From a virus: a stretch of 64,000 bases of DNA. Positions 1 through 64,000 of the stretch are shown here, one piece after another (position 1 is the first letter of the stretch; each line of letters starts with the position of its first letter). Below the pieces are notes generated by a model. It saw nothing but the letters and a program-made list of their open reading frames with translations, ran no database searches and was not told the DNA's origin. The DNA lies in IMG/VR virus record IMGVR_UViG_3300005758_000132, positions 32,001 through 96,000 of that record. The stretch is one strand, 5' to 3'. The translations under genes were made by a program, and so were the position numbers.

Positions 1-125
1 CGCGTGTAGTCTTCGAACATGACAAAAGCACATCGCGTAAACTGATCGAGACTTGGAGACCGGGATCACAACGTATCCCAGGCCTCCACATTGAGTGCAG
101 TTGCAGCTACACGGTGCCGCGCTCA

Positions 126-560
126 TCAGGTCCCGACTCTATCGCCGGGTTCAGTTCTAACGGCCTTCCAGCTCATGTTCTCAGTGTATAAACCGCCCTC
201 GTCGCAACGGAAGTTACGCCGGGTTGGCTTGCAGCCGAAAACACGCTCGACGACCTGATTGGTATCGTCATCGAGAATCTCAAAGGTCACCGCGGGGAAA
301 CGCACAACATCCAGCGTTCCGCCCACCGGCCAAATCTTTTGATCAGAGCCGGGAAGCTGAACGATGCGGATCTGAGACACGGAAAACGTGACGCTGCGAC
401 GCATGATCTTTAGCTCTTTGACGTCAACGTCGCCTAAAGCGCGGACGTCTGAAACCTCGATCTCCTCACTGCCGTCTAAGTTAGTTCCCCAGCCGATCTC
501 CACGCCGTTTGCGAGGATACGAACAGTGGAGCCGCCAATAGTACGTCTCTCGATTGCCAT
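126..560 (-). CDS. putative tail tube protein
   Basis: 144 aa, beta-rich; lies immediately downstream of the tail sheath gene; size and position typical of myovirus tube proteins. Confidence 0.7.
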   Translation of the reverse strand: MAIERRTIGGSTVRILANGVEIGWGTNLDGSEEIEVSDVRALGDVDVKELKIMRRSVTFSVSQIRIVQLPGSDQKIWPVGGTLDVVRFPAVTFEILDDDTNQVVERVFGCKPTRRNFRCDEGGLYTENMSWKAVRTEPGDRVGT

Positions 561-578
561 AGAATTCGCGTGCTCCTG

Positions 579-3068
579 TTAGATGGTGATCACAGCCGCG
601 CTGCTTACAGAGGCGGGCTCAAGGATCAAGAAGTTGTTGGGAACCACAACGTTGTACTCGTAACCGATGCGAGTAGCGTCGCCAGCGGCAGACGTCTCCG
701 CGTACGCAGAGTTCTCGACGTAGCGCGCAATAATCTTGGACCTAGCCTGATAACGCAGGCGGTCAACAGCTAGTCCAAGCAGACCTCTAGGATCTACGTC
801 CACGTTCGCTGTACCGATGACGCCGGTCATGTACGCGCGAAGATCGCGAATCGACCAGTACGCGGACTCGTTAGCAGAGACCTCAATCTGATTGATATCG
901 TCGCTGGCGCGATATGTAGTGATCGAGCGCGTCACCTTGAAGCCAAGGTTATCACGGCTGTATGTGACAACGCCTGCGTCAAGCAGCGCGTCAGCGTCGA
1001 TAGTTCCATCCCATGCGGCGTTAGAGCGCACATCCAACACGCGCGGCCGCTTGAAGGTGAGCGGAGCGCCGATACGAACGCAGCACTGCATCGCGGCTAG
1101 CTGAAGAGCTTGCCACATGGGCGAGAGCCACCGACGGTTGCCGTTACGATCAAGAACACGGATTTCCTGCGCCGCGAAAGCGATGTGGCGCGAGTTGTAC
1201 GCGACGGTCAGCGTATTGAGTTGATCAATAGTCTGATCCGCTTCAGCGCCCGCCCAAACGTTGCACTCGCGAGCACCTGCGCCTGCCATGTAGGCAGCGT
1301 GCGTGTGCGCGTCCTGGATAATCGTAGCGTCCTGCGAAAGCACAGCGAGAACAGATGTCTCGGTAAGACGTAGCGCCTCGAAACACGCGTCACGCGACAG
1401 TGAGGTTGTGGTTCCGGTCGTGCCGCCTCCGAGTGGAGTGCTGCTAAGCGCGTCAACGCGAAGATTCGCAAGCTCCGTCCAGCGATAAGCGTGATCACCA
1501 ATGGCGCTATACGGCATCGCAGTGGCCAGCACAGCTGCTTTCACCACGTCACCTGTTGCGAGCGTACCCGAGCCGCGCAGCAATGTGCATCCCGTGAACG
1601 ACGTAGCAGTCTTGCCAGTGTAGCTAACGTAAGCCGTGCCGCCGGAAAGCTCGATCGAAATAACGCCTGCGCTGGGCGCCCCAGTGGTGGACACTACGTC
1701 AATCGTCGATTGCGGAAGGATATCGCCGTTTGAGCCAACCGCCACCGTTGTCGCAAAGACGCTTTCTACGAGCTTGAAAAGAGCAATGCCGCCAGCATCG
1801 CCGCCGAGCGAGGTGGTGCTCAAGTCATTAACACCCAACGCAATCACGGTGCCCGCGGCTACGCCTGTGTAGTTGCCAAGCGCCAGACCGGTTGTGCCTG
1901 TCACGGCAGCGTATTCAGTATCGAGATCCCAATTAGGTTGCGTCGTACCCTCGACAAGCTCGGCTGAAACGTAAATAGACTCAGCGTTTACGCGACGCGC
2001 GAACTCGAAATTATCGCAACGGAGATTGATGGCGCCAACGGTCAAGTCGCTGGATTCCAAGATATCTAGCGCACCGAGTTCAAGCGACGGTGCGCGCGCG
2101 TTGAGCACCGTTGCGCTGACGTCCACGAAAGCGTTGATGACGTCAGCAACGCGCTTGAGCGTTGTTACGCCGTTTGCGCGATTCATCCGGACCTTGGTCC
2201 AAGATGCCGCGATGGTACCCGCGTAAGCGCCTACAGTGATCGAATCGACGCGGCTATACGCGTACGCCGTGGGCTTCGCCTCCACCTGTCCAATCGTGAA
2301 CGCCACCGTCTCAGTATGAGCAACGCCAGTGTCTGCGCGAATGCCTGTGACAGACACGTTAACTGTACCCACCGTCGCAACCGACGGGGTTAGCAAAACC
2401 TTAGACGCACACGCACGTCCGTCAGTGGCGATGGCTTCAGTAGCTCCTCCGGCCAGATTCTTCAGGACCGTGATTTGAACTTCGCCAACAGTCTTCTCGA
2501 CGAGGTCATCATAGTACGGCACAGCAGAGAGGAAGACGCCGTCAAAGTAAGCTCCGTCATACGAGACGCTCACGACCGGACCGCTTCCAAGATTTAGCAG
2601 CTGCTCAGTAGCGCCACTCTTGGTGACGGTAAGATCAAGTCGAAGCGGAGTCGCAGACGGCGTGAGCGTGACAGACAGCTGATTTCCGGTTTGTCCAGAC
2701 ACGCGTGAAGACAAGGTTGCGACCTGCTTGCCGTTCTCGTCATCCAGGCCAAGAGACGCAGCCGTCGAAGCCAGCGTGGAAGCTAAGAGGACCGTCTGCG
2801 GAGGACGCGTAATTCGAGCGTCAGCCGCTGGGTTGAACGCGATGTCAGCGATGAGCTGCGCCTCGTCAAAATCGCCGTAGGTGCTGAGAAGACGGCGCGA
2901 GCTAGTAAACTCTGCGACCTTGCCGTTCTCAAGCCATTCAAACTCGCCTACGATCGCAAGGACCTTATCGAGATTGCTCACCCCGCCCTGCGGGGTCTGG
3001 CGCGGGTCAGCGTAAACTCCGGGAACGCCGGTGGTGAAGCCGTTGTTGGTGATGATCTTCGTAGCCAT
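579..3068 (-). CDS. tail sheath protein
   Basis: 829 aa; N-terminal PGVY motif; C-terminal sheath-like segment (LTFK...LLDAGV...RSITTY...EVS); AGGAG RBS. Confidence 0.9.
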   Translation of the reverse strand: MATKIITNNGFTTGVPGVYADPRQTPQGGVSNLDKVLAIVGEFEWLENGKVAEFTSSRRLLSTYGDFDEAQLIADIAFNPAADARITRPPQTVLLASTLASTAASLGLDDENGKQVATLSSRVSGQTGNQLSVTLTPSATPLRLDLTVTKSGATEQLLNLGSGPVVSVSYDGAYFDGVFLSAVPYYDDLVEKTVGEVQITVLKNLAGGATEAIATDGRACASKVLLTPSVATVGTVNVSVTGIRADTGVAHTETVAFTIGQVEAKPTAYAYSRVDSITVGAYAGTIAASWTKVRMNRANGVTTLKRVADVINAFVDVSATVLNARAPSLELGALDILESSDLTVGAINLRCDNFEFARRVNAESIYVSAELVEGTTQPNWDLDTEYAAVTGTTGLALGNYTGVAAGTVIALGVNDLSTTSLGGDAGGIALFKLVESVFATTVAVGSNGDILPQSTIDVVSTTGAPSAGVISIELSGGTAYVSYTGKTATSFTGCTLLRGSGTLATGDVVKAAVLATAMPYSAIGDHAYRWTELANLRVDALSSTPLGGGTTGTTTSLSRDACFEALRLTETSVLAVLSQDATIIQDAHTHAAYMAGAGARECNVWAGAEADQTIDQLNTLTVAYNSRHIAFAAQEIRVLDRNGNRRWLSPMWQALQLAAMQCCVRIGAPLTFKRPRVLDVRSNAAWDGTIDADALLDAGVVTYSRDNLGFKVTRSITTYRASDDINQIEVSANESAYWSIRDLRAYMTGVIGTANVDVDPRGLLGLAVDRLRYQARSKIIARYVENSAYAETSAAGDATRIGYEYNVVVPNNFLILEPASVSSAAVITI

Positions 3069-3128
3069 TATTAGCGCTCCTTGTTGCGTGAAAGCATGTG
3101 GGGCTGACCGCTCACTGTCAAGTTGGCG

Positions 3129-3830
3129 TCACTGGTCGCGGGGTACGGCAAGTCCAGGTTCATTAGCCGCGTCAAAGGCGTCGAAGTGATGCACGCGCAC
3201 CGCGTTGACGTGCAGGGGTGGATCTGTGTCATCGAAGAGCTGCTCTGATATGCGTGTCAGCTCGCCTGTGACGCGCATGTAGCGTTGCATAAGACCAAGG
3301 AAGTTAGGATGCAGACCGGCAGCCATCGCCTCGGCAGGTCGTATATCTGCGCCATTTTCGACACCCATATTGGAGTAGCCGATGAGCTTAAACCATTTCA
3401 TTGAATCGTTGATGAGCTCTTGCGTAATGGTGTACAGCGCGCGGACTTCTGCTTTTGTTTTCGCGACAATCATGACTTCTATCGTAGACGTGTAAGTCGA
3501 TTTTCGGTTGCCACCGAAAGAGCTTTTTATTTTCTCGTCTACGAGGTCAATAATTATCGCTGGGAAATGCGTAGGACCTGGCGACGGCGATGTCGGCTGC
3601 TGAGCGATGCGTCCATCAATGATACCGTTATAATCCGTGCGCACAGCGCATCGCGGAACGCGCGCGCCATTTTCAAGCGGGAAGAGCCCGTTGTAGATAC
3701 CAGGCAGCGACGCGTCAGGAACTAGGCCCGTTAAACAGCTCACGAAACGCGCATATCCCTTTACGGGGTCACAGAACATCTGGAGGCCGTACTCTAGGCG
3801 GACAGCCATATGCGCGTCCATGTAGCTCAT
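3129..3830 (-). CDS. putative tail terminator/completion protein
   Basis: 233 aa directly upstream of the sheath; FPAIIIDL-type strand; call rests mainly on position. Confidence 0.5.
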   Translation of the reverse strand: MSYMDAHMAVRLEYGLQMFCDPVKGYARFVSCLTGLVPDASLPGIYNGLFPLENGARVPRCAVRTDYNGIIDGRIAQQPTSPSPGPTHFPAIIIDLVDEKIKSSFGGNRKSTYTSTIEVMIVAKTKAEVRALYTITQELINDSMKWFKLIGYSNMGVENGADIRPAEAMAAGLHPNFLGLMQRYMRVTGELTRISEQLFDDTDPPLHVNAVRVHHFDAFDAANEPGLAVPRDQ

Positions 3831-4018
3831 AGCGCACCTTCCGCGGCCTTATCGAGCGCAGCGATCGTGGCGTCGTCATGGATGTCCTGAAGCATGAGAA
3901 GAAGGTGCATAACGTCTCCGTCAAGCTCGCCCCGTCGACGCGCGCTAGCGATAACGCGGAGCGCGCCTGGTAGGTCATTTCGATTCAACTTGGCAATTTC
4001 TTTATAGGTCTCGTTCAT
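3827..4018 (-). CDS. small hypothetical protein
   Basis: 63 aa; GAGGGG RBS; ATGA overlap with the next gene. Confidence 0.6.
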   Translation of the reverse strand: MNETYKEIAKLNRNDLPGALRVIASARRRGELDGDVMHLLLMLQDIHDDATIAALDKAAEGAL

Positions 4019-4025
4019 TTGCCCC

Positions 4026-5084
4026 TCATTTGTAGGATGCTGCGAGCTTGTTCAAGATGGCGGACATCTCAGTAGGCGTAATGCGCGAACCGTCATCTTT
4101 ACGAATCGCGTCAGCGAATCGCCAGAGGTGCTTGGTGACAGAATCGAGGTTGGCGGGTTGCGCTACCGTCTGTTCCATGCGCATACGAATCGCAGCCTCT
4201 GAAGCTGTCTTGGTAGCGTCTTTAATACCACCCACGGTGTCCGCCACCGCCGCTTTCAACACAGCGCGGTACTTGCCGTAAGTTCCCTCTACGTCCGCGT
4301 TGAAGGCGCGCTTGAGGATGTAAAGCGTAGCCATCTCCGTCGTGGCCTCTTCCAGCAGCGCTCCGGGACCGGAGTACATGCTGAGAATGTTCTCGCCCTC
4401 TTGGCTTTTGCTACATGAGTGAATGACCTCGTGCAGCACGGTGTGAAGGCTTGACGGAACGTTAGCCGCAGAGATGTCTGCGGCACCTGCGGTAGCCGGT
4501 GGCGAGAACTTAGGTTGTGACAACTGACTAGACGATAAGTTTATCCGACCTGAGTTCGGCTCAAACGAGCCATACACGTTTTTCGGTAACTTGATGACAA
4601 CAAGCTCTGTTGTCTGATGAAAGTTCTTCGGATCGCCCGTGTGCCTATTTGGGGTCATGCCGTAGCTGGCCACTAGCGTGTTGACCTCTTTCCGCAACTC
4701 CTGACCTAGCGCGTGCATCTCGTCTGGCGTCGTCTTAGCCTCAGCCATCCTAGACGCCAAATAGCTATACGTCTTTGGTAGGAACGGTCTAGCGTGGCAC
4801 CAGCCGCCATGGGTATGCGTCGCAGGTGCGTAGTTGACAGCCGCAGCCGCGCCGGCTTGCGGAGCGCTTTTAACTGCCTCGTGTACGGTGCCCCACGCTG
4901 ACTTGAGATCGGGATACCAGTACTCCGTTTTAGTGCCCACCTTTCGAAAATACCCGCCGTGCTTTGATCCAGGTACGGGGATGAAGCCTTTTGGCGGCGC
5001 GTTTTTTACGCGCAAATCGACAACAGCCGCTTTCACGATGACGTCTTCAGCCCAAGACTGAAGCTGCTGGTAGGTGGTTTTCAT
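4026..5084 (-). CDS. PPxG..WYP-tagged protein with zincin metallopeptidase domain
   Basis: start reassigned to ATG 5084 (CAGGAG RBS); tag at 4911-5000; HEVIH motif plus downstream EEATTE. Confidence 0.8.
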   Translation of the reverse strand: MKTTYQQLQSWAEDVIVKAAVVDLRVKNAPPKGFIPVPGSKHGGYFRKVGTKTEYWYPDLKSAWGTVHEAVKSAPQAGAAAAVNYAPATHTHGGWCHARPFLPKTYSYLASRMAEAKTTPDEMHALGQELRKEVNTLVASYGMTPNRHTGDPKNFHQTTELVVIKLPKNVYGSFEPNSGRINLSSSQLSQPKFSPPATAGAADISAANVPSSLHTVLHEVIHSCSKSQEGENILSMYSGPGALLEEATTEMATLYILKRAFNADVEGTYGKYRAVLKAAVADTVGGIKDATKTASEAAIRMRMEQTVAQPANLDSVTKHLWRFADAIRKDDGSRITPTEMSAILNKLAASYK

Positions 5085-5115
5085 AGGCGAGTCTCCTGGT
5101 ATGGCGAACGCTACT

Positions 5116-5775
5116 TCAGAGCGCGTTCTTTTCCAAAATAGCTGCGGCAATATCCTGCGCCTCTTCACTCACCTGTCGCATAAAATGACGTGCCTTGATA
5201 CCCTTGTGGATCCACGGCTTGCCGTTTTGACTTATCGTGCGCCAGGTCATGTACATCGATCCACCGCCGGGAGTGGCGTTTGGTATGCGCACAAGGCCCG
5301 CTAGCGGGTCCGTGGCGTGGTAGGGATCGAGCTTTGGCGCCATTCCCTCCGGCAGACGATTGCGACTTGTGGGATACGGACCTAACGCGCGAGCAGCCTT
5401 TTCAGCCGCACTGCCTCCGTACTCGCGTATCTTGCGCGTTGTGATGCGGAACGGCACGTAGAGGTACAGGTGACCCTTCTTAGATCGCCTGATGGACTTC
5501 GTGGTCGTGCGGAGAAGCGTGTCCCGCATATCAAACGGTGTGACGCCATACTCGACCATCTGCGCGAGCTTTGGCTCGCTTTTAAGAACGAACGTGAGCG
5601 ACGTAAACGTAGTGCGGAAGTCCATCGCAGCTTGGTAAGCTGGCAGAGAAGACCGAAGCTCCCCTGTCAGCTCAAGCCACCGCTGAATCAAGGCACGCTT
5701 GATGAGGTGATGACGGACGGACAGCATGTCCTGCATCCACCCCTTCAGCTTAGCGAAAAAAGCCTTGTCAGCCAT
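5116..5775 (-). CDS. putative neck/tail-completion protein (HK97 gp10-like position)
   Basis: 219 aa, basic; MVEYG and WIHKGIKARHF segments; GGAGGT RBS; neck-gene context. Confidence 0.55.
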   Translation of the reverse strand: MADKAFFAKLKGWMQDMLSVRHHLIKRALIQRWLELTGELRSSLPAYQAAMDFRTTFTSLTFVLKSEPKLAQMVEYGVTPFDMRDTLLRTTTKSIRRSKKGHLYLYVPFRITTRKIREYGGSAAEKAARALGPYPTSRNRLPEGMAPKLDPYHATDPLAGLVRIPNATPGGGSMYMTWRTISQNGKPWIHKGIKARHFMRQVSEEAQDIAAAILEKNAL

Positions 5776-5790
5776 AAGCTACCTCCAGCG

Positions 5791-6696
5791 TCACAGCCTT
5801 GGATGATCCCTCTCAAAAATTGCCTTTTCACGTTGTAGTGCTTGGACTAACGCCTTCTCGTCGTTGACGTCTTCTTTGCTACGGCGAAGTCGCGCTAAAG
5901 CCGGCAGCACTATGGGCGTGGGTCGGGCGCTGTCGAGTATTGATCGAATAGACGACGGCGTTCGCTGAACGCGCTTCTTTAGGTTTTTTACGAGCTTTTC
6001 TAGATATGCGACTGTCTGTCCCTTGTCCCGTTCTCTTGTCGCTACCCACATTATATCTTGCTCATTCCAATTCATGTTTTCGCCACCAGTCCAATCCATA
6101 ACCCATAGATTGAACTCTTTGCCTGTTGCTAGGTTATCTTCGGTTGAGTATCCAAGGTAACCCTTTGGCGGAGTTGGTCGCAAGTTTTCTATGGCCGCGT
6201 TGCGGTTTTCTGGGGAAAGTGTAGCTACATATTTTATGTCTTCTATTAGTTTTTCTAAATATCCAATAACTTGATTAGCCGCCGGCGTACCATCCTCTTC
6301 AGACAGCAATGCAAGGTCTAGGACTGTATCCTCGTCATAGTCAAACCTATCGGCGCGTTCGTCATCGTCAATACCTAGCGCGTCTAATATGTGTTCACGA
6401 AACGCGTTACCAGTCATGACATAGTGGTCTACGTCCATCTCCGCCGCGTGTGTGGGAGAGTCTACATCGCTTTCATTAACGTCTGGATGCTCTCGCACGT
6501 CCATCCACGGGCGCGAGTTAGGATACCAAGTCTGATACTTGTTCCCAACGCGCTTGTGAAAGCCGCCTTTCTTGCTTCCTGGGATAGGGGTGAAGCCCTG
6601 AGGAGGCTTGTTGGCTTCTGCCTTTTGAAGGCTGTTGTAGTTTGACTTCTCAATACGATCAGCCCAGAGATTGAGTTCACGAGTATAGTCTTTCAT
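5791..6696 (-). CDS. PPxG..WYP-tagged protein with two novel helical repeats
   Basis: leader DYTRELNLWADRIEKS; tag at 6520-6609; GGAG RBS. Confidence 0.8.
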   Translation of the reverse strand: MKDYTRELNLWADRIEKSNYNSLQKAEANKPPQGFTPIPGSKKGGFHKRVGNKYQTWYPNSRPWMDVREHPDVNESDVDSPTHAAEMDVDHYVMTGNAFREHILDALGIDDDERADRFDYDEDTVLDLALLSEEDGTPAANQVIGYLEKLIEDIKYVATLSPENRNAAIENLRPTPPKGYLGYSTEDNLATGKEFNLWVMDWTGGENMNWNEQDIMWVATRERDKGQTVAYLEKLVKNLKKRVQRTPSSIRSILDSARPTPIVLPALARLRRSKEDVNDEKALVQALQREKAIFERDHPRL

Positions 6697-6717
6697 AGCA
6701 GTGCTCCGCTCACTTGT

Positions 6718-7542
6718 TCAGTACTTGCCTTTCATGTGCAAAAGAATTCGCGTCCGCGCGCTACTAAGATTCGGCACGTAGTAGTCAACGATGGCAGCGC
6801 CGCCGGTCGAGGTCTTGAACTCGTCTGGCGCGTAGATCAAATACCCGTCTGGCTTGGCAGCAACTGATTGACCGCCGCCGGGCTTCTGCTTATTCGTGGG
6901 TACGATACGGTAGCCGTCTGACGTGGTGTAATATCCAGCCTGTCCCTTGATCTTATCGAGAACGATGTCCTCAGCGCTTTTCGGCGCGTTTTCCAACAGC
7001 TGCTTCGCCTTGTCCGCCTGCTTGTATTTCCAGCTAAGAATTTCCTTGGCGTGGTTAGGCTTAGCCGCCGCTACCGGCGCGTTCGGATAGAGGTGCTCGT
7101 GCAGCGCGTCTACAAGCTCTCCGTGCGAGCTTGCTTCAACTTCTTTGTCGCCTACGCGACCTGCGTGATACTCTACGTCACCTTCCATAACCGAGACGGC
7201 GTCAGCCGTGGTCTTACCGTCAGCCGCCGTGAGGCTGAATCTTGTAGTGGGTAGGTAATCGCCGAGCGTCATTGTTTGTGTAAGACCAGAGCGGACACGC
7301 TCGACGTTATCCATGCGTCCCTGCGACAACCCGTGCCCAGGGTACCAGGTGTGATACGTGTTTCCGACGAGCTTGTGAAAGCCGCCTTTCTTCGACCCCG
7401 GGATAGGCGTAAATCCCTGAGGAGGCTTGTGCAAGTCATCGTGCTGAATGGGTTGCGCTACGTTTGGGTTATAGGTCGGCAAGATGATGGCCTTCTCGAT
7501 ACGATCTGACCAAAGGGCGAGTTCGCGCGTGTAGTCTGTCAT
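6718..7542 (-). CDS. PPxG..WYP-tagged hypothetical protein
   Basis: start reassigned to ATG 7542 (AAGGAG RBS; same ggagcactgctATG context as at 6696); tag at 7339-7428. Confidence 0.8.
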   Translation of the reverse strand: MTDYTRELALWSDRIEKAIILPTYNPNVAQPIQHDDLHKPPQGFTPIPGSKKGGFHKLVGNTYHTWYPGHGLSQGRMDNVERVRSGLTQTMTLGDYLPTTRFSLTAADGKTTADAVSVMEGDVEYHAGRVGDKEVEASSHGELVDALHEHLYPNAPVAAAKPNHAKEILSWKYKQADKAKQLLENAPKSAEDIVLDKIKGQAGYYTTSDGYRIVPTNKQKPGGGQSVAAKPDGYLIYAPDEFKTSTGGAAIVDYYVPNLSSARTRILLHMKGKY

Positions 7543-7566
7543 AGCAGTGCTCCTTGTTCTGTTGAC

Positions 7567-7595
7567 GTTATACATAAAAACGTTTTTTACGTCAA
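7567..7595 (-). promoter_or_regulatory. sigma70-like promoter with AAAAACGTTTTT palindrome
   Basis: TTGACG-17nt-TATAAC; flanked by a 10-bp inverted repeat at 7559-7568 and 7589-7598. Confidence 0.65.
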
Positions 7596-7602
7596 CAGTA
7601 AA

Positions 7603-8463
7603 TCAACTTACCTCAGTTGTTGGCGCCGGCGCTCCAGCTGGCAGCCCGACAAGCTCAAGCTGTCCGTTTACTGCCACGGGCATTTCTGTCTGAGCAGGCT
7701 CTTCACGTGTGCCCAGCTGACCTGGATAAGGGGTGGGCTGGGCGCGACTGATATAGGTATGACCCACTACGACGTAGCGCGGGTGTGCCCAGTAGGTGAC
7801 GACGATGTATGACCCGACGTCTACCGAGGATGCAGAGAAGTCTATCTTGCCGCCGTCGACTATGACGTCAGTTCCGATCTCAAGCGCGCCCTGATATTCG
7901 CCGTCGCTATTAGACCAGGATAACTCTACGACTGTCTCCGTGTTGCAAACGGTCTCAGTAGTCTGCGCAGGATTGGCGCTGATGACGTGACGCTCCGCGA
8001 TAGGGAAGCGGCACGCCATGGGCTCGGCCTTGGTCTTCAGCTTTCGCAGCTCGTGGACAAGGATGTAGTCGTTCAGGACCGTGAGTCGATCGTTGTGAGC
8101 AGGCGCGTTCTCTGGCAGCAGCGTGAAACGCGCTGTGACGTCATTCCACGACGTGCCAGTCAGCTTGCCGTTTTTGTCTACTTGCGCGCCGCGGTTAGTA
8201 ATGATCCCGTAGGTATCAGGCTGTACACGCCAGTAGGCGCCGGTGCCGCCGCAGTTGGTGCACGTATGATCGTTCTCGCCGCCGACGAATCCTGTCGTTC
8301 CTAGCAGCGAAAACTTAGCGAGACATGGGCATGGGAAGTACCGTTCCCAGCGGATGTTAGGACATCCGCCGGCGAAATTCACGACGTCTGCGCGGAATAC
8401 CTGAGGGTCAAACTGCGCCTGCGGAAAGCTAGCTGATGGTACAATCGGATAGTGGTACCGCAT
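7603..8463 (-). CDS. putative head closure/neck protein
   Basis: 286 aa; CPC...CxxCGGxG motif of the kind seen in neck proteins of SPO1/Twort-like myoviruses; GGGAG RBS. Confidence 0.6.
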   Translation of the reverse strand: MRYHYPIVPSASFPQAQFDPQVFRADVVNFAGGCPNIRWERYFPCPCLAKFSLLGTTGFVGGENDHTCTNCGGTGAYWRVQPDTYGIITNRGAQVDKNGKLTGTSWNDVTARFTLLPENAPAHNDRLTVLNDYILVHELRKLKTKAEPMACRFPIAERHVISANPAQTTETVCNTETVVELSWSNSDGEYQGALEIGTDVIVDGGKIDFSASSVDVGSYIVVTYWAHPRYVVVGHTYISRAQPTPYPGQLGTREEPAQTEMPVAVNGQLELVGLPAGAPAPTTEVS

Positions 8464-8530
8464 GGCGCAGTCTCCCTCGTATTGGCTAAATTATTCCATC
8501 GCCTCAGTGTTCTTCAGAAGAACGAGTTTG

Positions 8531-10867
8531 TTATCGCGAGGTCCTAACGCGCTCGCTGCGATATTGCGATTTCTCTCTACCCAGTTTGGTAGCTAGCGTT
8601 TTGAAATACTTTAACAAAGTTTGATCGTCGTCGAATTTAGCAGCCTCCACAACAGCCTTTTCGTCCCAGTTGACGTCAACGCCAGTCGCTTCTTTGATAG
8701 CGTCGTTAACGTCAGAAGGTTTCATCTGACGTTTTTTATACACCTCCTTGTGTAGTCCAAGGATGCGATTATGCAAAGAGTTCATTTCTCTCGCATCGTC
8801 TGGGTCTTCGTTTTCGCTCAACCTATTGTATCTATTCTGCAAATAAGCCATCTCCATTTTCTTAGCTACATTTTCAAAGTGATTCAATAAGGCGGTGTCT
8901 GACGAAGACGCCACGGCCCAGACGACGTCTTCTTCCTTCCAGTTCATGTCTTTCCCGGTCCATTCCTTGACGACGTCGTTAATCAAGCTGTCGTTTGTAT
9001 GTAAGTTATCCATAGCTTGTGCGTGGCCTGGATCGTTCTCGTTCTTCCCTTCGTGGCTCTTTACTCCATGTCCGGGATACCAGGTCTGATACTTGTTTCC
9101 AACGCGCTTGTGAAAGCCGCCCTTTTTGCTTCCTGGGATAGGGGTGAATCCTTTAGGAGGCTTGTCTGCCTTATGAAGAGCGTCGTCAGTCTCTGATAGA
9201 AGGTTGTTGTAGTTGGACTTCTCAATACGATCAGCCCAGAGATTGAGTTCACGAGCGTAGTCTTTCACGGTCAATTCTCCTCTTTCTAACGTGTCGTTGT
9301 TTGTAACGCGAGAAGCCCCCTTTTTGACTTCGTCAACTTCTTCATAGGCCCCGCTTTCGAAGAAGTGAGGATAATACTCCTGAGCGTACTCTTCATCAGT
9401 GTCGCCTTCATGTCCGTCATAGCCAGAATCGCTCTCAGATGACGCGAGCTTGAGCGCGTCCTCCAAAAGCTCTCGACCCTTTGCGGTCATATTGCGAAGC
9501 GGATGCAGCGAGCCTTTCTTGCCCTTAAAGAGCGCGTTGATCTCGTTGTCGGTAGCGCCTGACCGCTTCATCCACGTCACGAAAAGCGACGGGTGTACAT
9601 AGGAGCCGCGGCTCATAGTCATACCGTTATCAAGTCTCTCCGCGACTCGCGCAGAAACCATATCGATTACGGCAGACAGCGCTTTTATGTCTTTCTTCGC
9701 GTTACCCGTCAACTTGATTGGAGGCACTTGCGCCAGCTCGTCCGCAGCAGTCATTGAGCCTTGCAGCGTTCGCAAGTCCTTCTGCTTGAACTTACCAAAG
9801 TGCGTCTTCATGACCTTATTGGTGTCCGCGTCAGTTGCCGAGAACAGGAAGCCATCAGGTGTCGGATTTTTCGCGCGGTCGTGTAACTCTTTTACCAGCT
9901 CTGGGTCGGTCACAACACGCGTGTTCTTTTTATTTGCTTTGCCGATAAACTGTATGCGCACCGACGTCGGCGCAGTATCGTTGTCAAAGCTGAGATGTTT
10001 TGGCTTGAGCGTAGTTGCGCCTGTGGTGCCGATTTTCTCTCGTCCAAACTTGTCGACCTTGGTAGCGCGCGCTGCGGCTTCACGACTTCCAGGTCGAAGT
10101 CCAGTCTCTTCGATTAGCGCAAGAGCTACAGCCGCGTCTCGCTCGCGCTGCGATCCGGTAGTCATCGCCTTACGTAGAGAGCGCGTCGCGGCCTCCATTT
10201 GAGGAACGAGGGTGGCCAGACGAGTCCACTTCACGTGTGCAGTGCGACGGTCATGCTCAGTTGTATAGGCGAACTGGCGCACACCATCCTCGTTCGTCCA
10301 GCTTAGCACCGCTCCCTGATGGACAGCGTCAGTGCCAAGCTGACTAGGTGTAAAGTGTTCTTTGAGATTCTTAGCGGTGAGTGGGATAGGACGATTGAGT
10401 TTCATCGCGCTGTATTTTTTTCGAATATCAGCGTGCGGGTCTTCAGGCGCCTCAATCGGATTTCCTTCCTCGTCGAGCTTCGGCTTTTTCGGTTTATCTG
10501 ACGCCTTCTTATCCTTCTCAAAACGCCGAACGTCAGTGTTCTGCATTTGATCGAGAAATTTACGGTGCCGCTCGCCGATCGATTCGTAAGCCTTTTGGTG
10601 CTGCGCGTCGCTTAGCTTCTCTTTCTTGTGCGTACCAACACCGACGCCGGGGTACCAGCTCTGCCAACCGTCAGCAGTCTTCTTATGCCAACCTCCATGC
10701 TTTGTCCCTGGAATAGGTGTGAAGCCTGGCGGCGGGTGCTGCTTACTACCGACGTTGCCGGCAACTCGCGGTTCAAGATCAGCGCTACCTGACTCAGAGT
10801 CTGACGTAGACTCCTTAGCAGTTCTTCGGGCCTTAGAAATATCGCTGTCGTTGTCGTTGTTCAGCAT
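8531..10867 (-). CDS. doubly tagged polyprotein containing DNA topoisomerase IB
   Basis: TopIB motifs GLRPGS, FIGK, KDLRT, LDN, SYVHP; tags at 10649-10738 and 9074-9163; in-frame internal GTG at 9268 with AGAGGAG RBS. Confidence 0.85.
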   Translation of the reverse strand: MLNNDNDSDISKARRTAKESTSDSESGSADLEPRVAGNVGSKQHPPPGFTPIPGTKHGGWHKKTADGWQSWYPGVGVGTHKKEKLSDAQHQKAYESIGERHRKFLDQMQNTDVRRFEKDKKASDKPKKPKLDEEGNPIEAPEDPHADIRKKYSAMKLNRPIPLTAKNLKEHFTPSQLGTDAVHQGAVLSWTNEDGVRQFAYTTEHDRRTAHVKWTRLATLVPQMEAATRSLRKAMTTGSQRERDAAVALALIEETGLRPGSREAAARATKVDKFGREKIGTTGATTLKPKHLSFDNDTAPTSVRIQFIGKANKKNTRVVTDPELVKELHDRAKNPTPDGFLFSATDADTNKVMKTHFGKFKQKDLRTLQGSMTAADELAQVPPIKLTGNAKKDIKALSAVIDMVSARVAERLDNGMTMSRGSYVHPSLFVTWMKRSGATDNEINALFKGKKGSLHPLRNMTAKGRELLEDALKLASSESDSGYDGHEGDTDEEYAQEYYPHFFESGAYEEVDEVKKGASRVTNNDTLERGELTVKDYARELNLWADRIEKSNYNNLLSETDDALHKADKPPKGFTPIPGSKKGGFHKRVGNKYQTWYPGHGVKSHEGKNENDPGHAQAMDNLHTNDSLINDVVKEWTGKDMNWKEEDVVWAVASSSDTALLNHFENVAKKMEMAYLQNRYNRLSENEDPDDAREMNSLHNRILGLHKEVYKKRQMKPSDVNDAIKEATGVDVNWDEKAVVEAAKFDDDQTLLKYFKTLATKLGREKSQYRSERVRTSR
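9074..9267 (-). repeat. dispersed DNA repeat (leader plus tag) matching 6520-6695
   Basis: 9205-9267 vs 6633-6695: 60/63 nt identical; 9074-9163 vs 6520-6609: about 82/90 identical (counted by eye). Confidence 0.9.
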
Positions 10868-10902
10868 TGCAGATCCTTGAACGCGCGTTGTGACGATAAG
10901 GC

Positions 10903-10948
10903 GCTATCTACGACAGGTCGGTTTCATGTCCGCGCTGCCGTAGATAGC
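10903..10948 (-). other. intergenic RNA stem-loop
   Basis: on the - strand, GCTATCTACGGCAG ... CTGTCGTAGATAGC forms a 14-bp stem with one G-U pair. Confidence 0.55.
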
Positions 10949-10960
10949 TTTTGACGTAAA

Positions 10961-12703
10961 TTAGTTTTGTCGAACCTTAACAACAATACTTTGACCCTTG
11001 GTCACGCGCTCAGCCCATTCGAAAAGATCACCCGTATTCGCGCCCTTCTTCACCTTCGTTTGCGCCTTTTTGCTAGCCGCTATGACTTTAGCAAGCCATG
11101 GGCTTTTTTTCGCAGCGTTATACACGTCTGGAGACACAGCTCCAGTGCTCGAAGTTATTAAACCTAGAACTGCTTCGGCAGCTTTACTGGGATCGTTGTC
11201 ATGAGTAAACTTCATTTCGTTTTTGAAGTCTTTCCAAAACGTTTTTGCCTCATCGGTATCGCTACTCGAAGGGCCATCTGATAGCGCTGCGGTAAGAGCG
11301 CTGTTGCTTTCATTGCTTTTAGACGTGGTTGTCTTCGTAGACGCAGCCGTTTGCGCTGCCTGCGACGCGCGTTCAGCTCGCGCAGCGTGAACGGCCTTGG
11401 CGCGCTGAGAGCGGGCGTGAGTATCGCGGTAGCCTTCGAGCATCGCGGCAGCGGCCTTGCGAGTCATCTTGACTGAGTGACCTGTCTCAGTATGGCGGAG
11501 CGTCACGTGTCCTTTGGTAGCCTTGTCGACGTGCCAGTGACCTTCCTTGCCGTTATGGCGTCCGCGGATACGCGCGCCTTCGCTGAAATGGCTCTCGTGC
11601 GCGAAGGCCTTACGCTTAGGCATGGAGTAAATATAGCGCCAAGGACGCTTGGGATTTCCAGTCGCAATACGGCTCAGGTATTTGCGCGTGCCAGCCTTCT
11701 CAAGCGCGTCTCCTGCGTTTGCAGCTGACGCTTCGACCTTAGCGTTCGCACGCCACTGACGGCAGGACCAATACCGCGCGGTGAGGACGTCGTCCGCGGT
11801 GTCGCACTTGTGGCGTGCGTTGAAGCTCGCGCGACGCGCGGGGTTGTCACGGCGGATCTCCATATTCGCGTCGCCAAACCGTACGACGCGGACATCGCCG
11901 TCGTCGTTCTGAGCGTACACGACAAACTTCTTGACTCCGAAACCCGGCTCTCCCTCGCGGATGCGGCGCGGGCTATTGTATTCGGAAGGAACGCCGACAG
12001 CGGCACCCTTGTAGAGCGATTTTCCGAGTGACTTGTTCTTGGCGTCTGCGAGGAGCTTTTCCGCCTTGGCGCGGATGTCGTCCTTCGCGCTCTCTGGGAT
12101 GTTGGTCATCGCTAGGCGAGCAAGCGCGTTGCGCAGGTGTGGCAGGTCAACGTCGCCGCGCTCGTTGCGATACGGCAGATGACGAAGCGTGCGCGGAACG
12201 GTCTTGCCTTCCTCGTCCTTGGCACCGCGGTTTTCTACGTAGAAAAACGCGGAGTCTGGCAGGTTGTTGACGCGCGCCGTAGACCACTCAGCCTTCTCGA
12301 TGATGGCGCCCTTCACGGTGGCCATCTCGCCGTGGCAGTACGGGCAAGAAGGATCGTTGCCGTCACAGCAGCTGCACGCGTAGCACTCGTCAACGTACTC
12401 GTCTTCCTCGCCATCCTCAAAGAGCGAGTCGAGCAGCGCGTCAGCGTTATCCTCGCTGAGCCTATGACCCACGATGAGCAGAGCACGCGCGCCCGCGAGC
12501 GGCAGCTTGCCCGCGTAAACGTCAGTCAGCACCTTGCGCAGCTCCTCAAGGTGCTCCGCATCAGCCTCTTCCTCTTCCTCGTCAAGCGCTAGCTCGCTCT
12601 CGTACTCGTCATTATCGGCGTCATCAGTATCGATGTCCAACGTGTAGTCATCGAAGGAAAACGGATTTGCGTAATCTTCATCGTAGCCCATGGTGTACCT
12701 CAC
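10961..12703 (-). CDS. multidomain capsid-associated polyprotein
   Basis: acidic N-terminus; Cys cluster; LPDSAF...HLRNALAR module; KKFVV..RFGD..ARHKC..YWSC module; KY..R..WRYIY motif; C-terminal GP..FW..WLA repeat; modules separated by xK-[AGS] sites. Confidence 0.75.
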   Translation of the reverse strand: MRYTMGYDEDYANPFSFDDYTLDIDTDDADNDEYESELALDEEEEEADAEHLEELRKVLTDVYAGKLPLAGARALLIVGHRLSEDNADALLDSLFEDGEEDEYVDECYACSCCDGNDPSCPYCHGEMATVKGAIIEKAEWSTARVNNLPDSAFFYVENRGAKDEEGKTVPRTLRHLPYRNERGDVDLPHLRNALARLAMTNIPESAKDDIRAKAEKLLADAKNKSLGKSLYKGAAVGVPSEYNSPRRIREGEPGFGVKKFVVYAQNDDGDVRVVRFGDANMEIRRDNPARRASFNARHKCDTADDVLTARYWSCRQWRANAKVEASAANAGDALEKAGTRKYLSRIATGNPKRPWRYIYSMPKRKAFAHESHFSEGARIRGRHNGKEGHWHVDKATKGHVTLRHTETGHSVKMTRKAAAAMLEGYRDTHARSQRAKAVHAARAERASQAAQTAASTKTTTSKSNESNSALTAALSDGPSSSDTDEAKTFWKDFKNEMKFTHDNDPSKAAEAVLGLITSSTGAVSPDVYNAAKKSPWLAKVIAASKKAQTKVKKGANTGDLFEWAERVTKGQSIVVKVRQN

Positions 12704-13638
12704 AGAACAAACATATCGATTGGACGGAAATCGCGCATGGCGCGCTCGTAGATTTCTTTGGACGTATCACGAAGCATCCGGATACGCGCAGAGTACGCGC
12801 TATTTTCCGCGGATGCTGTCGTGTTGATTGACTGGCTAAGCCCGTCGATTGAGCGGCTCATAGACGCTACGCCTGCGCCGATGACCAAGTCGCCTGCTGT
12901 AATCAAAACGCTGATAGCTGCGACCACACCGGTGTACTCTAGCAGCTGTGAAGGGATACGCATCTGCGTACCTTCCTGCCCGCTATGCTGCATTGACCAT
13001 GGTCGATCGACATAAGCCAAAGTGTCGCTCTGCACACGCAATACAACGCGCGCTTCCTCGCCAGGAAAACCTACGAAATCGCCTGACTTCAGTTGGCTCT
13101 TGAAGGCCGTCCCAGTACCAATGAGCTTGGTCTGGTCCTTGTTCGCGGTCAGTGTACCGGTCAGGTCAATCTCTTGATACCCTACGCGATACGTGTAGCG
13201 GATAGTCGCTTTGCGCTCGTGCATGGAGCGCGTAGTGTAGTCATAGGTGGTGGCGTTAGTTGCGAGCGCTTCTGAGTCCAAGAACAGCTGCGAGAACTTT
13301 GGCTCGACAATATCAATCGCCTGCGTGACGTCTCGAATAAGCTGCTTGCCGTAATACAGTTCTGCCTTTGTTACGCTAATCAGCGGCTTTTTATTGAGCG
13401 TAGTTAGATAATGCGAGACAGGCGACCACTGAGATAGGTCTTGCACCTCGTCTTCAACTGTCTCAGGACAAAACTCGACGTCAAACTCACCCTCAGTCTG
13501 AATACGACCTTGAAGGATGGCTTGATTGAATAGACCTTCTGGAAAGGCCGCTCTAGTGCGTGGGTCGATAAGAGATATTCCGAAAAGGTACCGCTCAACG
13601 AGCCAGTCTTTCGTTAGTCCCACATCTAGCAAACACAT
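12700..13638 (-). CDS. putative head-tail adaptor with inserted beta domain
   Basis: 312 aa downstream of the MCP cluster; IRYTYRVGY and GVASMSRSIDGLSQS segments. Confidence 0.65.
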   Translation of the reverse strand: MCLLDVGLTKDWLVERYLFGISLIDPRTRAAFPEGLFNQAILQGRIQTEGEFDVEFCPETVEDEVQDLSQWSPVSHYLTTLNKKPLISVTKAELYYGKQLIRDVTQAIDIVEPKFSQLFLDSEALATNATTYDYTTRSMHERKATIRYTYRVGYQEIDLTGTLTANKDQTKLIGTGTAFKSQLKSGDFVGFPGEEARVVLRVQSDTLAYVDRPWSMQHSGQEGTQMRIPSQLLEYTGVVAAISVLITAGDLVIGAGVASMSRSIDGLSQSINTTASAENSAYSARIRMLRDTSKEIYERAMRDFRPIDMFVL

Positions 13639-13660
13639 AGAGCGCCTCCACCAGCTAAGC

Positions 13661-14518
13661 TCAAGCGCCGAAGAGAATTACGGACAGCGTATCCCCGTTG
13701 GCTAACCCGGCACCGTCCATCGCGACAACGTAACCGTCGCCAACTGCATCCCACGAAACAGTGGTAGTTGTCGACTTGACCGCACTAGCAGAAGACCTCG
13801 CCTGAACAACCGCTCCCTTGGGCTCGAAATTGACGAAAACCCGGATGGGAGTAGCAGCCAGAAGCGCGGTCGTCACAGGAACTGCAAACGACGCGATGTT
13901 GGACGCGAACTCTTCAACGACTGGGTTTTCGGTCCACGTGGAAAGCTGCCACGAGCTATTTGCGCCTACCTCCGCAAACGTGACGTCTAGATTAGCGCCA
14001 AGCTCAGGGTTGCCGTCGACGTCAACGCGGTAGACGTAAAGCCTATCGTTGGCGAGATCGGTAACAGCCTTCAGACGGATTTTGCCGTTCGCAATCGCGG
14101 GTGTCTCGCCGTCAGTCTTGAGCAGGTTGGGGTGCTCGTTGGTGGTCGAGTCCTTGTTGATCGCGGCAGCGAGTCGAGTAAGCGTCTGGTCGATCGTTCC
14201 TAGCTCAACACCGATTGAAGCGTCGCTGAGAACTTCAGTACCGTTCGATCGAATTTCGTAGACGTCTACAAGCGCCGGGCTGAGCGTATTGTCAGTGATG
14301 GTAACGGTGTACGTATTAGCCGCGGCTCCAGCCAGCGCGTAAACGTTAACCACGCCCGCCTTGTTGCTGAGCTTATCAAGCTCAATCTTGCCAAGCTCAA
14401 GCTGCCTAACACGCTGAGCAAGAACAGATTGACGCAGCGCAGGATTAACGCGCTCAACCGCCTTAGCCTGCGATTCAGTAAGAGTGGTAGAAAGATCGCG
14501 ATTTGTATAAGCGCTCAT
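13661..14518 (-). CDS. putative head decoration/fibre protein
   Basis: N-terminal ~40 aa similar to that of 14542-15132; beta-rich remainder; follows the MCP; GGAGG RBS. Confidence 0.55.
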   Translation of the reverse strand: MSAYTNRDLSTTLTESQAKAVERVNPALRQSVLAQRVRQLELGKIELDKLSNKAGVVNVYALAGAAANTYTVTITDNTLSPALVDVYEIRSNGTEVLSDASIGVELGTIDQTLTRLAAAINKDSTTNEHPNLLKTDGETPAIANGKIRLKAVTDLANDRLYVYRVDVDGNPELGANLDVTFAEVGANSSWQLSTWTENPVVEEFASNIASFAVPVTTALLAATPIRVFVNFEPKGAVVQARSSASAVKSTTTTVSWDAVGDGYVVAMDGAGLANGDTLSVILFGA

Positions 14519-14541
14519 GTGTTTGTCCTCCTTATCGTATT

Positions 14542-15132
14542 TCAGTCAAGCGTGTAGGTGTAGTTGATGATGAGGCACGCAGATGCGTAGTCTGGCCCAG
14601 TAGCGTCAGCGTTATCAGACGTCACGGCGATGTAGACCAGACCGGATCCGCTGAGGACCAGATCAGCAGCGGTCGACGTGAGCGAGACGCCGTTCAACGT
14701 GTTCGCTGAGGCAGACTCCAGGTTGTATGTCGCACCGGACAGCATTGTGTTGCCGGACGACGACGTCTTCTTGACGGTGAGGGTCACCGCGCCGAGCGCA
14801 GAAGCGAAGACGGTCGGGGTGACGAGCTTGATGGAAGTCACCGTCGCGCCATAGATCGGAGCAACCGCGTAGGTGGCCCACACGTTGTTCGAAATCATGA
14901 TGAGCGGGACGCGGATCTGACCTACAGGGAGGAGAGAAGCCGTCTCAGCCTGAAGGGTGCTAACGTCAGACTCAATAGCAGTGATATCCGCACTGTTAGT
15001 AGCGTTGTTTTCCTCAAGCTGCGCAACACGCTGCGCCAAGACTGCGTTTCGAAGGGCGGGGGACGTGCTCTCGACGCGCTTGGCCTGCTGAGAAGTCAAG
15101 GGAACACTGAGATCGCGATTTACTAGAGACAT
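14542..15132 (-). CDS. putative head decoration/fibre protein
   Basis: NRDLS..LT..QAK.VE..PALR..VLAQRV.QLE N-terminus, short coiled coil and beta-rich C-terminus; first gene after the MCP. Confidence 0.55.
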   Translation of the reverse strand: MSLVNRDLSVPLTSQQAKRVESTSPALRNAVLAQRVAQLEENNATNSADITAIESDVSTLQAETASLLPVGQIRVPLIMISNNVWATYAVAPIYGATVTSIKLVTPTVFASALGAVTLTVKKTSSSGNTMLSGATYNLESASANTLNGVSLTSTAADLVLSGSGLVYIAVTSDNADATGPDYASACLIINYTYTLD

Positions 15133-15166
15133 GATTTTGTCCTTTTCTAATTAGAGTCGTCGGACA

Positions 15167-15206
15167 GCAAAAAGCCAGCGGGCATTTCTGCGCGCTGGCT
15201 CTTCGC
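15167..15206 (-). terminator. rho-independent terminator after the MCP
   Basis: AGCCAGCG...CGCTGGCT stem followed by a T-tract on the - strand. Confidence 0.75.
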
Positions 15207-15236
15207 TCACGAAGCGCTGAACCGCAGCGCTACGGA

Positions 15237-16736
15237 TTAGGCGGCCTTGGTGGCGCAGTTATCGATGATGGCCCACTTCTGCGGCTGCTTAAAGAAGAGC
15301 GCGCCCATCATGTAAATCATGAACGGGATGCTCGCAGAGGTCTGGCCGAGCGGACGGCGGATGGCCTCCATGAGCTGCGAGAAGTAGAGCACCTCAGACG
15401 AGAACTCGCCGATGTAAATCGGCTTGCGGAACGGACGGCGATGGTTGAGGTCGGTCCACGAGGTGTTCGAGACACCGGCGGTGCCGCGAGCAAACTGACC
15501 GATGTAGTCGAACTCGGTGCCGTCCTTCTCAGTACGGTAGACGCGCCAGTAACGGAGCATACCGCTCGTGTTCTTGGTGCCGGAGATGGCTGAGTCATTG
15601 AACACGAAGGTCGGCGCGTCGCCAGCCGCGGTGATGACAACGCCGTTGACGCTGATAGCGCCAGCGGTACCGCGATCACCGACCGCCACGAAGCGGTAGT
15701 CATACTCGCCGACATCGCCAGCGCGGAAGCGGCTGCCAGTAACAGTCGAGTTGACGGTGGGGGTGCCGGACACTGCGCCCACGTTGGGAGCGCCGCCGCC
15801 AACGGAGGTCGTCGGGAAGTTCGACGGCATCGAGATGAGCGGCATGGTGTACACCGGCGCGTCGCCGTACTCGGTGGTGAGCGCAAGCTCCTGCGGGCCG
15901 CCGATGTAGGACTTGACAGCTGCGCCGCCACGATCCTTGGGATAACGGCCAGCAGCGGCGTCGAGCGTCGTGAGGACGCGCTTGACGCGCGAGTCAGTGA
16001 ACGCCTCAAGGTCGAGGGCGAAGCGTCCGTCAGACTGAAGCTCGCCGACAACGTCCTCGATATCCTCAGAGGTAGGAGCCTCGCCTTCAAGGTCGACAAC
16101 GAGACCGCCGCCACCCATGATGGACGAGCGGAAGCCGTTGAACTGGAGCGCCGAAACGCTCGCGTCACCCTCGATAAGCCAGCGCTCGATACGACCGAGG
16201 AGCTGCTTGACGCCGAGCTTGGTGCGGGTTTCAAGGAGCGAAGCGCCGCCGTCGAGACCGCCGGAGAGCACGGCCGCGGTGTCGGGGACTTCGATATTCT
16301 CCGACATGAACTTGAGCTGCACAACGATGCGCTCGAACTCAGCCTCGGAGAAACCATTGATGCCACCTTCCGCGAAGAAGGGGTCAATCGCGTCGCTGCC
16401 CTTGGCCTTCACAAGGGTAGCCTCGTGAATAAGCGACTTGGCAACCGAGACCTTCTCAAGACGGCGCCAGAGCCAGAGGTGACGCTCGCGGAAGCCAACG
16501 TCATTCAGCGTGCCCTGAATGGACTGAGTCTGAAGGGGTCCCATCGAGGCAGTGCCACCGGCGCCGCCAACGTACGAGGGGTCAGGCGGGTAAGCCGCAG
16601 TCTCCGCCTTGTGGAGCGCGTCACGCTCGTACTCGGAGATCATATTGGCAACGCGGCTAAGCATTCCGTCGTTAACACCGGCTCCGGGATTAAATCCGCC
16701 AGCCGTCATCGAGATATTGATACCCATGTTAATCAC
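15237..16736 (-). CDS. major capsid protein
   Basis: 499 aa after protease and scaffold; strong GC3 codon bias; LQTQSIQGTL and FFAEGG segments; candidate maturation site LHK-AE; followed by a terminator. Confidence 0.85.
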   Translation of the reverse strand: MINMGINISMTAGGFNPGAGVNDGMLSRVANMISEYERDALHKAETAAYPPDPSYVGGAGGTASMGPLQTQSIQGTLNDVGFRERHLWLWRRLEKVSVAKSLIHEATLVKAKGSDAIDPFFAEGGINGFSEAEFERIVVQLKFMSENIEVPDTAAVLSGGLDGGASLLETRTKLGVKQLLGRIERWLIEGDASVSALQFNGFRSSIMGGGGLVVDLEGEAPTSEDIEDVVGELQSDGRFALDLEAFTDSRVKRVLTTLDAAAGRYPKDRGGAAVKSYIGGPQELALTTEYGDAPVYTMPLISMPSNFPTTSVGGGAPNVGAVSGTPTVNSTVTGSRFRAGDVGEYDYRFVAVGDRGTAGAISVNGVVITAAGDAPTFVFNDSAISGTKNTSGMLRYWRVYRTEKDGTEFDYIGQFARGTAGVSNTSWTDLNHRRPFRKPIYIGEFSSEVLYFSQLMEAIRRPLGQTSASIPFMIYMMGALFFKQPQKWAIIDNCATKAA

Positions 16737-16768
16737 TCCTTGGAAATAACCTCACCAGCTGGCAGAGG

Positions 16769-17479
16769 TCAGACAGTCACGTTGATGTCAAAGCGCTTGA
16801 GAATTTCTTCGACCGGAAGCGCAGAGTTTTCCAGCGTCGAAACAGCTTCGCCGATACGGACGATGACGTCCTCGCTGCCGCCGCCCTTCATCAGGCGGCT
16901 CTGCTCAGCGACGAGCGCCTTCTGAAGCGCGCTACGATTAACGGTCGGGGCCTGCGCAGCCGCGGCGGACTTGACGAGACTCTGCTCAGCCAGATCGTTC
17001 GGATGCGGCTTAGCAGCCGAAACAGAGCCGCGCGGAGCGCCGGTCGTAACGAGCTTGGCGTCAAGCGACTTCTTGATCTCATCGATCGAGTTGCTCAGCG
17101 AAGCAACATAATCAACGAGCTGCTCGACGAGCTTACCTTGCGCGAGCGAGCCCTTAACGAGCGCCGGCATGGTCTCATTGGTAAAGGAAACAAGCGACTC
17201 GACATTGAGCGCGGTGCCGCGAAGCATATCGCTCGTGTCTTCCGCCAGCGCGGGGCCACCCTTATGGATAGCCAGGCTGGTGTTGACGTCAATAACCTCG
17301 ACGTCAGCAGCCAGGCGCAGGTCGCTTACGGCGTTGACAAGGTCATCGATGGAGAGGCTGACAAGCCCTTCCTCAGCCACATTACCAGCGGCGACTTCAG
17401 ACTTGACGAGGCGATCGACGGTCGCGGCGTCGAGCCCACTTGCCTTAAGCTGCGCACGCAGCGTCTTCTCGGTCATCAT
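16769..17479 (-). CDS. putative scaffolding protein
   Basis: helical protein between protease and MCP with seven [LIV]xK-[ASG] sites. Confidence 0.7.
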   Translation of the reverse strand: MMTEKTLRAQLKASGLDAATVDRLVKSEVAAGNVAEEGLVSLSIDDLVNAVSDLRLAADVEVIDVNTSLAIHKGGPALAEDTSDMLRGTALNVESLVSFTNETMPALVKGSLAQGKLVEQLVDYVASLSNSIDEIKKSLDAKLVTTGAPRGSVSAAKPHPNDLAEQSLVKSAAAAQAPTVNRSALQKALVAEQSRLMKGGGSEDVIVRIGEAVSTLENSALPVEEILKRFDINVTV

Positions 17480-17503
17480 AGTTAGTTCTCCTAGCTAGTT
17501 GGC

Positions 17504-18343
17504 TCAGCCCGCCACAACGCGGGTCATAATCTGAGAGAGGCACTGCTTCCAGGCAGCGCTACCCTTCAGAGCAGCAGCGACCGCCAGGTCAAGCTCGTTA
17601 AGGTTAAGCCTAACAGCGAGTGCCGTGAGGCGCTGGAGCGGATCAACTTCCACTCCGTTGGCGGTTGCATAATGGGCGGCGTCCGGAAGGAGGGCCGATA
17701 GCCCGTCATCCAGCACCTCAGATTCATTCATGGCTTTACGAAGCATGGCTCGTCCTTCTGGGGTTGCGCGTAAAGACGCGAGGATCGGATCGAACCAAGC
17801 GTCGCGGTTTCTAGGTGCGCCTGTGATAACGACATTGGCGCAGTACCAGCGCTTTACGTCGCGGCGGTCATTCTTGTCACGCTCTTGTGCAGCGCCCTCG
17901 ACAGAATATCCAAGCCTGACGCGGTTAGACGCGCGGTTAATCCTCAGGATCTTTTCCCAGAGCTGCTTGGCAACCGGCTCGTCGTTAATCCAAAGACGGG
18001 TGGTGAGGTAATAGCAGGGAACACCGTCACGGGTCTCGCCCCGCTCAAGGTCCACCGGCTCGCCCACCGGATTAAAGACGCCCGCCGGATGCTCCATAGT
18101 GACGGCGCCAGAGTCGGCAGCAGTCATTTCACCTTTGGCCAGCGAACCCAAAAACGGCGAAAAATCCGCGCCGTCAACGCGTAAAATCTCGCCCTGCATG
18201 TCACGTCGCTCTGACGTACAAATGCCGCGGATGAGCCCCTGCTCGCCGCCCTTGGTGATAGGCTCGATTCCTGGTGTCCAAGTCGAGATTCTTTCGCGCG
18301 CGTTCATGCTGTCACCGTTGTACTTATTTAGCGACAAAGTCAA
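17504..18343 (-). CDS. prohead maturation protease
   Basis: IRGICTSERRDMQGE, MEH, GYSVEG and VVITGAPRN motifs of HK97/U35-type serine proteases; true start may be ATG 18307. Confidence 0.85.
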   Translation of the reverse strand: MTLSLNKYNGDSMNARERISTWTPGIEPITKGGEQGLIRGICTSERRDMQGEILRVDGADFSPFLGSLAKGEMTAADSGAVTMEHPAGVFNPVGEPVDLERGETRDGVPCYYLTTRLWINDEPVAKQLWEKILRINRASNRVRLGYSVEGAAQERDKNDRRDVKRWYCANVVITGAPRNRDAWFDPILASLRATPEGRAMLRKAMNESEVLDDGLSALLPDAAHYATANGVEVDPLQRLTALAVRLNLNELDLAVAAALKGSAAWKQCLSQIMTRVVAG

Positions 18344-18353
18344 GTTGCTCTAA

Positions 18354-19136
18354 CTAGACTAGGTTCCAGTTACTGTCGAACGACTTGCCGGGTGGAATTG
18401 GTACGACCACGCATCTGCAATTAGGGTGCAGCGGAGGTCTAGGCACTGCACCGGACATCAAGTCCTTGACGTCAAATACCTTGGGCGAGCCGCTTTTGTC
18501 CAAAAACGCGCCCTTACATTTTGGGCACGCGTCTTTCTGCGGAACCACCGCGGCCTTCTTGGTTTTGCCTGCTTGTATGGTGGACACGATAACGCCGTCA
18601 TTGAACGCGGCTTGAAGCTCAGTCGTGACGATGCGCTTTACGTCTTTTTCCGTACCGTCAAACACAGGCGTCAGGCGCTCGATAGCCTTTTCAATCAGCT
18701 TATCGCGCGGCAGACCTAGCGATATCGTGTCCGCCAGCACGGAACGGAGCTTGGCGCGCACTGCGTCTTCGATTCCAGTAATCCGCAGCCCCGCACGCTC
18801 GCGCACATATTTCCATGCCTCTAGTTCTGGGGGCTTGAGCCAGTTCGGAAAGGCTTTGGTGGCTGTTGCACCTTTCGACTCCCCGCCAGGTCTGTACGCT
18901 TTTTCAATGGGGGCGCGGTCCTGAATCCAGCGCTTTATGAACTGCACCCACTTTGAGAGCTTCCACGTCCGCGACTTGTTTATGTCAGTATCCGCGAACG
19001 CTAGACCCATTATGAGGCTCAGCTCGATCGGCGATACGTCCCAGTCTTCCAGACCGATAATTACGCCGTCGAGATATGCGCGCCGGAACTCGTCGCTGAC
19101 ACGCGCGGCCTCTTTATCTGGGTCGAATAGCAACAC
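18354..19136 (-). CDS. MuF / SPP1 gp7-like head morphogenesis protein
   Basis: RIVTTELQAAFNDG, CPKC and PPLHPNCRC motifs. Confidence 0.88.
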   Translation of the reverse strand: MLLFDPDKEAARVSDEFRRAYLDGVIIGLEDWDVSPIELSLIMGLAFADTDINKSRTWKLSKWVQFIKRWIQDRAPIEKAYRPGGESKGATATKAFPNWLKPPELEAWKYVRERAGLRITGIEDAVRAKLRSVLADTISLGLPRDKLIEKAIERLTPVFDGTEKDVKRIVTTELQAAFNDGVIVSTIQAGKTKKAAVVPQKDACPKCKGAFLDKSGSPKVFDVKDLMSGAVPRPPLHPNCRCVVVPIPPGKSFDSNWNLV

Positions 19137-19138
19137 GC

Positions 19139-19660
19139 TCAGTACGCTCGCATCTTCTTGCCCTTCATGACGTGATCGTGCATCGAGTCCATCGCGGCGC
19201 CGATCGTCCCATGAGCCTCAGGCATGAGCTCCTTACCACCTACAGAAGGCGTGTGCACCCATCCGCCACCCTTAGCGGCCTTCGAGAGCATCTCTGTCCG
19301 CAGGTTGCTAAAATTACGCATCGCCACGCTGCCGTTGGCAGGCTCAACCACACCGGAGAAACGGCTCCAGCGCTCGTTCGGCACCTGGTTGTTATCAGAC
19401 GTGAGCGTGTAGAAATCCTTGTATCGGCTGAGCTCGTTGATGCCGAAATCGGGGTACCACGTAAGGTAGGACTCGCTATTGAGGTCACCCTTGTAGCAAC
19501 CGCCCTTCATGCTGCCCTCAAGCGGCTCGAAGCCTTCAGGAGGCATCTTGCTCTTATCAGCGGGCTCAAGGTCCTGAGTCTGCAACGCTTGCAGCGTATT
19601 GGGCTCGAATCCGTTAACCCCGCCCCAACCCATACTAATCGCGTTCATGTTTGTGTTCAT
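19139..19660 (-). CDS. small protein with a divergent PPxG..WYP tag
   Basis: start reassigned to ATG 19660 (or 19648); tag MPPEGFEPLEGSMKGG...TWYP at 19451-19546. Confidence 0.7.
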   Translation of the reverse strand: MNTNMNAISMGWGGVNGFEPNTLQALQTQDLEPADKSKMPPEGFEPLEGSMKGGCYKGDLNSESYLTWYPDFGINELSRYKDFYTLTSDNNQVPNERWSRFSGVVEPANGSVAMRNFSNLRTEMLSKAAKGGGWVHTPSVGGKELMPEAHGTIGAAMDSMHDHVMKGKKMRAY

Positions 19661-19892
19661 CGGACATCCCCTTTTCAAGGTCTCGCCGCAGTGCGTCGAG
19701 CCGTTTCTTAAACCCTTCCTCCAGCGAAGCGCGGATCTCTTCAATCGCGTGCACTTCGCCGTCGCGCGCGGACTTACCCTTGAACAGAGCGTCAGCGGCG
19801 TCAACGAAGCCTTTGTAAATTCGCGCGGCCAGCTCTGTATGAGTCATCGCGTCGAGCTCGCCCGGCGCGTCTTCTTGGATGGTTATCTTCAT
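19635..19892 (-). CDS. hypothetical helical protein
   Basis: 85 aa; ATGA coupling with the upstream gene; contains LFKG and LEKG sites. Confidence 0.6.
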   Translation of the reverse strand: MKITIQEDAPGELDAMTHTELAARIYKGFVDAADALFKGKSARDGEVHAIEEIRASLEEGFKKRLDALRRDLEKGMSDEHKHERD

Positions 19893-20110
19893 CCGCCGAT
19901 CACTGCTGCGTAGCAGTACTCAGGCGCGCCACGAAGGCGCCACGCGTTGTACTGCTTGCCCTCGAACTCGATGACAGTAGGCTCACCCATACTACGCGCG
20001 TCACGCACGTAGAGGCGGTCTTCGCCTACCACAAACGGAAGGACGTGCCACTCTCCCGCCTCGTCCTTCACTAACGCGAACACGCGCTCGTCATCTTCAG
20101 CAATAGCCAT
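19889..20110 (-). CDS. hypothetical protein
   Basis: 73 aa; GGGAGG RBS. Confidence 0.6.
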   Translation of the reverse strand: MAIAEDDERVFALVKDEAGEWHVLPFVVGEDRLYVRDARSMGEPTVIEFEGKQYNAWRLRGAPEYCYAAVIGG

Positions 20111-20128
20111 AACACGCCTCCCCAGTCG

Positions 20129-24706
<4,578 letters not shown>

Positions 24707-24721
24707 AGTACACCTCGCGTG

Positions 24722-26656
24722 TTAGACGCGCACCTGAACAACGATTGGCTCACGCTGTGAGCCGCGTGAAACGATAGACCAAGGCTTGCCCGGACGCCAC
24801 GTTGGTGGAGGCTTTACTAGGCCTCGCCTGACGGCTTCTGCCACGGGACCTGCAAGGCTCTTGGTGATCTGGTTTATCGAGCCGCCGTGCTTTGGGTCTC
24901 GATACAGCGACGCCATAAGCGAGGCGTCATCGAAATCCTCGAACGGAGCCTCAGGCTCTTCTTCCTCACCGGGCGGCATCTCTCCACCCATGCCCATATC
25001 CATACCGCCACCCTCGCCACCTTGCTGCTGGTTCATGGCGTCCATGGACTGCGCTTGCGAGATGTACGGGTTGGCGATGACGTCGCCGGCGGACCCTGGA
25101 ATAGGCTTGAGGTCGTAGCGAGCGCGGATCTCGTTCACTGACATGAACGACTCTAGCATCTTCTTGTCGATATCGAGCTTCTCGCCCTCAGTCAGCGAGT
25201 CAAAGCCGGTGAACTCGAACACGAAGGTCTCACCGTCCTTGAAGCGCGGCAGGAACTTGGAGTTGATCCAGCTCTCAATCGACCGCAGGCGCGGGCGCAA
25301 GCCACGCGCGCGGCTCATCTCATATCGCTCCGCCGGTCCGCTGCTGTTGAGCGCGGATTGGCCTTCGTTGCCGAACTGCATGTTGAGCGCAGCAACCGGG
25401 TCGACGCCATACGCAGCGCACACCAGCTTGACGTTGTAGAAAAGCCAGTTGGTGAACTCCATCTCCTTGTTGGAGTTGGAGAGGTTGACAGACTTGATGT
25501 CTTCCTTCTGCGACGGGTCGAGCTGGATGATCGGCATCCGGCGCTTAGCCGCTGCCTGCGAAAAGTTAGCGTCGAAGGTGCGGCGCATCGCAGAGAAAGC
25601 GGTGCGGTCCATCGTCGACATGATCGCGAGCAAGGACGAGGAGTGAATGCCGGAGGTGAAGTTGACCGCGTTGTAGTTTTCCGCGCGACCGAAATTGACT
25701 AGCACGTTCCAGAGCATGTGAAGCTCAGGGAATCCGTAGTCGACAAAGCGCATCCCGACACGCGGGTTGCGGATGCCGTAAATCATCTCCGGCTCGTCCC
25801 ACTCTGCCACCACGCGATTCAGAACCCACTGGACGTAGCCAGACTCGCCCCACTGCCCGCGGTCATAGTACTGCTGCGAAGGCTCGCGACGACGCACAGA
25901 CTGCGCATCGTACACGAACATTCCCATGGGCTCAGTGTTGCGGAAGCCAGAGGCCTCTAGGATCTCGATAGGCGCAGCGTCGTAAACAAGCGACTCGCGC
26001 ATGAAACGCCGAACCGTGCCTTCAAAACCTCCTGACTGATACTTACCGCCGCCACGCTCAATTACGCGCTCGATTTCGGTCATCCGCAGCTTCTCAGCCT
26101 TAGTCGGATGCCGGCTTGTGTCAGCGAGCCTCAGTCGAAAGCCAAACGTATGCGCGACCGTCTGGCGCTTGGCAAACTCGCACACCTCTGCGACAGCGTG
26201 ATTGATGACCAGTGCAGGCACTGACATCGACGCCAGCTTCTCTAACATCCACCACGGCATCCCGTCAGTGCCTGGATGCGTAGGATTGAGATTCGCGTCT
26301 GAAGTGATGCGACCTATCGCGTCAACGGGATCGAACGCGTAACCAGCGGGTCCCGGCTCCTCTTTCTTAGCCGCCTTGAAGAGCGCATCAACCGGGTCCG
26401 GTACGTCAAACGCCGGCGATGACGCCGTTGGCATAACAACCGCGCCCATATCGGGCGCACCACCGCCGAGGAACGCTCCTGGTCCTGACTTGACGATAAC
26501 CTCGTCAGGCGCGGTCTGCTCCGCGGCCGGTGTCTGCGCCGTGTCCTGAGGAGGTCTAGCAGCGTCAACAAACGCCTCAGAGGCGCGGCGGGCTAACGAC
26601 CCTGCCGCTCCCCCTAGAGACGCTGCTAAGCTGTTCAAACGGTCCATAATCGACAT
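24722..26656 (-). CDS. portal protein
   Basis: 644 aa; YGFPEL, EMEFTNWL...VCAAYGVDP, GLRPRLRSIE and SVNEIRARYDLKPI motifs of HK97/SPO1-type portals. Confidence 0.9.
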   Translation of the reverse strand: MSIMDRLNSLAASLGGAAGSLARRASEAFVDAARPPQDTAQTPAAEQTAPDEVIVKSGPGAFLGGGAPDMGAVVMPTASSPAFDVPDPVDALFKAAKKEEPGPAGYAFDPVDAIGRITSDANLNPTHPGTDGMPWWMLEKLASMSVPALVINHAVAEVCEFAKRQTVAHTFGFRLRLADTSRHPTKAEKLRMTEIERVIERGGGKYQSGGFEGTVRRFMRESLVYDAAPIEILEASGFRNTEPMGMFVYDAQSVRRREPSQQYYDRGQWGESGYVQWVLNRVVAEWDEPEMIYGIRNPRVGMRFVDYGFPELHMLWNVLVNFGRAENYNAVNFTSGIHSSSLLAIMSTMDRTAFSAMRRTFDANFSQAAAKRRMPIIQLDPSQKEDIKSVNLSNSNKEMEFTNWLFYNVKLVCAAYGVDPVAALNMQFGNEGQSALNSSGPAERYEMSRARGLRPRLRSIESWINSKFLPRFKDGETFVFEFTGFDSLTEGEKLDIDKKMLESFMSVNEIRARYDLKPIPGSAGDVIANPYISQAQSMDAMNQQQGGEGGGMDMGMGGEMPPGEEEEPEAPFEDFDDASLMASLYRDPKHGGSINQITKSLAGPVAEAVRRGLVKPPPTWRPGKPWSIVSRGSQREPIVVQVRV

Positions 26657-26683
26657 TTGGTATCCCCCAGTCAGCCCGCAGCG

Positions 26684-29600
26684 TTATCGTCGACGCGTTA
26701 CCTTGGAACGCACGATGCTACCGGACTTCCAGAACATGGAAACGCCCCGCTCGTCTACCTTTACCCAGGTATTTTCTTCGCCTAGAACCGGCGCGAAACC
26801 TACAGGCGGCTTAGCCATACGAGTGTCCGCCATCAACTTGAGCAAGTCGGGGTACTTGCCGCCGATGAGCATATGGCGCGCGAGCTTGGCCTCAGAGGTG
26901 CCGTTGTACTCTTCGATGAAGCGCTTGAAGGACGCGCGCAAAGCCTCAGTGTCAATCGCGCGCTTAGGCTCGCCGTGCGTCACGTAAGGCAGCACAACGC
27001 CACCGCCAGGGGCCTCTAGCGCGAGCATCATAGCGTTGCTAGCATCCGCCTGTGACCGCCAAGTGCTGCCCTTGCTGACGGGCTCAGATGCCAAATCAGA
27101 GTAGTCTCCGTCCACAGCGCGTTCCCCAAGCGCTGCGCGAATCTCTCTTTCGTACATAAAGTCGTAGTACCAAAGCTCCGCCTGATTCTCGTAAGAAATC
27201 TGCTCGTACTGCATACCGACAGCCTTCTTCAGTTTTAGAAGCGCTGTCTCCGTCTCGTCTAGCTCGCGTAGAAACACAAAATGTTTATTTATTCCGCCTA
27301 GTTTCGACGTTACCTTGGAGTCGTTCTTTAGCTCAGGATGGTTCTTAGGGTCACCTCGATATACCTCTTCAACCGCATACGATCCGCTCAGGATCGTCTC
27401 ATACTCGCCTGTGTGAACGCTCAACTTGTCTACCCGTAAGCCTCTAGTAGCGTTCCTGACAATATACAGCGTTGAGGCGTCACCAGTGCCGCCAAACTGT
27501 GTTAAAACTTCAGTTGATGAACTAGAGCCATCGTTCATCGTAACAACTAGCCCAGCGTGCAACGCTTTGACTGAAAACTCGTTTGTCCTCATGTTGCGGT
27601 AAAGTTTTTTAGGTACAGGCACCGCTGCGGGTCGTCTGTTACCTAAAATCTGAAGAACGGCGTTATTGCGATGAACTGAGTCATCCGGAAAGTTAGGTTT
27701 GATGTCGATGATGTATGGCTTGAAATTATTAGCTGCGGCAGTAGTCCCATCCTTCGTTATCTGTCTTTGCGCGTTATAGACATCGCGCACAGCTTGCTCT
27801 GATATGTTAGGCGCAAGTCCTTGCGATTTATGATCTTTGAGCAAGCCGACGTAGTTATAAGCGTCAAAATAGTTATTTCCATTGGCGTGCAGCCAAATGT
27901 GCGCACGAGCCAACTCTTCCTTGTATTCCATGGTGAACGTCTTCGGATCGCCAAAGTCAGTCGCCAAGTACTTAGCGCCGTCCTTGCCGGTAGCGAATGT
28001 AGCGCCTCCGAGTCCGTTGTCTCCGAGTGCGCTAGACAGCGCTGCGGCGTCCGCCTTTAGCTCGTCCAATAGCGCATTGTTTTTGGCGATGGACACGTTC
28101 CACTTTCCAGCAGTGGGCGACTTCGCCTGTACAGGCGAACTAGGTGCTACCGCTACCGGCTTTCCATAGGACGTACCGTATTGCTGTGTATATGTTTTCT
28201 TCAGCTCATCGATAGTCTTCTGCATCGCTTCACTGTTGATAATTTGTGACGAGGCAGCGTGAAACTCAGCTATTTTAATCGCGTCCTTTTTCAACTCTTC
28301 CGCACACTTGGTGTAAGCGCTAATCAGACGCTTGTTTGTTAGGCTACCCTTATGCTGAGACCAATCTGAGCTGTCAGGCACATAGAACTCGTCGGAAGGT
28401 GGGAGCGCGTCCCAAGCCTTTCCTGCTTCACCTTTAGGCCGCTGAGATTTCAACTTTTTCACTGCGTCCTCTAGCTTCGCAGAGGCATTGTTTCGATCAG
28501 CGGCCGTGGCCAAGAAGTCTATCTTGCTTGAGTATGGCAACTTTCTAGGACGAAATGCTTTCACATAGCTATCATTGGCAACATATTTGGAAGCGCCGGG
28601 GTAGCTTGCCAAGAGCTGCTGAACCGCGTGCATAGCTGCTGATTTAGACTCTGTCTTTTGCTTCTTGGTAGCACCCCATGAAGTCGTTACTTCTACTGTC
28701 TCGTAATTGAGCACGTCTAAGTTCGTTGGCGTTACTTCAGAGTCTTGAATTAGACTAAAGTCCTTATTGTCAAGCGCGTCAATGACGGCATTCCAGTCGC
28801 TCTTATTGGAATCCGTCATGTTGATATTCCATGGATACTTGAGACTACCTGACAAATTTTTGTCCTTGGCTATGTTTACTATAACGTCTCCTAAAGAGTA
28901 CAGTTTTGGAGAGCCGGGCGCAGTAACCGATAAGTTGGTAACGTCTTTGAACGCGCTACCAACTGCGTGATTAGTTTGAGTGATACCAGTAGGCCCGGAA
29001 TACGCCGCGCCTGAACTTGAGCTTGAAGCTATAGAACCTGGTACTTCAAAAAGCTCATGCACGTTAATGGTGGTCTCAGCTTTCGCAGTGAAGCAGTCAG
29101 TGATTAACGCCTTTCCTATAGGCGACTCGTAAAAATTGCTCTCGTATTGGTAGCCGGTAGCCCAGGTGTCGTCAGTAGCCGGCGATTGCTTGAAAGCTGC
29201 TTTAACATACGCAGCACGCTTTTTCAGGAACTCGTCGTAGGAGCTAGCGTGCTTCTCGTATTTTTTGACGAGCATATCAACCATTGTGCTTAGAGCTTCC
29301 GCGGCTTTAATCGTTGCGGCGGCTGCAATAACGGCTTGCTGCTCCGCGGTCAGCTCTATCGGTTTAGCTGCGATCTCTTCTTCGATCTTAGCCGCTTCGA
29401 CGATGACCTTGGCGGGCGTTGCGTCTGGAATGATGTCCTTGACAGACTCAGCAGCCTTCGAAGAAACGTCCTTCGCCTTATCGCCCAGAGCCTTCAAGTT
29501 CTTGATCTTGGCGACTGCGGACTGGAGGTCTGTCTTAGCAAACACCGCTGTGGGCTCGCTTACAGCCTCGTGTCCCTGGTCGAAGATAACATTCTCAGCG

Positions 29601-30253
29601 TGCCATGCGCCTGACGCGTCCTCGTCAAGCTCGTGTGCTTCGCCGGAGTAGAGCGCTTCTTGATTCGGTTCAATCTTCCAACGCGACATGAGCGCTTGCA
29701 GGATCTCCTGCGGCACGTTGCTCGCGCTGTCGATGCTACCGTCAGCCTTGACGCGCATAAGCGAGTAGGTACCCGACACGTCACCGGGCATGACCTTGAA
29801 CTTGGCCTGATGGTCAAGAGACGCGAACACCTTGTTGAACACGGAGTCTTCAAGCGCTGGGTCCGTTGGGTCCCAGTTATCTGCCTTGACCTTGACGATT
29901 TCGTACTGGTTGCCGTCAGCGTCGCCAAGCACAGCGATATTCGAGGTTTTACCGTGTATCGATTGCTCTAGGTTAACAATAATCTCGTGCCAAAGCGCCG
30001 CTTTATTACCGAAAAACTCTTTTAGCGCGTCATAGCTGGCACCTTTCACGTTATAACCAAGCTCGGTCAACAGCTTTCGCGCGTGTAACTCTAAGTACGA
30101 CGTGCCGTGCTTCTCTAAAGACTCAGTTACCTTTTTCTGAAAGTCAGGATCAGGATACCAGTACAGGGTTTTCTTGCCCGTCTTCTTAAACCAGCCGTGC
30201 GAACGACTGCCTGGGATGGGCATGTATCCTGGAGGGGGCTTCTGAGGTTGCAT
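26684..30253 (-). CDS. 1189-aa tagged protein with an R-S-ExE ADP-ribosyltransferase domain
   Basis: tag at 30152-30241; degenerate tag at 26726-26812; LYR...SSSS...EYETIL at about 27260-27700. Confidence 0.75.
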   Translation of the reverse strand: MQPQKPPPGYMPIPGSRSHGWFKKTGKKTLYWYPDPDFQKKVTESLEKHGTSYLELHARKLLTELGYNVKGASYDALKEFFGNKAALWHEIIVNLEQSIHGKTSNIAVLGDADGNQYEIVKVKADNWDPTDPALEDSVFNKVFASLDHQAKFKVMPGDVSGTYSLMRVKADGSIDSASNVPQEILQALMSRWKIEPNQEALYSGEAHELDEDASGAWHAENVIFDQGHEAVSEPTAVFAKTDLQSAVAKIKNLKALGDKAKDVSSKAAESVKDIIPDATPAKVIVEAAKIEEEIAAKPIELTAEQQAVIAAAATIKAAEALSTMVDMLVKKYEKHASSYDEFLKKRAAYVKAAFKQSPATDDTWATGYQYESNFYESPIGKALITDCFTAKAETTINVHELFEVPGSIASSSSSGAAYSGPTGITQTNHAVGSAFKDVTNLSVTAPGSPKLYSLGDVIVNIAKDKNLSGSLKYPWNINMTDSNKSDWNAVIDALDNKDFSLIQDSEVTPTNLDVLNYETVEVTTSWGATKKQKTESKSAAMHAVQQLLASYPGASKYVANDSYVKAFRPRKLPYSSKIDFLATAADRNNASAKLEDAVKKLKSQRPKGEAGKAWDALPPSDEFYVPDSSDWSQHKGSLTNKRLISAYTKCAEELKKDAIKIAEFHAASSQIINSEAMQKTIDELKKTYTQQYGTSYGKPVAVAPSSPVQAKSPTAGKWNVSIAKNNALLDELKADAAALSSALGDNGLGGATFATGKDGAKYLATDFGDPKTFTMEYKEELARAHIWLHANGNNYFDAYNYVGLLKDHKSQGLAPNISEQAVRDVYNAQRQITKDGTTAAANNFKPYIIDIKPNFPDDSVHRNNAVLQILGNRRPAAVPVPKKLYRNMRTNEFSVKALHAGLVVTMNDGSSSSTEVLTQFGGTGDASTLYIVRNATRGLRVDKLSVHTGEYETILSGSYAVEEVYRGDPKNHPELKNDSKVTSKLGGINKHFVFLRELDETETALLKLKKAVGMQYEQISYENQAELWYYDFMYEREIRAALGERAVDGDYSDLASEPVSKGSTWRSQADASNAMMLALEAPGGGVVLPYVTHGEPKRAIDTEALRASFKRFIEEYNGTSEAKLARHMLIGGKYPDLLKLMADTRMAKPPVGFAPVLGEENTWVKVDERGVSMFWKSGSIVRSKVTRRR

Positions 30254-30332
30254 AGTGGTCGCGCTCCTTGGCCGAAAGGTACTCGTGCGGTTTTACAATG
30301 GCAAGTTGTAGAGACCGCACGGCTTATCGGTA

Positions 30333-31034
30333 TCAAATACCCAGCTCATCAACGAACAGCGAGAAACGCTCTCCGATAGTGATAGCCGCCGGGTACTTTG
30401 ACTTGAGATGCTTCACGAGCCGATGGAACTTTTCCTGCTGCGTCTCAGTGTCGAAAACAACGTTGTACTGAATGACTGGCGGCGGAGTGTCCAAGCTAGC
30501 GCTGAGCTCGTCTTTTCCGGCGTCCTCTGGCTTTAGCTTTTCCTTGGACGGCTTGATATCCTCCGCGAGGACGTCAGCTGTCGAAAACGCGGCGATCAGC
30601 TCGTCAAGCCTCACGTCGACTAAAACGTCTGTGTCAAAGGTTGACGATCCTTGAAGCTCGCCTAGAAGCTCCTCTAGCTTGCTATCATCCCAGGTTCCCT
30701 GGATAGCAGGATTGTTGAGCGTTAGATTAGCGGCTCGCTCCTGCTCCTCGTCGAAGTCAACCACCTTGACCTCGACCTCTTTCTCCCCGAGCGCTTTGAG
30801 CGCTTCGAGCCGCTGGTGGCCGCCGACCACTCTGCCCGTTCGGATATTCCATACGATGGGCTGCATCTCTCCAAACACAGCCAATGAATTCTGGAGACCC
30901 TCTAGCGCGTGCTTAGTGATCTTTCGCGGGTTGTAGTCCGCTGGGATGAGATCGTCGATATCGATGACCCTAGAAGGCCAGCGCTTTACGAGGTTTGAAA
31001 TAGGTTGTTGCGGCTGCTTTTTACCCTTAGGCAT
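30333..31034 (-). CDS. ParB/Srx N-terminal domain protein
   Basis: PADYNPR, PIVWN and VVGGHQRL motifs; start reassigned to ATG 31034 (AGGAG RBS). Confidence 0.85.
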   Translation of the reverse strand: MPKGKKQPQQPISNLVKRWPSRVIDIDDLIPADYNPRKITKHALEGLQNSLAVFGEMQPIVWNIRTGRVVGGHQRLEALKALGEKEVEVKVVDFDEEQERAANLTLNNPAIQGTWDDSKLEELLGELQGSSTFDTDVLVDVRLDELIAAFSTADVLAEDIKPSKEKLKPEDAGKDELSASLDTPPPVIQYNVVFDTETQQEKFHRLVKHLKSKYPAAITIGERFSLFVDELGI

Positions 31035-31051
31035 ACTAATTCTCCTGATAA

Positions 31052-33031
31052 TTACTGAGCGAGCCAATCGTTCAGCTCGTCCCACACCTGAACCTCGCGC
31101 ACCTGCTCACGCTCTACCGCACGCTGCGCGATTCCGTCGTTGCGTACCTTAGCCGCGCGCTGCTCGTATTGCTCCGCGTCTTCATCGACTTTTCGCACGG
31201 GCTTCTGATCTATCGTCTCCGTAATCAGCGCGGTCATAGCGGTATTCATCGGCACGATATCTGCGAGACCGAAATGACGCTCGCCTAGTCGACGTCTACA
31301 ACCGTCCCACGCCATGTAGACGCTCATTGCTCGGTCGCCAGTGTGTACGCTTGGATCAGGCGAGTAATGCAGCAGGTCCTGAATCCAGGCCTCTACCTCG
31401 TGGTGCACCTCGCGATAGTCGCCGCAAGGTATCGACCAGAGCTTAGCCTTCATCTCTACGCCGATGCCCTCAATACCCCACTTCGGGTTGTGCTTGTCGC
31501 CCGTAGTCGTGAACGGAACAACCTTACGCCGCAGGTCTGGCGGGAAGGTCAGACCAAAGCCGGAGAGATCGCCCTTTAGCGCGCGCGAAATAACTACCTG
31601 CGCGCCGTTGCTCTCGACGAAAATAAATCGCGGATTCCACTGCTCGTTCGCTAGCACGATATTGCTGAGCAAATCGTCGAGCATCCAGCGCCCCGACTTT
31701 ATCTGTATCAGCTCTACCCTACCGACACTGTCCACCGCGATCACGCTGATAGCAGAGCGGTCACCACGCTTCTCGATATCTGCGAACGCCAAGTCTACCC
31801 CCACGTAGAACGCGCGCTCGTCGTTTTCTAGGCGCTCTGAACGCATCAGGGCTACCCGGTGCTCATCCACCATGCCAGCGAGCCTGGGGACCTTACAGCC
31901 ATCAAACCACTCGCGCTTGAAGCGCGATGTAGCGTCAGACGTGGTGAGGCACTCGAACGCGCGCGCAGCTTCCGCGGGTGGAAGACTTGCGTAAGCCCTA
32001 TCGAGCTTCTCCTGCGTCCATACCTCTGGCCATGTAGTCTTTCCGTTGTGGTCACGCAGCGGAAAGCGCGCGCTCACCCATCCGTCAGCAGACTTCTCAG
32101 CGCTGAGCGCTTTCTTGTATACCTCACTAGCCTCCGGCTTCTCGCTACGTAGCTCTCCCGTGTTTTTAGCCGCCTCTTCGAGCGACGCTGCGTCAGCCAG
32201 CGCTTCGTTCATTGAACCGGACGCGATGACGTGCATAGCGTCCTCCGGGTGCCACGCGTTCCCCATGAGGATCGCGATGTTGACCTTTGAGCCGAACAAA
32301 CGGGTGAGCAGCGTCGTCAAAATCCACTGGAGCGTTTTCTCGCGCTGGTCTTGCGTACGCGTGTTAGCAAACGTCAGCACGTCATCAACCAGCACTACGT
32401 CGAGACGAGCGCCGAGGATATTACCGAACAGGCCGCATGACTGGAAGCTCGGATCGCGCGCGGTAGATTGTCTGTCGACTGTGATCGCGTGCGTATTCCA
32501 GACCGTGCCTTGACGACGGCTCTTTATCAGGTGCGGAAACACCTGATGCAGCTCGTCATACCCAGGGGTATGGGGATCGTCGACGTAGGCGCCTACAGTG
32601 CGGACGGACTTCTTCGCTAGTCCGTCCGTGGCTTGGACGATGGCGATATGCAGGTCAGGGTTTCGGCCTAACAACCAGAGCGGATACCCGACTGAGAACT
32701 GCAACGACTTGCCAGTACCCGGCGAGCCCCACATGACGACGCGGTTATTACCGCGCACGAGGCTGTGCATAGCCTCGTGGAAAGGCGCCTGAGCGATAGC
32801 CTTACCGCCGTCACCTTCTGCCTTCAGCACGTACTCGCAGAAAGTGGACGACTCGTACCTAGCCATGACCATACGCGCAGCCTTTGCAGCGCGAGCTTGC
32901 CGAACCAGCGCGTCAGCGAATAGCGGGTTGTTCTTAGCCTTCGACGCCATGTTTACCAGGCCGCCGAGGCTTAGATCATCGCTGGACTTTAGTACGCGTA
33001 TGAGGTCTTCATCGAACATTAGCCACCCCAT
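31052..33031 (-). CDS. terL: terminase large subunit
   Basis: Walker A GSPGTGKS; GARLDVVLVDD Walker B; nuclease segments VGVDLA, FVESNG and HTGDRAM. Confidence 0.92.
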   Translation of the reverse strand: MGWLMFDEDLIRVLKSSDDLSLGGLVNMASKAKNNPLFADALVRQARAAKAARMVMARYESSTFCEYVLKAEGDGGKAIAQAPFHEAMHSLVRGNNRVVMWGSPGTGKSLQFSVGYPLWLLGRNPDLHIAIVQATDGLAKKSVRTVGAYVDDPHTPGYDELHQVFPHLIKSRRQGTVWNTHAITVDRQSTARDPSFQSCGLFGNILGARLDVVLVDDVLTFANTRTQDQREKTLQWILTTLLTRLFGSKVNIAILMGNAWHPEDAMHVIASGSMNEALADAASLEEAAKNTGELRSEKPEASEVYKKALSAEKSADGWVSARFPLRDHNGKTTWPEVWTQEKLDRAYASLPPAEAARAFECLTTSDATSRFKREWFDGCKVPRLAGMVDEHRVALMRSERLENDERAFYVGVDLAFADIEKRGDRSAISVIAVDSVGRVELIQIKSGRWMLDDLLSNIVLANEQWNPRFIFVESNGAQVVISRALKGDLSGFGLTFPPDLRRKVVPFTTTGDKHNPKWGIEGIGVEMKAKLWSIPCGDYREVHHEVEAWIQDLLHYSPDPSVHTGDRAMSVYMAWDGCRRRLGERHFGLADIVPMNTAMTALITETIDQKPVRKVDEDAEQYEQRAAKVRNDGIAQRAVEREQVREVQVWDELNDWLAQ

Positions 33032-33081
33032 GGAGTGGGATCAGCTATATCCGAGGAGTGGTGGCCCGCGCCACCTATATC

Positions 33082-34428
33082 TCACGCCTTAACGAGCCTG
33101 AGACGAGACGCTAGATAACGAGTCATCGTGAGGCTTGGAGTCTTCCACTGCGCGTCAACGCTGGCTAGCATATCGACCACGCTTGGGTCGTCGTTCACTA
33201 GCGCCTCGAAAAATAATGCCCGCACGTTTTCCGCTGCCATGATTATCTGCTCGACGTGACCTTCAAAGCGCTTGAGGAACTTGCGCAGCTCGTCAGGCGC
33301 ATCCACGTCACTGGGGCGCGCGTGTGACTGTATTGGTATCACCGTGTCATGTACCTCGTGACGCTCTGTAGCCTTGTAGGACGTCCGGCATACCGCATAG
33401 GAGTAGTGCAGCCTGAAGTCTATCGCGTCAATCAGCAAAAGGATATTGACGCCCAGGAACGACGCGTTGCCTGAGTAATACGCGTTTTCGGAGTAATACG
33501 CGTTTTCGCCGATATGAAGCGGCGTCGAAAAGCAGAGCGGGTTATTTGAAAAGTTTGACTTGTGAGACTTGCTGACGAGTGTTTTCGGTAGATACGTTTT
33601 CACGTTATGTATGATCGCAGCGTTCAAGTCGTGCATCGTAGCAGCTCCGCGCTTGAACTCTGATACCGCGTCATCTGCGGCGGTTTCCGCACATCTGATG
33701 GAGCCCGTTACGCTGTAGAGCAGTGACGTTGCCGTGAACTCTAGCTCGCCGTCTAGCCAAAGCTGGCGCCGCGTGTCGCGTTTAACTTGGGCCAGCATGG
33801 GCGTTGCCGCGTCGAAGAATTTTCGGTCAGCGTCAATATCGTGTCGGTCTATGCCTTGCCGGATCTTAATCAGCCCAAACACGTCGACCAACATGCTGAT
33901 GGTGCCGTGCGTCAATTCATCGTTGACCGGTTGCCAGTGTCTAGTGCCGTCAGGCGCGCAGCGTGAAGCAAGGCTCGCCATAGTATCCGCAACCTCGTTG
34001 TACACCTCTCCACGGTGTCCTCGAACGTGGAGAAAGCACACTGACGAAAACGCGGCTACAACCTGTCGGATGCTGATAACTAGCGCGTGATTGCTCGCTA
34101 CGCTGTAATTGCCGGAGATGACTCCTAGCGCGTAAGTCGAGTCGCTGATGATATCCAGGTCGATATTAGTACCAATCGCGTTGCGCAGCATTTTTAGGCC
34201 GTAGAGAATGGCCTTCAGCTCTGCGACGTTGTTTGTGACCGCGCCCTCACTATCGTTTGGGTCCATGTGCGTGTGCGGTATAATGCCGCCAACGGCTATC
34301 GCTGGTGTGCCTGCCGGCGTGACAACGCACACGCCCCAGCCTGATTGCGCTCGCTTTTTGCTATGCGCGCCATCGCAATAAAGCGCCCACGTACCTTCTC
34401 GACGCCACGCGGTCTGCGCCGGTATCAA
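33082..34428 (-). CDS. RNase HI fused to an unknown C-terminal region
   Basis: YCDGA, TNNVAELKA, SDSTYA and HVRGHRGEVYNEVAD motifs; start uncertain. Confidence 0.85.
   Translation of the reverse strand: MIPAQTAWRREGTWALYCDGAHSKKRAQSGWGVCVVTPAGTPAIAVGGIIPHTHMDPNDSEGAVTNNVAELKAILYGLKMLRNAIGTNIDLDIISDSTYALGVISGNYSVASNHALVISIRQVVAAFSSVCFLHVRGHRGEVYNEVADTMASLASRCAPDGTRHWQPVNDELTHGTISMLVDVFGLIKIRQGIDRHDIDADRKFFDAATPMLAQVKRDTRRQLWLDGELEFTATSLLYSVTGSIRCAETAADDAVSEFKRGAATMHDLNAAIIHNVKTYLPKTLVSKSHKSNFSNNPLCFSTPLHIGENAYYSENAYYSGNASFLGVNILLLIDAIDFRLHYSYAVCRTSYKATERHEVHDTVIPIQSHARPSDVDAPDELRKFLKRFEGHVEQIIMAAENVRALFFEALVNDDPSVVDMLASVDAQWKTPSLTMTRYLASRLRLVKA
33473..33508. repeat. perfect 18-bp tandem duplication (ENAYYS x2)
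   Basis: gagtaatacgcgttttcg occurs twice in tandem. Confidence 0.95.
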
Positions 34429-34700
34429 AGAGCGTCTCCGGTGTCGGCAAATAGCTCTAGTTGCCGGTGCGCGCTGCTGCTCTCTGCAAGCGCTCGCGCC
34501 ACTCGCATGAACGCGAAGCCAAGGTTTGCGCAGTCAGTAGCGTCTAGCGTGAACTTCCTCACGTCTCCGTCTTCATCGTATTTTCGACCGCGCAGGCAGT
34601 CTCCATCCACGCCTGTCGTAAGCGCGAGTCCAAGCACCTTGTTTATCGTATCTAGCGCGTCATTAGCCATGATCCACCCCTCCTGTTGCTCGCCAGTCAC
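34425..34700 (-). CDS. hypothetical protein
   Basis: coupled ORF; likely start ATG 34670 with GGAGGG RBS. Confidence 0.55.
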   Translation of the reverse strand: MTGEQQEGWIMANDALDTINKVLGLALTTGVDGDCLRGRKYDEDGDVRKFTLDATDCANLGFAFMRVARALAESSSAHRQLELFADTGDAL

Positions 34701-34963
34701 TGCCCGCGACTAGTGATAGCGCTGGTCTCAAGACCGATATTTTTGACGCTCCACGCATCAGCGGCTGAGTCAAAACACAAATCAGCTATCACAAGCGCTT
34801 CCACGTAGAACGCCATTCGCGCAATAGCCAGGTGATCGCTGTCTGATATTTGCACGCACACGTCTGCCGCGTACGGCGTCTCGCGAATAATGGCCGTCAG
34901 GCGATCCAAGTCCAGCTTACGGATCAAGCCCGTTACACGTCTATGCTCGTCAGTCACAATCAT
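34697..34963 (-). CDS. hypothetical protein
   Basis: 88 aa; GGAGGGGAG RBS. Confidence 0.6.
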   Translation of the reverse strand: MIVTDEHRRVTGLIRKLDLDRLTAIIRETPYAADVCVQISDSDHLAIARMAFYVEALVIADLCFDSAADAWSVKNIGLETSAITSRGQ

Positions 34964-35330
34964 ACTCCCCTCCGATTACGGCTGCGGCCGCCGATACTGC
35001 TGAAGAGTATCGCGTTTGGCGCGACAGCGACGGAGACGCGATCACCCACAGCTTCTCACCACCGTCGTATAGACATCTCGGAGACCAGTCAGGATCCTTC
35101 AGTATCGACCGAGCCAACGCGATGACGCAGCCTACCGTTGCCGGGTGCGATAGGTCTGGAAGCTCTGAGGGCTGCTTTAGTCGCAGCAGGCCGCGCTCGT
35201 AGACGGTCACCATCTCGTGATTGCACGCGACAACGACGCCGGGTGAAAGCACGCCGTGGGTAACCATGCCGACGGTCCAACGCCAATTCTTAGATGCTAC
35301 GAGTTGTTTAGCAAGCAAAACTTCCTCCAT
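34950..35330 (-). CDS. hypothetical phage protein (WRW..GM / PD...PATxGC family), paralog of 40967-41416
   Basis: shared motifs visible by eye. Confidence 0.65.
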   Translation of the reverse strand: MEEVLLAKQLVASKNWRWTVGMVTHGVLSPGVVVACNHEMVTVYERGLLRLKQPSELPDLSHPATVGCVIALARSILKDPDWSPRCLYDGGEKLWVIASPSLSRQTRYSSAVSAAAAVIGGEYDCD

Positions 35331-35346
35331 TCCAAACAGGTAGCGA

Positions 35347-35973
35347 TTAAGAAAGCTCTATCGCAGCGTCAAGAAAACTAAAAACGACGTGCTCTTTAGG
35401 TAGGCACAGGCTTTTATACGTATCGCGGAGCATTTTAAGCATCCCAGATAGTCCGGCGAACGACTCGCGGTTGCTGCGCATACTGTCCAGGTTGCGCGCG
35501 TAAAGCGCTTCTAGCTCGCGCTTGGCTTGGTCGCCCAGTATTGCTAGCCCACCGATCTCAACCAGCCTGTGGAGGCGCAGGCTGTTCTCTATGATACCGC
35601 CGTCCGCAGGCTTAACATCTAGCACGTCGCTGAGCGACATATCGTGCTCGGCGGCAGCTGCGACAAGCTGTCCTTCGCGGCTGTAGAAGTCTTTGAGCAG
35701 GCTAGTGCGAGCCCTTGCGTCTTGGTCTCGCAGATATGCGTGCTCTAGTAAGCCAAGAACGCAGCAAGCGTCTAGCAGCGTCAACGTGTCTACCGCGGTA
35801 GCGCCTTTGAGCATGGCAGACGCAGTGCCGGCGGTTGCGGTTAGTTCAGACGCTATCTCGTCAATGTACGGTTTCATTGCCTCTCGCAGCCTAACGGTTT
35901 CAGCGGCGGACGTAGCGTCCTCAAATTCCACAAGCGTCCATGTTGGACACTTGTCCTTCAGGCAATACGTCAT
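35347..35973 (-). CDS. hypothetical protein
   Basis: 208-aa helical ORF in the gene array. Confidence 0.6.
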   Translation of the reverse strand: MTYCLKDKCPTWTLVEFEDATSAAETVRLREAMKPYIDEIASELTATAGTASAMLKGATAVDTLTLLDACCVLGLLEHAYLRDQDARARTSLLKDFYSREGQLVAAAAEHDMSLSDVLDVKPADGGIIENSLRLHRLVEIGGLAILGDQAKRELEALYARNLDSMRSNRESFAGLSGMLKMLRDTYKSLCLPKEHVVFSFLDAAIELS

Positions 35974-36099
35974 GCTTGTCGTTCATGAAAAAATAAGAAT
36001 CTTCAGTATAGCAACTGAGAAAGCAAACACAGGGGGAAAGGTGAGGATAGATAGAAATGTCCACATGTCATCATCCTACTCGAACCCGTCCTGAATGTA

Positions 36100-36333
36100 T
36101 CAGAACAAGTCGATGAGTTTGTGCTTCTTGAGCTCGCCCTCGACCTCCTGAAACAGGAATTTGTCGAACGGGTAGCCGAGGCCGTGACCGCTAAACCAGC
36201 CGGTCACGGACTGACCTGGCGTGCGGCCGACGTAGTTGAACTGGGCGCCGTGCGACTTGGCAACGGCGTCCAGCTTCTCAATCTCTCCCACGGTCAGGAG
36301 CGTCCGGGTGTGCAAGAACATGAACTCGCTCAT
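36100..36333 (-). CDS. hypothetical protein
   Basis: 77 aa; ATGA coupling. Confidence 0.6.
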   Translation of the reverse strand: MSEFMFLHTRTLLTVGEIEKLDAVAKSHGAQFNYVGRTPGQSVTGWFSGHGLGYPFDKFLFQEVEGELKKHKLIDLF

Positions 36334-36560
36334 GCGTTCCCCCCGTCCTTCTCTTGGCTCGCCTCAGCGACCTTGCGTGCCCAGAAGCTGAGCTTCACAG
36401 ACAAGCTCTGAACGTTGGTCAGTGTGGCTTCAAGCTGCCCAGCCGTCCACCAGTCCTGCGAGGTCCAGTGAGACGCGTTCTGCACGCGTGTGTCCTGAAT
36501 ATACTTGTCGATTGCGTCGATGGACGCACGCAACGATTCCAAATGAGCTTCGATATTCAT
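36330..36560 (-). CDS. hypothetical protein
   Basis: 76 aa; GGAGGAG RBS. Confidence 0.6.
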   Translation of the reverse strand: MNIEAHLESLRASIDAIDKYIQDTRVQNASHWTSQDWWTAGQLEATLTNVQSLSVKLSFWARKVAEASQEKDGGNA

Positions 36561-36769
36561 CAGTAATCTCCTCCACGGTTTCCGCGCGGGCCACCAATTG
36601 GGTTACCATGCTCGTCCGTCAGCCAGTGGCGTGAGGAGGAGTCGTAATCTCGAAAGAACTCCACGTCACGCTGAGGGACGCGCGGCACGATGCTGCGGGG
36701 CTGGTAGCCCTCGCTGCCGTCCTCTCTGAGATGGTTGGGAAGGGGGTTGCGGTAAGTCTTGTCAGCCAT
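36560..36769 (-). CDS. hypothetical protein
   Basis: 69 aa; AAGGAG RBS; TGATG coupling. Confidence 0.55.
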   Translation of the reverse strand: MADKTYRNPLPNHLREDGSEGYQPRSIVPRVPQRDVEFFRDYDSSSRHWLTDEHGNPIGGPRGNRGGDY

Positions 36770-36772
36770 GAG

Positions 36773-37222
36773 TCATTTCTCCTTATGCTTGAGCCAAGCG
36801 TCGAGGTAGTTGTCTAGGTCTTCGCGGACGAACGACACAGCGTCGTCCATCTGGTTGATAAAGTCCTTCTCGGACTCAACGGTCACAGCTTCCATCTTCA
36901 CAGGGACTGCGTCAGCCATCGTCTTGCTGTAGTCGAAGTAATCGACCCACGGTACGACGACGTACTGATGCTGGAACTCGTCCCACGCCTCGCCCCACTC
37001 GACGAGGGAGGCCTCTTCGGCTGCGGCTGCCGTAGTGACAAGTCCAGCGAACCACCCCTCAGCTAGCTTCTGAGCTGAGCAGATGTAGGTCGCGCAGTCC
37101 TTTGCGAACACCCAGGCTTCGTACAAGTCATTGTACGGAGGCGGATTCGAGGCTTGCGTCAAGTCCACCTTGATGAACTTGACGCAAGCCTCGAATCCGA
37201 AGGGCTTGAACTCTTTCTTCAT
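36773..37222 (-). CDS. hypothetical protein
   Basis: 149 aa; GGAGGG RBS. Confidence 0.6.
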   Translation of the reverse strand: MKKEFKPFGFEACVKFIKVDLTQASNPPPYNDLYEAWVFAKDCATYICSAQKLAEGWFAGLVTTAAAAEEASLVEWGEAWDEFQHQYVVVPWVDYFDYSKTMADAVPVKMEAVTVESEKDFINQMDDAVSFVREDLDNYLDAWLKHKEK

Positions 37223-37488
37223 CGAACGCCCTCCATCGCGGCGATTTCTTTGAGTCTGGTGGTGACGTCATCGGGCGTGAGCCACCCATATGACGTGCCC
37301 GTGAACGCGCCGCTGCTAAGCACGGCGAGCTCGTAGAAGCCCTCCGTGCCGCCAGCGGAATTGCTGTGGCGCACGATGGACGCGCCGTAGCCGTTTGGGT
37401 ATTCGACACGGGCAACAACGCCGTCAAACAGCGGCTTGAACTGAACGCCGTCGAACATAGGCTTGAACTGAAGGTCATTGAAGGTCAT
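37219..37488 (-). CDS. conserved phage hypothetical protein (NGYGAS motif)
   Basis: PNGYGASIVR...YELAVL...GWLT; contains a 27-bp near-tandem repeat at 37417-37470. Confidence 0.65.
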   Translation of the reverse strand: MTFNDLQFKPMFDGVQFKPLFDGVVARVEYPNGYGASIVRHSNSAGGTEGFYELAVLSSGAFTGTSYGWLTPDDVTTRLKEIAAMEGVR

Positions 37489-37502
37489 GTTGTTCTCCTA
37501 GA

Positions 37503-37706
37503 TTAGAAGGGCACGAGATGGTCGAACATCTCGCAGTCACTCTGAGCTGCGGGAGTTGAGCTTTCGAGCTTACGCGGAGGCTTGCGCCTTGCTGTCCACG
37601 TGCCGAGTGAGGCTCGCTCTACCTTGAGCTTTCGCTTAGGCGGACGCCACCACGTGCGGTTGCTGTAAGCAATTCGGCTGCATACTCGAAATTCGTAGCG
37701 GTGCAT
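37503..37706 (-). CDS. small basic hypothetical protein
   Basis: start reassigned to ATG 37706 (GAGGGGAG RBS), downstream of a promoter. Confidence 0.55.
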   Translation of the reverse strand: MHRYEFRVCSRIAYSNRTWWRPPKRKLKVERASLGTWTARRKPPRKLESSTPAAQSDCEMFDHLVPF

Positions 37707-37734
37707 CTTCTCCCCTCGCGTCGTTACCTCGTAA

Positions 37735-37763
37735 GGTATAGAAGCAAACGTTTTTCGCGTCAA
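37735..37763 (-). promoter_or_regulatory. sigma70-like promoter
   Basis: TTGACG-17nt-TATACC with AAACGTTT in the spacer. Confidence 0.75.
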
Positions 37764-38117
37764 CAGAAAAAACGCGTTCGGGGCTGTTTTTTCTTCGAGA
37801 CGTCCTGCGCCACTTCGAAGATGCGGAGCAGCTTCGCGTTGGTGGTGCCGAGGAGGGCCTTCTTTTCGGCGTCTCCGGCAGAGACGAGCCTCCAGAGGAG
37901 GTCCTCGCGGACCGCGGATTCCGGGTAGGTCAAAACCTATGCGACGCGGTGACGTTCAGTCACGTGCGCTAGCGCGTAGTCGCCTCGATTGAACGGGCTG
38001 AGTCTAGAGACCTTAGCCGCTGACGATCTTGGCTTCTGACGCGGTGTATATGCGAAAACGCTAGGTCGTAAACAGGGCCGCAGCTAATAAACGACGGCCA
38101 AAAATACGCTAAAATGA

Positions 38118-38324
38118 TTACCACTCGATCAAGGGTGGCTGAGCGCGGTCCTGTATCGCCGGGATGGACGTCGTGTTCGCTCCGCCTGTGTCCCTAATGG
38201 GCGGGTGATCGAATAAGAGCAGGTAGACCAAGTAAGCGATGAGAGCGATGAGAGCGAAGAAGACCAGGTTCACCACGATAGCGCCTATGGACCTAGCCTT
38301 TGTGAAGTCATCTTCTAGTCTCAT
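38118..38324 (-). CDS. small membrane protein
   Basis: single hydrophobic segment IVVNLVFFALIALIAYLVYLLLF. Confidence 0.6.
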   Translation of the reverse strand: MRLEDDFTKARSIGAIVVNLVFFALIALIAYLVYLLLFDHPPIRDTGGANTTSIPAIQDRAQPPLIEW

Positions 38325-38515
38325 CGGTACTTCTCCAGCTTCAGCGGTCGATGCTGCTCGCCCATATAGCAGGCGGCAAGTCTTCCTCGCTGCGTAGCGA
38401 GCAGGATAGAGATCGTGATGAGCGTAAGTCGAAGCGTACTCATTACATCTCCCGTCGTGTAAGGGCGGTCTGAGCCTGTGCCTGTCGCCGGATGCTCCTG
38501 TCAGGATCAGACCGT

Positions 38516-38568
38516 AAAAAATAAAAAAGAGGCGCCTCGAAAGGTGATGCTGTCTTTGCGAGGCGCCT
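38516..38568 (-). terminator. rho-independent terminator
   Basis: AGGCGCCTCG...CGAGGCGCCT stem followed by a long T-tract on the - strand. Confidence 0.75.
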
Positions 38569-38610
38569 ACTTGACCGGCGGTCTATCGCCGGCGAGGGGC
38601 CGTCACTCTG

Positions 38611-38910
38611 TTAGCACTGCTCAGCTGACTTGTCACTATCCACCAGCATCCAGTCTAGCTCTGGCGTCCTTCGCGTGCGCTCGTAAGTATAGGTCCTGAC
38701 GATCGCGATGTGGCCCGCCTCTACGAGACGCGTCAGCGCAGCGTGAACGCTTACCCTCGTCAGCCCTCTAGGCGTGATGAGCAGCGAAGGAAAATATCCA
38801 CGTCCGTTTTTATCCGCAGCTGCGTAGCAAAGCGCGAGGACCGCGATATCCAGCGGGAGCAGAAGCCGCAGGGCGCGTGCGTCGCGCATAATATGTTTTT
38901 CAGACGTCAC
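38611..38910 (-). CDS. putative winged-HTH protein
   Basis: LTRVSVHAALTRLVEAGHI helix-wing pattern. Confidence 0.5.
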   Translation of the reverse strand: MTSEKHIMRDARALRLLLPLDIAVLALCYAAADKNGRGYFPSLLITPRGLTRVSVHAALTRLVEAGHIAIVRTYTYERTRRTPELDWMLVDSDKSAEQC

Positions 38911-38997
38911 GTGTCTTCACCGTCTTCATCATCATCCTCATCCTCTTCAGCGTCTTCAGCATCCGCGCCGCTCTGATATTTACATCAGACTGCAACG

Positions 38998-39038
38998 GCA
39001 AAGCCTCGAAGACGAAAGTCCTCGTGGCTTTTCTATTT
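38998..39038. terminator. possible bidirectional hairpin terminator
   Basis: imperfect aagcc...gaaa...ggctt stem with A/T-rich flanks. Confidence 0.35.
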
Positions 39039-39077
39039 CAGGCAATTCTCCAAAAAATTTGGAGAGTTCAGATAAAG

Positions 39078-39308
39078 TTACTGCCTATCTCGTTGCGTCA
39101 GATCGAAGCAAAGACGAAAATGCTCAAGCATGTAGTGAAGCTCCTCAGTCATCTTATGCACTTTTGAAGCTGCTTCTTTTGTATTAACGAAACTTTCATC
39201 TGTCGAACGTGCGAGCACGGAAGCAGCAGTTTCAAGAGAATAAGCCAAGTCACAAGCTTTTTCCAGATTTGCGTCTTTTAGTTCTTCGTGAAGCTCAAAA
39301 ATTTTCAT
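39078..39308 (-). CDS. hypothetical protein
   Basis: 76 aa, AT-rich. Confidence 0.55.
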   Translation of the reverse strand: MKIFELHEELKDANLEKACDLAYSLETAASVLARSTDESFVNTKEAASKVHKMTEELHYMLEHFRLCFDLTQRDRQ

Positions 39309-39318
39309 TGGTTCTTTC

Positions 39319-39627
39319 CTATGAAATCGATAGCGCGTTATCGAAGATCCATTTTGAGCAATCTTCTTCTGAGTAAAGAAAACGCATCCGTCCCCCGTTA
39401 GTAAGCTGACACGCTAGAAGAGCATCGTTGTCTGACTTAAAGCCGAGTGACTCTGCCCACAATTTTCGCATTCGGCTACTCCAAAATACATACTCTATCA
39501 ATAGTAAACACTCTTTACCATTGACGGTTACTTTTGCCGGATCGCCGTCTGCCTTAGCCGAAATGTAGTCATCCACAGTTAGATTAAGCGTTTTTAGAAA
39601 TAGCACAAACTTTTCATTCATCTTCAT
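39319..39627 (-). CDS. hypothetical protein
   Basis: 102 aa; GAGGAG RBS; AT-rich. Confidence 0.6.
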   Translation of the reverse strand: MKMNEKFVLFLKTLNLTVDDYISAKADGDPAKVTVNGKECLLLIEYVFWSSRMRKLWAESLGFKSDNDALLACQLTNGGRMRFLYSEEDCSKWIFDNALSIS

Positions 39628-39950
39628 TTCTGAATCTCCTCAATCGAGCTTGTGTAATCTTTTATTTCTGCCACCATTGGCAGCAGCTTTTCTTTCCAAG
39701 CTCGGAAGTACAGCTGAACATCATCCTGTCCTGTGACGGCATACCTGTTCAGCGCTGTTACTGACTCCTTGGTCAGACTAACCAAATGAGCCGTCAACGC
39801 CACGTACAGGCGAGCAAGGTTCTGCTTGTCAGCGTCATCCTCGTAGCCGCAAGTCTCGTACAAACTTTCTAGGTTGGTGATGTTGTCGGCCAGATCCTCG
39901 GAAAGAACAAGCATACGCTCCAGCCTGTGAATCAGTTCGATGACTCTCAT
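39624..39950 (-). CDS. hypothetical protein
   Basis: start reassigned to ATG 39950 (ATGA coupling). Confidence 0.55.
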   Translation of the reverse strand: MRVIELIHRLERMLVLSEDLADNITNLESLYETCGYEDDADKQNLARLYVALTAHLVSLTKESVTALNRYAVTGQDDVQLYFRAWKEKLLPMVAEIKDYTSSIEEIQK

Positions 39951-40207
39951 GATGGGTAATCCAGCTCGCCTACCATAGCCTCTAGCCACGCCCTCTCTGG
40001 TATGACGACCCTGTCCTTGTTGATCAAGTTCCACATGCGGCGGACCATGTCAGGACCCAGTCTCTTTTCCCCTCTGGAGAACTGGTAAAGGCCTGAGTAG
40101 GAGCAGTCGAGGATCTTAGACACTTCGTTGAAGTTGCCATACTTCCGAAGCTCCGACAGGATCCAATCCCGTCCGGTCCATTCCTTGGGCTGCTTAGCTT
40201 TCATCAC
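39947..40207 (-). CDS. Cro/XRE-like HTH protein
   Basis: NFNEVSKILDCSYSGLYQFSRGEKR HTH pattern. Confidence 0.55.
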   Translation of the reverse strand: MMKAKQPKEWTGRDWILSELRKYGNFNEVSKILDCSYSGLYQFSRGEKRLGPDMVRRMWNLINKDRVVIPERAWLEAMVGELDYPS

Positions 40208-40797
40208 GTATCCAAGAAGGTCAGGAGACGAAGCTCAGCGCCTGCGTACAAAGCTTTCAGGCTATTGTATAGCTCCTTGCCTCTGTCAGTGAGGTCGTCG
40301 TAGGTGCAAACCCACTGGTTGTATGACCAGCCAGTGGCGCCCAGCGTCACGATAGCCAGGAAGGGTCGGGACCGGTCGCGCGTGTGATAGTCCGGGTGGC
40401 CGTCGTCCCGCTCCCATTCGAGCAGCATCCTCGGGAAATACTTTAGCCGAGTCTTCTTGATCTGCTCGTCGCGGGCACGCCATTCATTCTCTTGAGACAC
40501 CCACGGCTCGCCGCTGGCGACGTTGGACGGATACCGTAGGTCAGACAAATCGTCCCCAAGAAAAACCTCGTCATACGTAAACGATTGCTCGCCGCCGCAG
40601 CACGGCATCCACTTGTTGCTGATGTTCTTGTCAGCCTCCCGGTCGATGACGACCAGTCGGACAAAGATACCGCCCTCTCGTGTCGAGGGAAGGTGCAAAG
40701 GGAAGTTGACAAACCCAGCCACGGCATTGGTTCGCCGACGGGACGGCGGCACCTTCTCCTCGTCAGACAAGTCGCCGTCATGTTCAGGATCAGTCAT
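40204..40797 (-). CDS. hypothetical protein
   Basis: 197-aa ORF in the gene array. Confidence 0.6.
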   Translation of the reverse strand: MTDPEHDGDLSDEEKVPPSRRRTNAVAGFVNFPLHLPSTREGGIFVRLVVIDREADKNISNKWMPCCGGEQSFTYDEVFLGDDLSDLRYPSNVASGEPWVSQENEWRARDEQIKKTRLKYFPRMLLEWERDDGHPDYHTRDRSRPFLAIVTLGATGWSYNQWVCTYDDLTDRGKELYNSLKALYAGAELRLLTFLDT

Positions 40798-40966
40798 TGC
40801 TTTTCTACCTTTACCTTAGTCTGTTCGTTGTACACTTTTGTATACAACTCATGAATGTTTGCTCTAGCGTAGCTATGTGCTTCAGTCGAAGTATTACCTT
40901 CAGCTACTGATTTCAAATAAAGATTATTGTAAAGCCGATGATGTAATAAGTGTCTGTCAAGGTCGT

Positions 40967-41416
40967 TCACGGCGCCGCCTCTAACGCGGCGACCAAAGCC
41001 TCTGCTTCGCTGGAGTAATACGCCCTTGCTCCCGCAAGACGATTGCGCCCTAGCGTGTCAACGACTTCGCACCTTGCTCGGCTTTGGCCGCTCATGTCGG
41101 GCTGAGGATTATCCCACCAGCGGACGTACATCATGCAGCCATAGGCTTGCCTGACCAACGCGAGCAAGCAACCAAGAGTCGCTGGGTCGTCAAAGTCTGG
41201 CATGCAATCGCGAGTAACGCTATAGTGCTTCTTGCGAATCCAAGTCATCGGACGAGCCTCTTCAAACGGTCCGTCTTCTATGGACATGTACATGCAGGTT
41301 TCGTAGTCCCACAAAAGCCTAAATCGGCATATGCCATCTGCCTTGTATATGACCCGCATGCCAGGCATCCACCGCCAATGCTTGCAGGCCGCAGCCCTCG
41401 TCGCCAGTTCGGTCAT
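40967..41416 (-). CDS. hypothetical phage protein, paralog of 34950-35330
   Basis: HWRWMPGM and PDFDDPATLGCLLALVR motifs. Confidence 0.65.
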   Translation of the reverse strand: MTELATRAAACKHWRWMPGMRVIYKADGICRFRLLWDYETCMYMSIEDGPFEEARPMTWIRKKHYSVTRDCMPDFDDPATLGCLLALVRQAYGCMMYVRWWDNPQPDMSGQSRARCEVVDTLGRNRLAGARAYYSSEAEALVAALEAAP

Positions 41417-41664
41417 GGCGCAACTCTTTCTTTGAGTTCATAGTAATAATCCTTCAACATAAAACGCAGTTGTTGCATCGCTTGCTCCTTGGCTAGACGT
41501 ACAACGCAATCATGGTAACCAATAGCTTGTTTGCCTGTCGGTATATGCGTGATGCGTACAGCATGCGGTGGGCGCGGTGTTGGCCCCACGAATCCATTAC
41601 CGCGCCATACGTCGACCTGTAGATCATTGGCATCAAGCTCTGGCATCTCAAGTTCAATCATCAC
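41413..41664 (-). CDS. release-factor (RF-1 domain)-like protein lacking GGQ
   Basis: DLQVDVWR...AVRITHIPTG...KEQAMQQLR matches RF1/RF2 domain 3. Confidence 0.7.
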   Translation of the reverse strand: MMIELEMPELDANDLQVDVWRGNGFVGPTPRPPHAVRITHIPTGKQAIGYHDCVVRLAKEQAMQQLRFMLKDYYYELKERVAP

Positions 41665-41915
41665 TTATCCCTTTTCCTTGGATTAGGCTTTGGATGCGGT
41701 ACATGAAGCGAGAGCGTGCGAATGAGGGCTGGAACTAACGCAATGTCAATACCCAGCACAAACTCGGACTCGCTATCGTCAGGAGTCCCTAGCCAAACCT
41801 CAAGTACGTGGCCACTTACCATGCGAGTTTGGAATTCAATCTTTGACTTCATCTTTCTCACTCTGCGTCCATCCATCGAACAGGCCAAGGATGCGTGGAA
41901 CGGCGAGTCAACCAT
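41661..41915 (-). CDS. hypothetical protein
   Basis: coupled ORF; start uncertain. Confidence 0.45.
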   Translation of the reverse strand: MVDSPFHASLACSMDGRRVRKMKSKIEFQTRMVSGHVLEVWLGTPDDSESEFVLGIDIALVPALIRTLSLHVPHPKPNPRKRDK

Positions 41916-42228
41916 CTTCTAGCAGCGTCTTCAGGTGTGACAACCTACTGAGCGCGTTGTCGCGCGCGACACGAACTGCTTCTGTCCAGCTGACACACGA
42001 CGACGCGTGGCCGAAGTCTTTGACGAGTTGATTTTCTAGCATAACATCGACAGACGCACCCCAGCCATCCCTGTCCACCCATTTCCACACGGTATAGGTC
42101 AACGCGTCCGTGCGTTTTACGGCCATCAAGCCGCCGTTAAACCATCGCCAGTCTCCAGGGTCTTGAACAGTCATTTGACGTCTCCTGCGCGCAAAATATA
42201 GGTGCCGTCGTCGAGCAAGACTGGCCAC
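41908..42228 (-). CDS. hypothetical protein
   Basis: likely start ATG 42174 (ATGA coupling, AGGAG RBS). Confidence 0.5.
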   Translation of the reverse strand: MASLARRRHLYFARRRRQMTVQDPGDWRWFNGGLMAVKRTDALTYTVWKWVDRDGWGASVDVMLENQLVKDFGHASSCVSWTEAVRVARDNALSRLSHLKTLLEDG

Positions 42229-42620
42229 TGGTACGGCATATCCGCAGGCTCGCTAAACTGCGAGTAAAACACCGCATCCTTACGCCGAAGGTTAGACCTG
42301 TGGCTTGCGTGCAGCTTTTCGTCCCCCATCCACGGCGGCATAACCGGTCTGTCCTGAGTCAAACGCGACGCGAAGAACTCTAGTAGGCTGTCCTTATAGC
42401 CACGTGCGCGCCATATCTGGCACGAGATCAACCCGTATTGCGCCAGCGCGGTTTCGTAGCCGCGCCACATCTTAGCCGCGGGGTGATTCACCCACCCCTT
42501 GGTTGCGCCGTCAAGCGCTAGGAGAAGCTGCTTTGTCTCGACGCGCTGCTTTCCGAGCCTGCGATAATCCAGCGCGTCAAGTGATTTTTGAAAACACGAA
42601 AATGGTAGAAAAGTCTGCAT
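42171..42620 (-). CDS. pyrimidine-dimer DNA glycosylase / DenV-like (MSMEG_6728 family)
   Basis: MQTFLP, RLGKQRVE, NHPAAKMWRGYE and HASHRSNL..KD motifs. Confidence 0.85.
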   Translation of the reverse strand: MQTFLPFSCFQKSLDALDYRRLGKQRVETKQLLLALDGATKGWVNHPAAKMWRGYETALAQYGLISCQIWRARGYKDSLLEFFASRLTQDRPVMPPWMGDEKLHASHRSNLRRKDAVFYSQFSEPADMPYQWPVLLDDGTYILRAGDVK

Positions 42621-42638
42621 GGTCTAAATGTCCGAAAA

Positions 42639-42869
42639 TTATTTGTTGAGTAGTATTTTTGAAAGGTTCCACGTGCTGGCAGGTACTTCTGCTGAGCAGT
42701 TAACAAGCTCGACGTAATGCTCTGAAAACTCGTGGGGAGACCATTGAGCGACGATCGTGAGCTTTCCGCCCTCGATGGACGCGGTCACGACTACGCCGTG
42801 AAGCAGAAAGTCCACCTGCCCACCGATATTCTCACCTATGATGGCAAGCGTACGCGTCGAGTCGATCAC
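42639..42869 (-). CDS. hypothetical protein, paralog of 42866-43066
   Basis: VDFLLHGVVVTASIEGGKLTI. Confidence 0.55.
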   Translation of the reverse strand: MIDSTRTLAIIGENIGGQVDFLLHGVVVTASIEGGKLTIVAQWSPHEFSEHYVELVNCSAEVPASTWNLSKILLNK

Positions 42870-43066
42870 GGCTTTTTCGCTACCGCGCAGCGCTCGTCAA
42901 AAAGCACGTCCCACGTGTAGCTATCGCGGTCGCTTTGGATAGCCTTTAGCGTCAACACGCCGTCGTCGATGACAGCTATGACAGCGATGTTGTGGTCCAG
43001 AAAATCAATCACGCCTTCTTTGTAAGGCGCTTCGACAGCCACGACTCTGTTCGCGTTTTTGCTCAT
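42866..43066 (-). CDS. hypothetical protein
   Basis: start reassigned to ATG 43066 (GAGGAG RBS); IDFLDHNIAVIAVIDDGVLTL. Confidence 0.6.
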   Translation of the reverse strand: MSKNANRVVAVEAPYKEGVIDFLDHNIAVIAVIDDGVLTLKAIQSDRDSYTWDVLFDERCAVAKKP

Positions 43067-43103
43067 ATCTAGCTCCTCGGGACGATTTGCCCCTGACGGC
43101 TTA

Positions 43104-43132
43104 GGTATAGAGAAAAACGTTTTTCGTGTCAA
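43104..43132 (-). promoter_or_regulatory. sigma70-like promoter
   Basis: TTGACA-17nt-TATACC with AAAAACGTTTTT in the spacer. Confidence 0.8.
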
Positions 43133-43146
43133 CGCAAAACGCGCAG

Positions 43147-43815
43147 CTAGTCTAACTCGTAAATTTCATTGAGCTTACTACACCCCTCGCAGCGACACGC
43201 CGGGTGCGGAGTACGGCAAGCCACGACTGCGATATCCATGAGACGCTTTATCTCGTCTCCAAGGTCGTCGTTTTCAGTGCGCAAGAACTCTATGACCTCC
43301 TCAGCGTCTGCGAGCTTCTTTTTCAGCGTCAAGATAGCTTCGTCGTCCTCCTTTGGTGCAGCGCCTCGAAGCAGGTTTCTAGCGATCATCGTTTTCATGC
43401 GCTTTACCGCTAGCGTGACGTCATCGATTTCTGACGCGCTAGGCGTAGACGCTCGTGCCGCTTCCGAGGTCACGATCCCCAACTCGCGAGCCACGTCTAG
43501 TCGATGATTTCGCAGGCTATCGTTGGCATTTTTTAGCGCGACAACTATACGGCGCACATTCGCTGGCGTAGGCTCTACTGACGAGCCGCTGGCGAACACG
43601 ATATCTAGCGCAGCCATACGCCAGGCAGCGATTTCCTCCGTTACATGCTCTGAGCCCTTGCAGTTAGCTGTATCCCACGCGTCTAACGCGTCCTGTAGCA
43701 CTTCGTGAGACCCAGACGTTACACGGCACTCCGGACACTCAAGCACCCATCCGTGAGATTGGCGAAAAACAAACGGTGTAGCACCGCAAATTCGACATCC
43801 GTTTTTAGCGCTCAC
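43147..43815 (-). CDS. Lar-like zinc-ribbon protein with coiled coil
   Basis: CRICG...CPEC...A.DAW N-terminus; C-terminal Cys cluster; GGAGGT RBS. Confidence 0.5.
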   Translation of the reverse strand: MSAKNGCRICGATPFVFRQSHGWVLECPECRVTSGSHEVLQDALDAWDTANCKGSEHVTEEIAAWRMAALDIVFASGSSVEPTPANVRRIVVALKNANDSLRNHRLDVARELGIVTSEAARASTPSASEIDDVTLAVKRMKTMIARNLLRGAAPKEDDEAILTLKKKLADAEEVIEFLRTENDDLGDEIKRLMDIAVVACRTPHPACRCEGCSKLNEIYELD

Positions 43816-43874
43816 GTATACCTCCAGGCCTCAAACCCTAAGGTGTTAGTCAGCCTGAAGGCAAGAACGCACCC

Positions 43875-45155
43875 CTACGACCGATGTTTACGCCATCCCT
43901 TGCCCTTATGAACAGGGTCCTTTGCGATGATTTCGTCGAAGACGCTGCGGGGTAAACGCCACTGGCGGACTCCGGTGCGCTCGATACCGGCTTTGACGAG
44001 CCGCCTGATTACTGAGACGCGGCAGTAGCCCATGATGTCGGCGTACTCGCTCGGCGTCATGGAATCTTTGGCGAGAGCAGCAGCCTCTTCGAGGCTGTCA
44101 GTAGCGACACGCCAGTGCACCCGCTGCATGTTTATTGGGCGGGTAACTCCTAGCCTAGCTAGCATCTTCTTCATGACATGGGGGTCGACCTCAAGACGAA
44201 GGCAGGCCTGGTGAAACGTCTCTGTCTTGTGCCACTCAGCGACCGCTCGATCGATCTCCGTCATAGAGTATGTACTGCGAGCAGACCGATCGTACACGCG
44301 TTCGTCATGAGTATTTGGCTTCTTGGCCTTGATGCCATTACCCCTGCCCCTGCCTTTGATGATGCGACGCAAAGTCGCTGGGTCATAGCCAGTGCGGATG
44401 GATGCCTGCTCCAACGTCTCGTAGCCACGCAAGCACCCGCGCTCGATCAGCCCCAGCTTGACGGCCCGACGGATGATGGCGTTGTAGGTGCGGTCGAGCT
44501 CCTTGGCGATGGCCTTCGCCCCACGCGACTCAAGATGCCATGAGAGAAAGCGATCGTCGCGGTCGTTCCACGGCTTGCTGCCGCCTGCTGTGTACTTGCT
44601 CTTCAGGCCAAGCAGCTTAGCTCGGCTCCTGATAACGTCCACACTCACGCCGAGTTGCTTCGCCAACTTCTTGATGGGCGTCTTGTCCCAATGCGCTTTG
44701 ACGTGCTCAGCGAACTTGTCATCAGTTCGGCTGATGCAGACTGGCAGATGCTCACGGCTCCACGCCTCCGTGTCTGACATGCGGAAGCGTCGCCAGAATT
44801 TGTGCTTAGAGCGGGACGCGATGCACTTAGCCGACCTGATGACCTCGACCTGCATCGAGCATCGAGCGCAAACGACCTTGTGGCAGGGAGCGCCGGTAGG
44901 TGACGGGGGCGCGTCGCCTACTGACTTCCACAGATGCTTGGTAGGCATCTTGACGCGCCACCCGTCGACACACAGAGGTAGGGGGTCACGGACAGGAAGT
45001 AGCTTCCCTTGAACGACCCGCTCTCCGGCTGTGTAGCTGGGCCGTTTGCCGGCCTTATGGCTGACCTCCAGCCCGCACTTTCCACAAGTCGAAAGGCTCC
45101 TGCCCTCTTCAGCAGGAACCGTCATCCATTGATGGTGAGCCTGCTGAGACGGCAT
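43875..45155 (-). CDS. multi-HTH DNA-binding protein with two N-terminal Zn-finger-like repeats
   Basis: HxW...CxxC...LPxC twice, followed by several HTH-like units; start reassigned to ATG 45155 (TGATG coupling). Confidence 0.55.
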   Translation of the reverse strand: MPSQQAHHQWMTVPAEEGRSLSTCGKCGLEVSHKAGKRPSYTAGERVVQGKLLPVRDPLPLCVDGWRVKMPTKHLWKSVGDAPPSPTGAPCHKVVCARCSMQVEVIRSAKCIASRSKHKFWRRFRMSDTEAWSREHLPVCISRTDDKFAEHVKAHWDKTPIKKLAKQLGVSVDVIRSRAKLLGLKSKYTAGGSKPWNDRDDRFLSWHLESRGAKAIAKELDRTYNAIIRRAVKLGLIERGCLRGYETLEQASIRTGYDPATLRRIIKGRGRGNGIKAKKPNTHDERVYDRSARSTYSMTEIDRAVAEWHKTETFHQACLRLEVDPHVMKKMLARLGVTRPINMQRVHWRVATDSLEEAAALAKDSMTPSEYADIMGYCRVSVIRRLVKAGIERTGVRQWRLPRSVFDEIIAKDPVHKGKGWRKHRS

Positions 45156-46087
45156 CAGCCCCTCCACCCCTGCTTGCGCAGTTCGCCGGCGACGTCAGGA
45201 GGCTGCCAGCCCTCCGGCTTTCTCTTCTTTCCCTTCTCATCCACAGGCCCCGACTGCTTCGCCATGTTGGCCTTGTAGACCTCAAAGGCGACTGGCTCGC
45301 CGTCAACGCCTAGCTCTTGGCGGGTGCCTTCAACCACGAAGTCGAGGTCAGCGAGGCCATCGACGATCTCTGGGAGGTCAGGCGACACGAACGATACCTC
45401 GTCGACGCTGAGCATCGTTTGGTTTTTCAAGGTACGCACCCACTCAGCATTACCTGCGAAGGCAGCTTCCAGCACCTCGAAGTACTCCTCGGTGACGAGC
45501 CGCAAGCGATGCCTGAGCACGTCGCTATGTACGACAGGGGCCGGTGGCGTCGGCCTGCCGATCATCCACTGGAAGTCCTTCACCTGGTTCTTGAGCGACT
45601 TCATGTCGAGCTTTGGCTTGCCTGGCACGTTGCCCAGCGTAGCGAGCTGAGCCTTGCTGGTGTCGACTTCCGAAGACACTGACTGCGCGATGAACACCCT
45701 GGCGTCAGCGATAACGTTAATGAGCGCGGATATCGCGAAGTCATTTTCAGGCACGAAATGCACAAGAGCGTCAATAAGGTCAACTACAACAGTGCGCTGC
45801 TTATAGTCAGTCTTGGAGACGCCGTCCGTCAGCGCATTGACGATAACGTTTCGCTGCGCTGTGCTGACGTCTTCAGACCAACCGATACCCGGATGCTTTT
45901 CTAGCACGCGCTCAGCGCACCAGATGGCCTTCTCGATATCCTCGACGAACTTGCCCTTGTGAGGGGCACGGCAGGCGTACTTCAACGCATGGCCAAGCCA
46001 TTGGCTCGCACCGTTGAGGATGTCCATGGCGACAGCCACTTCGATGGCGCCATGGTTGTAATGCTTGGGATGGTTAACGTTGGACAT
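45155..46087 (-). CDS. DUF3310-like domain fused to a MazG-like NTP pyrophosphohydrolase
   Basis: VNHPKHY..KYACRA..K N-terminus; EEYFE...DGLADL...ANMAK...KPEGWQPPD C-terminus. Confidence 0.75.
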   Translation of the reverse strand: MSNVNHPKHYNHGAIEVAVAMDILNGASQWLGHALKYACRAPHKGKFVEDIEKAIWCAERVLEKHPGIGWSEDVSTAQRNVIVNALTDGVSKTDYKQRTVVVDLIDALVHFVPENDFAISALINVIADARVFIAQSVSSEVDTSKAQLATLGNVPGKPKLDMKSLKNQVKDFQWMIGRPTPPAPVVHSDVLRHRLRLVTEEYFEVLEAAFAGNAEWVRTLKNQTMLSVDEVSFVSPDLPEIVDGLADLDFVVEGTRQELGVDGEPVAFEVYKANMAKQSGPVDEKGKKRKPEGWQPPDVAGELRKQGWRG

Positions 46088-46098
46088 TGTTTTTCCTC

Positions 46099-46344
46099 TT
46101 ACCCTTGCTTGTGTTTTTCCGCGTGTCTGCCGGTCACCGCTCGTTTAGACAACGGCACCCACGACATACCGTTTGCGATCAGACTGATATATTGACGTGT
46201 CACGCCGTATCGTCGAGCAATCTCGGCTTGCTTTATTCCCTCAGCAAGCTGCTCGCGGATAGCGACAACGTCTTCTTCGCTCAGCTTGGTATTGGAACGG
46301 CGGCGTGTCTGTCGCCTGTCCTCCGGCATAGGGGCTCTAGGCAT
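46099..46344 (-). CDS. HTH DNA-binding protein
   Basis: KLSEEDVVAIR...QAEIARRYGVTRQYISLI. Confidence 0.75.
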   Translation of the reverse strand: MPRAPMPEDRRQTRRRSNTKLSEEDVVAIREQLAEGIKQAEIARRYGVTRQYISLIANGMSWVPLSKRAVTGRHAEKHKQG

Positions 46345-47168
46345 TACGCACCCTTCACACGCTGCTCGTCATCAGGCTTACCGCCCTTTATGAGCTTCAG
46401 TTTTATGCCGCTTGCAGCCAGCTCATTTTGAATGGACTCCGCGATAGGCTCTTCTGACAAGCGGCGCAGGATTTTAGCCGCGGCGTCCACCTCTCGTATT
46501 GCCTCAGCCACCGATATGTCTGACGTCACGGTTTCGAGCGCCTTAGGATCTCCCATCAACAAACGCTCTAGCTCCATCTTCTGACGCACGAGACTTCCCA
46601 CGTCCTTCGTCATCTCTTTAAGCTCTCGCAGCGTCTTCCAAAGCTCTTTCTTGTCCGCCGCCCCCGGCGCAGTACCAAGGCTAGCAAGCTCAGTCGCAAG
46701 GCGCAGCGTAATAGGCTGCACGTTCTTGAGCAGGGTCAACAATGATGAAAGCAGGATCTCGGTAGCTAGCCCGACACCATGCACCAACTTACCCTCTAGT
46801 GCCCTGACCGCAGTCGCGTCGCGATTCGCGCTTAGACGCTCAGTAGGAGACCCAGCGATCTTCTCGTACTTGCGCTCAGCCTCAGTTCTAGCAGCCCGCG
46901 CTTCAAGCAAAAGAATATCTCGAATCGCCGGTCTGTTTAGCTTTTTATTGCCGGAAATAAACGCGACGCGCGCTGTATTTACCTGCACGCCTACAGTTTT
47001 TGCCGCCTCCGAATAATTCACTGGCGTCTGACCGCGGAACGCTTCGACTAGCTTCCACCATTTTTCCAGCTCCAAGTCCCTCGAACCAGGTGTTTTCTCC
47101 AGTGGGGCGATATCCTCTGGCTTGGCAGGATTCATCGGGTCTTTCGGCGGAGTCTTGGCGCTCATCAC
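46344..47168 (-). CDS. hypothetical protein, candidate terminase small subunit
   Basis: N-terminal HTH-like segment (NYSEAAKTVGVQVNTAR) followed by long helices; inference only. Confidence 0.3.
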   Translation of the reverse strand: MMSAKTPPKDPMNPAKPEDIAPLEKTPGSRDLELEKWWKLVEAFRGQTPVNYSEAAKTVGVQVNTARVAFISGNKKLNRPAIRDILLLEARAARTEAERKYEKIAGSPTERLSANRDATAVRALEGKLVHGVGLATEILLSSLLTLLKNVQPITLRLATELASLGTAPGAADKKELWKTLRELKEMTKDVGSLVRQKMELERLLMGDPKALETVTSDISVAEAIREVDAAAKILRRLSEEPIAESIQNELAASGIKLKLIKGGKPDDEQRVKGA

Positions 47169-47842
47169 AGAATCCTTCTAGGCTCTCTACCAAGCAGACT
47201 CTTCATCGCGATAAGCGCCTGGCCCACGCGGGCTACTCGACTTGGACCGTACAACTCCAACGCACCACGTGTGCCTATAGGACGGCCGTCCTTACCCACC
47301 ACGTCTTTGAGCCAGTCAATACCGCGCACGAAGTCATCAGACCGCTGGTCTACGAGCTTTCTACGCTCAACAGGCTCCGTCGATACTTCAACGTCTCGCA
47401 ATAAATTGTGCACCAGGAAGCCGCTTACATGCAGCGTGTCAGCGATGGTGCGCGTTGAGAATCCGTTTTGCTTTAACCATTTCGCTGCGTCCTTATCGAT
47501 AACGACTGACGGCGGTCCCGGTCTCTTTGGAAAATAGACATGTCGCACGCCGAGGTCTTTTGCGACCACGCGGCACTCCTTCAACAAGTTCGCCGGGATG
47601 CGCTTCTCGCTCACTGTAGGCGCACCTGTCAGCGCGAAGGTAATGAAGCGTATGCGAGCGCCGCCAGCGGCTACACGCAACAAAGCGCTGCTCACAGCGC
47701 GCACCAGCGCGAGCGGAAAGCCAGCGTCTAGCGCATTTTTGAAGCGCGACGCGCCCAGCTGCTCTGTAGTAGCACCTGGCGGTCTGCCGCGCGGGCGTGG
47801 AGGAGTATTCTTTACAGTCTTTACTTTGCTCGCGATGCCCAT
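47165..47842 (-). CDS. putative DNA-binding protein (AT-hook plus HTH)
   Basis: PRGRPP motif; GFSTRTIADTLHVS HTH-like segment. Confidence 0.5.
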   Translation of the reverse strand: MGIASKVKTVKNTPPRPRGRPPGATTEQLGASRFKNALDAGFPLALVRAVSSALLRVAAGGARIRFITFALTGAPTVSEKRIPANLLKECRVVAKDLGVRHVYFPKRPGPPSVVIDKDAAKWLKQNGFSTRTIADTLHVSGFLVHNLLRDVEVSTEPVERRKLVDQRSDDFVRGIDWLKDVVGKDGRPIGTRGALELYGPSRVARVGQALIAMKSLLGREPRRIL

Positions 47843-48315
47843 AACGTCTCCAGCGTATCAATCCATCCTACCACGTAAGGCGTAGACGCGTCAGTTACCA
47901 CGAGCGCGTCGCCAGTCTTCACCGGGGCTAAGTCTAGCCTCCAGCGGCGCTCAGACGATACACGAACACTTGGTGCAGGTATAAGGAAAAACGTTCGCCA
48001 CGTAGCAAGACCTTGCGGCGATACCGCGAAGAATATGTCTCCTCCGGTGTCGCGACCAATCACCATGCTGGCTAGCGCGTCAGAACCCGTCTCTGCTCTA
48101 TCGCGCTCAGCTTGCTTGAGCGCAGCAGTGACGTTGACGCGTCGTCTATGCTTGCACTCTAGCCATAGCCGCAAGTCGGGTATGACTACGTCAGCTTCTA
48201 TAGCGCCACGCGACTGCGTCAGCCCTCGTCGGGAGTCCGTAACGCCGTCCCACTTACGTAGCAGATTTGCTACGGTGCGCTCGAACACTTTACCCTTGCG
48301 TCGCGAGTCTGTCAT
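47821..48315 (-). CDS. Holliday junction resolvase-like PD-(D/E)XK nuclease
   Basis: SRRKGKVFERTVA...ADVV...LECK. Confidence 0.8.
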   Translation of the reverse strand: MTDSRRKGKVFERTVANLLRKWDGVTDSRRGLTQSRGAIEADVVIPDLRLWLECKHRRRVNVTAALKQAERDRAETGSDALASMVIGRDTGGDIFFAVSPQGLATWRTFFLIPAPSVRVSSERRWRLDLAPVKTGDALVVTDASTPYVVGWIDTLETLWASRAK

Positions 48316-49445
48316 AACCAGCTATCCTTACGCGTTCTTGCTGCTCGCAATTTAGGAACCCGCTTACCGCAAGTCGCTAGCTCTTTCTGCGCGAGAGATA
48401 TCACGTCATCGATGTCTTCCAATGTCATGGGCGACGATTTCGTCAATTCAACATATTCGCGGAATGACTCGCTCTCTGAAAAAGCGTTGGCGATAGTCTC
48501 GATGTAGCTCTTGGCACGGCGTAACATTCTTGCTCTATCGCCGACCACGTCTCCCGGTCGCTCGTCTGCGTACTCCTCATTGCGCGCCTTCTCATACGCT
48601 GTGACCACGAATCTATGCACCATCACTACTGAGGCGTTACGAGCGCGCGTTGACTCGCCTATCCTCGCTAGAAGCGGCCAGTCGTTCGCCTTATCGCCAC
48701 GCTTCGTGTCTATAGCCTTGCACAGTGACGCCAGACCGTCGAGCGATATGCGCAGAGCTAGCGTAGCATCCCTGTACCCCATCTCACGAGCACACGTCTC
48801 TGTCTGCTCGCGCTTGAAATGCGCCTTCATGCTAGTGATAATTTGCTTACACGTCGGGCAGGTCTTCACGAGCTTGAGAAAGTCCTCTGCGACCGCTGTG
48901 ATATCGCTTATTGAATCGCTCGCCATGAATAGCGCTGCGTAGTGTTCACTGTCAGCCTTTTCAATCAGCGCTTCTTCGCCGTGATTTCGCATGAACGATA
49001 TTCGAGGCGAAAACGGTGGGCTTGACTTGATTCCACAGTAGCTAAGCGCGATGGAGCCATCTTTGCGGCTGGATACTGTTATGTCCGCGATCGCCCCCAA
49101 CGGCCTGTCTTCTATCGTTAGCAACGAGTAAAGCGGCACGCTTATGCTTAGCGTGAACGCGCCTAGATCGCGCTCGATAGCGATCTTTTCTGCTTGATGC
49201 GCTGTAAGCCTCTCTCCGCGTGTCGAAAATGTACGCGTCTCGAATAGCGCGCGTTCTAGGTTAACGTTGTGCAAGTTATAGCGCTCAAGACGCTGCTGCA
49301 CACTACTCATGACCTTGACCAGGTCCTCGAACGAGGATGCGACAAACGCGTGTCGAATGCCTTGCAGCACGGGAACCGGGTCCGCCCAGTCAGACACGTG
49401 CATTTTGTCAGTACCATCTTCCAGCGTATAAAGTATGCGTCTCAT
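48312..49445 (-). CDS. hypothetical protein with possible Zn finger
   Basis: 377 aa; CPTC...H...C. Confidence 0.55.
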   Translation of the reverse strand: MRRILYTLEDGTDKMHVSDWADPVPVLQGIRHAFVASSFEDLVKVMSSVQQRLERYNLHNVNLERALFETRTFSTRGERLTAHQAEKIAIERDLGAFTLSISVPLYSLLTIEDRPLGAIADITVSSRKDGSIALSYCGIKSSPPFSPRISFMRNHGEEALIEKADSEHYAALFMASDSISDITAVAEDFLKLVKTCPTCKQIITSMKAHFKREQTETCAREMGYRDATLALRISLDGLASLCKAIDTKRGDKANDWPLLARIGESTRARNASVVMVHRFVVTAYEKARNEEYADERPGDVVGDRARMLRRAKSYIETIANAFSESESFREYVELTKSSPMTLEDIDDVISLAQKELATCGKRVPKLRAARTRKDSWL

Positions 49446-49455
49446 CTATAGATCC

Positions 49456-50796
49456 TCAAGGTTGAATTATGACTGAAGAGCCCCACGCGACTGGTGGGTT
49501 AGTTCCGCCTAGCATCGCCCAAATCACTCTGGTATCCGCAGGCGGCGTTGCTGGCGCCGTTCCGTACCCGTCTGTAATGTAGACCAGAACATTAGCGCGC
49601 TTGTTTCTAGGCAGCTTAGCGTGCGCATCAAACGCAGGTCGAAAATCAGTACCACCGCCGCCCCGCAATTTGATTTTATCCACGTCCTGCACGCTTACCT
49701 CGCGCAGCTCGTGCATTTCTGCGTCACACTGTCCCCACATCACTTCACTGCGCGTGGTTTCCAGCACGCCGCGGACTTCAGCTAGCGCGTTTTCTAGCAG
49801 GCTAACCATAGAGCCGGAGGTATCCATGACCACCATTACGCGGACCTTCGGCTCTACCTGTCTAGGCTGCAAAAACTGCCCGTACGTGCGCCGTGCGAAT
49901 CTCGACCAGTCGTTGCGCGTATTGCCTTTGACGCTCTCAGTAGCGCGCCGTACCGCGGTGCGTAGCTGCGCTCTCCAGTCTACCTTCGACTTTTTACGCC
50001 GTTGAGCGTCTAGGCGGATGCCGCTGGGGATCGTTCCTTGCTGCGCGGCGCGTGCTACTGAGTCAGTCATGCTATCTACGAGCGCCTGACTATCCGCGGA
50101 GGACAACCCAGCGTACTTGCCCATATCGTCGCCGCTGGTATCGGCAGCGTCACCGCTCTGCGCGCTACCGCCCGTGCGCGTCTTAGCCGCGGCCTGCTCA
50201 GACTTGTCACTTGCGTCGTCAGCCACTCCAGCTGAGGCGTCGATTTCGTCCTGAAGCTCTTGCTCGATCTGCGTAGGAGCGCCAGCACCTGATCCGCAAC
50301 CCTGCGCGCTCATAGGCTGAGCTTGTTTCGCCTGCTTGCCCTGCTTCGCGAGCAAGGCCGCATAATAGTCCTCTGCTGTTAGATGCACAGGACAACCGAT
50401 CGTCTCTGGGAAGACCGGCTCGCCTGGAAACTTACATCCCGCGTCACGGAGGTCATCGTTGATCTCAGCATCACACGCGATATTCCAATTTCGCGCAGAC
50501 TCTTGCCCTACGATACCTAGCGCCTTGGCTCGCGCGCCGTGCTGCTGCCAGAGATGAAGCAGCTCGTGCAGAAGCACGGTTGCCAGCTCTTCGTGCTTCC
50601 ACTTCCCGACAACGTCTTCATTGAGAATCACTACCCACTTGTCACTGACGCACGCCGCGAAAGACGGATCGGGAACTGTGACGAGCAACGGGGTAAGCGC
50701 TGCCAGCTCCACGCTCCAGTAGGGCATCCGCCTGGACGCCGCCACGAACGCGCGCTCAACCAGCGCCTCGAAATCTTTATTTGTGCTTATCTTCAT
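49456..50796 (-). CDS. DUF2201-type metallopeptidase plus VWA domain protein
   Basis: HELLH, WNIACDAEIND, MIDAS DTSGSM, GGGGTDF and ITDG motifs. Confidence 0.88.
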   Translation of the reverse strand: MKISTNKDFEALVERAFVAASRRMPYWSVELAALTPLLVTVPDPSFAACVSDKWVVILNEDVVGKWKHEELATVLLHELLHLWQQHGARAKALGIVGQESARNWNIACDAEINDDLRDAGCKFPGEPVFPETIGCPVHLTAEDYYAALLAKQGKQAKQAQPMSAQGCGSGAGAPTQIEQELQDEIDASAGVADDASDKSEQAAAKTRTGGSAQSGDAADTSGDDMGKYAGLSSADSQALVDSMTDSVARAAQQGTIPSGIRLDAQRRKKSKVDWRAQLRTAVRRATESVKGNTRNDWSRFARRTYGQFLQPRQVEPKVRVMVVMDTSGSMVSLLENALAEVRGVLETTRSEVMWGQCDAEMHELREVSVQDVDKIKLRGGGGTDFRPAFDAHAKLPRNKRANVLVYITDGYGTAPATPPADTRVIWAMLGGTNPPVAWGSSVIIQP

Positions 50797-50805
50797 GTCG
50801 ATCCT

Positions 50806-50834
50806 TGTATACGCGCAAACGTTTTTCGCGTCAA
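50806..50834 (-). promoter_or_regulatory. sigma70-like promoter
   Basis: TTGACG-17nt-TATACA with AAACGTTT in the spacer; the -10 is only 9 nt from the ATG. Confidence 0.65.
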
Positions 50835-50842
50835 CTCATATC

Positions 50843-52042
50843 TCACGAGCGAGCAGACTTTGCGAGCACGCCAATCGTGGTCAGTACCTTGCGCAGGTCC
50901 TTATCGAGCCTCGCAATCTCGTCGACGCGGATGACTCCTCCCAGCATCGATACAGCGTTCACCAAGATGTCCCGGCGACGCTCGAAGGTGCCCATGAAAG
51001 CCACGAACCTAGCCAGCTCTTCGTCGCGCTTACCAGGCTCCATGGACTGAAGCTGAATCACTGCCGCCAGAAGGAAGGCCGCTGTGCGGTCGAGACGCTC
51101 TGCGCGATGCTCAAAGTCTACCTGACCTCGCAGCCACATCTTAGCGTCCGGAAGATCCGCGTCCCTCAGCCACGCGCGGAACTCTGCGTAGACTGATTTT
51201 CCTACGCAGCCGACCTGAAACGCGTCCGCGTCGTCGTGGTCCAGCTTGTGAACCTTGCTGCTAGCCCTAGCGCGCGTGAACATATCCCAGGATCGCGGAC
51301 TCGCCCACGCGCCAGCAGCGTCCTTAGACGCCGGCTCAGGAAGCACCAGACGTCTCGTGGGACGCGCGCTGAGGAACCCGATGACGTCTGCGCTAGCCGC
51401 GGCGAAGGCTTCAGGCCACGCGGCCATCACAGCGTCTTCGCGCTCCTCTGGCGTTGTGGTAGGCGCGGCAGCGTCGTTGACGCCTTCACGAAGGACTAGC
51501 CACTCCGCCCACTGCTCGAAGGCGGGAATGTCCGCCGTGAGATGACACCAGCGATTCGCGAACGCCATCGGCAGGTCTACGCCTCCAGCGGCGCTAGCGA
51601 TATCCGTAGGGTTAATCGCGGAGACAAACCGCGTGCCTTCACCCAATGAGAAACTACCGCAGGCGCGCTCGTTGACGACGCGCATGAAGGCGGAGAACAC
51701 CGGCGGTGGGCAGGTGTTTAGCTCGTCGAGCAGTACAATAGACCTACCCGCCGTGGCTGCACGCCGCGCCCAAGCAGGTGGAGCGTAGTCCATCTCGCGG
51801 ACGGTCTGGATCCGTCCGCCAACCTCGACCTTGTTTTCAGTCAGGAACGGATGCCCTTGCGCCTCTACGCTCTCCATGAGCGAGAGGACTAGCGTTTCGA
51901 CATGCACGCCGAGCTGCTCACCGAGCTGCTCGATCATCGCCGTCTTACCAATGCCTGGAGCGCCTTCCAGCTTAACTGGCACGCCCCATCCGCGCCGGGT
52001 GGGGGTGTAAAAAGCTGCCTTCAGAATGTCAAAAGTACCCAT
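50843..52042 (-). CDS. MoxR-like AAA+ ATPase
   Basis: GAPGIGKT, LLDELN, SAINP, NRW and SPRSW motifs. Confidence 0.9.
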   Translation of the reverse strand: MGTFDILKAAFYTPTRRGWGVPVKLEGAPGIGKTAMIEQLGEQLGVHVETLVLSLMESVEAQGHPFLTENKVEVGGRIQTVREMDYAPPAWARRAATAGRSIVLLDELNTCPPPVFSAFMRVVNERACGSFSLGEGTRFVSAINPTDIASAAGGVDLPMAFANRWCHLTADIPAFEQWAEWLVLREGVNDAAAPTTTPEEREDAVMAAWPEAFAAASADVIGFLSARPTRRLVLPEPASKDAAGAWASPRSWDMFTRARASSKVHKLDHDDADAFQVGCVGKSVYAEFRAWLRDADLPDAKMWLRGQVDFEHRAERLDRTAAFLLAAVIQLQSMEPGKRDEELARFVAFMGTFERRRDILVNAVSMLGGVIRVDEIARLDKDLRKVLTTIGVLAKSARS

Positions 52043-52071
52043 GTCTCAATCTCCTTGTTCTAGGTGACGCG

Positions 52072-52117
52072 AGCCTAGACTAAAGCTGCGCGTCTGTAAA
52101 TAGAAAAAACGTTTTTC
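52072..52117 (-). promoter_or_regulatory. putative promoter with upstream palindrome
   Basis: TTTACA-17nt-TAGGCT with AAAAACGTTTTT just upstream of the -35. Confidence 0.5.
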
Positions 52118-52126
52118 TCGAAGGTG

Positions 52127-52429
52127 TTACTTGGCGAACTTCACCGTTGCCACGGCCGACTCGTTGCGAAACTCTAGCACTTCAGGTCTCGCCTTGGCGT
52201 AACCTGCGAGACCTTTGGAGTCCCACGAAGTACGCGTGGAGACCTTCACGGTCCCGTAGTCAGTCTCCAAGTCTCCATTCTCGACTGCGTAAGCTCGAAG
52301 CTCTTTCTTCAGGTCCTCGATCTGCGCCTCAAGCGCAGCGATTTCCGGATTTGCTTCATAGATAGCAGTCAGCAGCTCTTGCAGCTTTGCTGCTTTCTTA
52401 AAGACCTTCTCGATTTCCTTACCCGTCAT
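52127..52429 (-). CDS. small coiled-coil protein (Gam/Gp157-like shape)
   Basis: coiled coil followed by YGTVKVS..W beta segment; AAGGAG RBS. Confidence 0.45.
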   Translation of the reverse strand: MTGKEIEKVFKKAAKLQELLTAIYEANPEIAALEAQIEDLKKELRAYAVENGDLETDYGTVKVSTRTSWDSKGLAGYAKARPEVLEFRNESAVATVKFAK

Positions 52430-52464
52430 CTTAGCGCTCCTTGGTTTCCGTTCCTTACAAGCCG

Positions 52465-52510
52465 ATTATATATGCGCGAGCGCAGTCGTCAACAGAAAAA
52501 ACGTTTTTTC
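52465..52510 (-). promoter_or_regulatory. promoter with upstream palindrome
   Basis: TTGACG-16nt-TATAAT; GAAAAAACGTTTTTTC at 52495-52510. Confidence 0.65.
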
Positions 52511-52529
52511 TGTAAACAATGTAAAACGC

Positions 52530-52554
52530 AAAAAAGCCGGGTGGTTACCCGGCT
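52530..52554 (-). terminator. rho-independent terminator
   Basis: GCCGGGT-AACC-ACCCGGC followed by TTTTTT on the - strand. Confidence 0.85.
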
Positions 52555-52578
52555 TGTTCATAGGTGAAGACTACAGGC

Positions 52579-54186
52579 TCAGGTCACGTGTACGCGCACA
52601 GCCGCCTTGCAGCGCGCGGCTAGCTCGACGTTTTGCGTAATCAGTACGATGAGACATGAGGCTGCGCGCTCCTCCAGTACCGTTGCCACAGCGTCTACGC
52701 CTGCGACGTCGAGCGTGTCAAACGTGTCGTCGAAGAGCAGCGGTAAGGAAACGCTCGCGGGCGCCGCGTACAGATCCGCGATAGCTAGCATCAGCGCGAC
52801 GTCAATGCGTCGTCTCTCGCCACCGCTGGCGCCTGCGTAGTTATCAGCGCCCAGACCTTCAACTGCTACGCTCAGCTTGTCACTGACGCCTCCGGTCTTT
52901 TTCTCCTGATAGGTTTTGATGGTCAGCGCCATCGGCGCGTTCATGCGACTGAGAGTATTATTCGCCGAGGCTTCAATGGCGCGCACGCCTTCCTCGAAAA
53001 GTCTAACGCGCGCGCCTTGTAGGCCAAGCACAGAGTCCGCGAATCCTAGCTTGCGCAGGTCATCGTTGATGATCGCGAGCTTGGAGCGGCGCTCTTCGAT
53101 GCGTCGCTCTAACTCCTCCACTTTCACCTCTAACTTGTCGATCGTCTTGATATGGCTATCGCGCACAGACGCGAGCCCTTGCACGCGCAGTATCTCACTG
53201 TTGATCTCATTAGCAGCGCGCGTCAGCCGTTGTACCAAGGCCGCGGCTGCGTCACGCGCGATCTTGGCTTGTGTCGCCGTTGTCTTGGCGCTATTCGCAG
53301 CGTCCCTAGCCTTTTTCACGTCCGCGTCTAGTCGTGCTACGCGGTCCTCGTGAGCCTTGTGCGCGTCCTCGTTTAGGTCATAGGGCCTACCGCAGGTCTC
53401 GCACTCCGTTGGAGCCTGTTGTCCGTGCGTGTAGTCTAGCTCCGTGCTCAGCTCCCTTAGCTTAGCCATTGCAGCGCCGAATTCACGTTGCGCAACGCGG
53501 TCTCCGTTTAGCTTTCTCGCCTCATCCTCCTGAGCTGCGAGCAACTGCTTATAGGTATCGTCGAGGCGCTTTCGCAACGCGGAGTCGTCTACGTCAGCGG
53601 CTATATCTGCGAGCTGTTGATACGCGTCCGTCAGCGACTCGTTTGCCATCTCTAGTTGACCGTTGTCACCTGTCAGAGCGCTCTCAAGAAGGTCCTTTTC
53701 ACGCTGTTTTTGACGCTTGTCATCGCGCAACGAGGTAAGCGCTGCGTCAAAGCGTCCAAGGCCTAGAAGACCCTCTAGGAGGGCCTTGCGCTCGCTGTCT
53801 TTCGCGTCAGAGAACCTATTGGCGTCGTAGGAGGAAAAGACGCACGACTTGCGCCAGCCGTCAAAAGTGAGCCCAAGCCTTTCTTCTAGCCTTTCTTGAC
53901 CCTTTTTTGAGCCTTCTGAAGCGCCTTCAGGAGCGCCGTTGATTGACCACGCCAGCTTGCCGCTTGACCTACTGATCTTGAGTCCGCCTAGCTCAACCTC
54001 GACTGACGCCTTGGCGCCGGGGTGCGTGTCACGCACTGTTTTGCCATAGAGCGCCCACGCCAACGTCTCAACGTATCGCGTGCTCTTACCAGCACCGTTA
54101 TGGCCTGTGATCACGACTAGTCCGGTTTTCGGAAAGTCTATATTGATGGCGTCATGGCCGTAGAATTTCGACGCGCGTACTTTCAT
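52579..54186 (-). CDS. SbcC/Rad50/gp46-like ATPase
   Basis: GHNGAGKST, CETC zinc hook, SGGE signature and LLFDD. Confidence 0.92.
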   Translation of the reverse strand: MKVRASKFYGHDAINIDFPKTGLVVITGHNGAGKSTRYVETLAWALYGKTVRDTHPGAKASVEVELGGLKISRSSGKLAWSINGAPEGASEGSKKGQERLEERLGLTFDGWRKSCVFSSYDANRFSDAKDSERKALLEGLLGLGRFDAALTSLRDDKRQKQREKDLLESALTGDNGQLEMANESLTDAYQQLADIAADVDDSALRKRLDDTYKQLLAAQEDEARKLNGDRVAQREFGAAMAKLRELSTELDYTHGQQAPTECETCGRPYDLNEDAHKAHEDRVARLDADVKKARDAANSAKTTATQAKIARDAAAALVQRLTRAANEINSEILRVQGLASVRDSHIKTIDKLEVKVEELERRIEERRSKLAIINDDLRKLGFADSVLGLQGARVRLFEEGVRAIEASANNTLSRMNAPMALTIKTYQEKKTGGVSDKLSVAVEGLGADNYAGASGGERRRIDVALMLAIADLYAAPASVSLPLLFDDTFDTLDVAGVDAVATVLEERAASCLIVLITQNVELAARCKAAVRVHVT

Positions 54187-55271
54187 TCCGCCCCCCGATA
54201 ATAGGACAGCGCGAGCTGCGCCACACCGTTCACCTCGTCTTCCGGCGCGACGGTCTCAGCGTGCGCCCATATAGCCTCTTCAATCGAGACGACTGACGAT
54301 GCGCGTGTTTTTACGTCATCCGCCTTAGCTATTTCGTCAGCGCGCTCTTTGTGCGCTACTACGAGCACATTTCCCGGCAGCGAGCCTTTATCAATCTTGC
54401 CGATTTCTCGCGGATGAACCTTGAGTTTAACGCGCGCCCGAGCAGTCTCTTGCAAGAGTTCGAGAGCCTGCTCTACGGAGTCTGCCACCAGGAATGTAGG
54501 AATATCCTCCACTCGTTGCGGCGTGAGACGCGTGACCTTGTCACTCTTAGGGTCTACCTCCGCGCAGCTGATCCATCCGTAGTAGGTATGGCCTTCGTAC
54601 TCCGTAGCGTTATCCCAACCCGTCGGACATAGCGCACCTATCTGCTCTACAGCTCCGCTCGTCATGCGCGTGTGCCAGTCACCGACATACATTCTCGCGC
54701 CGGGCAAGCACTTCGCGAGCAACGCGTTAGCCTGAGCGATAGTGAGCGCGCCCTCAGATCCAGTAAGAAACGGGGGTGTTTTCTCCGTGATTATTCCGCA
54801 GTGCGCTACTACAATATGCGTTTTGTACAGAATATCGCTGTTTGCGTCAGTCCAGTCCTTCATTCTCGTGCCTCTTGGCGGAGGTGGGAAAAACGCGATA
54901 TTCACATCTCCTACGCTGCGCTTCGTGGGCGCGTCTACGACCGACACGTTGCTCAAAAACGTTAACGGCACGCACGCGTGATCGTTTGGCGCATCCGTAA
55001 CACGATCGTGATTGCCTACTAGCACGATGATATCGCCACCGCGCGCTAGCTCACGCATCACGGCTGCCACCACCTGTGGCGTAGGCTTGGCTACATCGAA
55101 CAGATCACCACATACAATGAGCGTGGCCTTTTCAGCCTTAGCTATCGCGATCGCTTGTGCCAGTGCGCGTAGGTGATCTTGGCAGCGGTCATTGACCCCG
55201 CACACTGACGCTCCGCCCTGCAATGTGTGATTCCCGACGTGGACGTCTGCGACAAAGAAGAAACGCTTCAT
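54183..55271 (-). CDS. SbcD/Mre11/gp47-like metallophosphoesterase nuclease
   Basis: ADVH, GDLFD, GNHD and GDWH motifs. Confidence 0.92.
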   Translation of the reverse strand: MKRFFFVADVHVGNHTLQGGASVCGVNDRCQDHLRALAQAIAIAKAEKATLIVCGDLFDVAKPTPQVVAAVMRELARGGDIIVLVGNHDRVTDAPNDHACVPLTFLSNVSVVDAPTKRSVGDVNIAFFPPPPRGTRMKDWTDANSDILYKTHIVVAHCGIITEKTPPFLTGSEGALTIAQANALLAKCLPGARMYVGDWHTRMTSGAVEQIGALCPTGWDNATEYEGHTYYGWISCAEVDPKSDKVTRLTPQRVEDIPTFLVADSVEQALELLQETARARVKLKVHPREIGKIDKGSLPGNVLVVAHKERADEIAKADDVKTRASSVVSIEEAIWAHAETVAPEDEVNGVAQLALSYYRGAE

Positions 55272-56326
55272 CCGTTATCCTCCTCGTCAAGCACGACTTC
55301 AACGTCTTCCGCCACATCCGCAGGCTCGTCTTCCGCGTCTTCGCCTAGCAAGTCTTCGGGCCGATTAGACGGCGCAGACCTAGCGGTTAGGAGCATGTCG
55401 AGAACGCGCTCAAACAACTCTGGGTCAGCTAGCGCTTCTTTCGGCGCGTCGCCCTCGCCCAGCGCGGTGCCGTCTACGAGCGCATAGGCTCGCTTCCGTT
55501 TCTTTATGACTCCTGCGTCGAGTGCCGCAGTGAACAGGTCAGTTTCCTTGTCGATACCGCGACCAAATACAATCTCCCAGGAGCCTTCGCAGAATGGTGG
55601 GGCGAGCTTGTTTTTGACCACTTTACCGATGATTTTCTCGCCTACCACTGAGCTGCGCTTCGTGATCCTACCTCCACGCTTTAGCTCTACGCGAACAGAC
55701 GCGTAGAACTTGAGCGCCATGCCGCCTGGAGTAGTTGTGGGGCTGCCATAGACGACGCCAATTTTCGATCTAGTCTGATTGATAAAAATCACCGTCGAGT
55801 TCGCTGCGTGCACCTCTGCCGCCAGAACTCTGCACGTCTGTCCCATCAACCGCGCCTGTAGACCTACGTGCGAGTCTCCGATCTCGCCATCAAGCTCTTT
55901 TTTAGGAGTGAGCGCCGCAACTGAATCGATGATGATTAGCCTAGCCCCTGCGCGCACACCTACTCGCGCAGTCTCTAGCGCGTCTTCACCATTGTCTGGC
56001 TGCGCAACCGCGAGCGTCGGCAAATCCACGCCTAGCGTTTCCGCATATGAGAGGTCGAGCGCGTGCTCCGCATCGACAAACAACACGTCGAGTCCAAGCG
56101 CTTGCGCCTGTACAATAGCCAGCAGGCATAGCGTCGTTTTTCCGACGCTTTCAGGTCCGTATATCTCGACGATTCTTCCTTGCGGCCAGCCATATATTCC
56201 AAGCGCTTGATCGAGCGATAAGATGCCAGTCGGGATCACCTCGATACCTGTTTCCGCTTTACCAATCGCGGAGACGGCGCAGCCTTTCTTTTGCTCGTTC
56301 ATGCGAGCGACGAGATCCTTAGCCAT
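55268..56326 (-). CDS. recA: recombinase RecA
   Basis: GPESVGKTT, IIIDSVAAL, GLQARLM and ALKFYASVR; start reassigned to ATG 56326 (GGAG RBS). Confidence 0.95.
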   Translation of the reverse strand: MAKDLVARMNEQKKGCAVSAIGKAETGIEVIPTGILSLDQALGIYGWPQGRIVEIYGPESVGKTTLCLLAIVQAQALGLDVLFVDAEHALDLSYAETLGVDLPTLAVAQPDNGEDALETARVGVRAGARLIIIDSVAALTPKKELDGEIGDSHVGLQARLMGQTCRVLAAEVHAANSTVIFINQTRSKIGVVYGSPTTTPGGMALKFYASVRVELKRGGRITKRSSVVGEKIIGKVVKNKLAPPFCEGSWEIVFGRGIDKETDLFTAALDAGVIKKRKRAYALVDGTALGEGDAPKEALADPELFERVLDMLLTARSAPSNRPEDLLGEDAEDEPADVAEDVEVVLDEEDNG

Positions 56327-56347
56327 GAAGATACTCCAATACAAACA

Positions 56348-56367
56348 CGCCCTCATTTCTGAGGGCG
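56348..56367 (-). terminator. hairpin between the SSB and recA genes
   Basis: CGCCCTCA-GAAA-TGAGGGCG followed by TGTTTGT. Confidence 0.55.
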
Positions 56368-56405
56368 CGATGTTTTGACGGTAGTTTACTCAGCGATTAC
56401 GGCGT

Positions 56406-57248
56406 TCAGTCGAGGTCTAACTCTAAGTCACTGAGGTCATCTGAAGCGGTGCGCGGCGTGCGTGTGGGCTGCTTTGTAGGAGCCTTCTGTGCCACTTGAC
56501 GCGGAGCACCCGCGCCTGAGCTGCTGCTTCGAATGCCAAGGGCTTCCATCATCTCTTCCATGGCCTCGCGTGTAGGCAGCTCGTGCGTCCACGCGATGGA
56601 CTCAGGACGCGCTCGCAGCCAATCGATATTGACAGGCCCACGCTCGTCGAGAACCGCTCTAATGTCCTTGTACTCCGTCTTCAGGCCAGTGCCTTGACGA
56701 GTGACGGTCACCGGGCAGCCGGTCCGCTTATCGGTGAAGTTGACCGCGGCACGACCGCGCAAGATGCCGAGAAGCGCGTCATCGATGGTCTTGCCATACG
56801 AAAATAGCTGCACTCCCAGCGCCTCTGACTCGTTGCTCGTGACGTCTACGACCTCCGCCACCACCTTGAGCTTCGGGCGAAGCTGTTTTGCGGTCTCCTT
56901 CGCCACCGGATCAGGTGAAGCGGAAAGCTGCTCCCAGCGCTTGCAGATCGGACAACTGCGGCGCGACCCATCCTCCATCGGCACTGATGCAGGACAAACG
57001 ATCGGACGCTTGAGCGACGGCGCGCGATGCTCCTTGAAGCGAACCCACGGCACACTCTCGCCGGGGCGCGGGGGGAGGAATCGCAGCACGGTCTCGCCCT
57101 GTTCGAGCTTGATCCAGCTCGCGCGAGCAGCACCAAACTCTTCGTAGGTGCTGTCGTGGTCCGCGGTCATCGCGGTTAGATCGCTGTCTCCAGCGAGCAT
57201 ATCGAGTTCATCATCATTGACAGGTGGCTTTTTATTTACAGGCTTCAA
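56406..57248 (-). CDS. gp32-like single-stranded DNA-binding protein
   Basis: LRFLPP, H..C..CPIC Zn site, GTGLKTEY, acidic C-terminal tail. Confidence 0.85.
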   Translation of the reverse strand: MKPVNKKPPVNDDELDMLAGDSDLTAMTADHDSTYEEFGAARASWIKLEQGETVLRFLPPRPGESVPWVRFKEHRAPSLKRPIVCPASVPMEDGSRRSCPICKRWEQLSASPDPVAKETAKQLRPKLKVVAEVVDVTSNESEALGVQLFSYGKTIDDALLGILRGRAAVNFTDKRTGCPVTVTRQGTGLKTEYKDIRAVLDERGPVNIDWLRARPESIAWTHELPTREAMEEMMEALGIRSSSSGAGAPRQVAQKAPTKQPTRTPRTASDDLSDLELDLD

Positions 57249-57296
57249 TTTTCATTCTCCCTTAGCTTAACGCGGACGTCGCCGCCGTTTGCTCTC

Positions 57297-57773
57297 TCAC
57301 GCGTCAGTCGCCAGCGCGCGCTTGTGCGCACCGAGACTGACTAGCATGTCCTTTTTTGATCGCAACGCCTCAACTACGGCGTTGATTTTCGCCTCGTTAT
57401 CCTCAGCGGTATGCAGGGTCTGCGTAGCCTCTACCACTGATGGATGCTCGCTGACAAGCGCCTTGATATCTTCGACCGTCAGCTTAGCGCTAGGTCCTGA
57501 CTGCGCCTTCACTAGCTCGCGCGCCTCAGCCTTGGCGAGATCGAGCCCTAGCTTAGCGCTATTGATGCGCGTCTGCGCCTTGGCGCGATTGTAGAGCCAG
57601 AAAGCGTAATCACCTGCGAAGTGCGAGAATTCCGTCTCTAGGTCGTCCTCGTTTATCGTAACGATATCAGTCACCTTTTTCGGTAATGCTGACACCTGAA
57701 TATCGTCAAAATCCTCTATGTTATTTGACACGTAGCTTTTCCTCTGAATCCGCTTTTTTAACCCATGTTCCAA
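57297..57773 (-). CDS. UvsY-like recombination mediator (putative)
   Basis: helical protein with KLTVEDIKA segment next to SSB/RecA; start may be GTG 57695. Confidence 0.55.
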   Translation of the reverse strand: MEHGLKKRIQRKSYVSNNIEDFDDIQVSALPKKVTDIVTINEDDLETEFSHFAGDYAFWLYNRAKAQTRINSAKLGLDLAKAEARELVKAQSGPSAKLTVEDIKALVSEHPSVVEATQTLHTAEDNEAKINAVVEALRSKKDMLVSLGAHKRALATDA

Positions 57774-57888
57774 GAGTGGTGAGAAGCGCGAACGCGGCTA
57801 CAGCGGACACGCATACCGACGTCGCGGACAGCGTCGTGGTAGACGCCAGGTTGGCTGCGAACATGCTTGATAACGCGATCCGAATCAT
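57721..57888 (-). CDS. small hydrophobic protein
   Basis: ATG 57888 with GGAGG RBS just after a promoter; 55 aa with a hydrophobic core. Confidence 0.45.
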   Translation of the reverse strand: MIRIALSSMFAANLASTTTLSATSVCVSAVAAFALLTTLGTWVKKADSEEKLRVK

Positions 57889-57931
57889 CCGGCCCTCCGC
57901 TACTCGTAGAAGCTCAACCGCTTCTGAATCG

Positions 57932-57960
57932 TGTATAATGGCGAACGTTTTTCGTGTCAA
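57932..57960 (-). promoter_or_regulatory. sigma70-like promoter
   Basis: TTGACA-17nt-TATACA; the spacer begins CGAAAAACGTT. Confidence 0.75.
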
Positions 57961-57985
57961 CATAAAACAACGCGGACCGCGCTTT

Positions 57986-60604
57986 CTAAATCTTAACGCT
58001 CTCCATAGACCCAAACCTGTCCCCTACGCTAGCGTCTACCTCTAGCGGCACTGCTAGGCCAAAGCTGGTCATAGTCTTGGACACGATAGCCAGCACCTCC
58101 TGGACGGCTGCTAGATCCACGTCAAAAACAATCTGATCGTGTACCTGTAGCACGGGCCAAGCTGCCTCATCTAGGCCGTGCCTTGTCAAGACGCGCTGAC
58201 ACTCGTACAGAGCTGCGTTGGTGATCTCAGCGCCACCGCCTTGCACAGGCGTGTTGACGGAGACGCGCAACGCGCCGTTGACGTCTGATCGATTGCGCGA
58301 AAACGCTTCTGGCACTGGTCTCCATCGTGACAATAGGCCGTCTGAGTCTGACCCCTCTGATCCAGGTCGCCAACGACGGATCCAAACTCCGCCGGTCTTC
58401 CGTACCTCGTCGTGACGTCCCTTGATCCATCGCGCCAGGCCGGCAAACGAGCCCAAGATCGCAGTCCGGGTATTCGCAGCCATATCTACGGTGATATTGA
58501 GCGACTCAGCTGCGCTTTCATCGCCCTTACCATACAAGAGAGCGAAGTTGAGGGTCTTGGCGGTGTCTCGAAGCCAATGCTCTTTGGTAACAGCAGTCGG
58601 ATCGACATTGAAAATGGGTGCGATTAGCCGTGCGGTTGCAAGATGGAAGTCTATCCCAGAGCGCAGGAGCCGAAGCATCTCCCTGTCACCGCTCAGCGCC
58701 GCTGCAATGCGAATCTCAAGCGTCGAGTAGTCAAAGCCTACAAGCGTGCGCCCAGGTGACGCTAGAATTAGGTCTTTTACTCGCTTACCGTCGTCACTTT
58801 TCGCCTTCGGGATATTCTGCAAATTAGGCTCTGCCGACGAAAAGCGACCGGTCTCTGTGCCGTGTATCTTATAGCTCGTGTGTATCCTGCCGTCGTCTTG
58901 AATGAACCGCTCGAATCCCCAAGCGTATGTGCCACTGAGCGTCTTCACCTTGCGGTAGTCGAGCAACGCCTTAGCAGCCGGGTGTTCGTTCGCCAGCTTT
59001 GCGAGCGCGTGCTTGTCACAGCTAGGCGCACCACTGTCCGTTGTCCAAGGCGGTGTAAGTCCGCACGTGTCGTAAAAGAACTCGCCAATCTGCTTTTGGC
59101 TGTTCCAGTTTATCTGCGCGTAGCTGTTCAGCGTGCCTAAATGCTCGTCAAGGCGCGCTTGAAAGTACGACTGCAAGTCTCGCGCGTGTTTACGGACTAC
59201 CGCTACACCGCGTCGTTCCATCATCGTGACAACGCGTTCGAGCGGCTGCATATGGTCGTACCACGTGCGCTGCAAGATTTCGCTCTTCTCGTCTTCACCA
59301 AAACGTCTTGCGATATCGTCCGCCAATAGAGCGGTGGATAACGCGTCTTTCGCGTTGTATTTCAGGAGCAATCTAGGTCTGACGCGCCCGTAGGCATACG
59401 CGTCTGGTGACTCAAACGCGTGTGATCGCTTCAGGTCTGACGCGGCGTCTCCTGACGCAGCTGCTGCGCGCTTAGCCTCAGCTACTACACCAGCTCTCGC
59501 TTGCGTTAGCTCCGCCGCCATCTCAGCCTTGCCACCACCCATGCCTACAAGGTCTTGCTGTACCTCTAGGCCTACTAGCGCGTCACCCTTTAGCAGTCTG
59601 GTAGCTAGCATCGTGCATAGACCCAACTCTGGCGCCTCGTCGATACCAAACCAGCGCATGATCACTTGCGACTCAAACTTGGCGTTGTGCGCTATGACTT
59701 TACGCGTGTTTCCGCTCTTGGTCTTGTACAGCACACGAAGAAGCGCGTTCGCGGTGTCTGATCCAGGCGCTAAATCGTCGCCGTAAAAGCACCAGCCAAC
59801 GTCAGGAAACGCGCTATGATAGATCGACAAGCTCAAGAGCTTGAAGTCAGTATCGTAGATGCGACCGCTCGTCTCGACGTCATAGCTGAGACTGTGGTCA
59901 CCAGCCCAATCGGTGAACTCGTCTACGGCATCTGAGTCAATACGTATAGTCACTGCCGTAAACGGCGGACGTGGCGGAGTAAACCGCAATGAAGCGTCCA
60001 TACGCGCTAGCGTATCGCGCATCAGCTTAGTGTTCAGCGCGAGGTCACGGACGCTCGGAAATAGGAACACTGGCACGTCAATCTCACGTAACCATGCGTA
60101 GGCTGATGGCGCGCTGAACGCGTCATGAGACCTTCCAAGCACGCCTTTCGCCGCTGTCCTGCCGAACACGAACACGCGTGACCACTGTCGAAACTGAAGC
60201 GTGCGCGCTAGGTACGGCCTACACGTGCTCACCCAGTTGTTGTCTGGCTTAGACTTGCCTACTGGGCATTTGACGGCGAAGTCGTAAACAACATCTCCGT
60301 GCCAACGCGCGTTCAGCTTTTGCCGAATATCGGCTGCTACAGGACCGCCGAATAGACCTCCCGTAGCAGCCTCCGCCTTAGTCGGCCAGTCGCCAATAAC
60401 CAATATCGCGGACGCGTCTTCGTCGCGCACCTTAGGAGGAACCAAGAGCGGCTTTACGCAGCGCTTGGCGCTATCCTGCTCTTGCTCGCTTGCGTCGCAA
60501 GCTGAGCATCCTACTACGCGCGTGGCGGGCGTAGTGCCCTCGATTGCCAACCGGTCGAAGTCAGATCGGTTGGTGTAGAGGTTAATGGACTGACCCGGTC
60601 TCAT
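57986..60604 (-). CDS. polA: family A DNA polymerase with N-terminal UDG-like domain and 3'-5' exonuclease
   Basis: DVETSG, HNAKFE and YNAKD exo motifs; TGRFSS..PNLQNIP; DYSTLEIR; KTLNFALLYG; VHDQ. Confidence 0.95.
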   Translation of the reverse strand: MRPGQSINLYTNRSDFDRLAIEGTTPATRVVGCSACDASEQEQDSAKRCVKPLLVPPKVRDEDASAILVIGDWPTKAEAATGGLFGGPVAADIRQKLNARWHGDVVYDFAVKCPVGKSKPDNNWVSTCRPYLARTLQFRQWSRVFVFGRTAAKGVLGRSHDAFSAPSAYAWLREIDVPVFLFPSVRDLALNTKLMRDTLARMDASLRFTPPRPPFTAVTIRIDSDAVDEFTDWAGDHSLSYDVETSGRIYDTDFKLLSLSIYHSAFPDVGWCFYGDDLAPGSDTANALLRVLYKTKSGNTRKVIAHNAKFESQVIMRWFGIDEAPELGLCTMLATRLLKGDALVGLEVQQDLVGMGGGKAEMAAELTQARAGVVAEAKRAAAASGDAASDLKRSHAFESPDAYAYGRVRPRLLLKYNAKDALSTALLADDIARRFGEDEKSEILQRTWYDHMQPLERVVTMMERRGVAVVRKHARDLQSYFQARLDEHLGTLNSYAQINWNSQKQIGEFFYDTCGLTPPWTTDSGAPSCDKHALAKLANEHPAAKALLDYRKVKTLSGTYAWGFERFIQDDGRIHTSYKIHGTETGRFSSAEPNLQNIPKAKSDDGKRVKDLILASPGRTLVGFDYSTLEIRIAAALSGDREMLRLLRSGIDFHLATARLIAPIFNVDPTAVTKEHWLRDTAKTLNFALLYGKGDESAAESLNITVDMAANTRTAILGSFAGLARWIKGRHDEVRKTGGVWIRRWRPGSEGSDSDGLLSRWRPVPEAFSRNRSDVNGALRVSVNTPVQGGGAEITNAALYECQRVLTRHGLDEAAWPVLQVHDQIVFDVDLAAVQEVLAIVSKTMTSFGLAVPLEVDASVGDRFGSMESVKI

Positions 60605-61668
60605 CAGCGCGTCGCGAGGATGGACTTGATGCGGGGCACGCTGAGGCCACCGACGTTGGCCTGAATCTTCGGACTATAGGGCGCGAGATCCAGGATAATG
60701 CTGAGCAGCTTCTCAGCGTCTTCAATTCCGTAATGTGCCGCAGCGATATGCACAGCTGACCGGAAGTTAGAGGCTGTCCGCAACCCGTCCGGGATGTTCT
60801 TTGGGTCTACAGCGATGTCGTCTTCTGACGCGTCCTCTTGCGCCGGATCGACTACCGCCGCCGCCGCCTTGCGCAGAACCACCGGCGCAGGCTTCACCAC
60901 GGGCTCGTCGTCGTCGAGGCCTGCGTAGGGATCCTCGTCAACCGTCTTAACGTTTTTCACAGGCGCAGGCGCAGGCGCTACGTCGCGAGCCGCGGGTCGC
61001 GGGAATACGACTGGAGGCTCTTCCTCCGTGGCTTCCTCCTCGACGGGAGCAGGCGTCGTGACCTCAGGAAGCGGGTTTTTACGAGGCCTTCCGGGCTTAC
61101 GCTTTTCAGGTGCCGCCTCAACAACGGGAGGCGCAGGCGCTTCGTCAGTCTCAGGCTCTGAACCGTCATCGGCTGGGGTCTCGACCACGCTCGCGTCACG
61201 ATTCTTTGGCGGACGCCCACGTCGCGGCACCACGGTGTCCGGTGAAATCTCAGCGCGCAGGTCCCGCGCGATGCTACCGTCACCGTTGACGAGGCTGTCG
61301 AGCGCTGTAGTGATCTGCGCCTTGTTCATGCCGGCGACGTCGAAGTTAAGGCTCTTCGCAAGCGCGATGGCGTCAGAGAGCTTGAGCGACGCCACATCAG
61401 TAGATGCCTTTTCAGGCACGTCGACCGGCGCCTTAGCCTTCACGGTGCTAACAGGCGCGGCAGGCGCAGGCGCAGGGGCGGCGGCAGGAGCAGGGGTATA
61501 AGTAACAACTTCAGGCTGTCGCGGAGCAGTATAGGCTGCCGCGACAGGCGCCAGAACTACCGTCGGTGCCTTGTTGATAGCCTGCTCAGCCGTCAGCGCT
61601 TCAACGAATTCACGCAACTGCTGTGCGAGCTGCGCGGGGCCTCCTTCAAACTCAAAACTCATCTTCAT
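60604..61668 (-). CDS. AT-hook / Rho_N-like low-complexity DNA-binding protein
   Basis: PRRGRPPK and KPGRPRK; LSDAIALAKSL..MNKAQI helix-extension-helix; acidic Pro-rich linkers; GGAG RBS. Confidence 0.6.
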   Translation of the reverse strand: MKMSFEFEGGPAQLAQQLREFVEALTAEQAINKAPTVVLAPVAAAYTAPRQPEVVTYTPAPAAAPAPAPAAPVSTVKAKAPVDVPEKASTDVASLKLSDAIALAKSLNFDVAGMNKAQITTALDSLVNGDGSIARDLRAEISPDTVVPRRGRPPKNRDASVVETPADDGSEPETDEAPAPPVVEAAPEKRKPGRPRKNPLPEVTTPAPVEEEATEEEPPVVFPRPAARDVAPAPAPVKNVKTVDEDPYAGLDDDEPVVKPAPVVLRKAAAAVVDPAQEDASEDDIAVDPKNIPDGLRTASNFRSAVHIAAAHYGIEDAEKLLSIILDLAPYSPKIQANVGGLSVPRIKSILATR

Positions 61669-61743
61669 GCTATGTCTCCAGGTCCGAAACCTGATGCGAG
61701 TATAAATGCAAACGTTATAAAGTCGACAGAAAAATGCGTCACC

Positions 61744-62700
61744 TCAGAAAAAAACCTCGTCCGCGGTAATCTGCGCCAGACTATTCGCGGGCAGGTAGCG
61801 CAAGCGCGCAGCGACAGCTGCTGCCTTGTATCTAGCTCCGCCGCCTAACATGGCAGCGATATCTTGACCTGCTGGAAAGCGTATCGCGCCAGCTCGAAGT
61901 TCAATGCCAGCGTTGTAAGCAGCGTTGATCAGCTTCACACGCGCGATCATGTTTTCACGCCAAGCGTCACCATCGAGCGCCAGTATCACGGTCCTAGTGC
62001 TGCGCGTCTCGACTATGGTGCGCGCGATGACGCCTATCTGGCTCTCCGTAGGCTTGCCTAGCGTAGCGATGCCGTCAGGCCATACGGCTAGCGCGTCGAG
62101 TACGCCTTCACAAATGAACAGTGGAGCGCTAGTCCGCTCCTCAAAGGCGTCGAGGTTATAGACGTTGTCGCGACTCATGCCAGGCGGGTACTTGTACTTC
62201 GGGCTCCAAGCGTCATCAGGAGCAAACAGTCGCGCGCTGTACCCCGCTAGCTTACCGTTGCGTGACCATATTGGTATGATGACACGGTCCTTGATTTGAG
62301 GCGACCACCCTACACCTGCCTCGCGCAAAGTACGCGAAGAGTATCCTCTTGATCGCAGATATCCGATCGCCTTTGCTGCCGCGGGATGTTGCTCAGCATC
62401 ATCCGCGCTTATCCAAGGCTCTGGCAACGTAAACGTTTTCGGTCGCTCGGTCATCCCGGCGTCGACCGCGGCGTTTAGCGCACTCCCTATGTCGCGCAGC
62501 TCGTCGCTCACGCCAGCTACTGAACAGCGCCAGCACTTGTAGTAGCCAGACGTGATATTGACGGCGAGGTTTTTTCGTCCGCTGTGTCCTGCCTCTGCAC
62601 ATGCGGGACACTCGACTCGACGCCATCCGCCGTCGTCTATCGAAGCGCCGCGTCCACCAAAAAGGTCATAAACGTACGCGTCAATTTCACTTTTCCGCAA
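61744..62700 (-). CDS. DNA primase (Zn finger plus TOPRIM)
   Basis: CPAC..CWRC, PKY, ICEGVLDA and LDGDA; start reassigned to TTG 62700. Confidence 0.88.
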   Translation of the reverse strand: MRKSEIDAYVYDLFGGRGASIDDGGWRRVECPACAEAGHSGRKNLAVNITSGYYKCWRCSVAGVSDELRDIGSALNAAVDAGMTERPKTFTLPEPWISADDAEQHPAAAKAIGYLRSRGYSSRTLREAGVGWSPQIKDRVIIPIWSRNGKLAGYSARLFAPDDAWSPKYKYPPGMSRDNVYNLDAFEERTSAPLFICEGVLDALAVWPDGIATLGKPTESQIGVIARTIVETRSTRTVILALDGDAWRENMIARVKLINAAYNAGIELRAGAIRFPAGQDIAAMLGGGARYKAAAVAARLRYLPANSLAQITADEVFF

Positions 62701-64000
62701 GACGTGCCCCCTGGTCGTCGTTGCCGTAAAGACCGTTGTAGCGCGTGTCTTCCGCGTCAAGGATTGACGTCTCGTAAAGACGGCTGACGGCAAACCCAAC
62801 AGGCTTTGGTCCGATCACTAGATGCGCGTCGCCCTCGCGCCACTTGAAGAGATTGATCGTCATCGTGCGGTCTGGCGTCTTGCCAAGCGCGTTGACGCTG
62901 AAAAACGCGTCGAAACGACGCTCTTTGTGTTGCGAGTCCGCAGCGTCACCAGTACCCCAATACATGCCACTCTTGCGTCGTGTGGTAGCTGAACCTGTCC
63001 AGATAGGGATGTTTCTGTCCGCTGCCATCTGAGCTAGCTCGTCTGATACAATCTCGCCCATCGAATAAGAGCTGCCGTGCGCTTTAGTCACTGAGGGGTG
63101 AAAGCGGTCTCCATAATCCACCATCAGGATATCGACCTTGCGCCCCGCGCGTGCCTCCTCCTCTCTGAGCCAGTGCTCGATATCGGTTGGCGTCGGCTTC
63201 TTTCCAGGCGGCATGTCGAAGTGCTTGACGGCAAACGGACCGATGTTGTCGCCGTGCTGGTCATAGTACGAATCTAGGATCGATGGGTTTTTGCGTATCG
63301 CTAGCACCGGAACGCCAAATAGCGCTGCTTCGTATTTGGCCGCTACCTGATACACGCGCAACTCAGCACTGGCGTACGCGACAAACTTTTGCTGTATGCC
63401 AGTGAGATATGCGCTAATGTGTATGCACGCGGTGCTCTTGCCGTCTCCCGGTCCGCCAAGGATGCCGCCTACACAGCCCATAGTCAGTCCGCCACCCATG
63501 CCAGCGTCCAGCTCCGCGAATCCTGTACGCATCGCCTTGAAGTTAGTGGCCTCCAGCAGCGCCGCCTTTCTAGCGGATCTCGATGACGCAGACTTTCCTC
63601 GGTCTTGCTGCTCGCCGATCTTGGCGGCTGAAATGTAAGTCTCGACCGCCTTGTCCGGCATCGATCCACTCGCCCACGTCTCTAGCAGCTTGGTCGCAGC
63701 CTTGTCTTTCGCGTGCTGCCTAACTGCCTGCACTACAGTGCGAAGTAACGTTTCTGGATCGAGCGTGTCCAAGTGCTCGATCCCGTACTCTAACCACTGC
63801 AACGCTCGCGCGAGCGCGCGTTGCGAAAGCGCGCCGTCCTGCTCCAGTATCTCCGCCCACTGATACAGCATATTTATGCCGCCTGGGACGCCGCTGTCGG
63901 ACGCTGCCGCCTTAGCCAGGATCAGCGTATGCTTCGACTCCTCTGACGCCAGATGGTCACCTTCCAGCAGCTTTCCGACCATGTGCCACGCTTCTGGGCG
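62687..64000 (-). CDS. DnaB-like replicative helicase (5' end outside the window)
   Basis: GGPGDGKST, YASAEL and LMVDYGD; the frame is open to the window edge. Confidence 0.85.
   Translation of the reverse strand, partial: RPEAWHMVGKLLEGDHLASEESKHTLILAKAAASDSGVPGGINMLYQWAEILEQDGALSQRALARALQWLEYGIEHLDTLDPETLLRTVVQAVRQHAKDKAATKLLETWASGSMPDKAVETYISAAKIGEQQDRGKSASSRSARKAALLEATNFKAMRTGFAELDAGMGGGLTMGCVGGILGGPGDGKSTACIHISAYLTGIQQKFVAYASAELRVYQVAAKYEAALFGVPVLAIRKNPSILDSYYDQHGDNIGPFAVKHFDMPPGKKPTPTDIEHWLREEEARAGRKVDILMVDYGDRFHPSVTKAHGSSYSMGEIVSDELAQMAADRNIPIWTGSATTRRKSGMYWGTGDAADSQHKERRFDAFFSVNALGKTPDRTMTINLFKWREGDAHLVIGPKPVGFAVSRLYETSILDAEDTRYNGLYGNDDQGARLAEK

What the first reader, a model, noticed from the sequence alone, without database searches (positions are those of the whole stretch)
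4026..30253. Candidate tag-directed virion cargo system: one ~30-aa motif is shared by seven proteins with unrelated enzyme payloads
Seen: the motif (K)PPxG[FY]xP[IVL]PGSKxGG[FYW]x(9-11)WYP occurs at 4911-5000, 6520-6609, 7339-7428, 9074-9163, 10649-10738, 19451-19546, 24179-24268, 24533-24622 and 30152-30241, with a degenerate copy at 26726-26812. I did not see it in any core structural, early or replication protein. The carrier genes are interleaved among the portal, MuF, neck and tail genes and, together with 10961-12703, fill about 15.5 kb of a 26-kb stretch. Their payloads are a zincin peptidase, topoisomerase IB, an ADP-ribosyltransferase, a CCA/PAP-fold nucleotidyltransferase, a pseudokinase and unknown repeats. 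Established: T4 loads internal proteins with a capsid-targeting sequence that the prohead protease removes, and it injects the ART Alt; MuF-linked polyvalent proteins carry similar effector domains. Inference: the motif is a portable address (prohead, portal or DNA-binding) that loads a swappable arsenal of injected effectors. I do not recognise it as a named domain.
Basis: partly seen in the sequence, partly recalled or inferred. Interest (0 to 1): 0.95.

Follow-up and report, generated by a model that had tools for sequence, protein, structure and literature searches.

The report
Shared hairpin tag on phage cargo
An uncultured 109-kb phage puts the same 29-residue basic hairpin in front of seven otherwise unrelated head-region proteins, and about 335 metagenomic protein clusters carry the same unnamed module ahead of typical injected-effector enzymes, so it looks like a portable handle for virion cargo, though its binding partner is still unknown.

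Summary
Nine clean copies and one divergent copy of PPxG[FY]xP[IV]PGSKxGG…WYP lie in seven minus-strand genes between the terminase and tail sheath genes, and nowhere else in the complete 109,013-bp virus record. Apart from the tag, the carriers are almost unrelated to each other.

The motif has no match in Pfam, PHROGs or the PDB, and none in 50,697 cultured phage records. A profile search found 335 protein clusters in 1.84 billion. Their payloads are the phage "polyvalent protein" set: topoisomerase IB, InPase, ddrB-ParB, Zeta toxin, SAM lyase, RelA/SpoT, ART, methylase and Sno helicase.

In other contigs the carriers sit beside TerL, portal, MuF or protease wherever the context is readable. 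A close relative keeps the first 59 residues at 92% identity and swaps everything after WYP.

New here: about 60% of the non-N-terminal copies follow an L-x-K-[AGS] site. That site is 6-8 times over-represented in the scaffold-like protein of four related phages, so I infer it is where the prohead protease cuts. The hairpin would then stay on each mature unit.

I read it as a handle that loads or retains virion cargo (0.55). Which partner it binds (prohead protein or DNA) is not settled, and nothing has been tested at the bench. Other first-stage notes cover this same stretch of this genome, none on other DNA.

The parts
30152..30241 (-). Hairpin tag, copy at residues 5-34 of the 1189-aa protein; no leader in front of it
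   Evidence: Translation; profile E 1.3e-21
26684..30253 (-). 1189-aa carrier between the ParB-like gene/TerL and portal; payload of unknown fold; conserved in related phages
   Evidence: AlphaFold model of residues 1-400 has no fold match
26726..26812 (-). Divergent C-terminal hairpin variant (PPVGFAPV…MFWKSG) of the 1189-aa protein
   Evidence: Weak profile score, but homologues P0003, P0092 and P0055 keep it
24533..24622 (-). Hairpin tag, first copy in the 1525-aa protein (residue 30), preceded by IAK|G at 24632-24643
24179..24268 (-). Hairpin tag, second copy in the 1525-aa protein (residue 148), preceded by ILK|S at 24278-24289
20129..24706 (-). 1525-aa carrier just downstream of portal; C-terminal poly(A)/CCA-type nucleotidyltransferase head domain
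   Evidence: PF01743 1.4e-10, phrog_2244
19451..19546 (-). Hairpin tag, the most divergent clean copy, in the 173-aa protein just upstream of MuF
19139..19660 (-). 173-aa carrier (the ORF can extend to 19804)
10649..10738 (-). Hairpin tag heading the topoisomerase IB unit of the 778-aa protein (residue 45); ISK|A site at 10829-10840
9074..9163 (-). Hairpin tag heading the second unit of the 778-aa protein (residue 570); leader ELNLWADRIEK|S and LHK|A sites at 9215-9226 and 9167-9178
   Evidence: DNA nearly identical to the N-terminus of the 301-aa gene
8531..10867 (-). 778-aa two-unit carrier: tag + topoisomerase IB, then leader + tag + unknown payload
   Evidence: PF01028 9e-17 at residues 212-418
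7339..7428 (-). Hairpin tag in the 274-aa protein; leader MTDYTRELALWSDRIEK|A (site at 7489-7500)
6718..7542 (-). 274-aa carrier, payload unknown
6520..6609 (-). Hairpin tag in the 301-aa protein; leader MKDYTRELNLWADRIEK|S (6643-6654) and LQK|A (6619-6630)
   Evidence: model pLDDT 81-84 over the hairpin
5791..6696 (-). 301-aa carrier; a close relative (P0019) has the same first 59 residues and a different payload
4911..5000 (-). Hairpin tag in the 352-aa protein; leader MKTTYQQLQSWAEDVIVK|A (site at 5028-5039)
4026..5084 (-). 352-aa carrier with an HEVIH motif; payload is probably an M78/MPTase-like zincin
   Evidence: Sequence; Atlas structural neighbours, a lead only
10961..12703 (-). 580-aa untagged neighbour; in other phages its central domain sits inside tagged proteins; 7 L-x-K-[AGS] sites against 1.9 expected
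16769..17479 (-). Scaffold-like protein between protease and MCP with 7 [ILVMF]xK[AGS] sites (1.2 expected); the basis for the inferred protease code
17504..18343 (-). Head maturation protease, the presumed enzyme for the L-x-K|[AGS] cuts
   Evidence: phrog_1028 5e-13
18354..19136 (-). Stand-alone MuF-like minor head protein
   Evidence: phrog_115 2.3e-13; PF04233 below its cut-off
24722..26656 (-). Portal protein, flanked on both sides by tagged genes
   Evidence: phrog_12 5e-29; PF04860
15237..16736 (-). Major capsid protein; candidate propeptide site LHK|A at residue 41-44
   Evidence: phrog_752; alignment to the Thermus phage MCP starts at residue 52

Best explanation
Each payload unit of this phage's head-module effector proteins begins with a portable two-part cassette.

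Part 1 is optional: a short amphipathic leader ending in L-x-K followed by A, S or G. I infer that this is a cut site of the prohead protease.

Part 2 is a 29-residue basic, aromatic beta-hairpin with the consensus PPxGFxPIPGSKxGG[YFW][RH]K[RK]xGxx[WY]x[YT]WYP. After that cut it would remain at the start of the mature unit.

Long 'polyvalent' proteins are chains of such units and would be cut into separate effectors inside the prohead. I think the hairpin is the handle that gets each unit into the head and keeps it there, so that the enzymes travel with the genome and are ejected into the next cell. It could do this by docking to a prohead component during assembly, by binding the packaged DNA after cleavage, or both.

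Shown: the module exists, is portable, sits only in head modules, heads payload units, and follows a site that is strongly enriched in scaffold proteins. Inferred: cleavage, packaging, ejection and the binding partner. Within this reading I put roughly equal weight on a DNA tether and on protein docking.
For: - Copies in the genome: nine copies, all in seven late-strand genes between TerL and sheath.
- Size of the family: 335 cluster representatives at E<=1e-3. In the 163 proteins fetched there are 237 copies. The first copy lies within 60 residues of the N-terminus in 86 of 163, and copies are rarely C-terminal.
- Payloads: they match the phage polyvalent-protein repertoire of PMC5512222.
- Context: carriers lie next to portal, MuF, TerL or protease in the IMG/VR loci with readable context. 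The same holds for 16 of 23 metagenome loci of 6 kb or more, and no locus has a non-phage context.
- Portability: P0019 and the 301-aa protein are 92% identical over residues 1-59 and unrelated afterwards. The leader-plus-hairpin DNA of the 301-aa gene and of unit 2 of the 778-aa gene is nearly identical and diverges right after the WYP codons.
- Protease code: [ILVMF]xK[AGS] counts in the scaffold-like ORF are 7 against 1.2 expected here, and 9/1.2, 13/2.2 and 7/0.9 in three related phages. A site also lies at residue 39-53 of three MCPs. The same site lies within 16 residues upstream of 114 of 192 non-N-terminal hairpins, against 10% in control positions.
- Structure and chemistry: the hairpin is modelled with pLDDT 81-84. 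Its mean net charge is +3.9 with 5.7 aromatic residues in 29, while the next 30 residues are neutral.
- Precedent: T4 loads its internal proteins and Alt through a cleavable N-terminal targeting sequence (PMC9026906).
Against: - There is no virion proteomics and no cultured relative, so packaging itself is an inference.
- If the cut is upstream, the hairpin is retained. That is unlike the T4 targeting sequence.
- A polyprotein needs only one address, yet it carries one hairpin per unit.
- MuF-fused proteins, which already have a head-incorporation domain, can also carry a hairpin after a site: the type seen here in L008, and a related GPRGGKW type in L004 and L017.
- The hairpin is 55-79% identical between phages whose portals are only 27-43% identical. 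That favours an invariant partner such as DNA or a host protein over a fast-evolving capsid protein.
- About 40% of the non-N-terminal copies have no site within 16 residues.
Confidence: 0.55

Rival explanations
1. The hairpin is a host-side targeting module. It plays no part in packaging. After ejection it brings each effector to a conserved host structure: DNA or the nucleoid, the sliding clamp region, RNA polymerase or the ribosome.
For: - There is one hairpin per mature unit, and it would be retained after the inferred cut.
- It is conserved far more than the phage structural proteins.
- Its basic, aromatic make-up is conserved.
- In 31 of 163 relatives a Q[LM][GS]LF(G) peptide lies between the cut site and the hairpin. 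From my own knowledge it resembles the bacterial beta-clamp-binding motif, which suggests a cluster of host-interaction peptides at the new N-terminus.
- Hairpins also occur in MuF fusions.
Against: - The motif is seen only in head-module genes and never in early or replication genes of this genome or of the fetched loci.
- The payloads have very different likely targets.
- No host partner is known.
- The window's own carriers have no clamp-like motif.
Confidence: 0.2
2. The hairpin is processing punctuation. It acts as a docking element (exosite) that positions the prohead protease to cut the L-x-K|[AGS] site a few residues upstream, and it has no further role.
For: The spacing between site and hairpin is tight: the G of PPxG lies 5-9 residues after the K in about half of the copies. 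The site is strongly enriched upstream of hairpins.
Against: - Scaffold, MCP and portal carry the sites without any hairpin.
- At least 15 hairpins start within 16 residues of the initiator Met with nothing to cut, including the 1189-aa protein here.
- About 40% of the non-N-terminal copies have no nearby site.
Confidence: 0.1
3. The motif has no dedicated function. It is an inherited N-terminal piece of one expanded paralogous family, spread by duplication and recombination.
For: Recent duplication is visible at the DNA level. All carriers come from one phage lineage with homologous portal, protease and MCP genes.
Against: Eight positions are invariant across the nine copies here, and the same positions are near-invariant across 175 copies from distant phages. 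The flanks and payloads are unalignable. The payload swap falls exactly at the module boundary. The module is kept on both fused and split forms of the genes.
Confidence: 0.05

Closest known systems
Phage T4 capsid targeting sequence (CTS) on internal proteins IPI-III and Alt
   Same: Unrelated proteins share an N-terminal signal, are loaded into the prohead, are processed by the prohead protease and are injected with the DNA. An ADP-ribosyltransferase is among the T4 cargo (PMC9026906). The short leaders here (M..F.DLIK|A, MKDYTRELNLWADRIEK|S) resemble the CTS in length and position.
   Different: The T4 CTS is about 10 residues long and is removed at L/I-x-E. Here the conserved element is a 29-residue hairpin that lies after the inferred cut (L-x-K|A/S/G), is often internal and is repeated once per unit. 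There is no sequence similarity, and nothing has been tested experimentally.
Polyvalent proteins of phages and conjugative elements (Iyer et al. 2017, PMC5512222), including MuF-fused effectors
   Same: Large multi-domain effector proteins encoded beside portal/terminase genes. The domain set is the same: InPase, ddrB-ParB, ART-PolyVal, RelA/SpoT, Zeta toxin, Sno/SNF2 helicase, LPD1, zincin.
   Different: I found no mention of this motif in that paper by text search, and no Pfam LPD model matches it. None of the 163 fetched profile hits shows MuF similarity, though one MuF-hairpin fusion exists in locus L008. That paper proposes zincin peptidases for processing. Here the prohead protease code is the candidate.
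Encapsulin cargo-loading peptides
   Same: A short conserved peptide shared by unrelated enzymes directs them into a shell built from an HK97-fold protein (from my own knowledge).
   Different: Those peptides are about 10 residues long, usually C-terminal and unstructured until bound. There is no protease step and no ejection. I did not compare them here.
Phage P1 Dar system (DarA, DarB, DdrA, DdrB, Hdf, Ulx)
   Same: Antirestriction proteins packed in the head, some of them processed, and injected with the DNA (cited in PMC5512222).
   Different: In P1, packaging depends on a hierarchy of partner proteins. No shared peptide tag is described in the text I read.

Membership tests
T4-type capsid targeting sequence | Short N-terminal propeptide shared by unrelated head cargo proteins | tested here: inconclusive
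   A leader of 8-25 residues ending in an L-x-K-[AGSN] site precedes the hairpin in 51 of the 165 hairpin copies that have such a site within 45 residues upstream. At least 15 hairpins start almost at the Met with no such site.
T4-type capsid targeting sequence | The signal is removed by the prohead protease | tested here: not met
   For the hairpin, the inferred cut lies upstream, so the hairpin would be retained. Cleavage itself is not testable with these tools.
T4-type capsid targeting sequence | The signal is necessary and sufficient for encapsidation | not testable with these tools
   This needs a reporter fusion in a packaging system. No cultured relative exists.
Polyvalent proteins (Iyer et al. 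2017) | Several unrelated effector domains in one polypeptide | tested here: met
   The 778-aa protein has two units, and relatives have up to six tags and several Pfam domains.
Polyvalent proteins (Iyer et al. 2017) | Encoded next to the phage packaging/head genes | tested here: met
Polyvalent proteins (Iyer et al. 2017) | Characteristic domain repertoire | tested here: met
   InPase, ddrB-ParB, ART-PolyVal, RelA_SpoT, Zeta toxin, LPD1 and Sno helicase occur in relatives. In the window only topoisomerase IB and the nucleotidyltransferase reach Pfam thresholds.
Named Pfam domain (LPD1-40 or any other) | The motif region matches a curated model | tested here: not met
   No Pfam hit on eight tag segments at E<=10, apart from one chance hit (DTC, 15.5 bits). 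No PHROG family matches the small carriers. No PDB sequence matches.
MuF-fused phage effectors | MuF domain in the same polypeptide | tested here: not met
   None of the seven carriers or the 163 fetched profile hits has similarity to the window's MuF. MuF is a separate 260-aa gene.
Encapsulin cargo-loading peptide | Terminal peptide that binds the inner face of an HK97-fold shell | not tested
   No complex prediction was available.

The most novel reading that the evidence does not exclude
The hairpin, together with the L-x-K|[AGS] protease code, is a general and transferable cargo system. Any protein placed behind the cassette would be loaded into the prohead, cut free and ejected with the DNA. 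'Polyvalent proteins' of this lineage would then be true polyproteins matured by the capsid protease. That would give a second, mechanistically different cargo tag alongside the T4 CTS, and one that stays on the mature effector.
Probability: 0.3. Interest if true: 0.85.

Novelty: new variant of a known kind. Interest (0 to 1): 0.7.

Why it matters
How phages choose which proteins to pack and inject is known in molecular detail for very few systems, mainly T4 and P1. For the large class of polyvalent proteins it is mostly inferred from MuF or portal fusions.

This finding offers a short, unnamed, strongly conserved module that marks cargo units in hundreds of uncultured-phage protein clusters. 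It comes with a candidate protease code that would turn these giant proteins into polyproteins. Both ideas can be tested directly with peptides and recombinant procapsids.

The module also works as a search handle for finding new injected anti-defence enzymes, because about 70% of the payloads behind it have no Pfam domain. If it is sufficient for loading, it could be used to load phage capsids with chosen proteins.

Tried and rejected
- Family and structure libraries: Pfam at E<=10 on the tag segments, PHROGs on the carriers, the PDB by sequence profile, VIA-align over 48,161 chains (best Z 2.8) and the ESM Atlas all gave nothing usable for the hairpin.
- The 1189-aa protein: the AlphaFold model of residues 1-400 has no match in the PDB or BFVD.
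- Cultured phages: tblastn found no true hit. The single E=0.5 hit, in Burkholderia phage FLC9, is a chance resemblance once translated. A typed GPRGGKW-type peptide also found nothing.
- Species-representative genomes: only two contigs matched, and both look like phage DNA binned into MAGs.
- A rejected argument: I considered that tag and MuF are mutually exclusive, which would make them alternative addresses. I dropped this after finding MuF-site-hairpin fusions in L008, L004 and L017.
- Literature: searches for a described motif, or for a Lys-specific prohead protease code, found nothing relevant.
Full report
**What is in the window.** The window is bases 32001-96000 of a 109,013-bp IMG/VR virus record that CheckV rates as complete. 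On the minus strand it carries a late module in this order: large terminase (31052-33031), a ParB-like gene, a 1189-aa protein, portal (24722-26656), a 1525-aa protein, a 173-aa protein, MuF (18354-19136), head protease, a scaffold-like protein, major capsid protein (15237-16736), several small proteins, a 580-aa protein, a 778-aa protein, a virion structural protein, three proteins of 274-352 aa, and the tail sheath (579-3068). The capsid protein is only about 25% identical to its nearest cultured relatives (Thermus phages phiMa and Cumys; then Herelleviridae over the C-terminal third). This is therefore a distant, uncultured myovirus-type phage.

All ten intervals translate to the motif on the minus strand. 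Eight positions are invariant in the nine clean copies: PP.G..P…G…WYP. A profile of the nine copies finds exactly those nine in the whole genome, with E-values of 7e-25 to 2.5e-19. The tenth copy is weak, but it is conserved as a C-terminal variant in homologues of the 1189-aa protein. With the tag masked, the eight head-region proteins share only two short weak similarities. Topoisomerase IB and a poly(A)/CCA-type nucleotidyltransferase are confirmed as payloads. The 352-aa protein has an HExxH motif and resembles M78/ImmA-type zincins in Atlas models, which is a lead only. I could not verify the other payload names.

**It is a family, and it has no name.** No Pfam model matches the tag even at E<=10. 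No PHROG covers the small carriers. No PDB sequence contains it. None of 50,697 cultured phage records has it.
- A word-indexed search found 55 proteins.
- An exhaustive profile search of 1.84 billion cluster representatives found 335 at E<=1e-3 and 96 at E<=1e-10.
- In the 163 proteins fetched there are 237 copies: 102 proteins have one, 53 have two, and some have up to six. Copies skew towards the N-terminus and are rarely at the C-terminus.
- Payloads with a Pfam name are InPase, ddrB-ParB, Zeta toxin, Sno/SNF2 helicase, C5 methylase, SAM lyase, RelA/SpoT, ART-PolyVal, LPD1, topoisomerase IB, DUF5661, DUF6582 and others. Roughly 50 of 70 scanned proteins have no Pfam domain.
- This is the phage-type 'polyvalent protein' repertoire of Iyer et al. 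2017 (PMC5512222). By text search that paper does not describe this motif.

**Context elsewhere.**
- In the IMG/VR loci fetched, the tagged genes lie directly beside portal (often between TerL and portal), after MuF, or before protease/MCP. Those structural genes are homologous to the window's at 25-43% identity.
- An unbiased DNA-pattern scan of metagenome contigs returned 43 loci, and all 43 carry the motif by profile. Of the 23 loci of 6 kb or more, 15 have a structural neighbour detectable by BLAST and one more has a TerL by PHROG. The rest are filled by giant ORFs or end in phage DNA-modification genes. None has a non-phage context.
- Only two contigs among 185,579 species-representative genomes match, and both look like phage DNA binned into MAGs.

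**Portability.** A close relative's protein (P0019) is 92% identical to the 301-aa protein over residues 1-59, ending exactly at WYP, and is unrelated afterwards. Within the window, the leader-plus-hairpin DNA of the 301-aa gene and of the second unit of the 778-aa gene is nearly identical and diverges right after the WYP codons. The module boundary is therefore a real recombination joint.

**A second element and an inferred protease code.**
- Upstream of the hairpin there is usually an amphipathic stretch ending in L-x-K-[A/S/G]. The G of PPxG lies 5-9 residues after the K in about half of all copies.
- A site lies within 16 residues upstream of 114 of 192 non-N-terminal hairpins, against 10% at control positions.
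- Many proteins begin M..F.DLIK-A and then the hairpin. At least 15, including the 1189-aa protein here, begin with the hairpin itself.
The scaffold-like ORF has 7 sites against 1.2 expected from shuffles. Its counterparts in three related phages have 9/1.2, 13/2.2 and 7/0.9. All three capsid proteins examined have a site at residue 39-53, and portal N-termini and the proteases carry sites too.
- Repeated sites in a scaffold are what a maturation protease code looks like, so I infer cleavage after K. This is inference and is not shown.
- If it is right, the long tagged proteins are polyproteins. The prohead protease would cut them into units, each starting a few residues before a hairpin.

**The hairpin itself.** With 15 sequences AlphaFold gives a helix for the leader (pLDDT 55-70) and a small beta-meander for residues 31-60 (pLDDT 81-84; strands FHKRV and KYQTW). 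Over 200 copies the 29-residue core has a mean net charge of +3.9 and 5.7 aromatic residues. Positions 12, 17, 18, 19 and 23 are basic but interchangeable, and the next 30 residues are neutral. Between phages whose portals are 27-43% identical, the best hairpin pairs are 55-79% identical.

**Weighing the mechanisms.**
- The head-only distribution, the payload types, the swap at the boundary and the link to protease sites all say that these are virion cargo units and that the hairpin belongs to cargo handling.
- It is open whether the hairpin loads cargo (by docking to scaffold, capsid or portal) or retains and escorts it after cleavage (by binding DNA).
- Retention after the cut, one copy per unit, conserved charge and very high conservation favour a DNA tether or some other invariant partner.
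- Hairpins sitting at the very N-terminus with no leader favour a loading role.
- I first thought tag and MuF were mutually exclusive. I then found MuF-site-hairpin fusions in L008, and a related GPRGGKW-type hairpin in L004 and L017, so that argument fails.
- A purely host-side role cannot be excluded. In 31 of 163 relatives a Q[LM][GS]LF(G) peptide lies between site and hairpin, and from my own knowledge it resembles the beta-clamp-binding motif.
- My estimates: 0.55 for a virion cargo handle (split about evenly between DNA tether and protein docking), 0.2 for host targeting, 0.1 for a protease exosite, 0.05 for no function, and the rest unknown.

**Comparison with what is known.** Functionally the closest system is the T4 capsid targeting sequence with its internal proteins and Alt (PMC9026906). 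By gene content the carriers are polyvalent proteins (PMC5512222). The differences are these:
- The conserved element is a folded 29-residue hairpin, not a 10-residue propeptide.
- It would stay on the mature protein.
- It repeats once per unit.
- The inferred cut is after Lys rather than Glu.
- The processing enzyme would be the capsid protease rather than a zincin.

I therefore rate it a new variant of a known kind.

**Limits.** There is no experimental evidence and no cultured relative. E-values for a 29-residue profile are modest for the weakest hits. Other first-stage notes of this scan describe the same stretch of this same genome, and none concern other DNA.

Noticed in passing
window 16769-17479 (-); also L002:12947-13708, L003:3944-5356, L019:205-891: The scaffold-like ORF between protease and MCP carries 7-13 copies of [ILVMF]xK[AGS] against 1-2 expected, in four related phages. 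MCP and portal N-termini and the protease carry sites too. This is probably a Lys-specific prohead protease code.
   Followed up: partly
Related proteins P0009, P0013, P0023, P0035, P0050, P0077, P0138 and others; not in the window: 31 of 163 tagged proteins have Q[LM][GS]LF(G) (QLGLF, QMGLF, QLSLF) between the L-x-K-A site and the hairpin. From my own knowledge it looks like the bacterial beta sliding clamp-binding motif.
   Followed up: no
Related proteins P0012, P0026, P0009; L004 and L017 MuF fusions: Two other short Gly-rich motifs, GPYIGPRGGKW…HTIPW and GSRGGHVIGHTxSGKPIY, also follow L-x-K-[AGS] sites in polyvalent proteins. They may be cousins of the hairpin. Neither is in Pfam by the precomputed annotations.
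   Followed up: partly
window 6472-6696 and 9026-9250 (-): The leader-plus-hairpin DNA of the 301-aa gene and of unit 2 of the 778-aa gene is nearly identical and diverges right after the WYP codons. This points to recent duplication or gene conversion limited to the cassette.
   Followed up: yes
window 20129-24706 and 10961-12703 (-): Residues 689-798 of the 1525-aa protein resemble residues 435-545 of the untagged 580-aa protein (E 2e-7). In other phages the 580-aa protein's central domain (phrog_7595) occurs inside tagged proteins.
   Followed up: partly
L048:722-4017: In one metagenome contig a tagged gene directly follows a 7-deazaguanine/queuosine-type gene set (transglycosylase, QueC, GTP cyclohydrolase, QueE).
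   Followed up: no
L056:805-11766: A single 3653-aa ORF carries the tag at residue 417. P0056 (3298 aa) has six copies.
   Followed up: no
window 4026-5084 (-): The Atlas model of the HEVIH payload is closest (TM 0.63) to a viral protein cluster in which half the members carry MuF. The same payload may therefore be delivered by MuF fusion in other phages.
   Followed up: no

Follow-up and report, generated by a model that had tools for sequence, protein, structure and literature searches.

Enzymes carried in virions set the first minutes of infection, and poxviruses are the textbook case of a topoisomerase within the particle. Type IB topoisomerases (TopIB) require neither ATP nor metal. As indicated by titles cited in PMC12188299, vaccinia virus encapsidates its TopIB and knockout of the enzyme lowers early transcription. 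Among phages, the T4 internal proteins and the ejection proteins of SPN3US and phiKZ are cargo that is processed at a site common to scaffold and capsid proteins and is ejected with the DNA (PMC10052503). A second group comprises polyvalent proteins and portal- or MuF-fused effectors (Iyer, Burroughs, Anand, de Souza, Aravind 2017; PMC5512222); TopIB is absent from the domains treated in that study, in which the word topoisomerase occurs only in a reference title. Our literature search found no paper reporting a virion-carried topoisomerase for phages. Here we analyzed a 64,000-nt window (positions 32,001 to 96,000 of IMG/VR record IMGVR_UViG_3300005758_000132) from an uncultured tailed phage with a 109-kb record. 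The head location of its TopIB gene, the statistics of an associated module and its predicted cleavage sites, and fusions to virion parts that TopIB has undergone independently in other phages indicate that this phage probably carries the enzyme in its particle, as poxviruses do.

The original prediction had given the gene a span of 9280-10867, which is too short, as the open reading frame (ORF) reaches position 8531 and encodes 778 residues (Table 1). An AAGGA Shine-Dalgarno sequence lies 6 nt ahead of the ATG at 10867. The additional residues belong to a second tagged unit (residues 517–778), fused behind the VKK/G junction (the slash marks a predicted cut). The other elements read from the sequence are all there in this single minus-strand frame: the R, K, R, N and Y catalytic motifs, the PPxG tag, and the ISK/A and VKK/G sites.

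Table 1. Features of the TopIB polyprotein and of the associated head-assembly genes (window coordinates)
Feature	Position (strand)	Residues	Description and basis
Whole ORF	8531..10867 (-)	778 aa	Two-unit polyprotein: unit 1 TopIB, unit 2 helical payload; ORF list, homologues P0002-P0006
N-terminal leader	10829..10867 (-)		Degenerate; ends in predicted protease site ISK/A (aa 10-13)
PPxGF...WYPG module, copy 1	10646..10735 (-)	45-74	HMM 74.3 bits
TopIB N-terminal (beta) domain	10232..10396 (-)	158-212	Aligns with Top1B_N_bact-positive segments of L003, L004 and P0153
TopIB catalytic domain	9548..10231 (-)	213-440	Pfam PF01028, alignment to PDB 2f4q, residue conservation, fold match
GLRPGS	10085-10102 (-)	256-261	Catalytic R258, 10094-10096
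FIGK	9938-9949 (-)	307-310	Catalytic K310, 9938-9940
KDLRT	9767-9781 (-)	363-367	Catalytic R366, 9770-9772
LDN	9626-9634 (-)	412-414	Catalytic N414, 9626-9628
SYVHP	9590-9604 (-)	422-426	Catalytic Y423, 9599-9601
Conserved C-terminal tail of TopIB unit	9329..9547 (-)	441-513	Final acidic stretch EGDTDEEYAQEYYP
VKK/G	9317..9328 (-)	514-517	Predicted inter-unit cleavage junction
Internal leader helix KDYARELNLWADRIEK/S	9215..9265 (-)	535-551	Modelled as helix, low confidence
LHK/A site	9167..9178 (-)	564-567	K 4 residues ahead of module copy 2
PPxGF...WYPG module, copy 2	9071..9160 (-)	570-599	HMM 83 bits
Unit 2 payload	8534..9070 (-)	600-778	All-helical; two ~46-aa repeats (aa 625-671, 715-760)
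Putative scaffold	16769..17479 (-)		7 hydrophobic-x-K-[AGS] sites
Prohead protease	17504..18343 (-)		Presumed processing enzyme; phrog_1028 and phrog_38466

Several lines of evidence identify the enzyme. Pfam PF01028 matches residues 212–418 with 61.6 bits (cut-off 23.7; E 9e-17), and a genome-wide profile search returned the same gene at 64 bits; the Top1B_N_bact Pfam profile gave no match on the ORF. The residues R258, K310, R366, N414 and Y423 align one-to-one with R137, K174, R239, N280 and Y289 of Deinococcus radiodurans TopIB and are invariant or near-invariant in an alignment of 10 sequences. An AF2 model has pLDDT values of 65-95 across residues 140–440, and the best 22 Foldseek matches to this model are all TopIB (E ~1e-12), with 319 columns aligned to the 312-314-residue variola enzyme, covering the two-domain fold of a small N-terminal beta domain and the catalytic domain. 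We considered and rejected a tyrosine recombinase or protelomerase: Foldseek E values were at least 1.3e-3 for XerH and at least 0.1 for TelA, TelK and ResT, versus ~1e-12 for TopIB, and no integrase Pfam model matched the ORF. The ORF, whose TopIB is the sole topoisomerase of the 109-kb genome, thus holds a true type IB topoisomerase that, judging from sequence and model, is apparently active. In a tree the tagged TopIB clade groups with phage head-module TopIBs, a placement that depends on one very long branch (3.5 changes per site).

Conservation of the active site bears on two other roles for this fold. An inactive TopIB, retained only as a DNA-binding structural protein of the head, is hardly credible, given that the pentad is invariant throughout the tagged clade, whose members share 43-84% identity, and that all 47 viral homologues in our survey of viral contigs retain the catalytic residues. 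An active enzyme might instead be packaged as a covalent end-cap or pilot. TopIB forms a 3'-phosphotyrosyl adduct and, as with vaccinia TopIB, cleavage near a DNA end traps the enzyme; end-protecting proteins are also a known class of phage cargo. A packaged TopIB that cleaved near a genome end and stayed bound via Tyr423 could therefore serve as an exonuclease shield or as a pilot. We consider this very improbable, since the frequency of CCCTT is ordinary (137 sites, 1.18 times expected) and the pentamer does not lie at the ends of the record, which may not be the genome ends, and since the fully conserved general acid-base residues point to turnover and not to suicide cleavage.

The capsid gene (15237-16736) lies on one side of the TopIB gene and the tail-sheath gene (579-3068) on the other, all three on one strand, and TopIB has the same position in a relative, L002, with a 58% identical capsid protein. 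The portal is encoded by a separate gene (24722-26656) and no portal domain is present in the TopIB ORF, which is hence not portal-fused. A distance of more than 40 kb from the replication genes had been proposed; this is roughly correct for the SbcCD, UvsX, DNA polymerase and primase genes, located at 52.6-62.8 kb, but not for an RNase H-like and a D5-like gene, located at 33.1 kb and 43.9 kb. A scan for promoters and terminators around the TopIB gene gave counts level with those of shuffled sequence, nothing being above chance.

Each of the two units of the polyprotein opens with a PPxGF...WYPG module of ~30 residues, which is basic (K/H/R-rich) and of which copy 1 is modelled as a beta hairpin (pLDDT 62-84). 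The 109-kb genome holds 9 copies, all at 4.9-30.2 kb of the window and only in head-region proteins. More widely, 287 cluster representatives match the module at E <= 1e-3, a single protein holding as many as 6 copies, and among the module-bearing proteins are ones with ddrB-ParB (4 members), InPase (3), LPD1, ART-PolyVal, Zeta toxin, SAM lyase and DarB-like helicase or methylase domains; one TopIB homologue (P0004) combines InPase, module and TopIB. No Pfam model matches the module, and a search with the module alone found it in none of the cultured phage records. The proposal that the enzyme is tagged cargo in the head module was thereby strongly upheld by synteny, the restriction of the module to head proteins and the polyvalent domains, together with the fusions of TopIB to portal and protease described below.

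How such cargo might be recognized is suggested by the sites around the modules. A hydrophobic-x-K/[AGS] site lies within 30 residues upstream of 148 of 214 modules (control, 8 of 209), and its position peaks 3-7 residues ahead of the module's PP. The LHK/A site of the TopIB polyprotein falls in the position class that peaks among these 214 modules, which come from 152 proteins. The same motif is over-represented in the putative scaffold (7 sites versus 1.27 expected; z = 5.2) and, within this genome, in a 580-aa protein (z 4.2), the prohead protease (3.3), MuF (2.6) and TopIB (2.3), and its density is 0.66 per 100 residues in the head region and 0.31 elsewhere. A targeting peptide ending in a motif shared with the scaffold, as in prohead-processed cargo, is thus found here at the level of sequence statistics. 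The enrichment in TopIB itself, at a z of only 2.3, counts against our best explanation. The motif alone is also not specific, because the folded enzyme itself contains 3 of the 7 matches in the TopIB protein, including one at the catalytic Lys. The prohead protease gave no usable PDB or Pfam match, so Lys-specific cleavage is not linkable to a known enzyme.

Comparison with relatives further outlines the predicted processing. Stand-alone relatives carry S-x-W-A-D-R-I-L-K/[SAG] at the position of the ISK/A leader and stop ~10 residues short of the VKK/G point, and the 580-aa neighbour protein has the same VKKGA cassette close to its C-terminus. The internal helix KDYARELNLWADRIEK is near-identical to the N-termini of tagged proteins of 301 and 285 residues. 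In the C-terminal tail of the TopIB unit, D491, E493, E497 and P500 are invariant among the aligned homologues (alignment A2), and pLDDT is low. The unit 2 payload had no Pfam match, no Atlas lead and no stand-alone homologue, and its AF2 model has a pLDDT of 51.6. The PPxG tag of the original prediction is real as a module and would be kept on the mature enzyme; the logic of the sites favours a cleavable helical leader as the loading signal.

The head-module position and the module could also be read without packaging. A TopIB made late with the structural proteins, but kept out of the particle, would act on replicating or concatemeric DNA in the cytoplasm, perhaps aiding terminase, with the module serving as a DNA- or partner-binding domain. 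The module is basic and would be kept on the predicted mature protein, and could simply bind DNA; the genome has no other topoisomerase; and our placement of the enzyme in the virion is deduced from sequence. We nevertheless find a purely cytoplasmic role quite improbable, as it leaves unexplained the confinement of the module to head-region proteins, the scaffold-shared site ahead of the modules, and the fusions of TopIB to portal and prohead protease in other lineages.

These fusions emerged from a survey of TopIB neighbourhoods on viral contigs, a check that the original prediction had called for and that found TopIB repeatedly in head modules or fused to head proteins. A scan with the single TopIB protein found nothing, and alignment-based scans recovered the loci. 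In three loci (L020, L036 and L037) TopIB is fused in frame to Phage_portal_3 or Portal_Mu, which needs at least 3 events in 2 portal families. It is fused to a DUF2213 prohead-protease domain in L004/L027 and L028, and in ~10 further loci the TopIB gene lies between portal or MuF and protease or capsid genes. An acidic partner ORF adjoins TopIB in ~25 of 29 other loci and is absent after the ORF studied here. We asked if the acidic C-tail is homologous to these partners; a profile of 19 partners scored below 5 bits on the tagged TopIBs, and at most an analogy is possible. Cultured phages contributed little: neither the whole protein (tblastn) nor 20 kb of DNA (megablast) had a match in 50,697 cultured phage records, only 7 of which hold any TopIB. 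One of the 7 is a Bacteroides phage with a 254-aa copy amid small genes; the rest are Xanthomonas and Erwinia phages of ~228 kb and an uncultured phage of 485 kb.

The survey raises the question of where a packaged TopIB would act. It may do so inside the head, as a swivel at or near the portal against the torsion of packaging or ejection, and not in the host cytoplasm. Portal fusion in frame has occurred repeatedly and the far end of the portal faces the capsid interior; the cargo would already be there before DNA enters; and type IB chemistry, needing no ATP or metal, could work within a capsid. We regard a site of action within the head as unlikely, however. The enzyme studied here is predicted to be cut free and not tethered, the other payloads of the module are of host-directed effector types (ART, Zeta, SAM lyase, ddrB-ParB), and the acidic partner ORF of most other TopIB phages suits restraint more than constant use. 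It is likewise doubtful that TopIB is a mechanical part of the genome-delivery machine, recruited repeatedly as a swivel inside the head, an ancient virion function that the poxvirus enzyme would parallel or have descended from. If this were so, the twist imposed on DNA by motor-driven packaging and high-speed ejection would be released free of energy cost, by an enzyme entering the head through a portal tether, a protease fusion or as a tag-loaded free protein. Convergence of portal fusion, protease fusion and predicted tagged loading on one destination argues for a real benefit from the enzyme during packaging or entry.

On balance, we think it fairly likely that the phage makes an active TopIB late, loads it by a leader, trims it by protease and ejects it with the DNA to act as a swivel on the incoming genome. 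The enzyme's identity, its location, the site statistics and the fusions were computed, whereas it is from these that we infer loading, cleavage, ejection and time of action. The gene product would be a cofactor-independent enzyme made alongside the head proteins and brought into the procapsid by a leader in the form of a short amphipathic helix. Given the degenerate leader at the N-terminus, the internal KDYARELNLWADRIEK helix may serve the entire polyprotein. The prohead protease would then cut at hydrophobic-x-K/[AGS], that is, at ISK/A, VKK/G, IEK/S and LHK/A, to give a mature TopIB of ~504 residues, with the basic PPxGF module kept at its N-terminus, and a second payload of ~212 residues. 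Leaving the head with the DNA, the ATP- and metal-independent TopIB might ease early transcription or replication ahead of phage gene expression, like the encapsidated poxvirus enzyme. A compact loading code composed of leader helix, hydrophobic-x-K/small site and PPxGF module could also account for the sorting of dozens of unrelated effector enzymes into capsids. As the enzyme is small and cofactor-free, its expression and assay do not depend on a culture of the phage.

The known systems each share part of this arrangement. The phage enzyme resembles the poxvirus TopIBs (vaccinia, variola; PDB 2h7g, 2h7f, 1a41) in its two-domain fold (TM 0.65-0.67, normalised to the variola chain), in its catalytic set and, if packaged as proposed, in being a cofactor-free relaxing enzyme that the virus would bring along in its particle for the onset of infection. 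It is, however, only ~18% identical to them, has Asn at the fourth catalytic position, as in bacteria, where poxviruses have His, and is part of a tailed-phage polyprotein with leader, PPxGF module and protease sites. D. radiodurans TopIB (PDB 2f4q, 3m4a) provides the best PDB match in sequence (E 2.4e-5) and in fold (E 3.5e-12) and shares the R-K-R-N-Y pentad; the phage protein adds ~157 N-terminal residues (leader, module and helical spacer) and the acidic C-terminal tail. Relative to bacterial TopIBs it is very divergent: short proteins yielded one match (28% identity), and its stem in the tree is long.

With the polyvalent proteins and portal- or MuF-fused effectors, the locus has in common its head-module location and modular payloads, and the hallmark ddrB-ParB, InPase, ART-PolyVal and LPD1 domains co-occur with the PPxGF module (PMC5512222). 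Polyvalent proteins have at least two effector domains per polypeptide; the TopIB polyprotein has two tagged units, the payload of the second being of no recognisable function. Processing of the phage TopIB is predicted to fall to the prohead protease and not to a zincin domain of the polypeptide itself. The T4, SPN3US and phiKZ cargo proteins are similar in having a short targeting peptide at the N-terminus that is bounded by a prohead-protease site (PMC10052503), but their site is x-x-Glu/ and that predicted here is hydrophobic-x-Lys/small; in addition, the leader can here also be internal or C-terminal, flanked by sites, and a conserved module stays on the predicted mature cargo. The portal-TopIB fusions, finally, contain the same kind of enzyme and appear to share its destination, the capsid interior; in these TopIB is tethered to the portal, whereas the enzyme described here would be free tagged cargo. 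Thus, what is new at this locus would be the loading route, with tagged free cargo as a third way to the head beside fusion to the portal and to the protease.

The TopIB gene lies in a 109,013 bp IMG/VR record rated complete by CheckV. The original prediction had placed the gene at 9280–10867, a span that is too short, taking in just the first 529 residues of the open reading frame (ORF), which has an AAGGA ribosome-binding site ahead of its start. All five of the predicted motifs are present, GLRPGS (residues 256–261), FIGK (307–310), KDLRT (363–367), LDN (412–414) and SYVHP (422–426), and the identification as a type IB topoisomerase (TopIB) is borne out by profile, residue and structural comparisons. 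Residues 212–418 match the Pfam TopIB core profile (E = 9e-17, far over the curated cut-off), and R258, K310, R366, N414 and Y423 align exactly on R137, K174, R239, N280 and Y289 of Deinococcus radiodurans TopIB, the closest solved structure. These five residues are the TopIB catalytic set according to Shuman laboratory work. In an AlphaFold model with ten homologues as input, pLDDT is 65–95 over residues 140–440, and the 22 highest-ranking Foldseek matches of this model among PDB structures are exclusively type IB topoisomerases (bacterial, variola and human; E ~1e-12), the alignment covering both domains of the variola enzyme. Tyrosine recombinases and protelomerases score worse by many orders of magnitude, and that reading was rejected. 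A search of the genome for type IA and type IIA topoisomerases found none.

The 778-aa protein is a fusion of two tagged units, because residues 535–551 (KDYARELNLWADRIEK/S, the slash marking a predicted cut) are near-identical to the N-termini of two tagged window proteins of 301 and 285 aa. The expected PPxG tag is indeed borne by TopIB, as two copies of a ~30-residue module (residues 45–74 and 570–599). Stand-alone relatives of the TopIB unit (P0003, P0005, P0006 and that of the related contig L002; 450–524 aa) begin with S-x-W-A/S-D/N-R/V-I/L-L-K and then S/A/G, continue with the module and TopIB, and end about ten residues ahead of the VKK/G of the window protein. The Trp-containing N-terminal leader is kept in these four and lost in two fused forms (the window protein and P0002), a small sample that would fit loading of the polyprotein via its internal leader.

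Candidate prohead-protease sites, hydrophobic-x-K/[AGS], occur within 30 residues upstream of 148 of 214 modules (152 proteins), as against 8 of 209 downstream control windows, with the lysine most commonly 3–7 residues before the PP. Within this genome, head-region proteins have 0.66 such sites per 100 aa and the other proteins 0.31, and the sites are in excess in the scaffold candidate (7 observed, 1.27 expected; z = 5.2), the 580-aa neighbor of TopIB (z = 4.2, second highest), the prohead protease (z = 3.3), the MuF-like protein (z = 2.6) and TopIB (7 observed, 3.0 expected; z = 2.3). This distribution is as expected for prohead-protease specificity. It resembles the sites common to head proteins of T4 and of SPN3US/phiKZ (PMC10052503), with other types of residue. 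Cleavage is predicted to yield a TopIB of residues 13–516 and a second payload beginning at residue 567 (or 551), with the intervening leader helix excised. The repeats of this second payload, with the consensus ND.[IV]K[EA][WA]TG.D[MV]NW.E..VV.A......LL..F, had no match in any library searched.

The module, PPxG[FY]xP[IV]PGSKxGG[FWY]HK..G....WYP, matches no Pfam model. Eight copies were seen in the window, and a profile search of the whole genome gave nine, all at window 4.9–30.2 kb in seven head/neck-region proteins; the remaining ~80 kb has none. A search of 1.84 billion cluster representatives with the profile yielded 287 module-bearing proteins at E ≤ 1e-3 (79 at E ≤ 1e-10), which are 100–3,300 aa long and hold up to six copies each. 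A Pfam scan of 39 of them returned ddrB-ParB, InPase, LPD1, ART-PolyVal, Zeta toxin, SAM lyase, C5 methylase and SNF2/DEAD helicase domains. Iyer et al. proposed that phage "polyvalent proteins" with such signature payloads are carried in the capsid and then injected (PMC5512222); the module co-occurs with these domains, but TopIB is absent from that paper's list. A further tagged enzyme payload is the 1525-aa window protein, whose residues 1311–1414 match the head domain of poly(A)-polymerase/CCA-type nucleotidyltransferases (Pfam E = 1.4e-10).

The large genes of the region are all on the minus strand, in the order large terminase, ParB-like, 1189-aa protein, portal, 1525-aa protein, 221-aa protein, MuF-like, prohead protease, 236-aa scaffold candidate, major capsid protein, four small or medium proteins, 580-aa protein, TopIB, virion structural protein (phrog_1004), more proteins (three module-bearing) and tail sheath. 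The replication genes (DNA polymerase, primase, UvsX and SbcCD) are 42–52 kb from TopIB, in agreement with the predicted distance of over 40 kb. Promoter-like and terminator-like sites flanking the TopIB gene did not exceed shuffled-sequence level, so co-transcription with the late genes is the simplest reading. In L002, whose capsid, portal and TopIB proteins are 58%, 49% and 57% identical to those of the window, TopIB has the matching position, with a structural-protein homologue on one side and 219-aa, 233-aa and sheath genes on the other. The inverted repeat in the gap separating the 580-aa gene from TopIB may represent an RNA element. The 580-aa protein itself ends with the junction cassette of the TopIB polyprotein (KVKK/GANTGDLFEWAERVTK/GQ...), homologues of its residues 286–451 (phrog_7595) adjoin module-bearing genes in contigs L005 and L009, and its role may be that of a co-loaded protein or an adaptor.

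Features of the TopIB region and of TopIB loci in other viral contigs (L-numbers)
Feature	Contig	Position	Strand	Description
TopIB ORF	window	8531–10867	-	778 aa
Second payload	window	8534–9070	-	two ~46-aa repeats, residues 625–671 and 715–760
Gap upstream of TopIB start	window	10868–10960	-	93 nt; inverted repeat ATCTACGGCA...TGTCGTAGAT, ~20-nt loop, without T-run
580-aa neighbor	window	10961–12703	-	
221-aa ORF	window	19139–19804	-	between 1525-aa protein and MuF
Ninth module copy	window	19439–19549	-	in 221-aa ORF; divergent (31 bits)
1525-aa protein	window	20129–24706	-	directly downstream of portal gene; modules at residues 31 and 149
In-frame portal-TopIB fusion	L020			1,266 aa; Phage_portal_3 + TopIB
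In-frame portal-TopIB fusion	L036			1,826 aa; Portal_Mu + TopIB
In-frame portal-TopIB fusion	L037	4557–8846		1,429 aa; portal + 2H-type (2'-5' RNA ligase superfamily) domain + TopIB
In-frame portal-TopIB fusion	L064			portal, with TopIB beginning at contig end
Prohead-protease fusion	L004/L027 and L028			TopIB behind DUF2213 domain
Multi-enzyme protein	L003	4778–8575		large; NUDIX + C-terminal TopIB; then ADP-ribosyltransferase (ART) gene, protease, capsid
Multi-enzyme protein	L017	5682–8867		large; class-I glutamine amidotransferase (GATase) + C-terminal TopIB
Acidic partner ORF	L003	8579–8770		
Acidic partner ORF	L014	8860–9018		
Acidic partner ORF	L019	981–1145		
Acidic partner ORF	L030	8774–8947		
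"Topoisomerase"	L011	5104–7110		668 aa, TopIB-like part; Xanthomonas phage PhiXhv-15 (PV764602.1)

The survey of TopIB neighborhoods suggested with the original prediction was carried out by scanning IMG/VR with a TopIB alignment, followed by head-protein matching, open-frame measurement and Pfam checks. Among the 53 loci obtained were portal fusions, prohead-protease fusions and head-module genes. The two multi-enzyme proteins adjoin MuF or terminase, about ten further loci have TopIB as its own gene between portal/MuF and protease/capsid, and giant-virus contigs encode it as a separate enzyme of ~330 aa. By maximum likelihood, the module-tagged TopIBs group as a single clade (support 100/100) that falls within the phage head-module group (98/87) and outside the giant-virus and bacterial-type group, its exact placement being unsure because its stem is long; the portal fusions represent at least three separate events. 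Since portal and prohead protease are procapsid parts, these repeated fusions point to the capsid interior and provide the strongest available argument for it as the probable destination, and a late enzyme that is not packaged is less likely. Among 47 aligned viral copies, R, K, R and Y are kept in all, and the fourth catalytic residue is N (43 copies), H (three) or D (one); an inactive relic is the less likely reading, as is a covalent end-cap. The TopIB-like protein of L011 is encoded 2.7 kb upstream of a gene annotated head-tail connector, and the cultured ~228-kb Xanthomonas/Erwinia phages with this part may offer a culturable system for virion TopIB tests.

In ~25 of 29 other phage loci the TopIB gene is followed by a small acidic ORF that either overlaps its stop codon or directly adjoins it, and the motif PDVHFG..DWR..DDPDDEEL..TPxDVxAxLGFDP is recognizable, with its LGFDP end, in at least 19. 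Neither the window nor L002 has such an ORF, and in L002 the next gene begins 13 nt past TopIB. The window clade has a conserved acidic C-terminal tail (residues 441–513, including EGDTDEEYAQEYYP; low model confidence) directly before VKK/G. The partner profile gives no match to this tail, and homology is not supported; speculatively, the tail could be a partner analogue, an enzyme restraint later removed or displaced. The N-terminal hFGk....DWRk of partner ORFs (L013–L040) faintly resembles the strand HFGKFKxKDLRT (residues 348–369) that holds R366, a likeness of ~2 bits that may be due to chance.

We consider it likely that the window TopIB is in the capsid. With less confidence, though still on balance, we favor a scheme in which the polyprotein would be made late, loaded into the procapsid dependent on its leader, trimmed at the hydrophobic-x-K/small sites and would exit the head along with the DNA, the enzyme then relaxing the entering genome without cofactor. 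This would parallel vaccinia, whose encapsidated TopIB aids early transcription, according to titles cited in PMC12188299. The main rival has TopIB packaged but at work within the head, where it would serve as a swivel while the DNA is packaged or ejected; this is attractive because portal-TopIB fusions exist. In a literature search covering phage, portal, prophage and jumbo-phage TopIB, we found no account of a virion or head-module TopIB in phages. Virion-delivered effector proteins and, in poxviruses, encapsidated TopIB are already known as a kind; a TopIB payload is new for phages, and the putative loading route here is a further variant, by leader and PPxGF module and not by fusion to a virion part.
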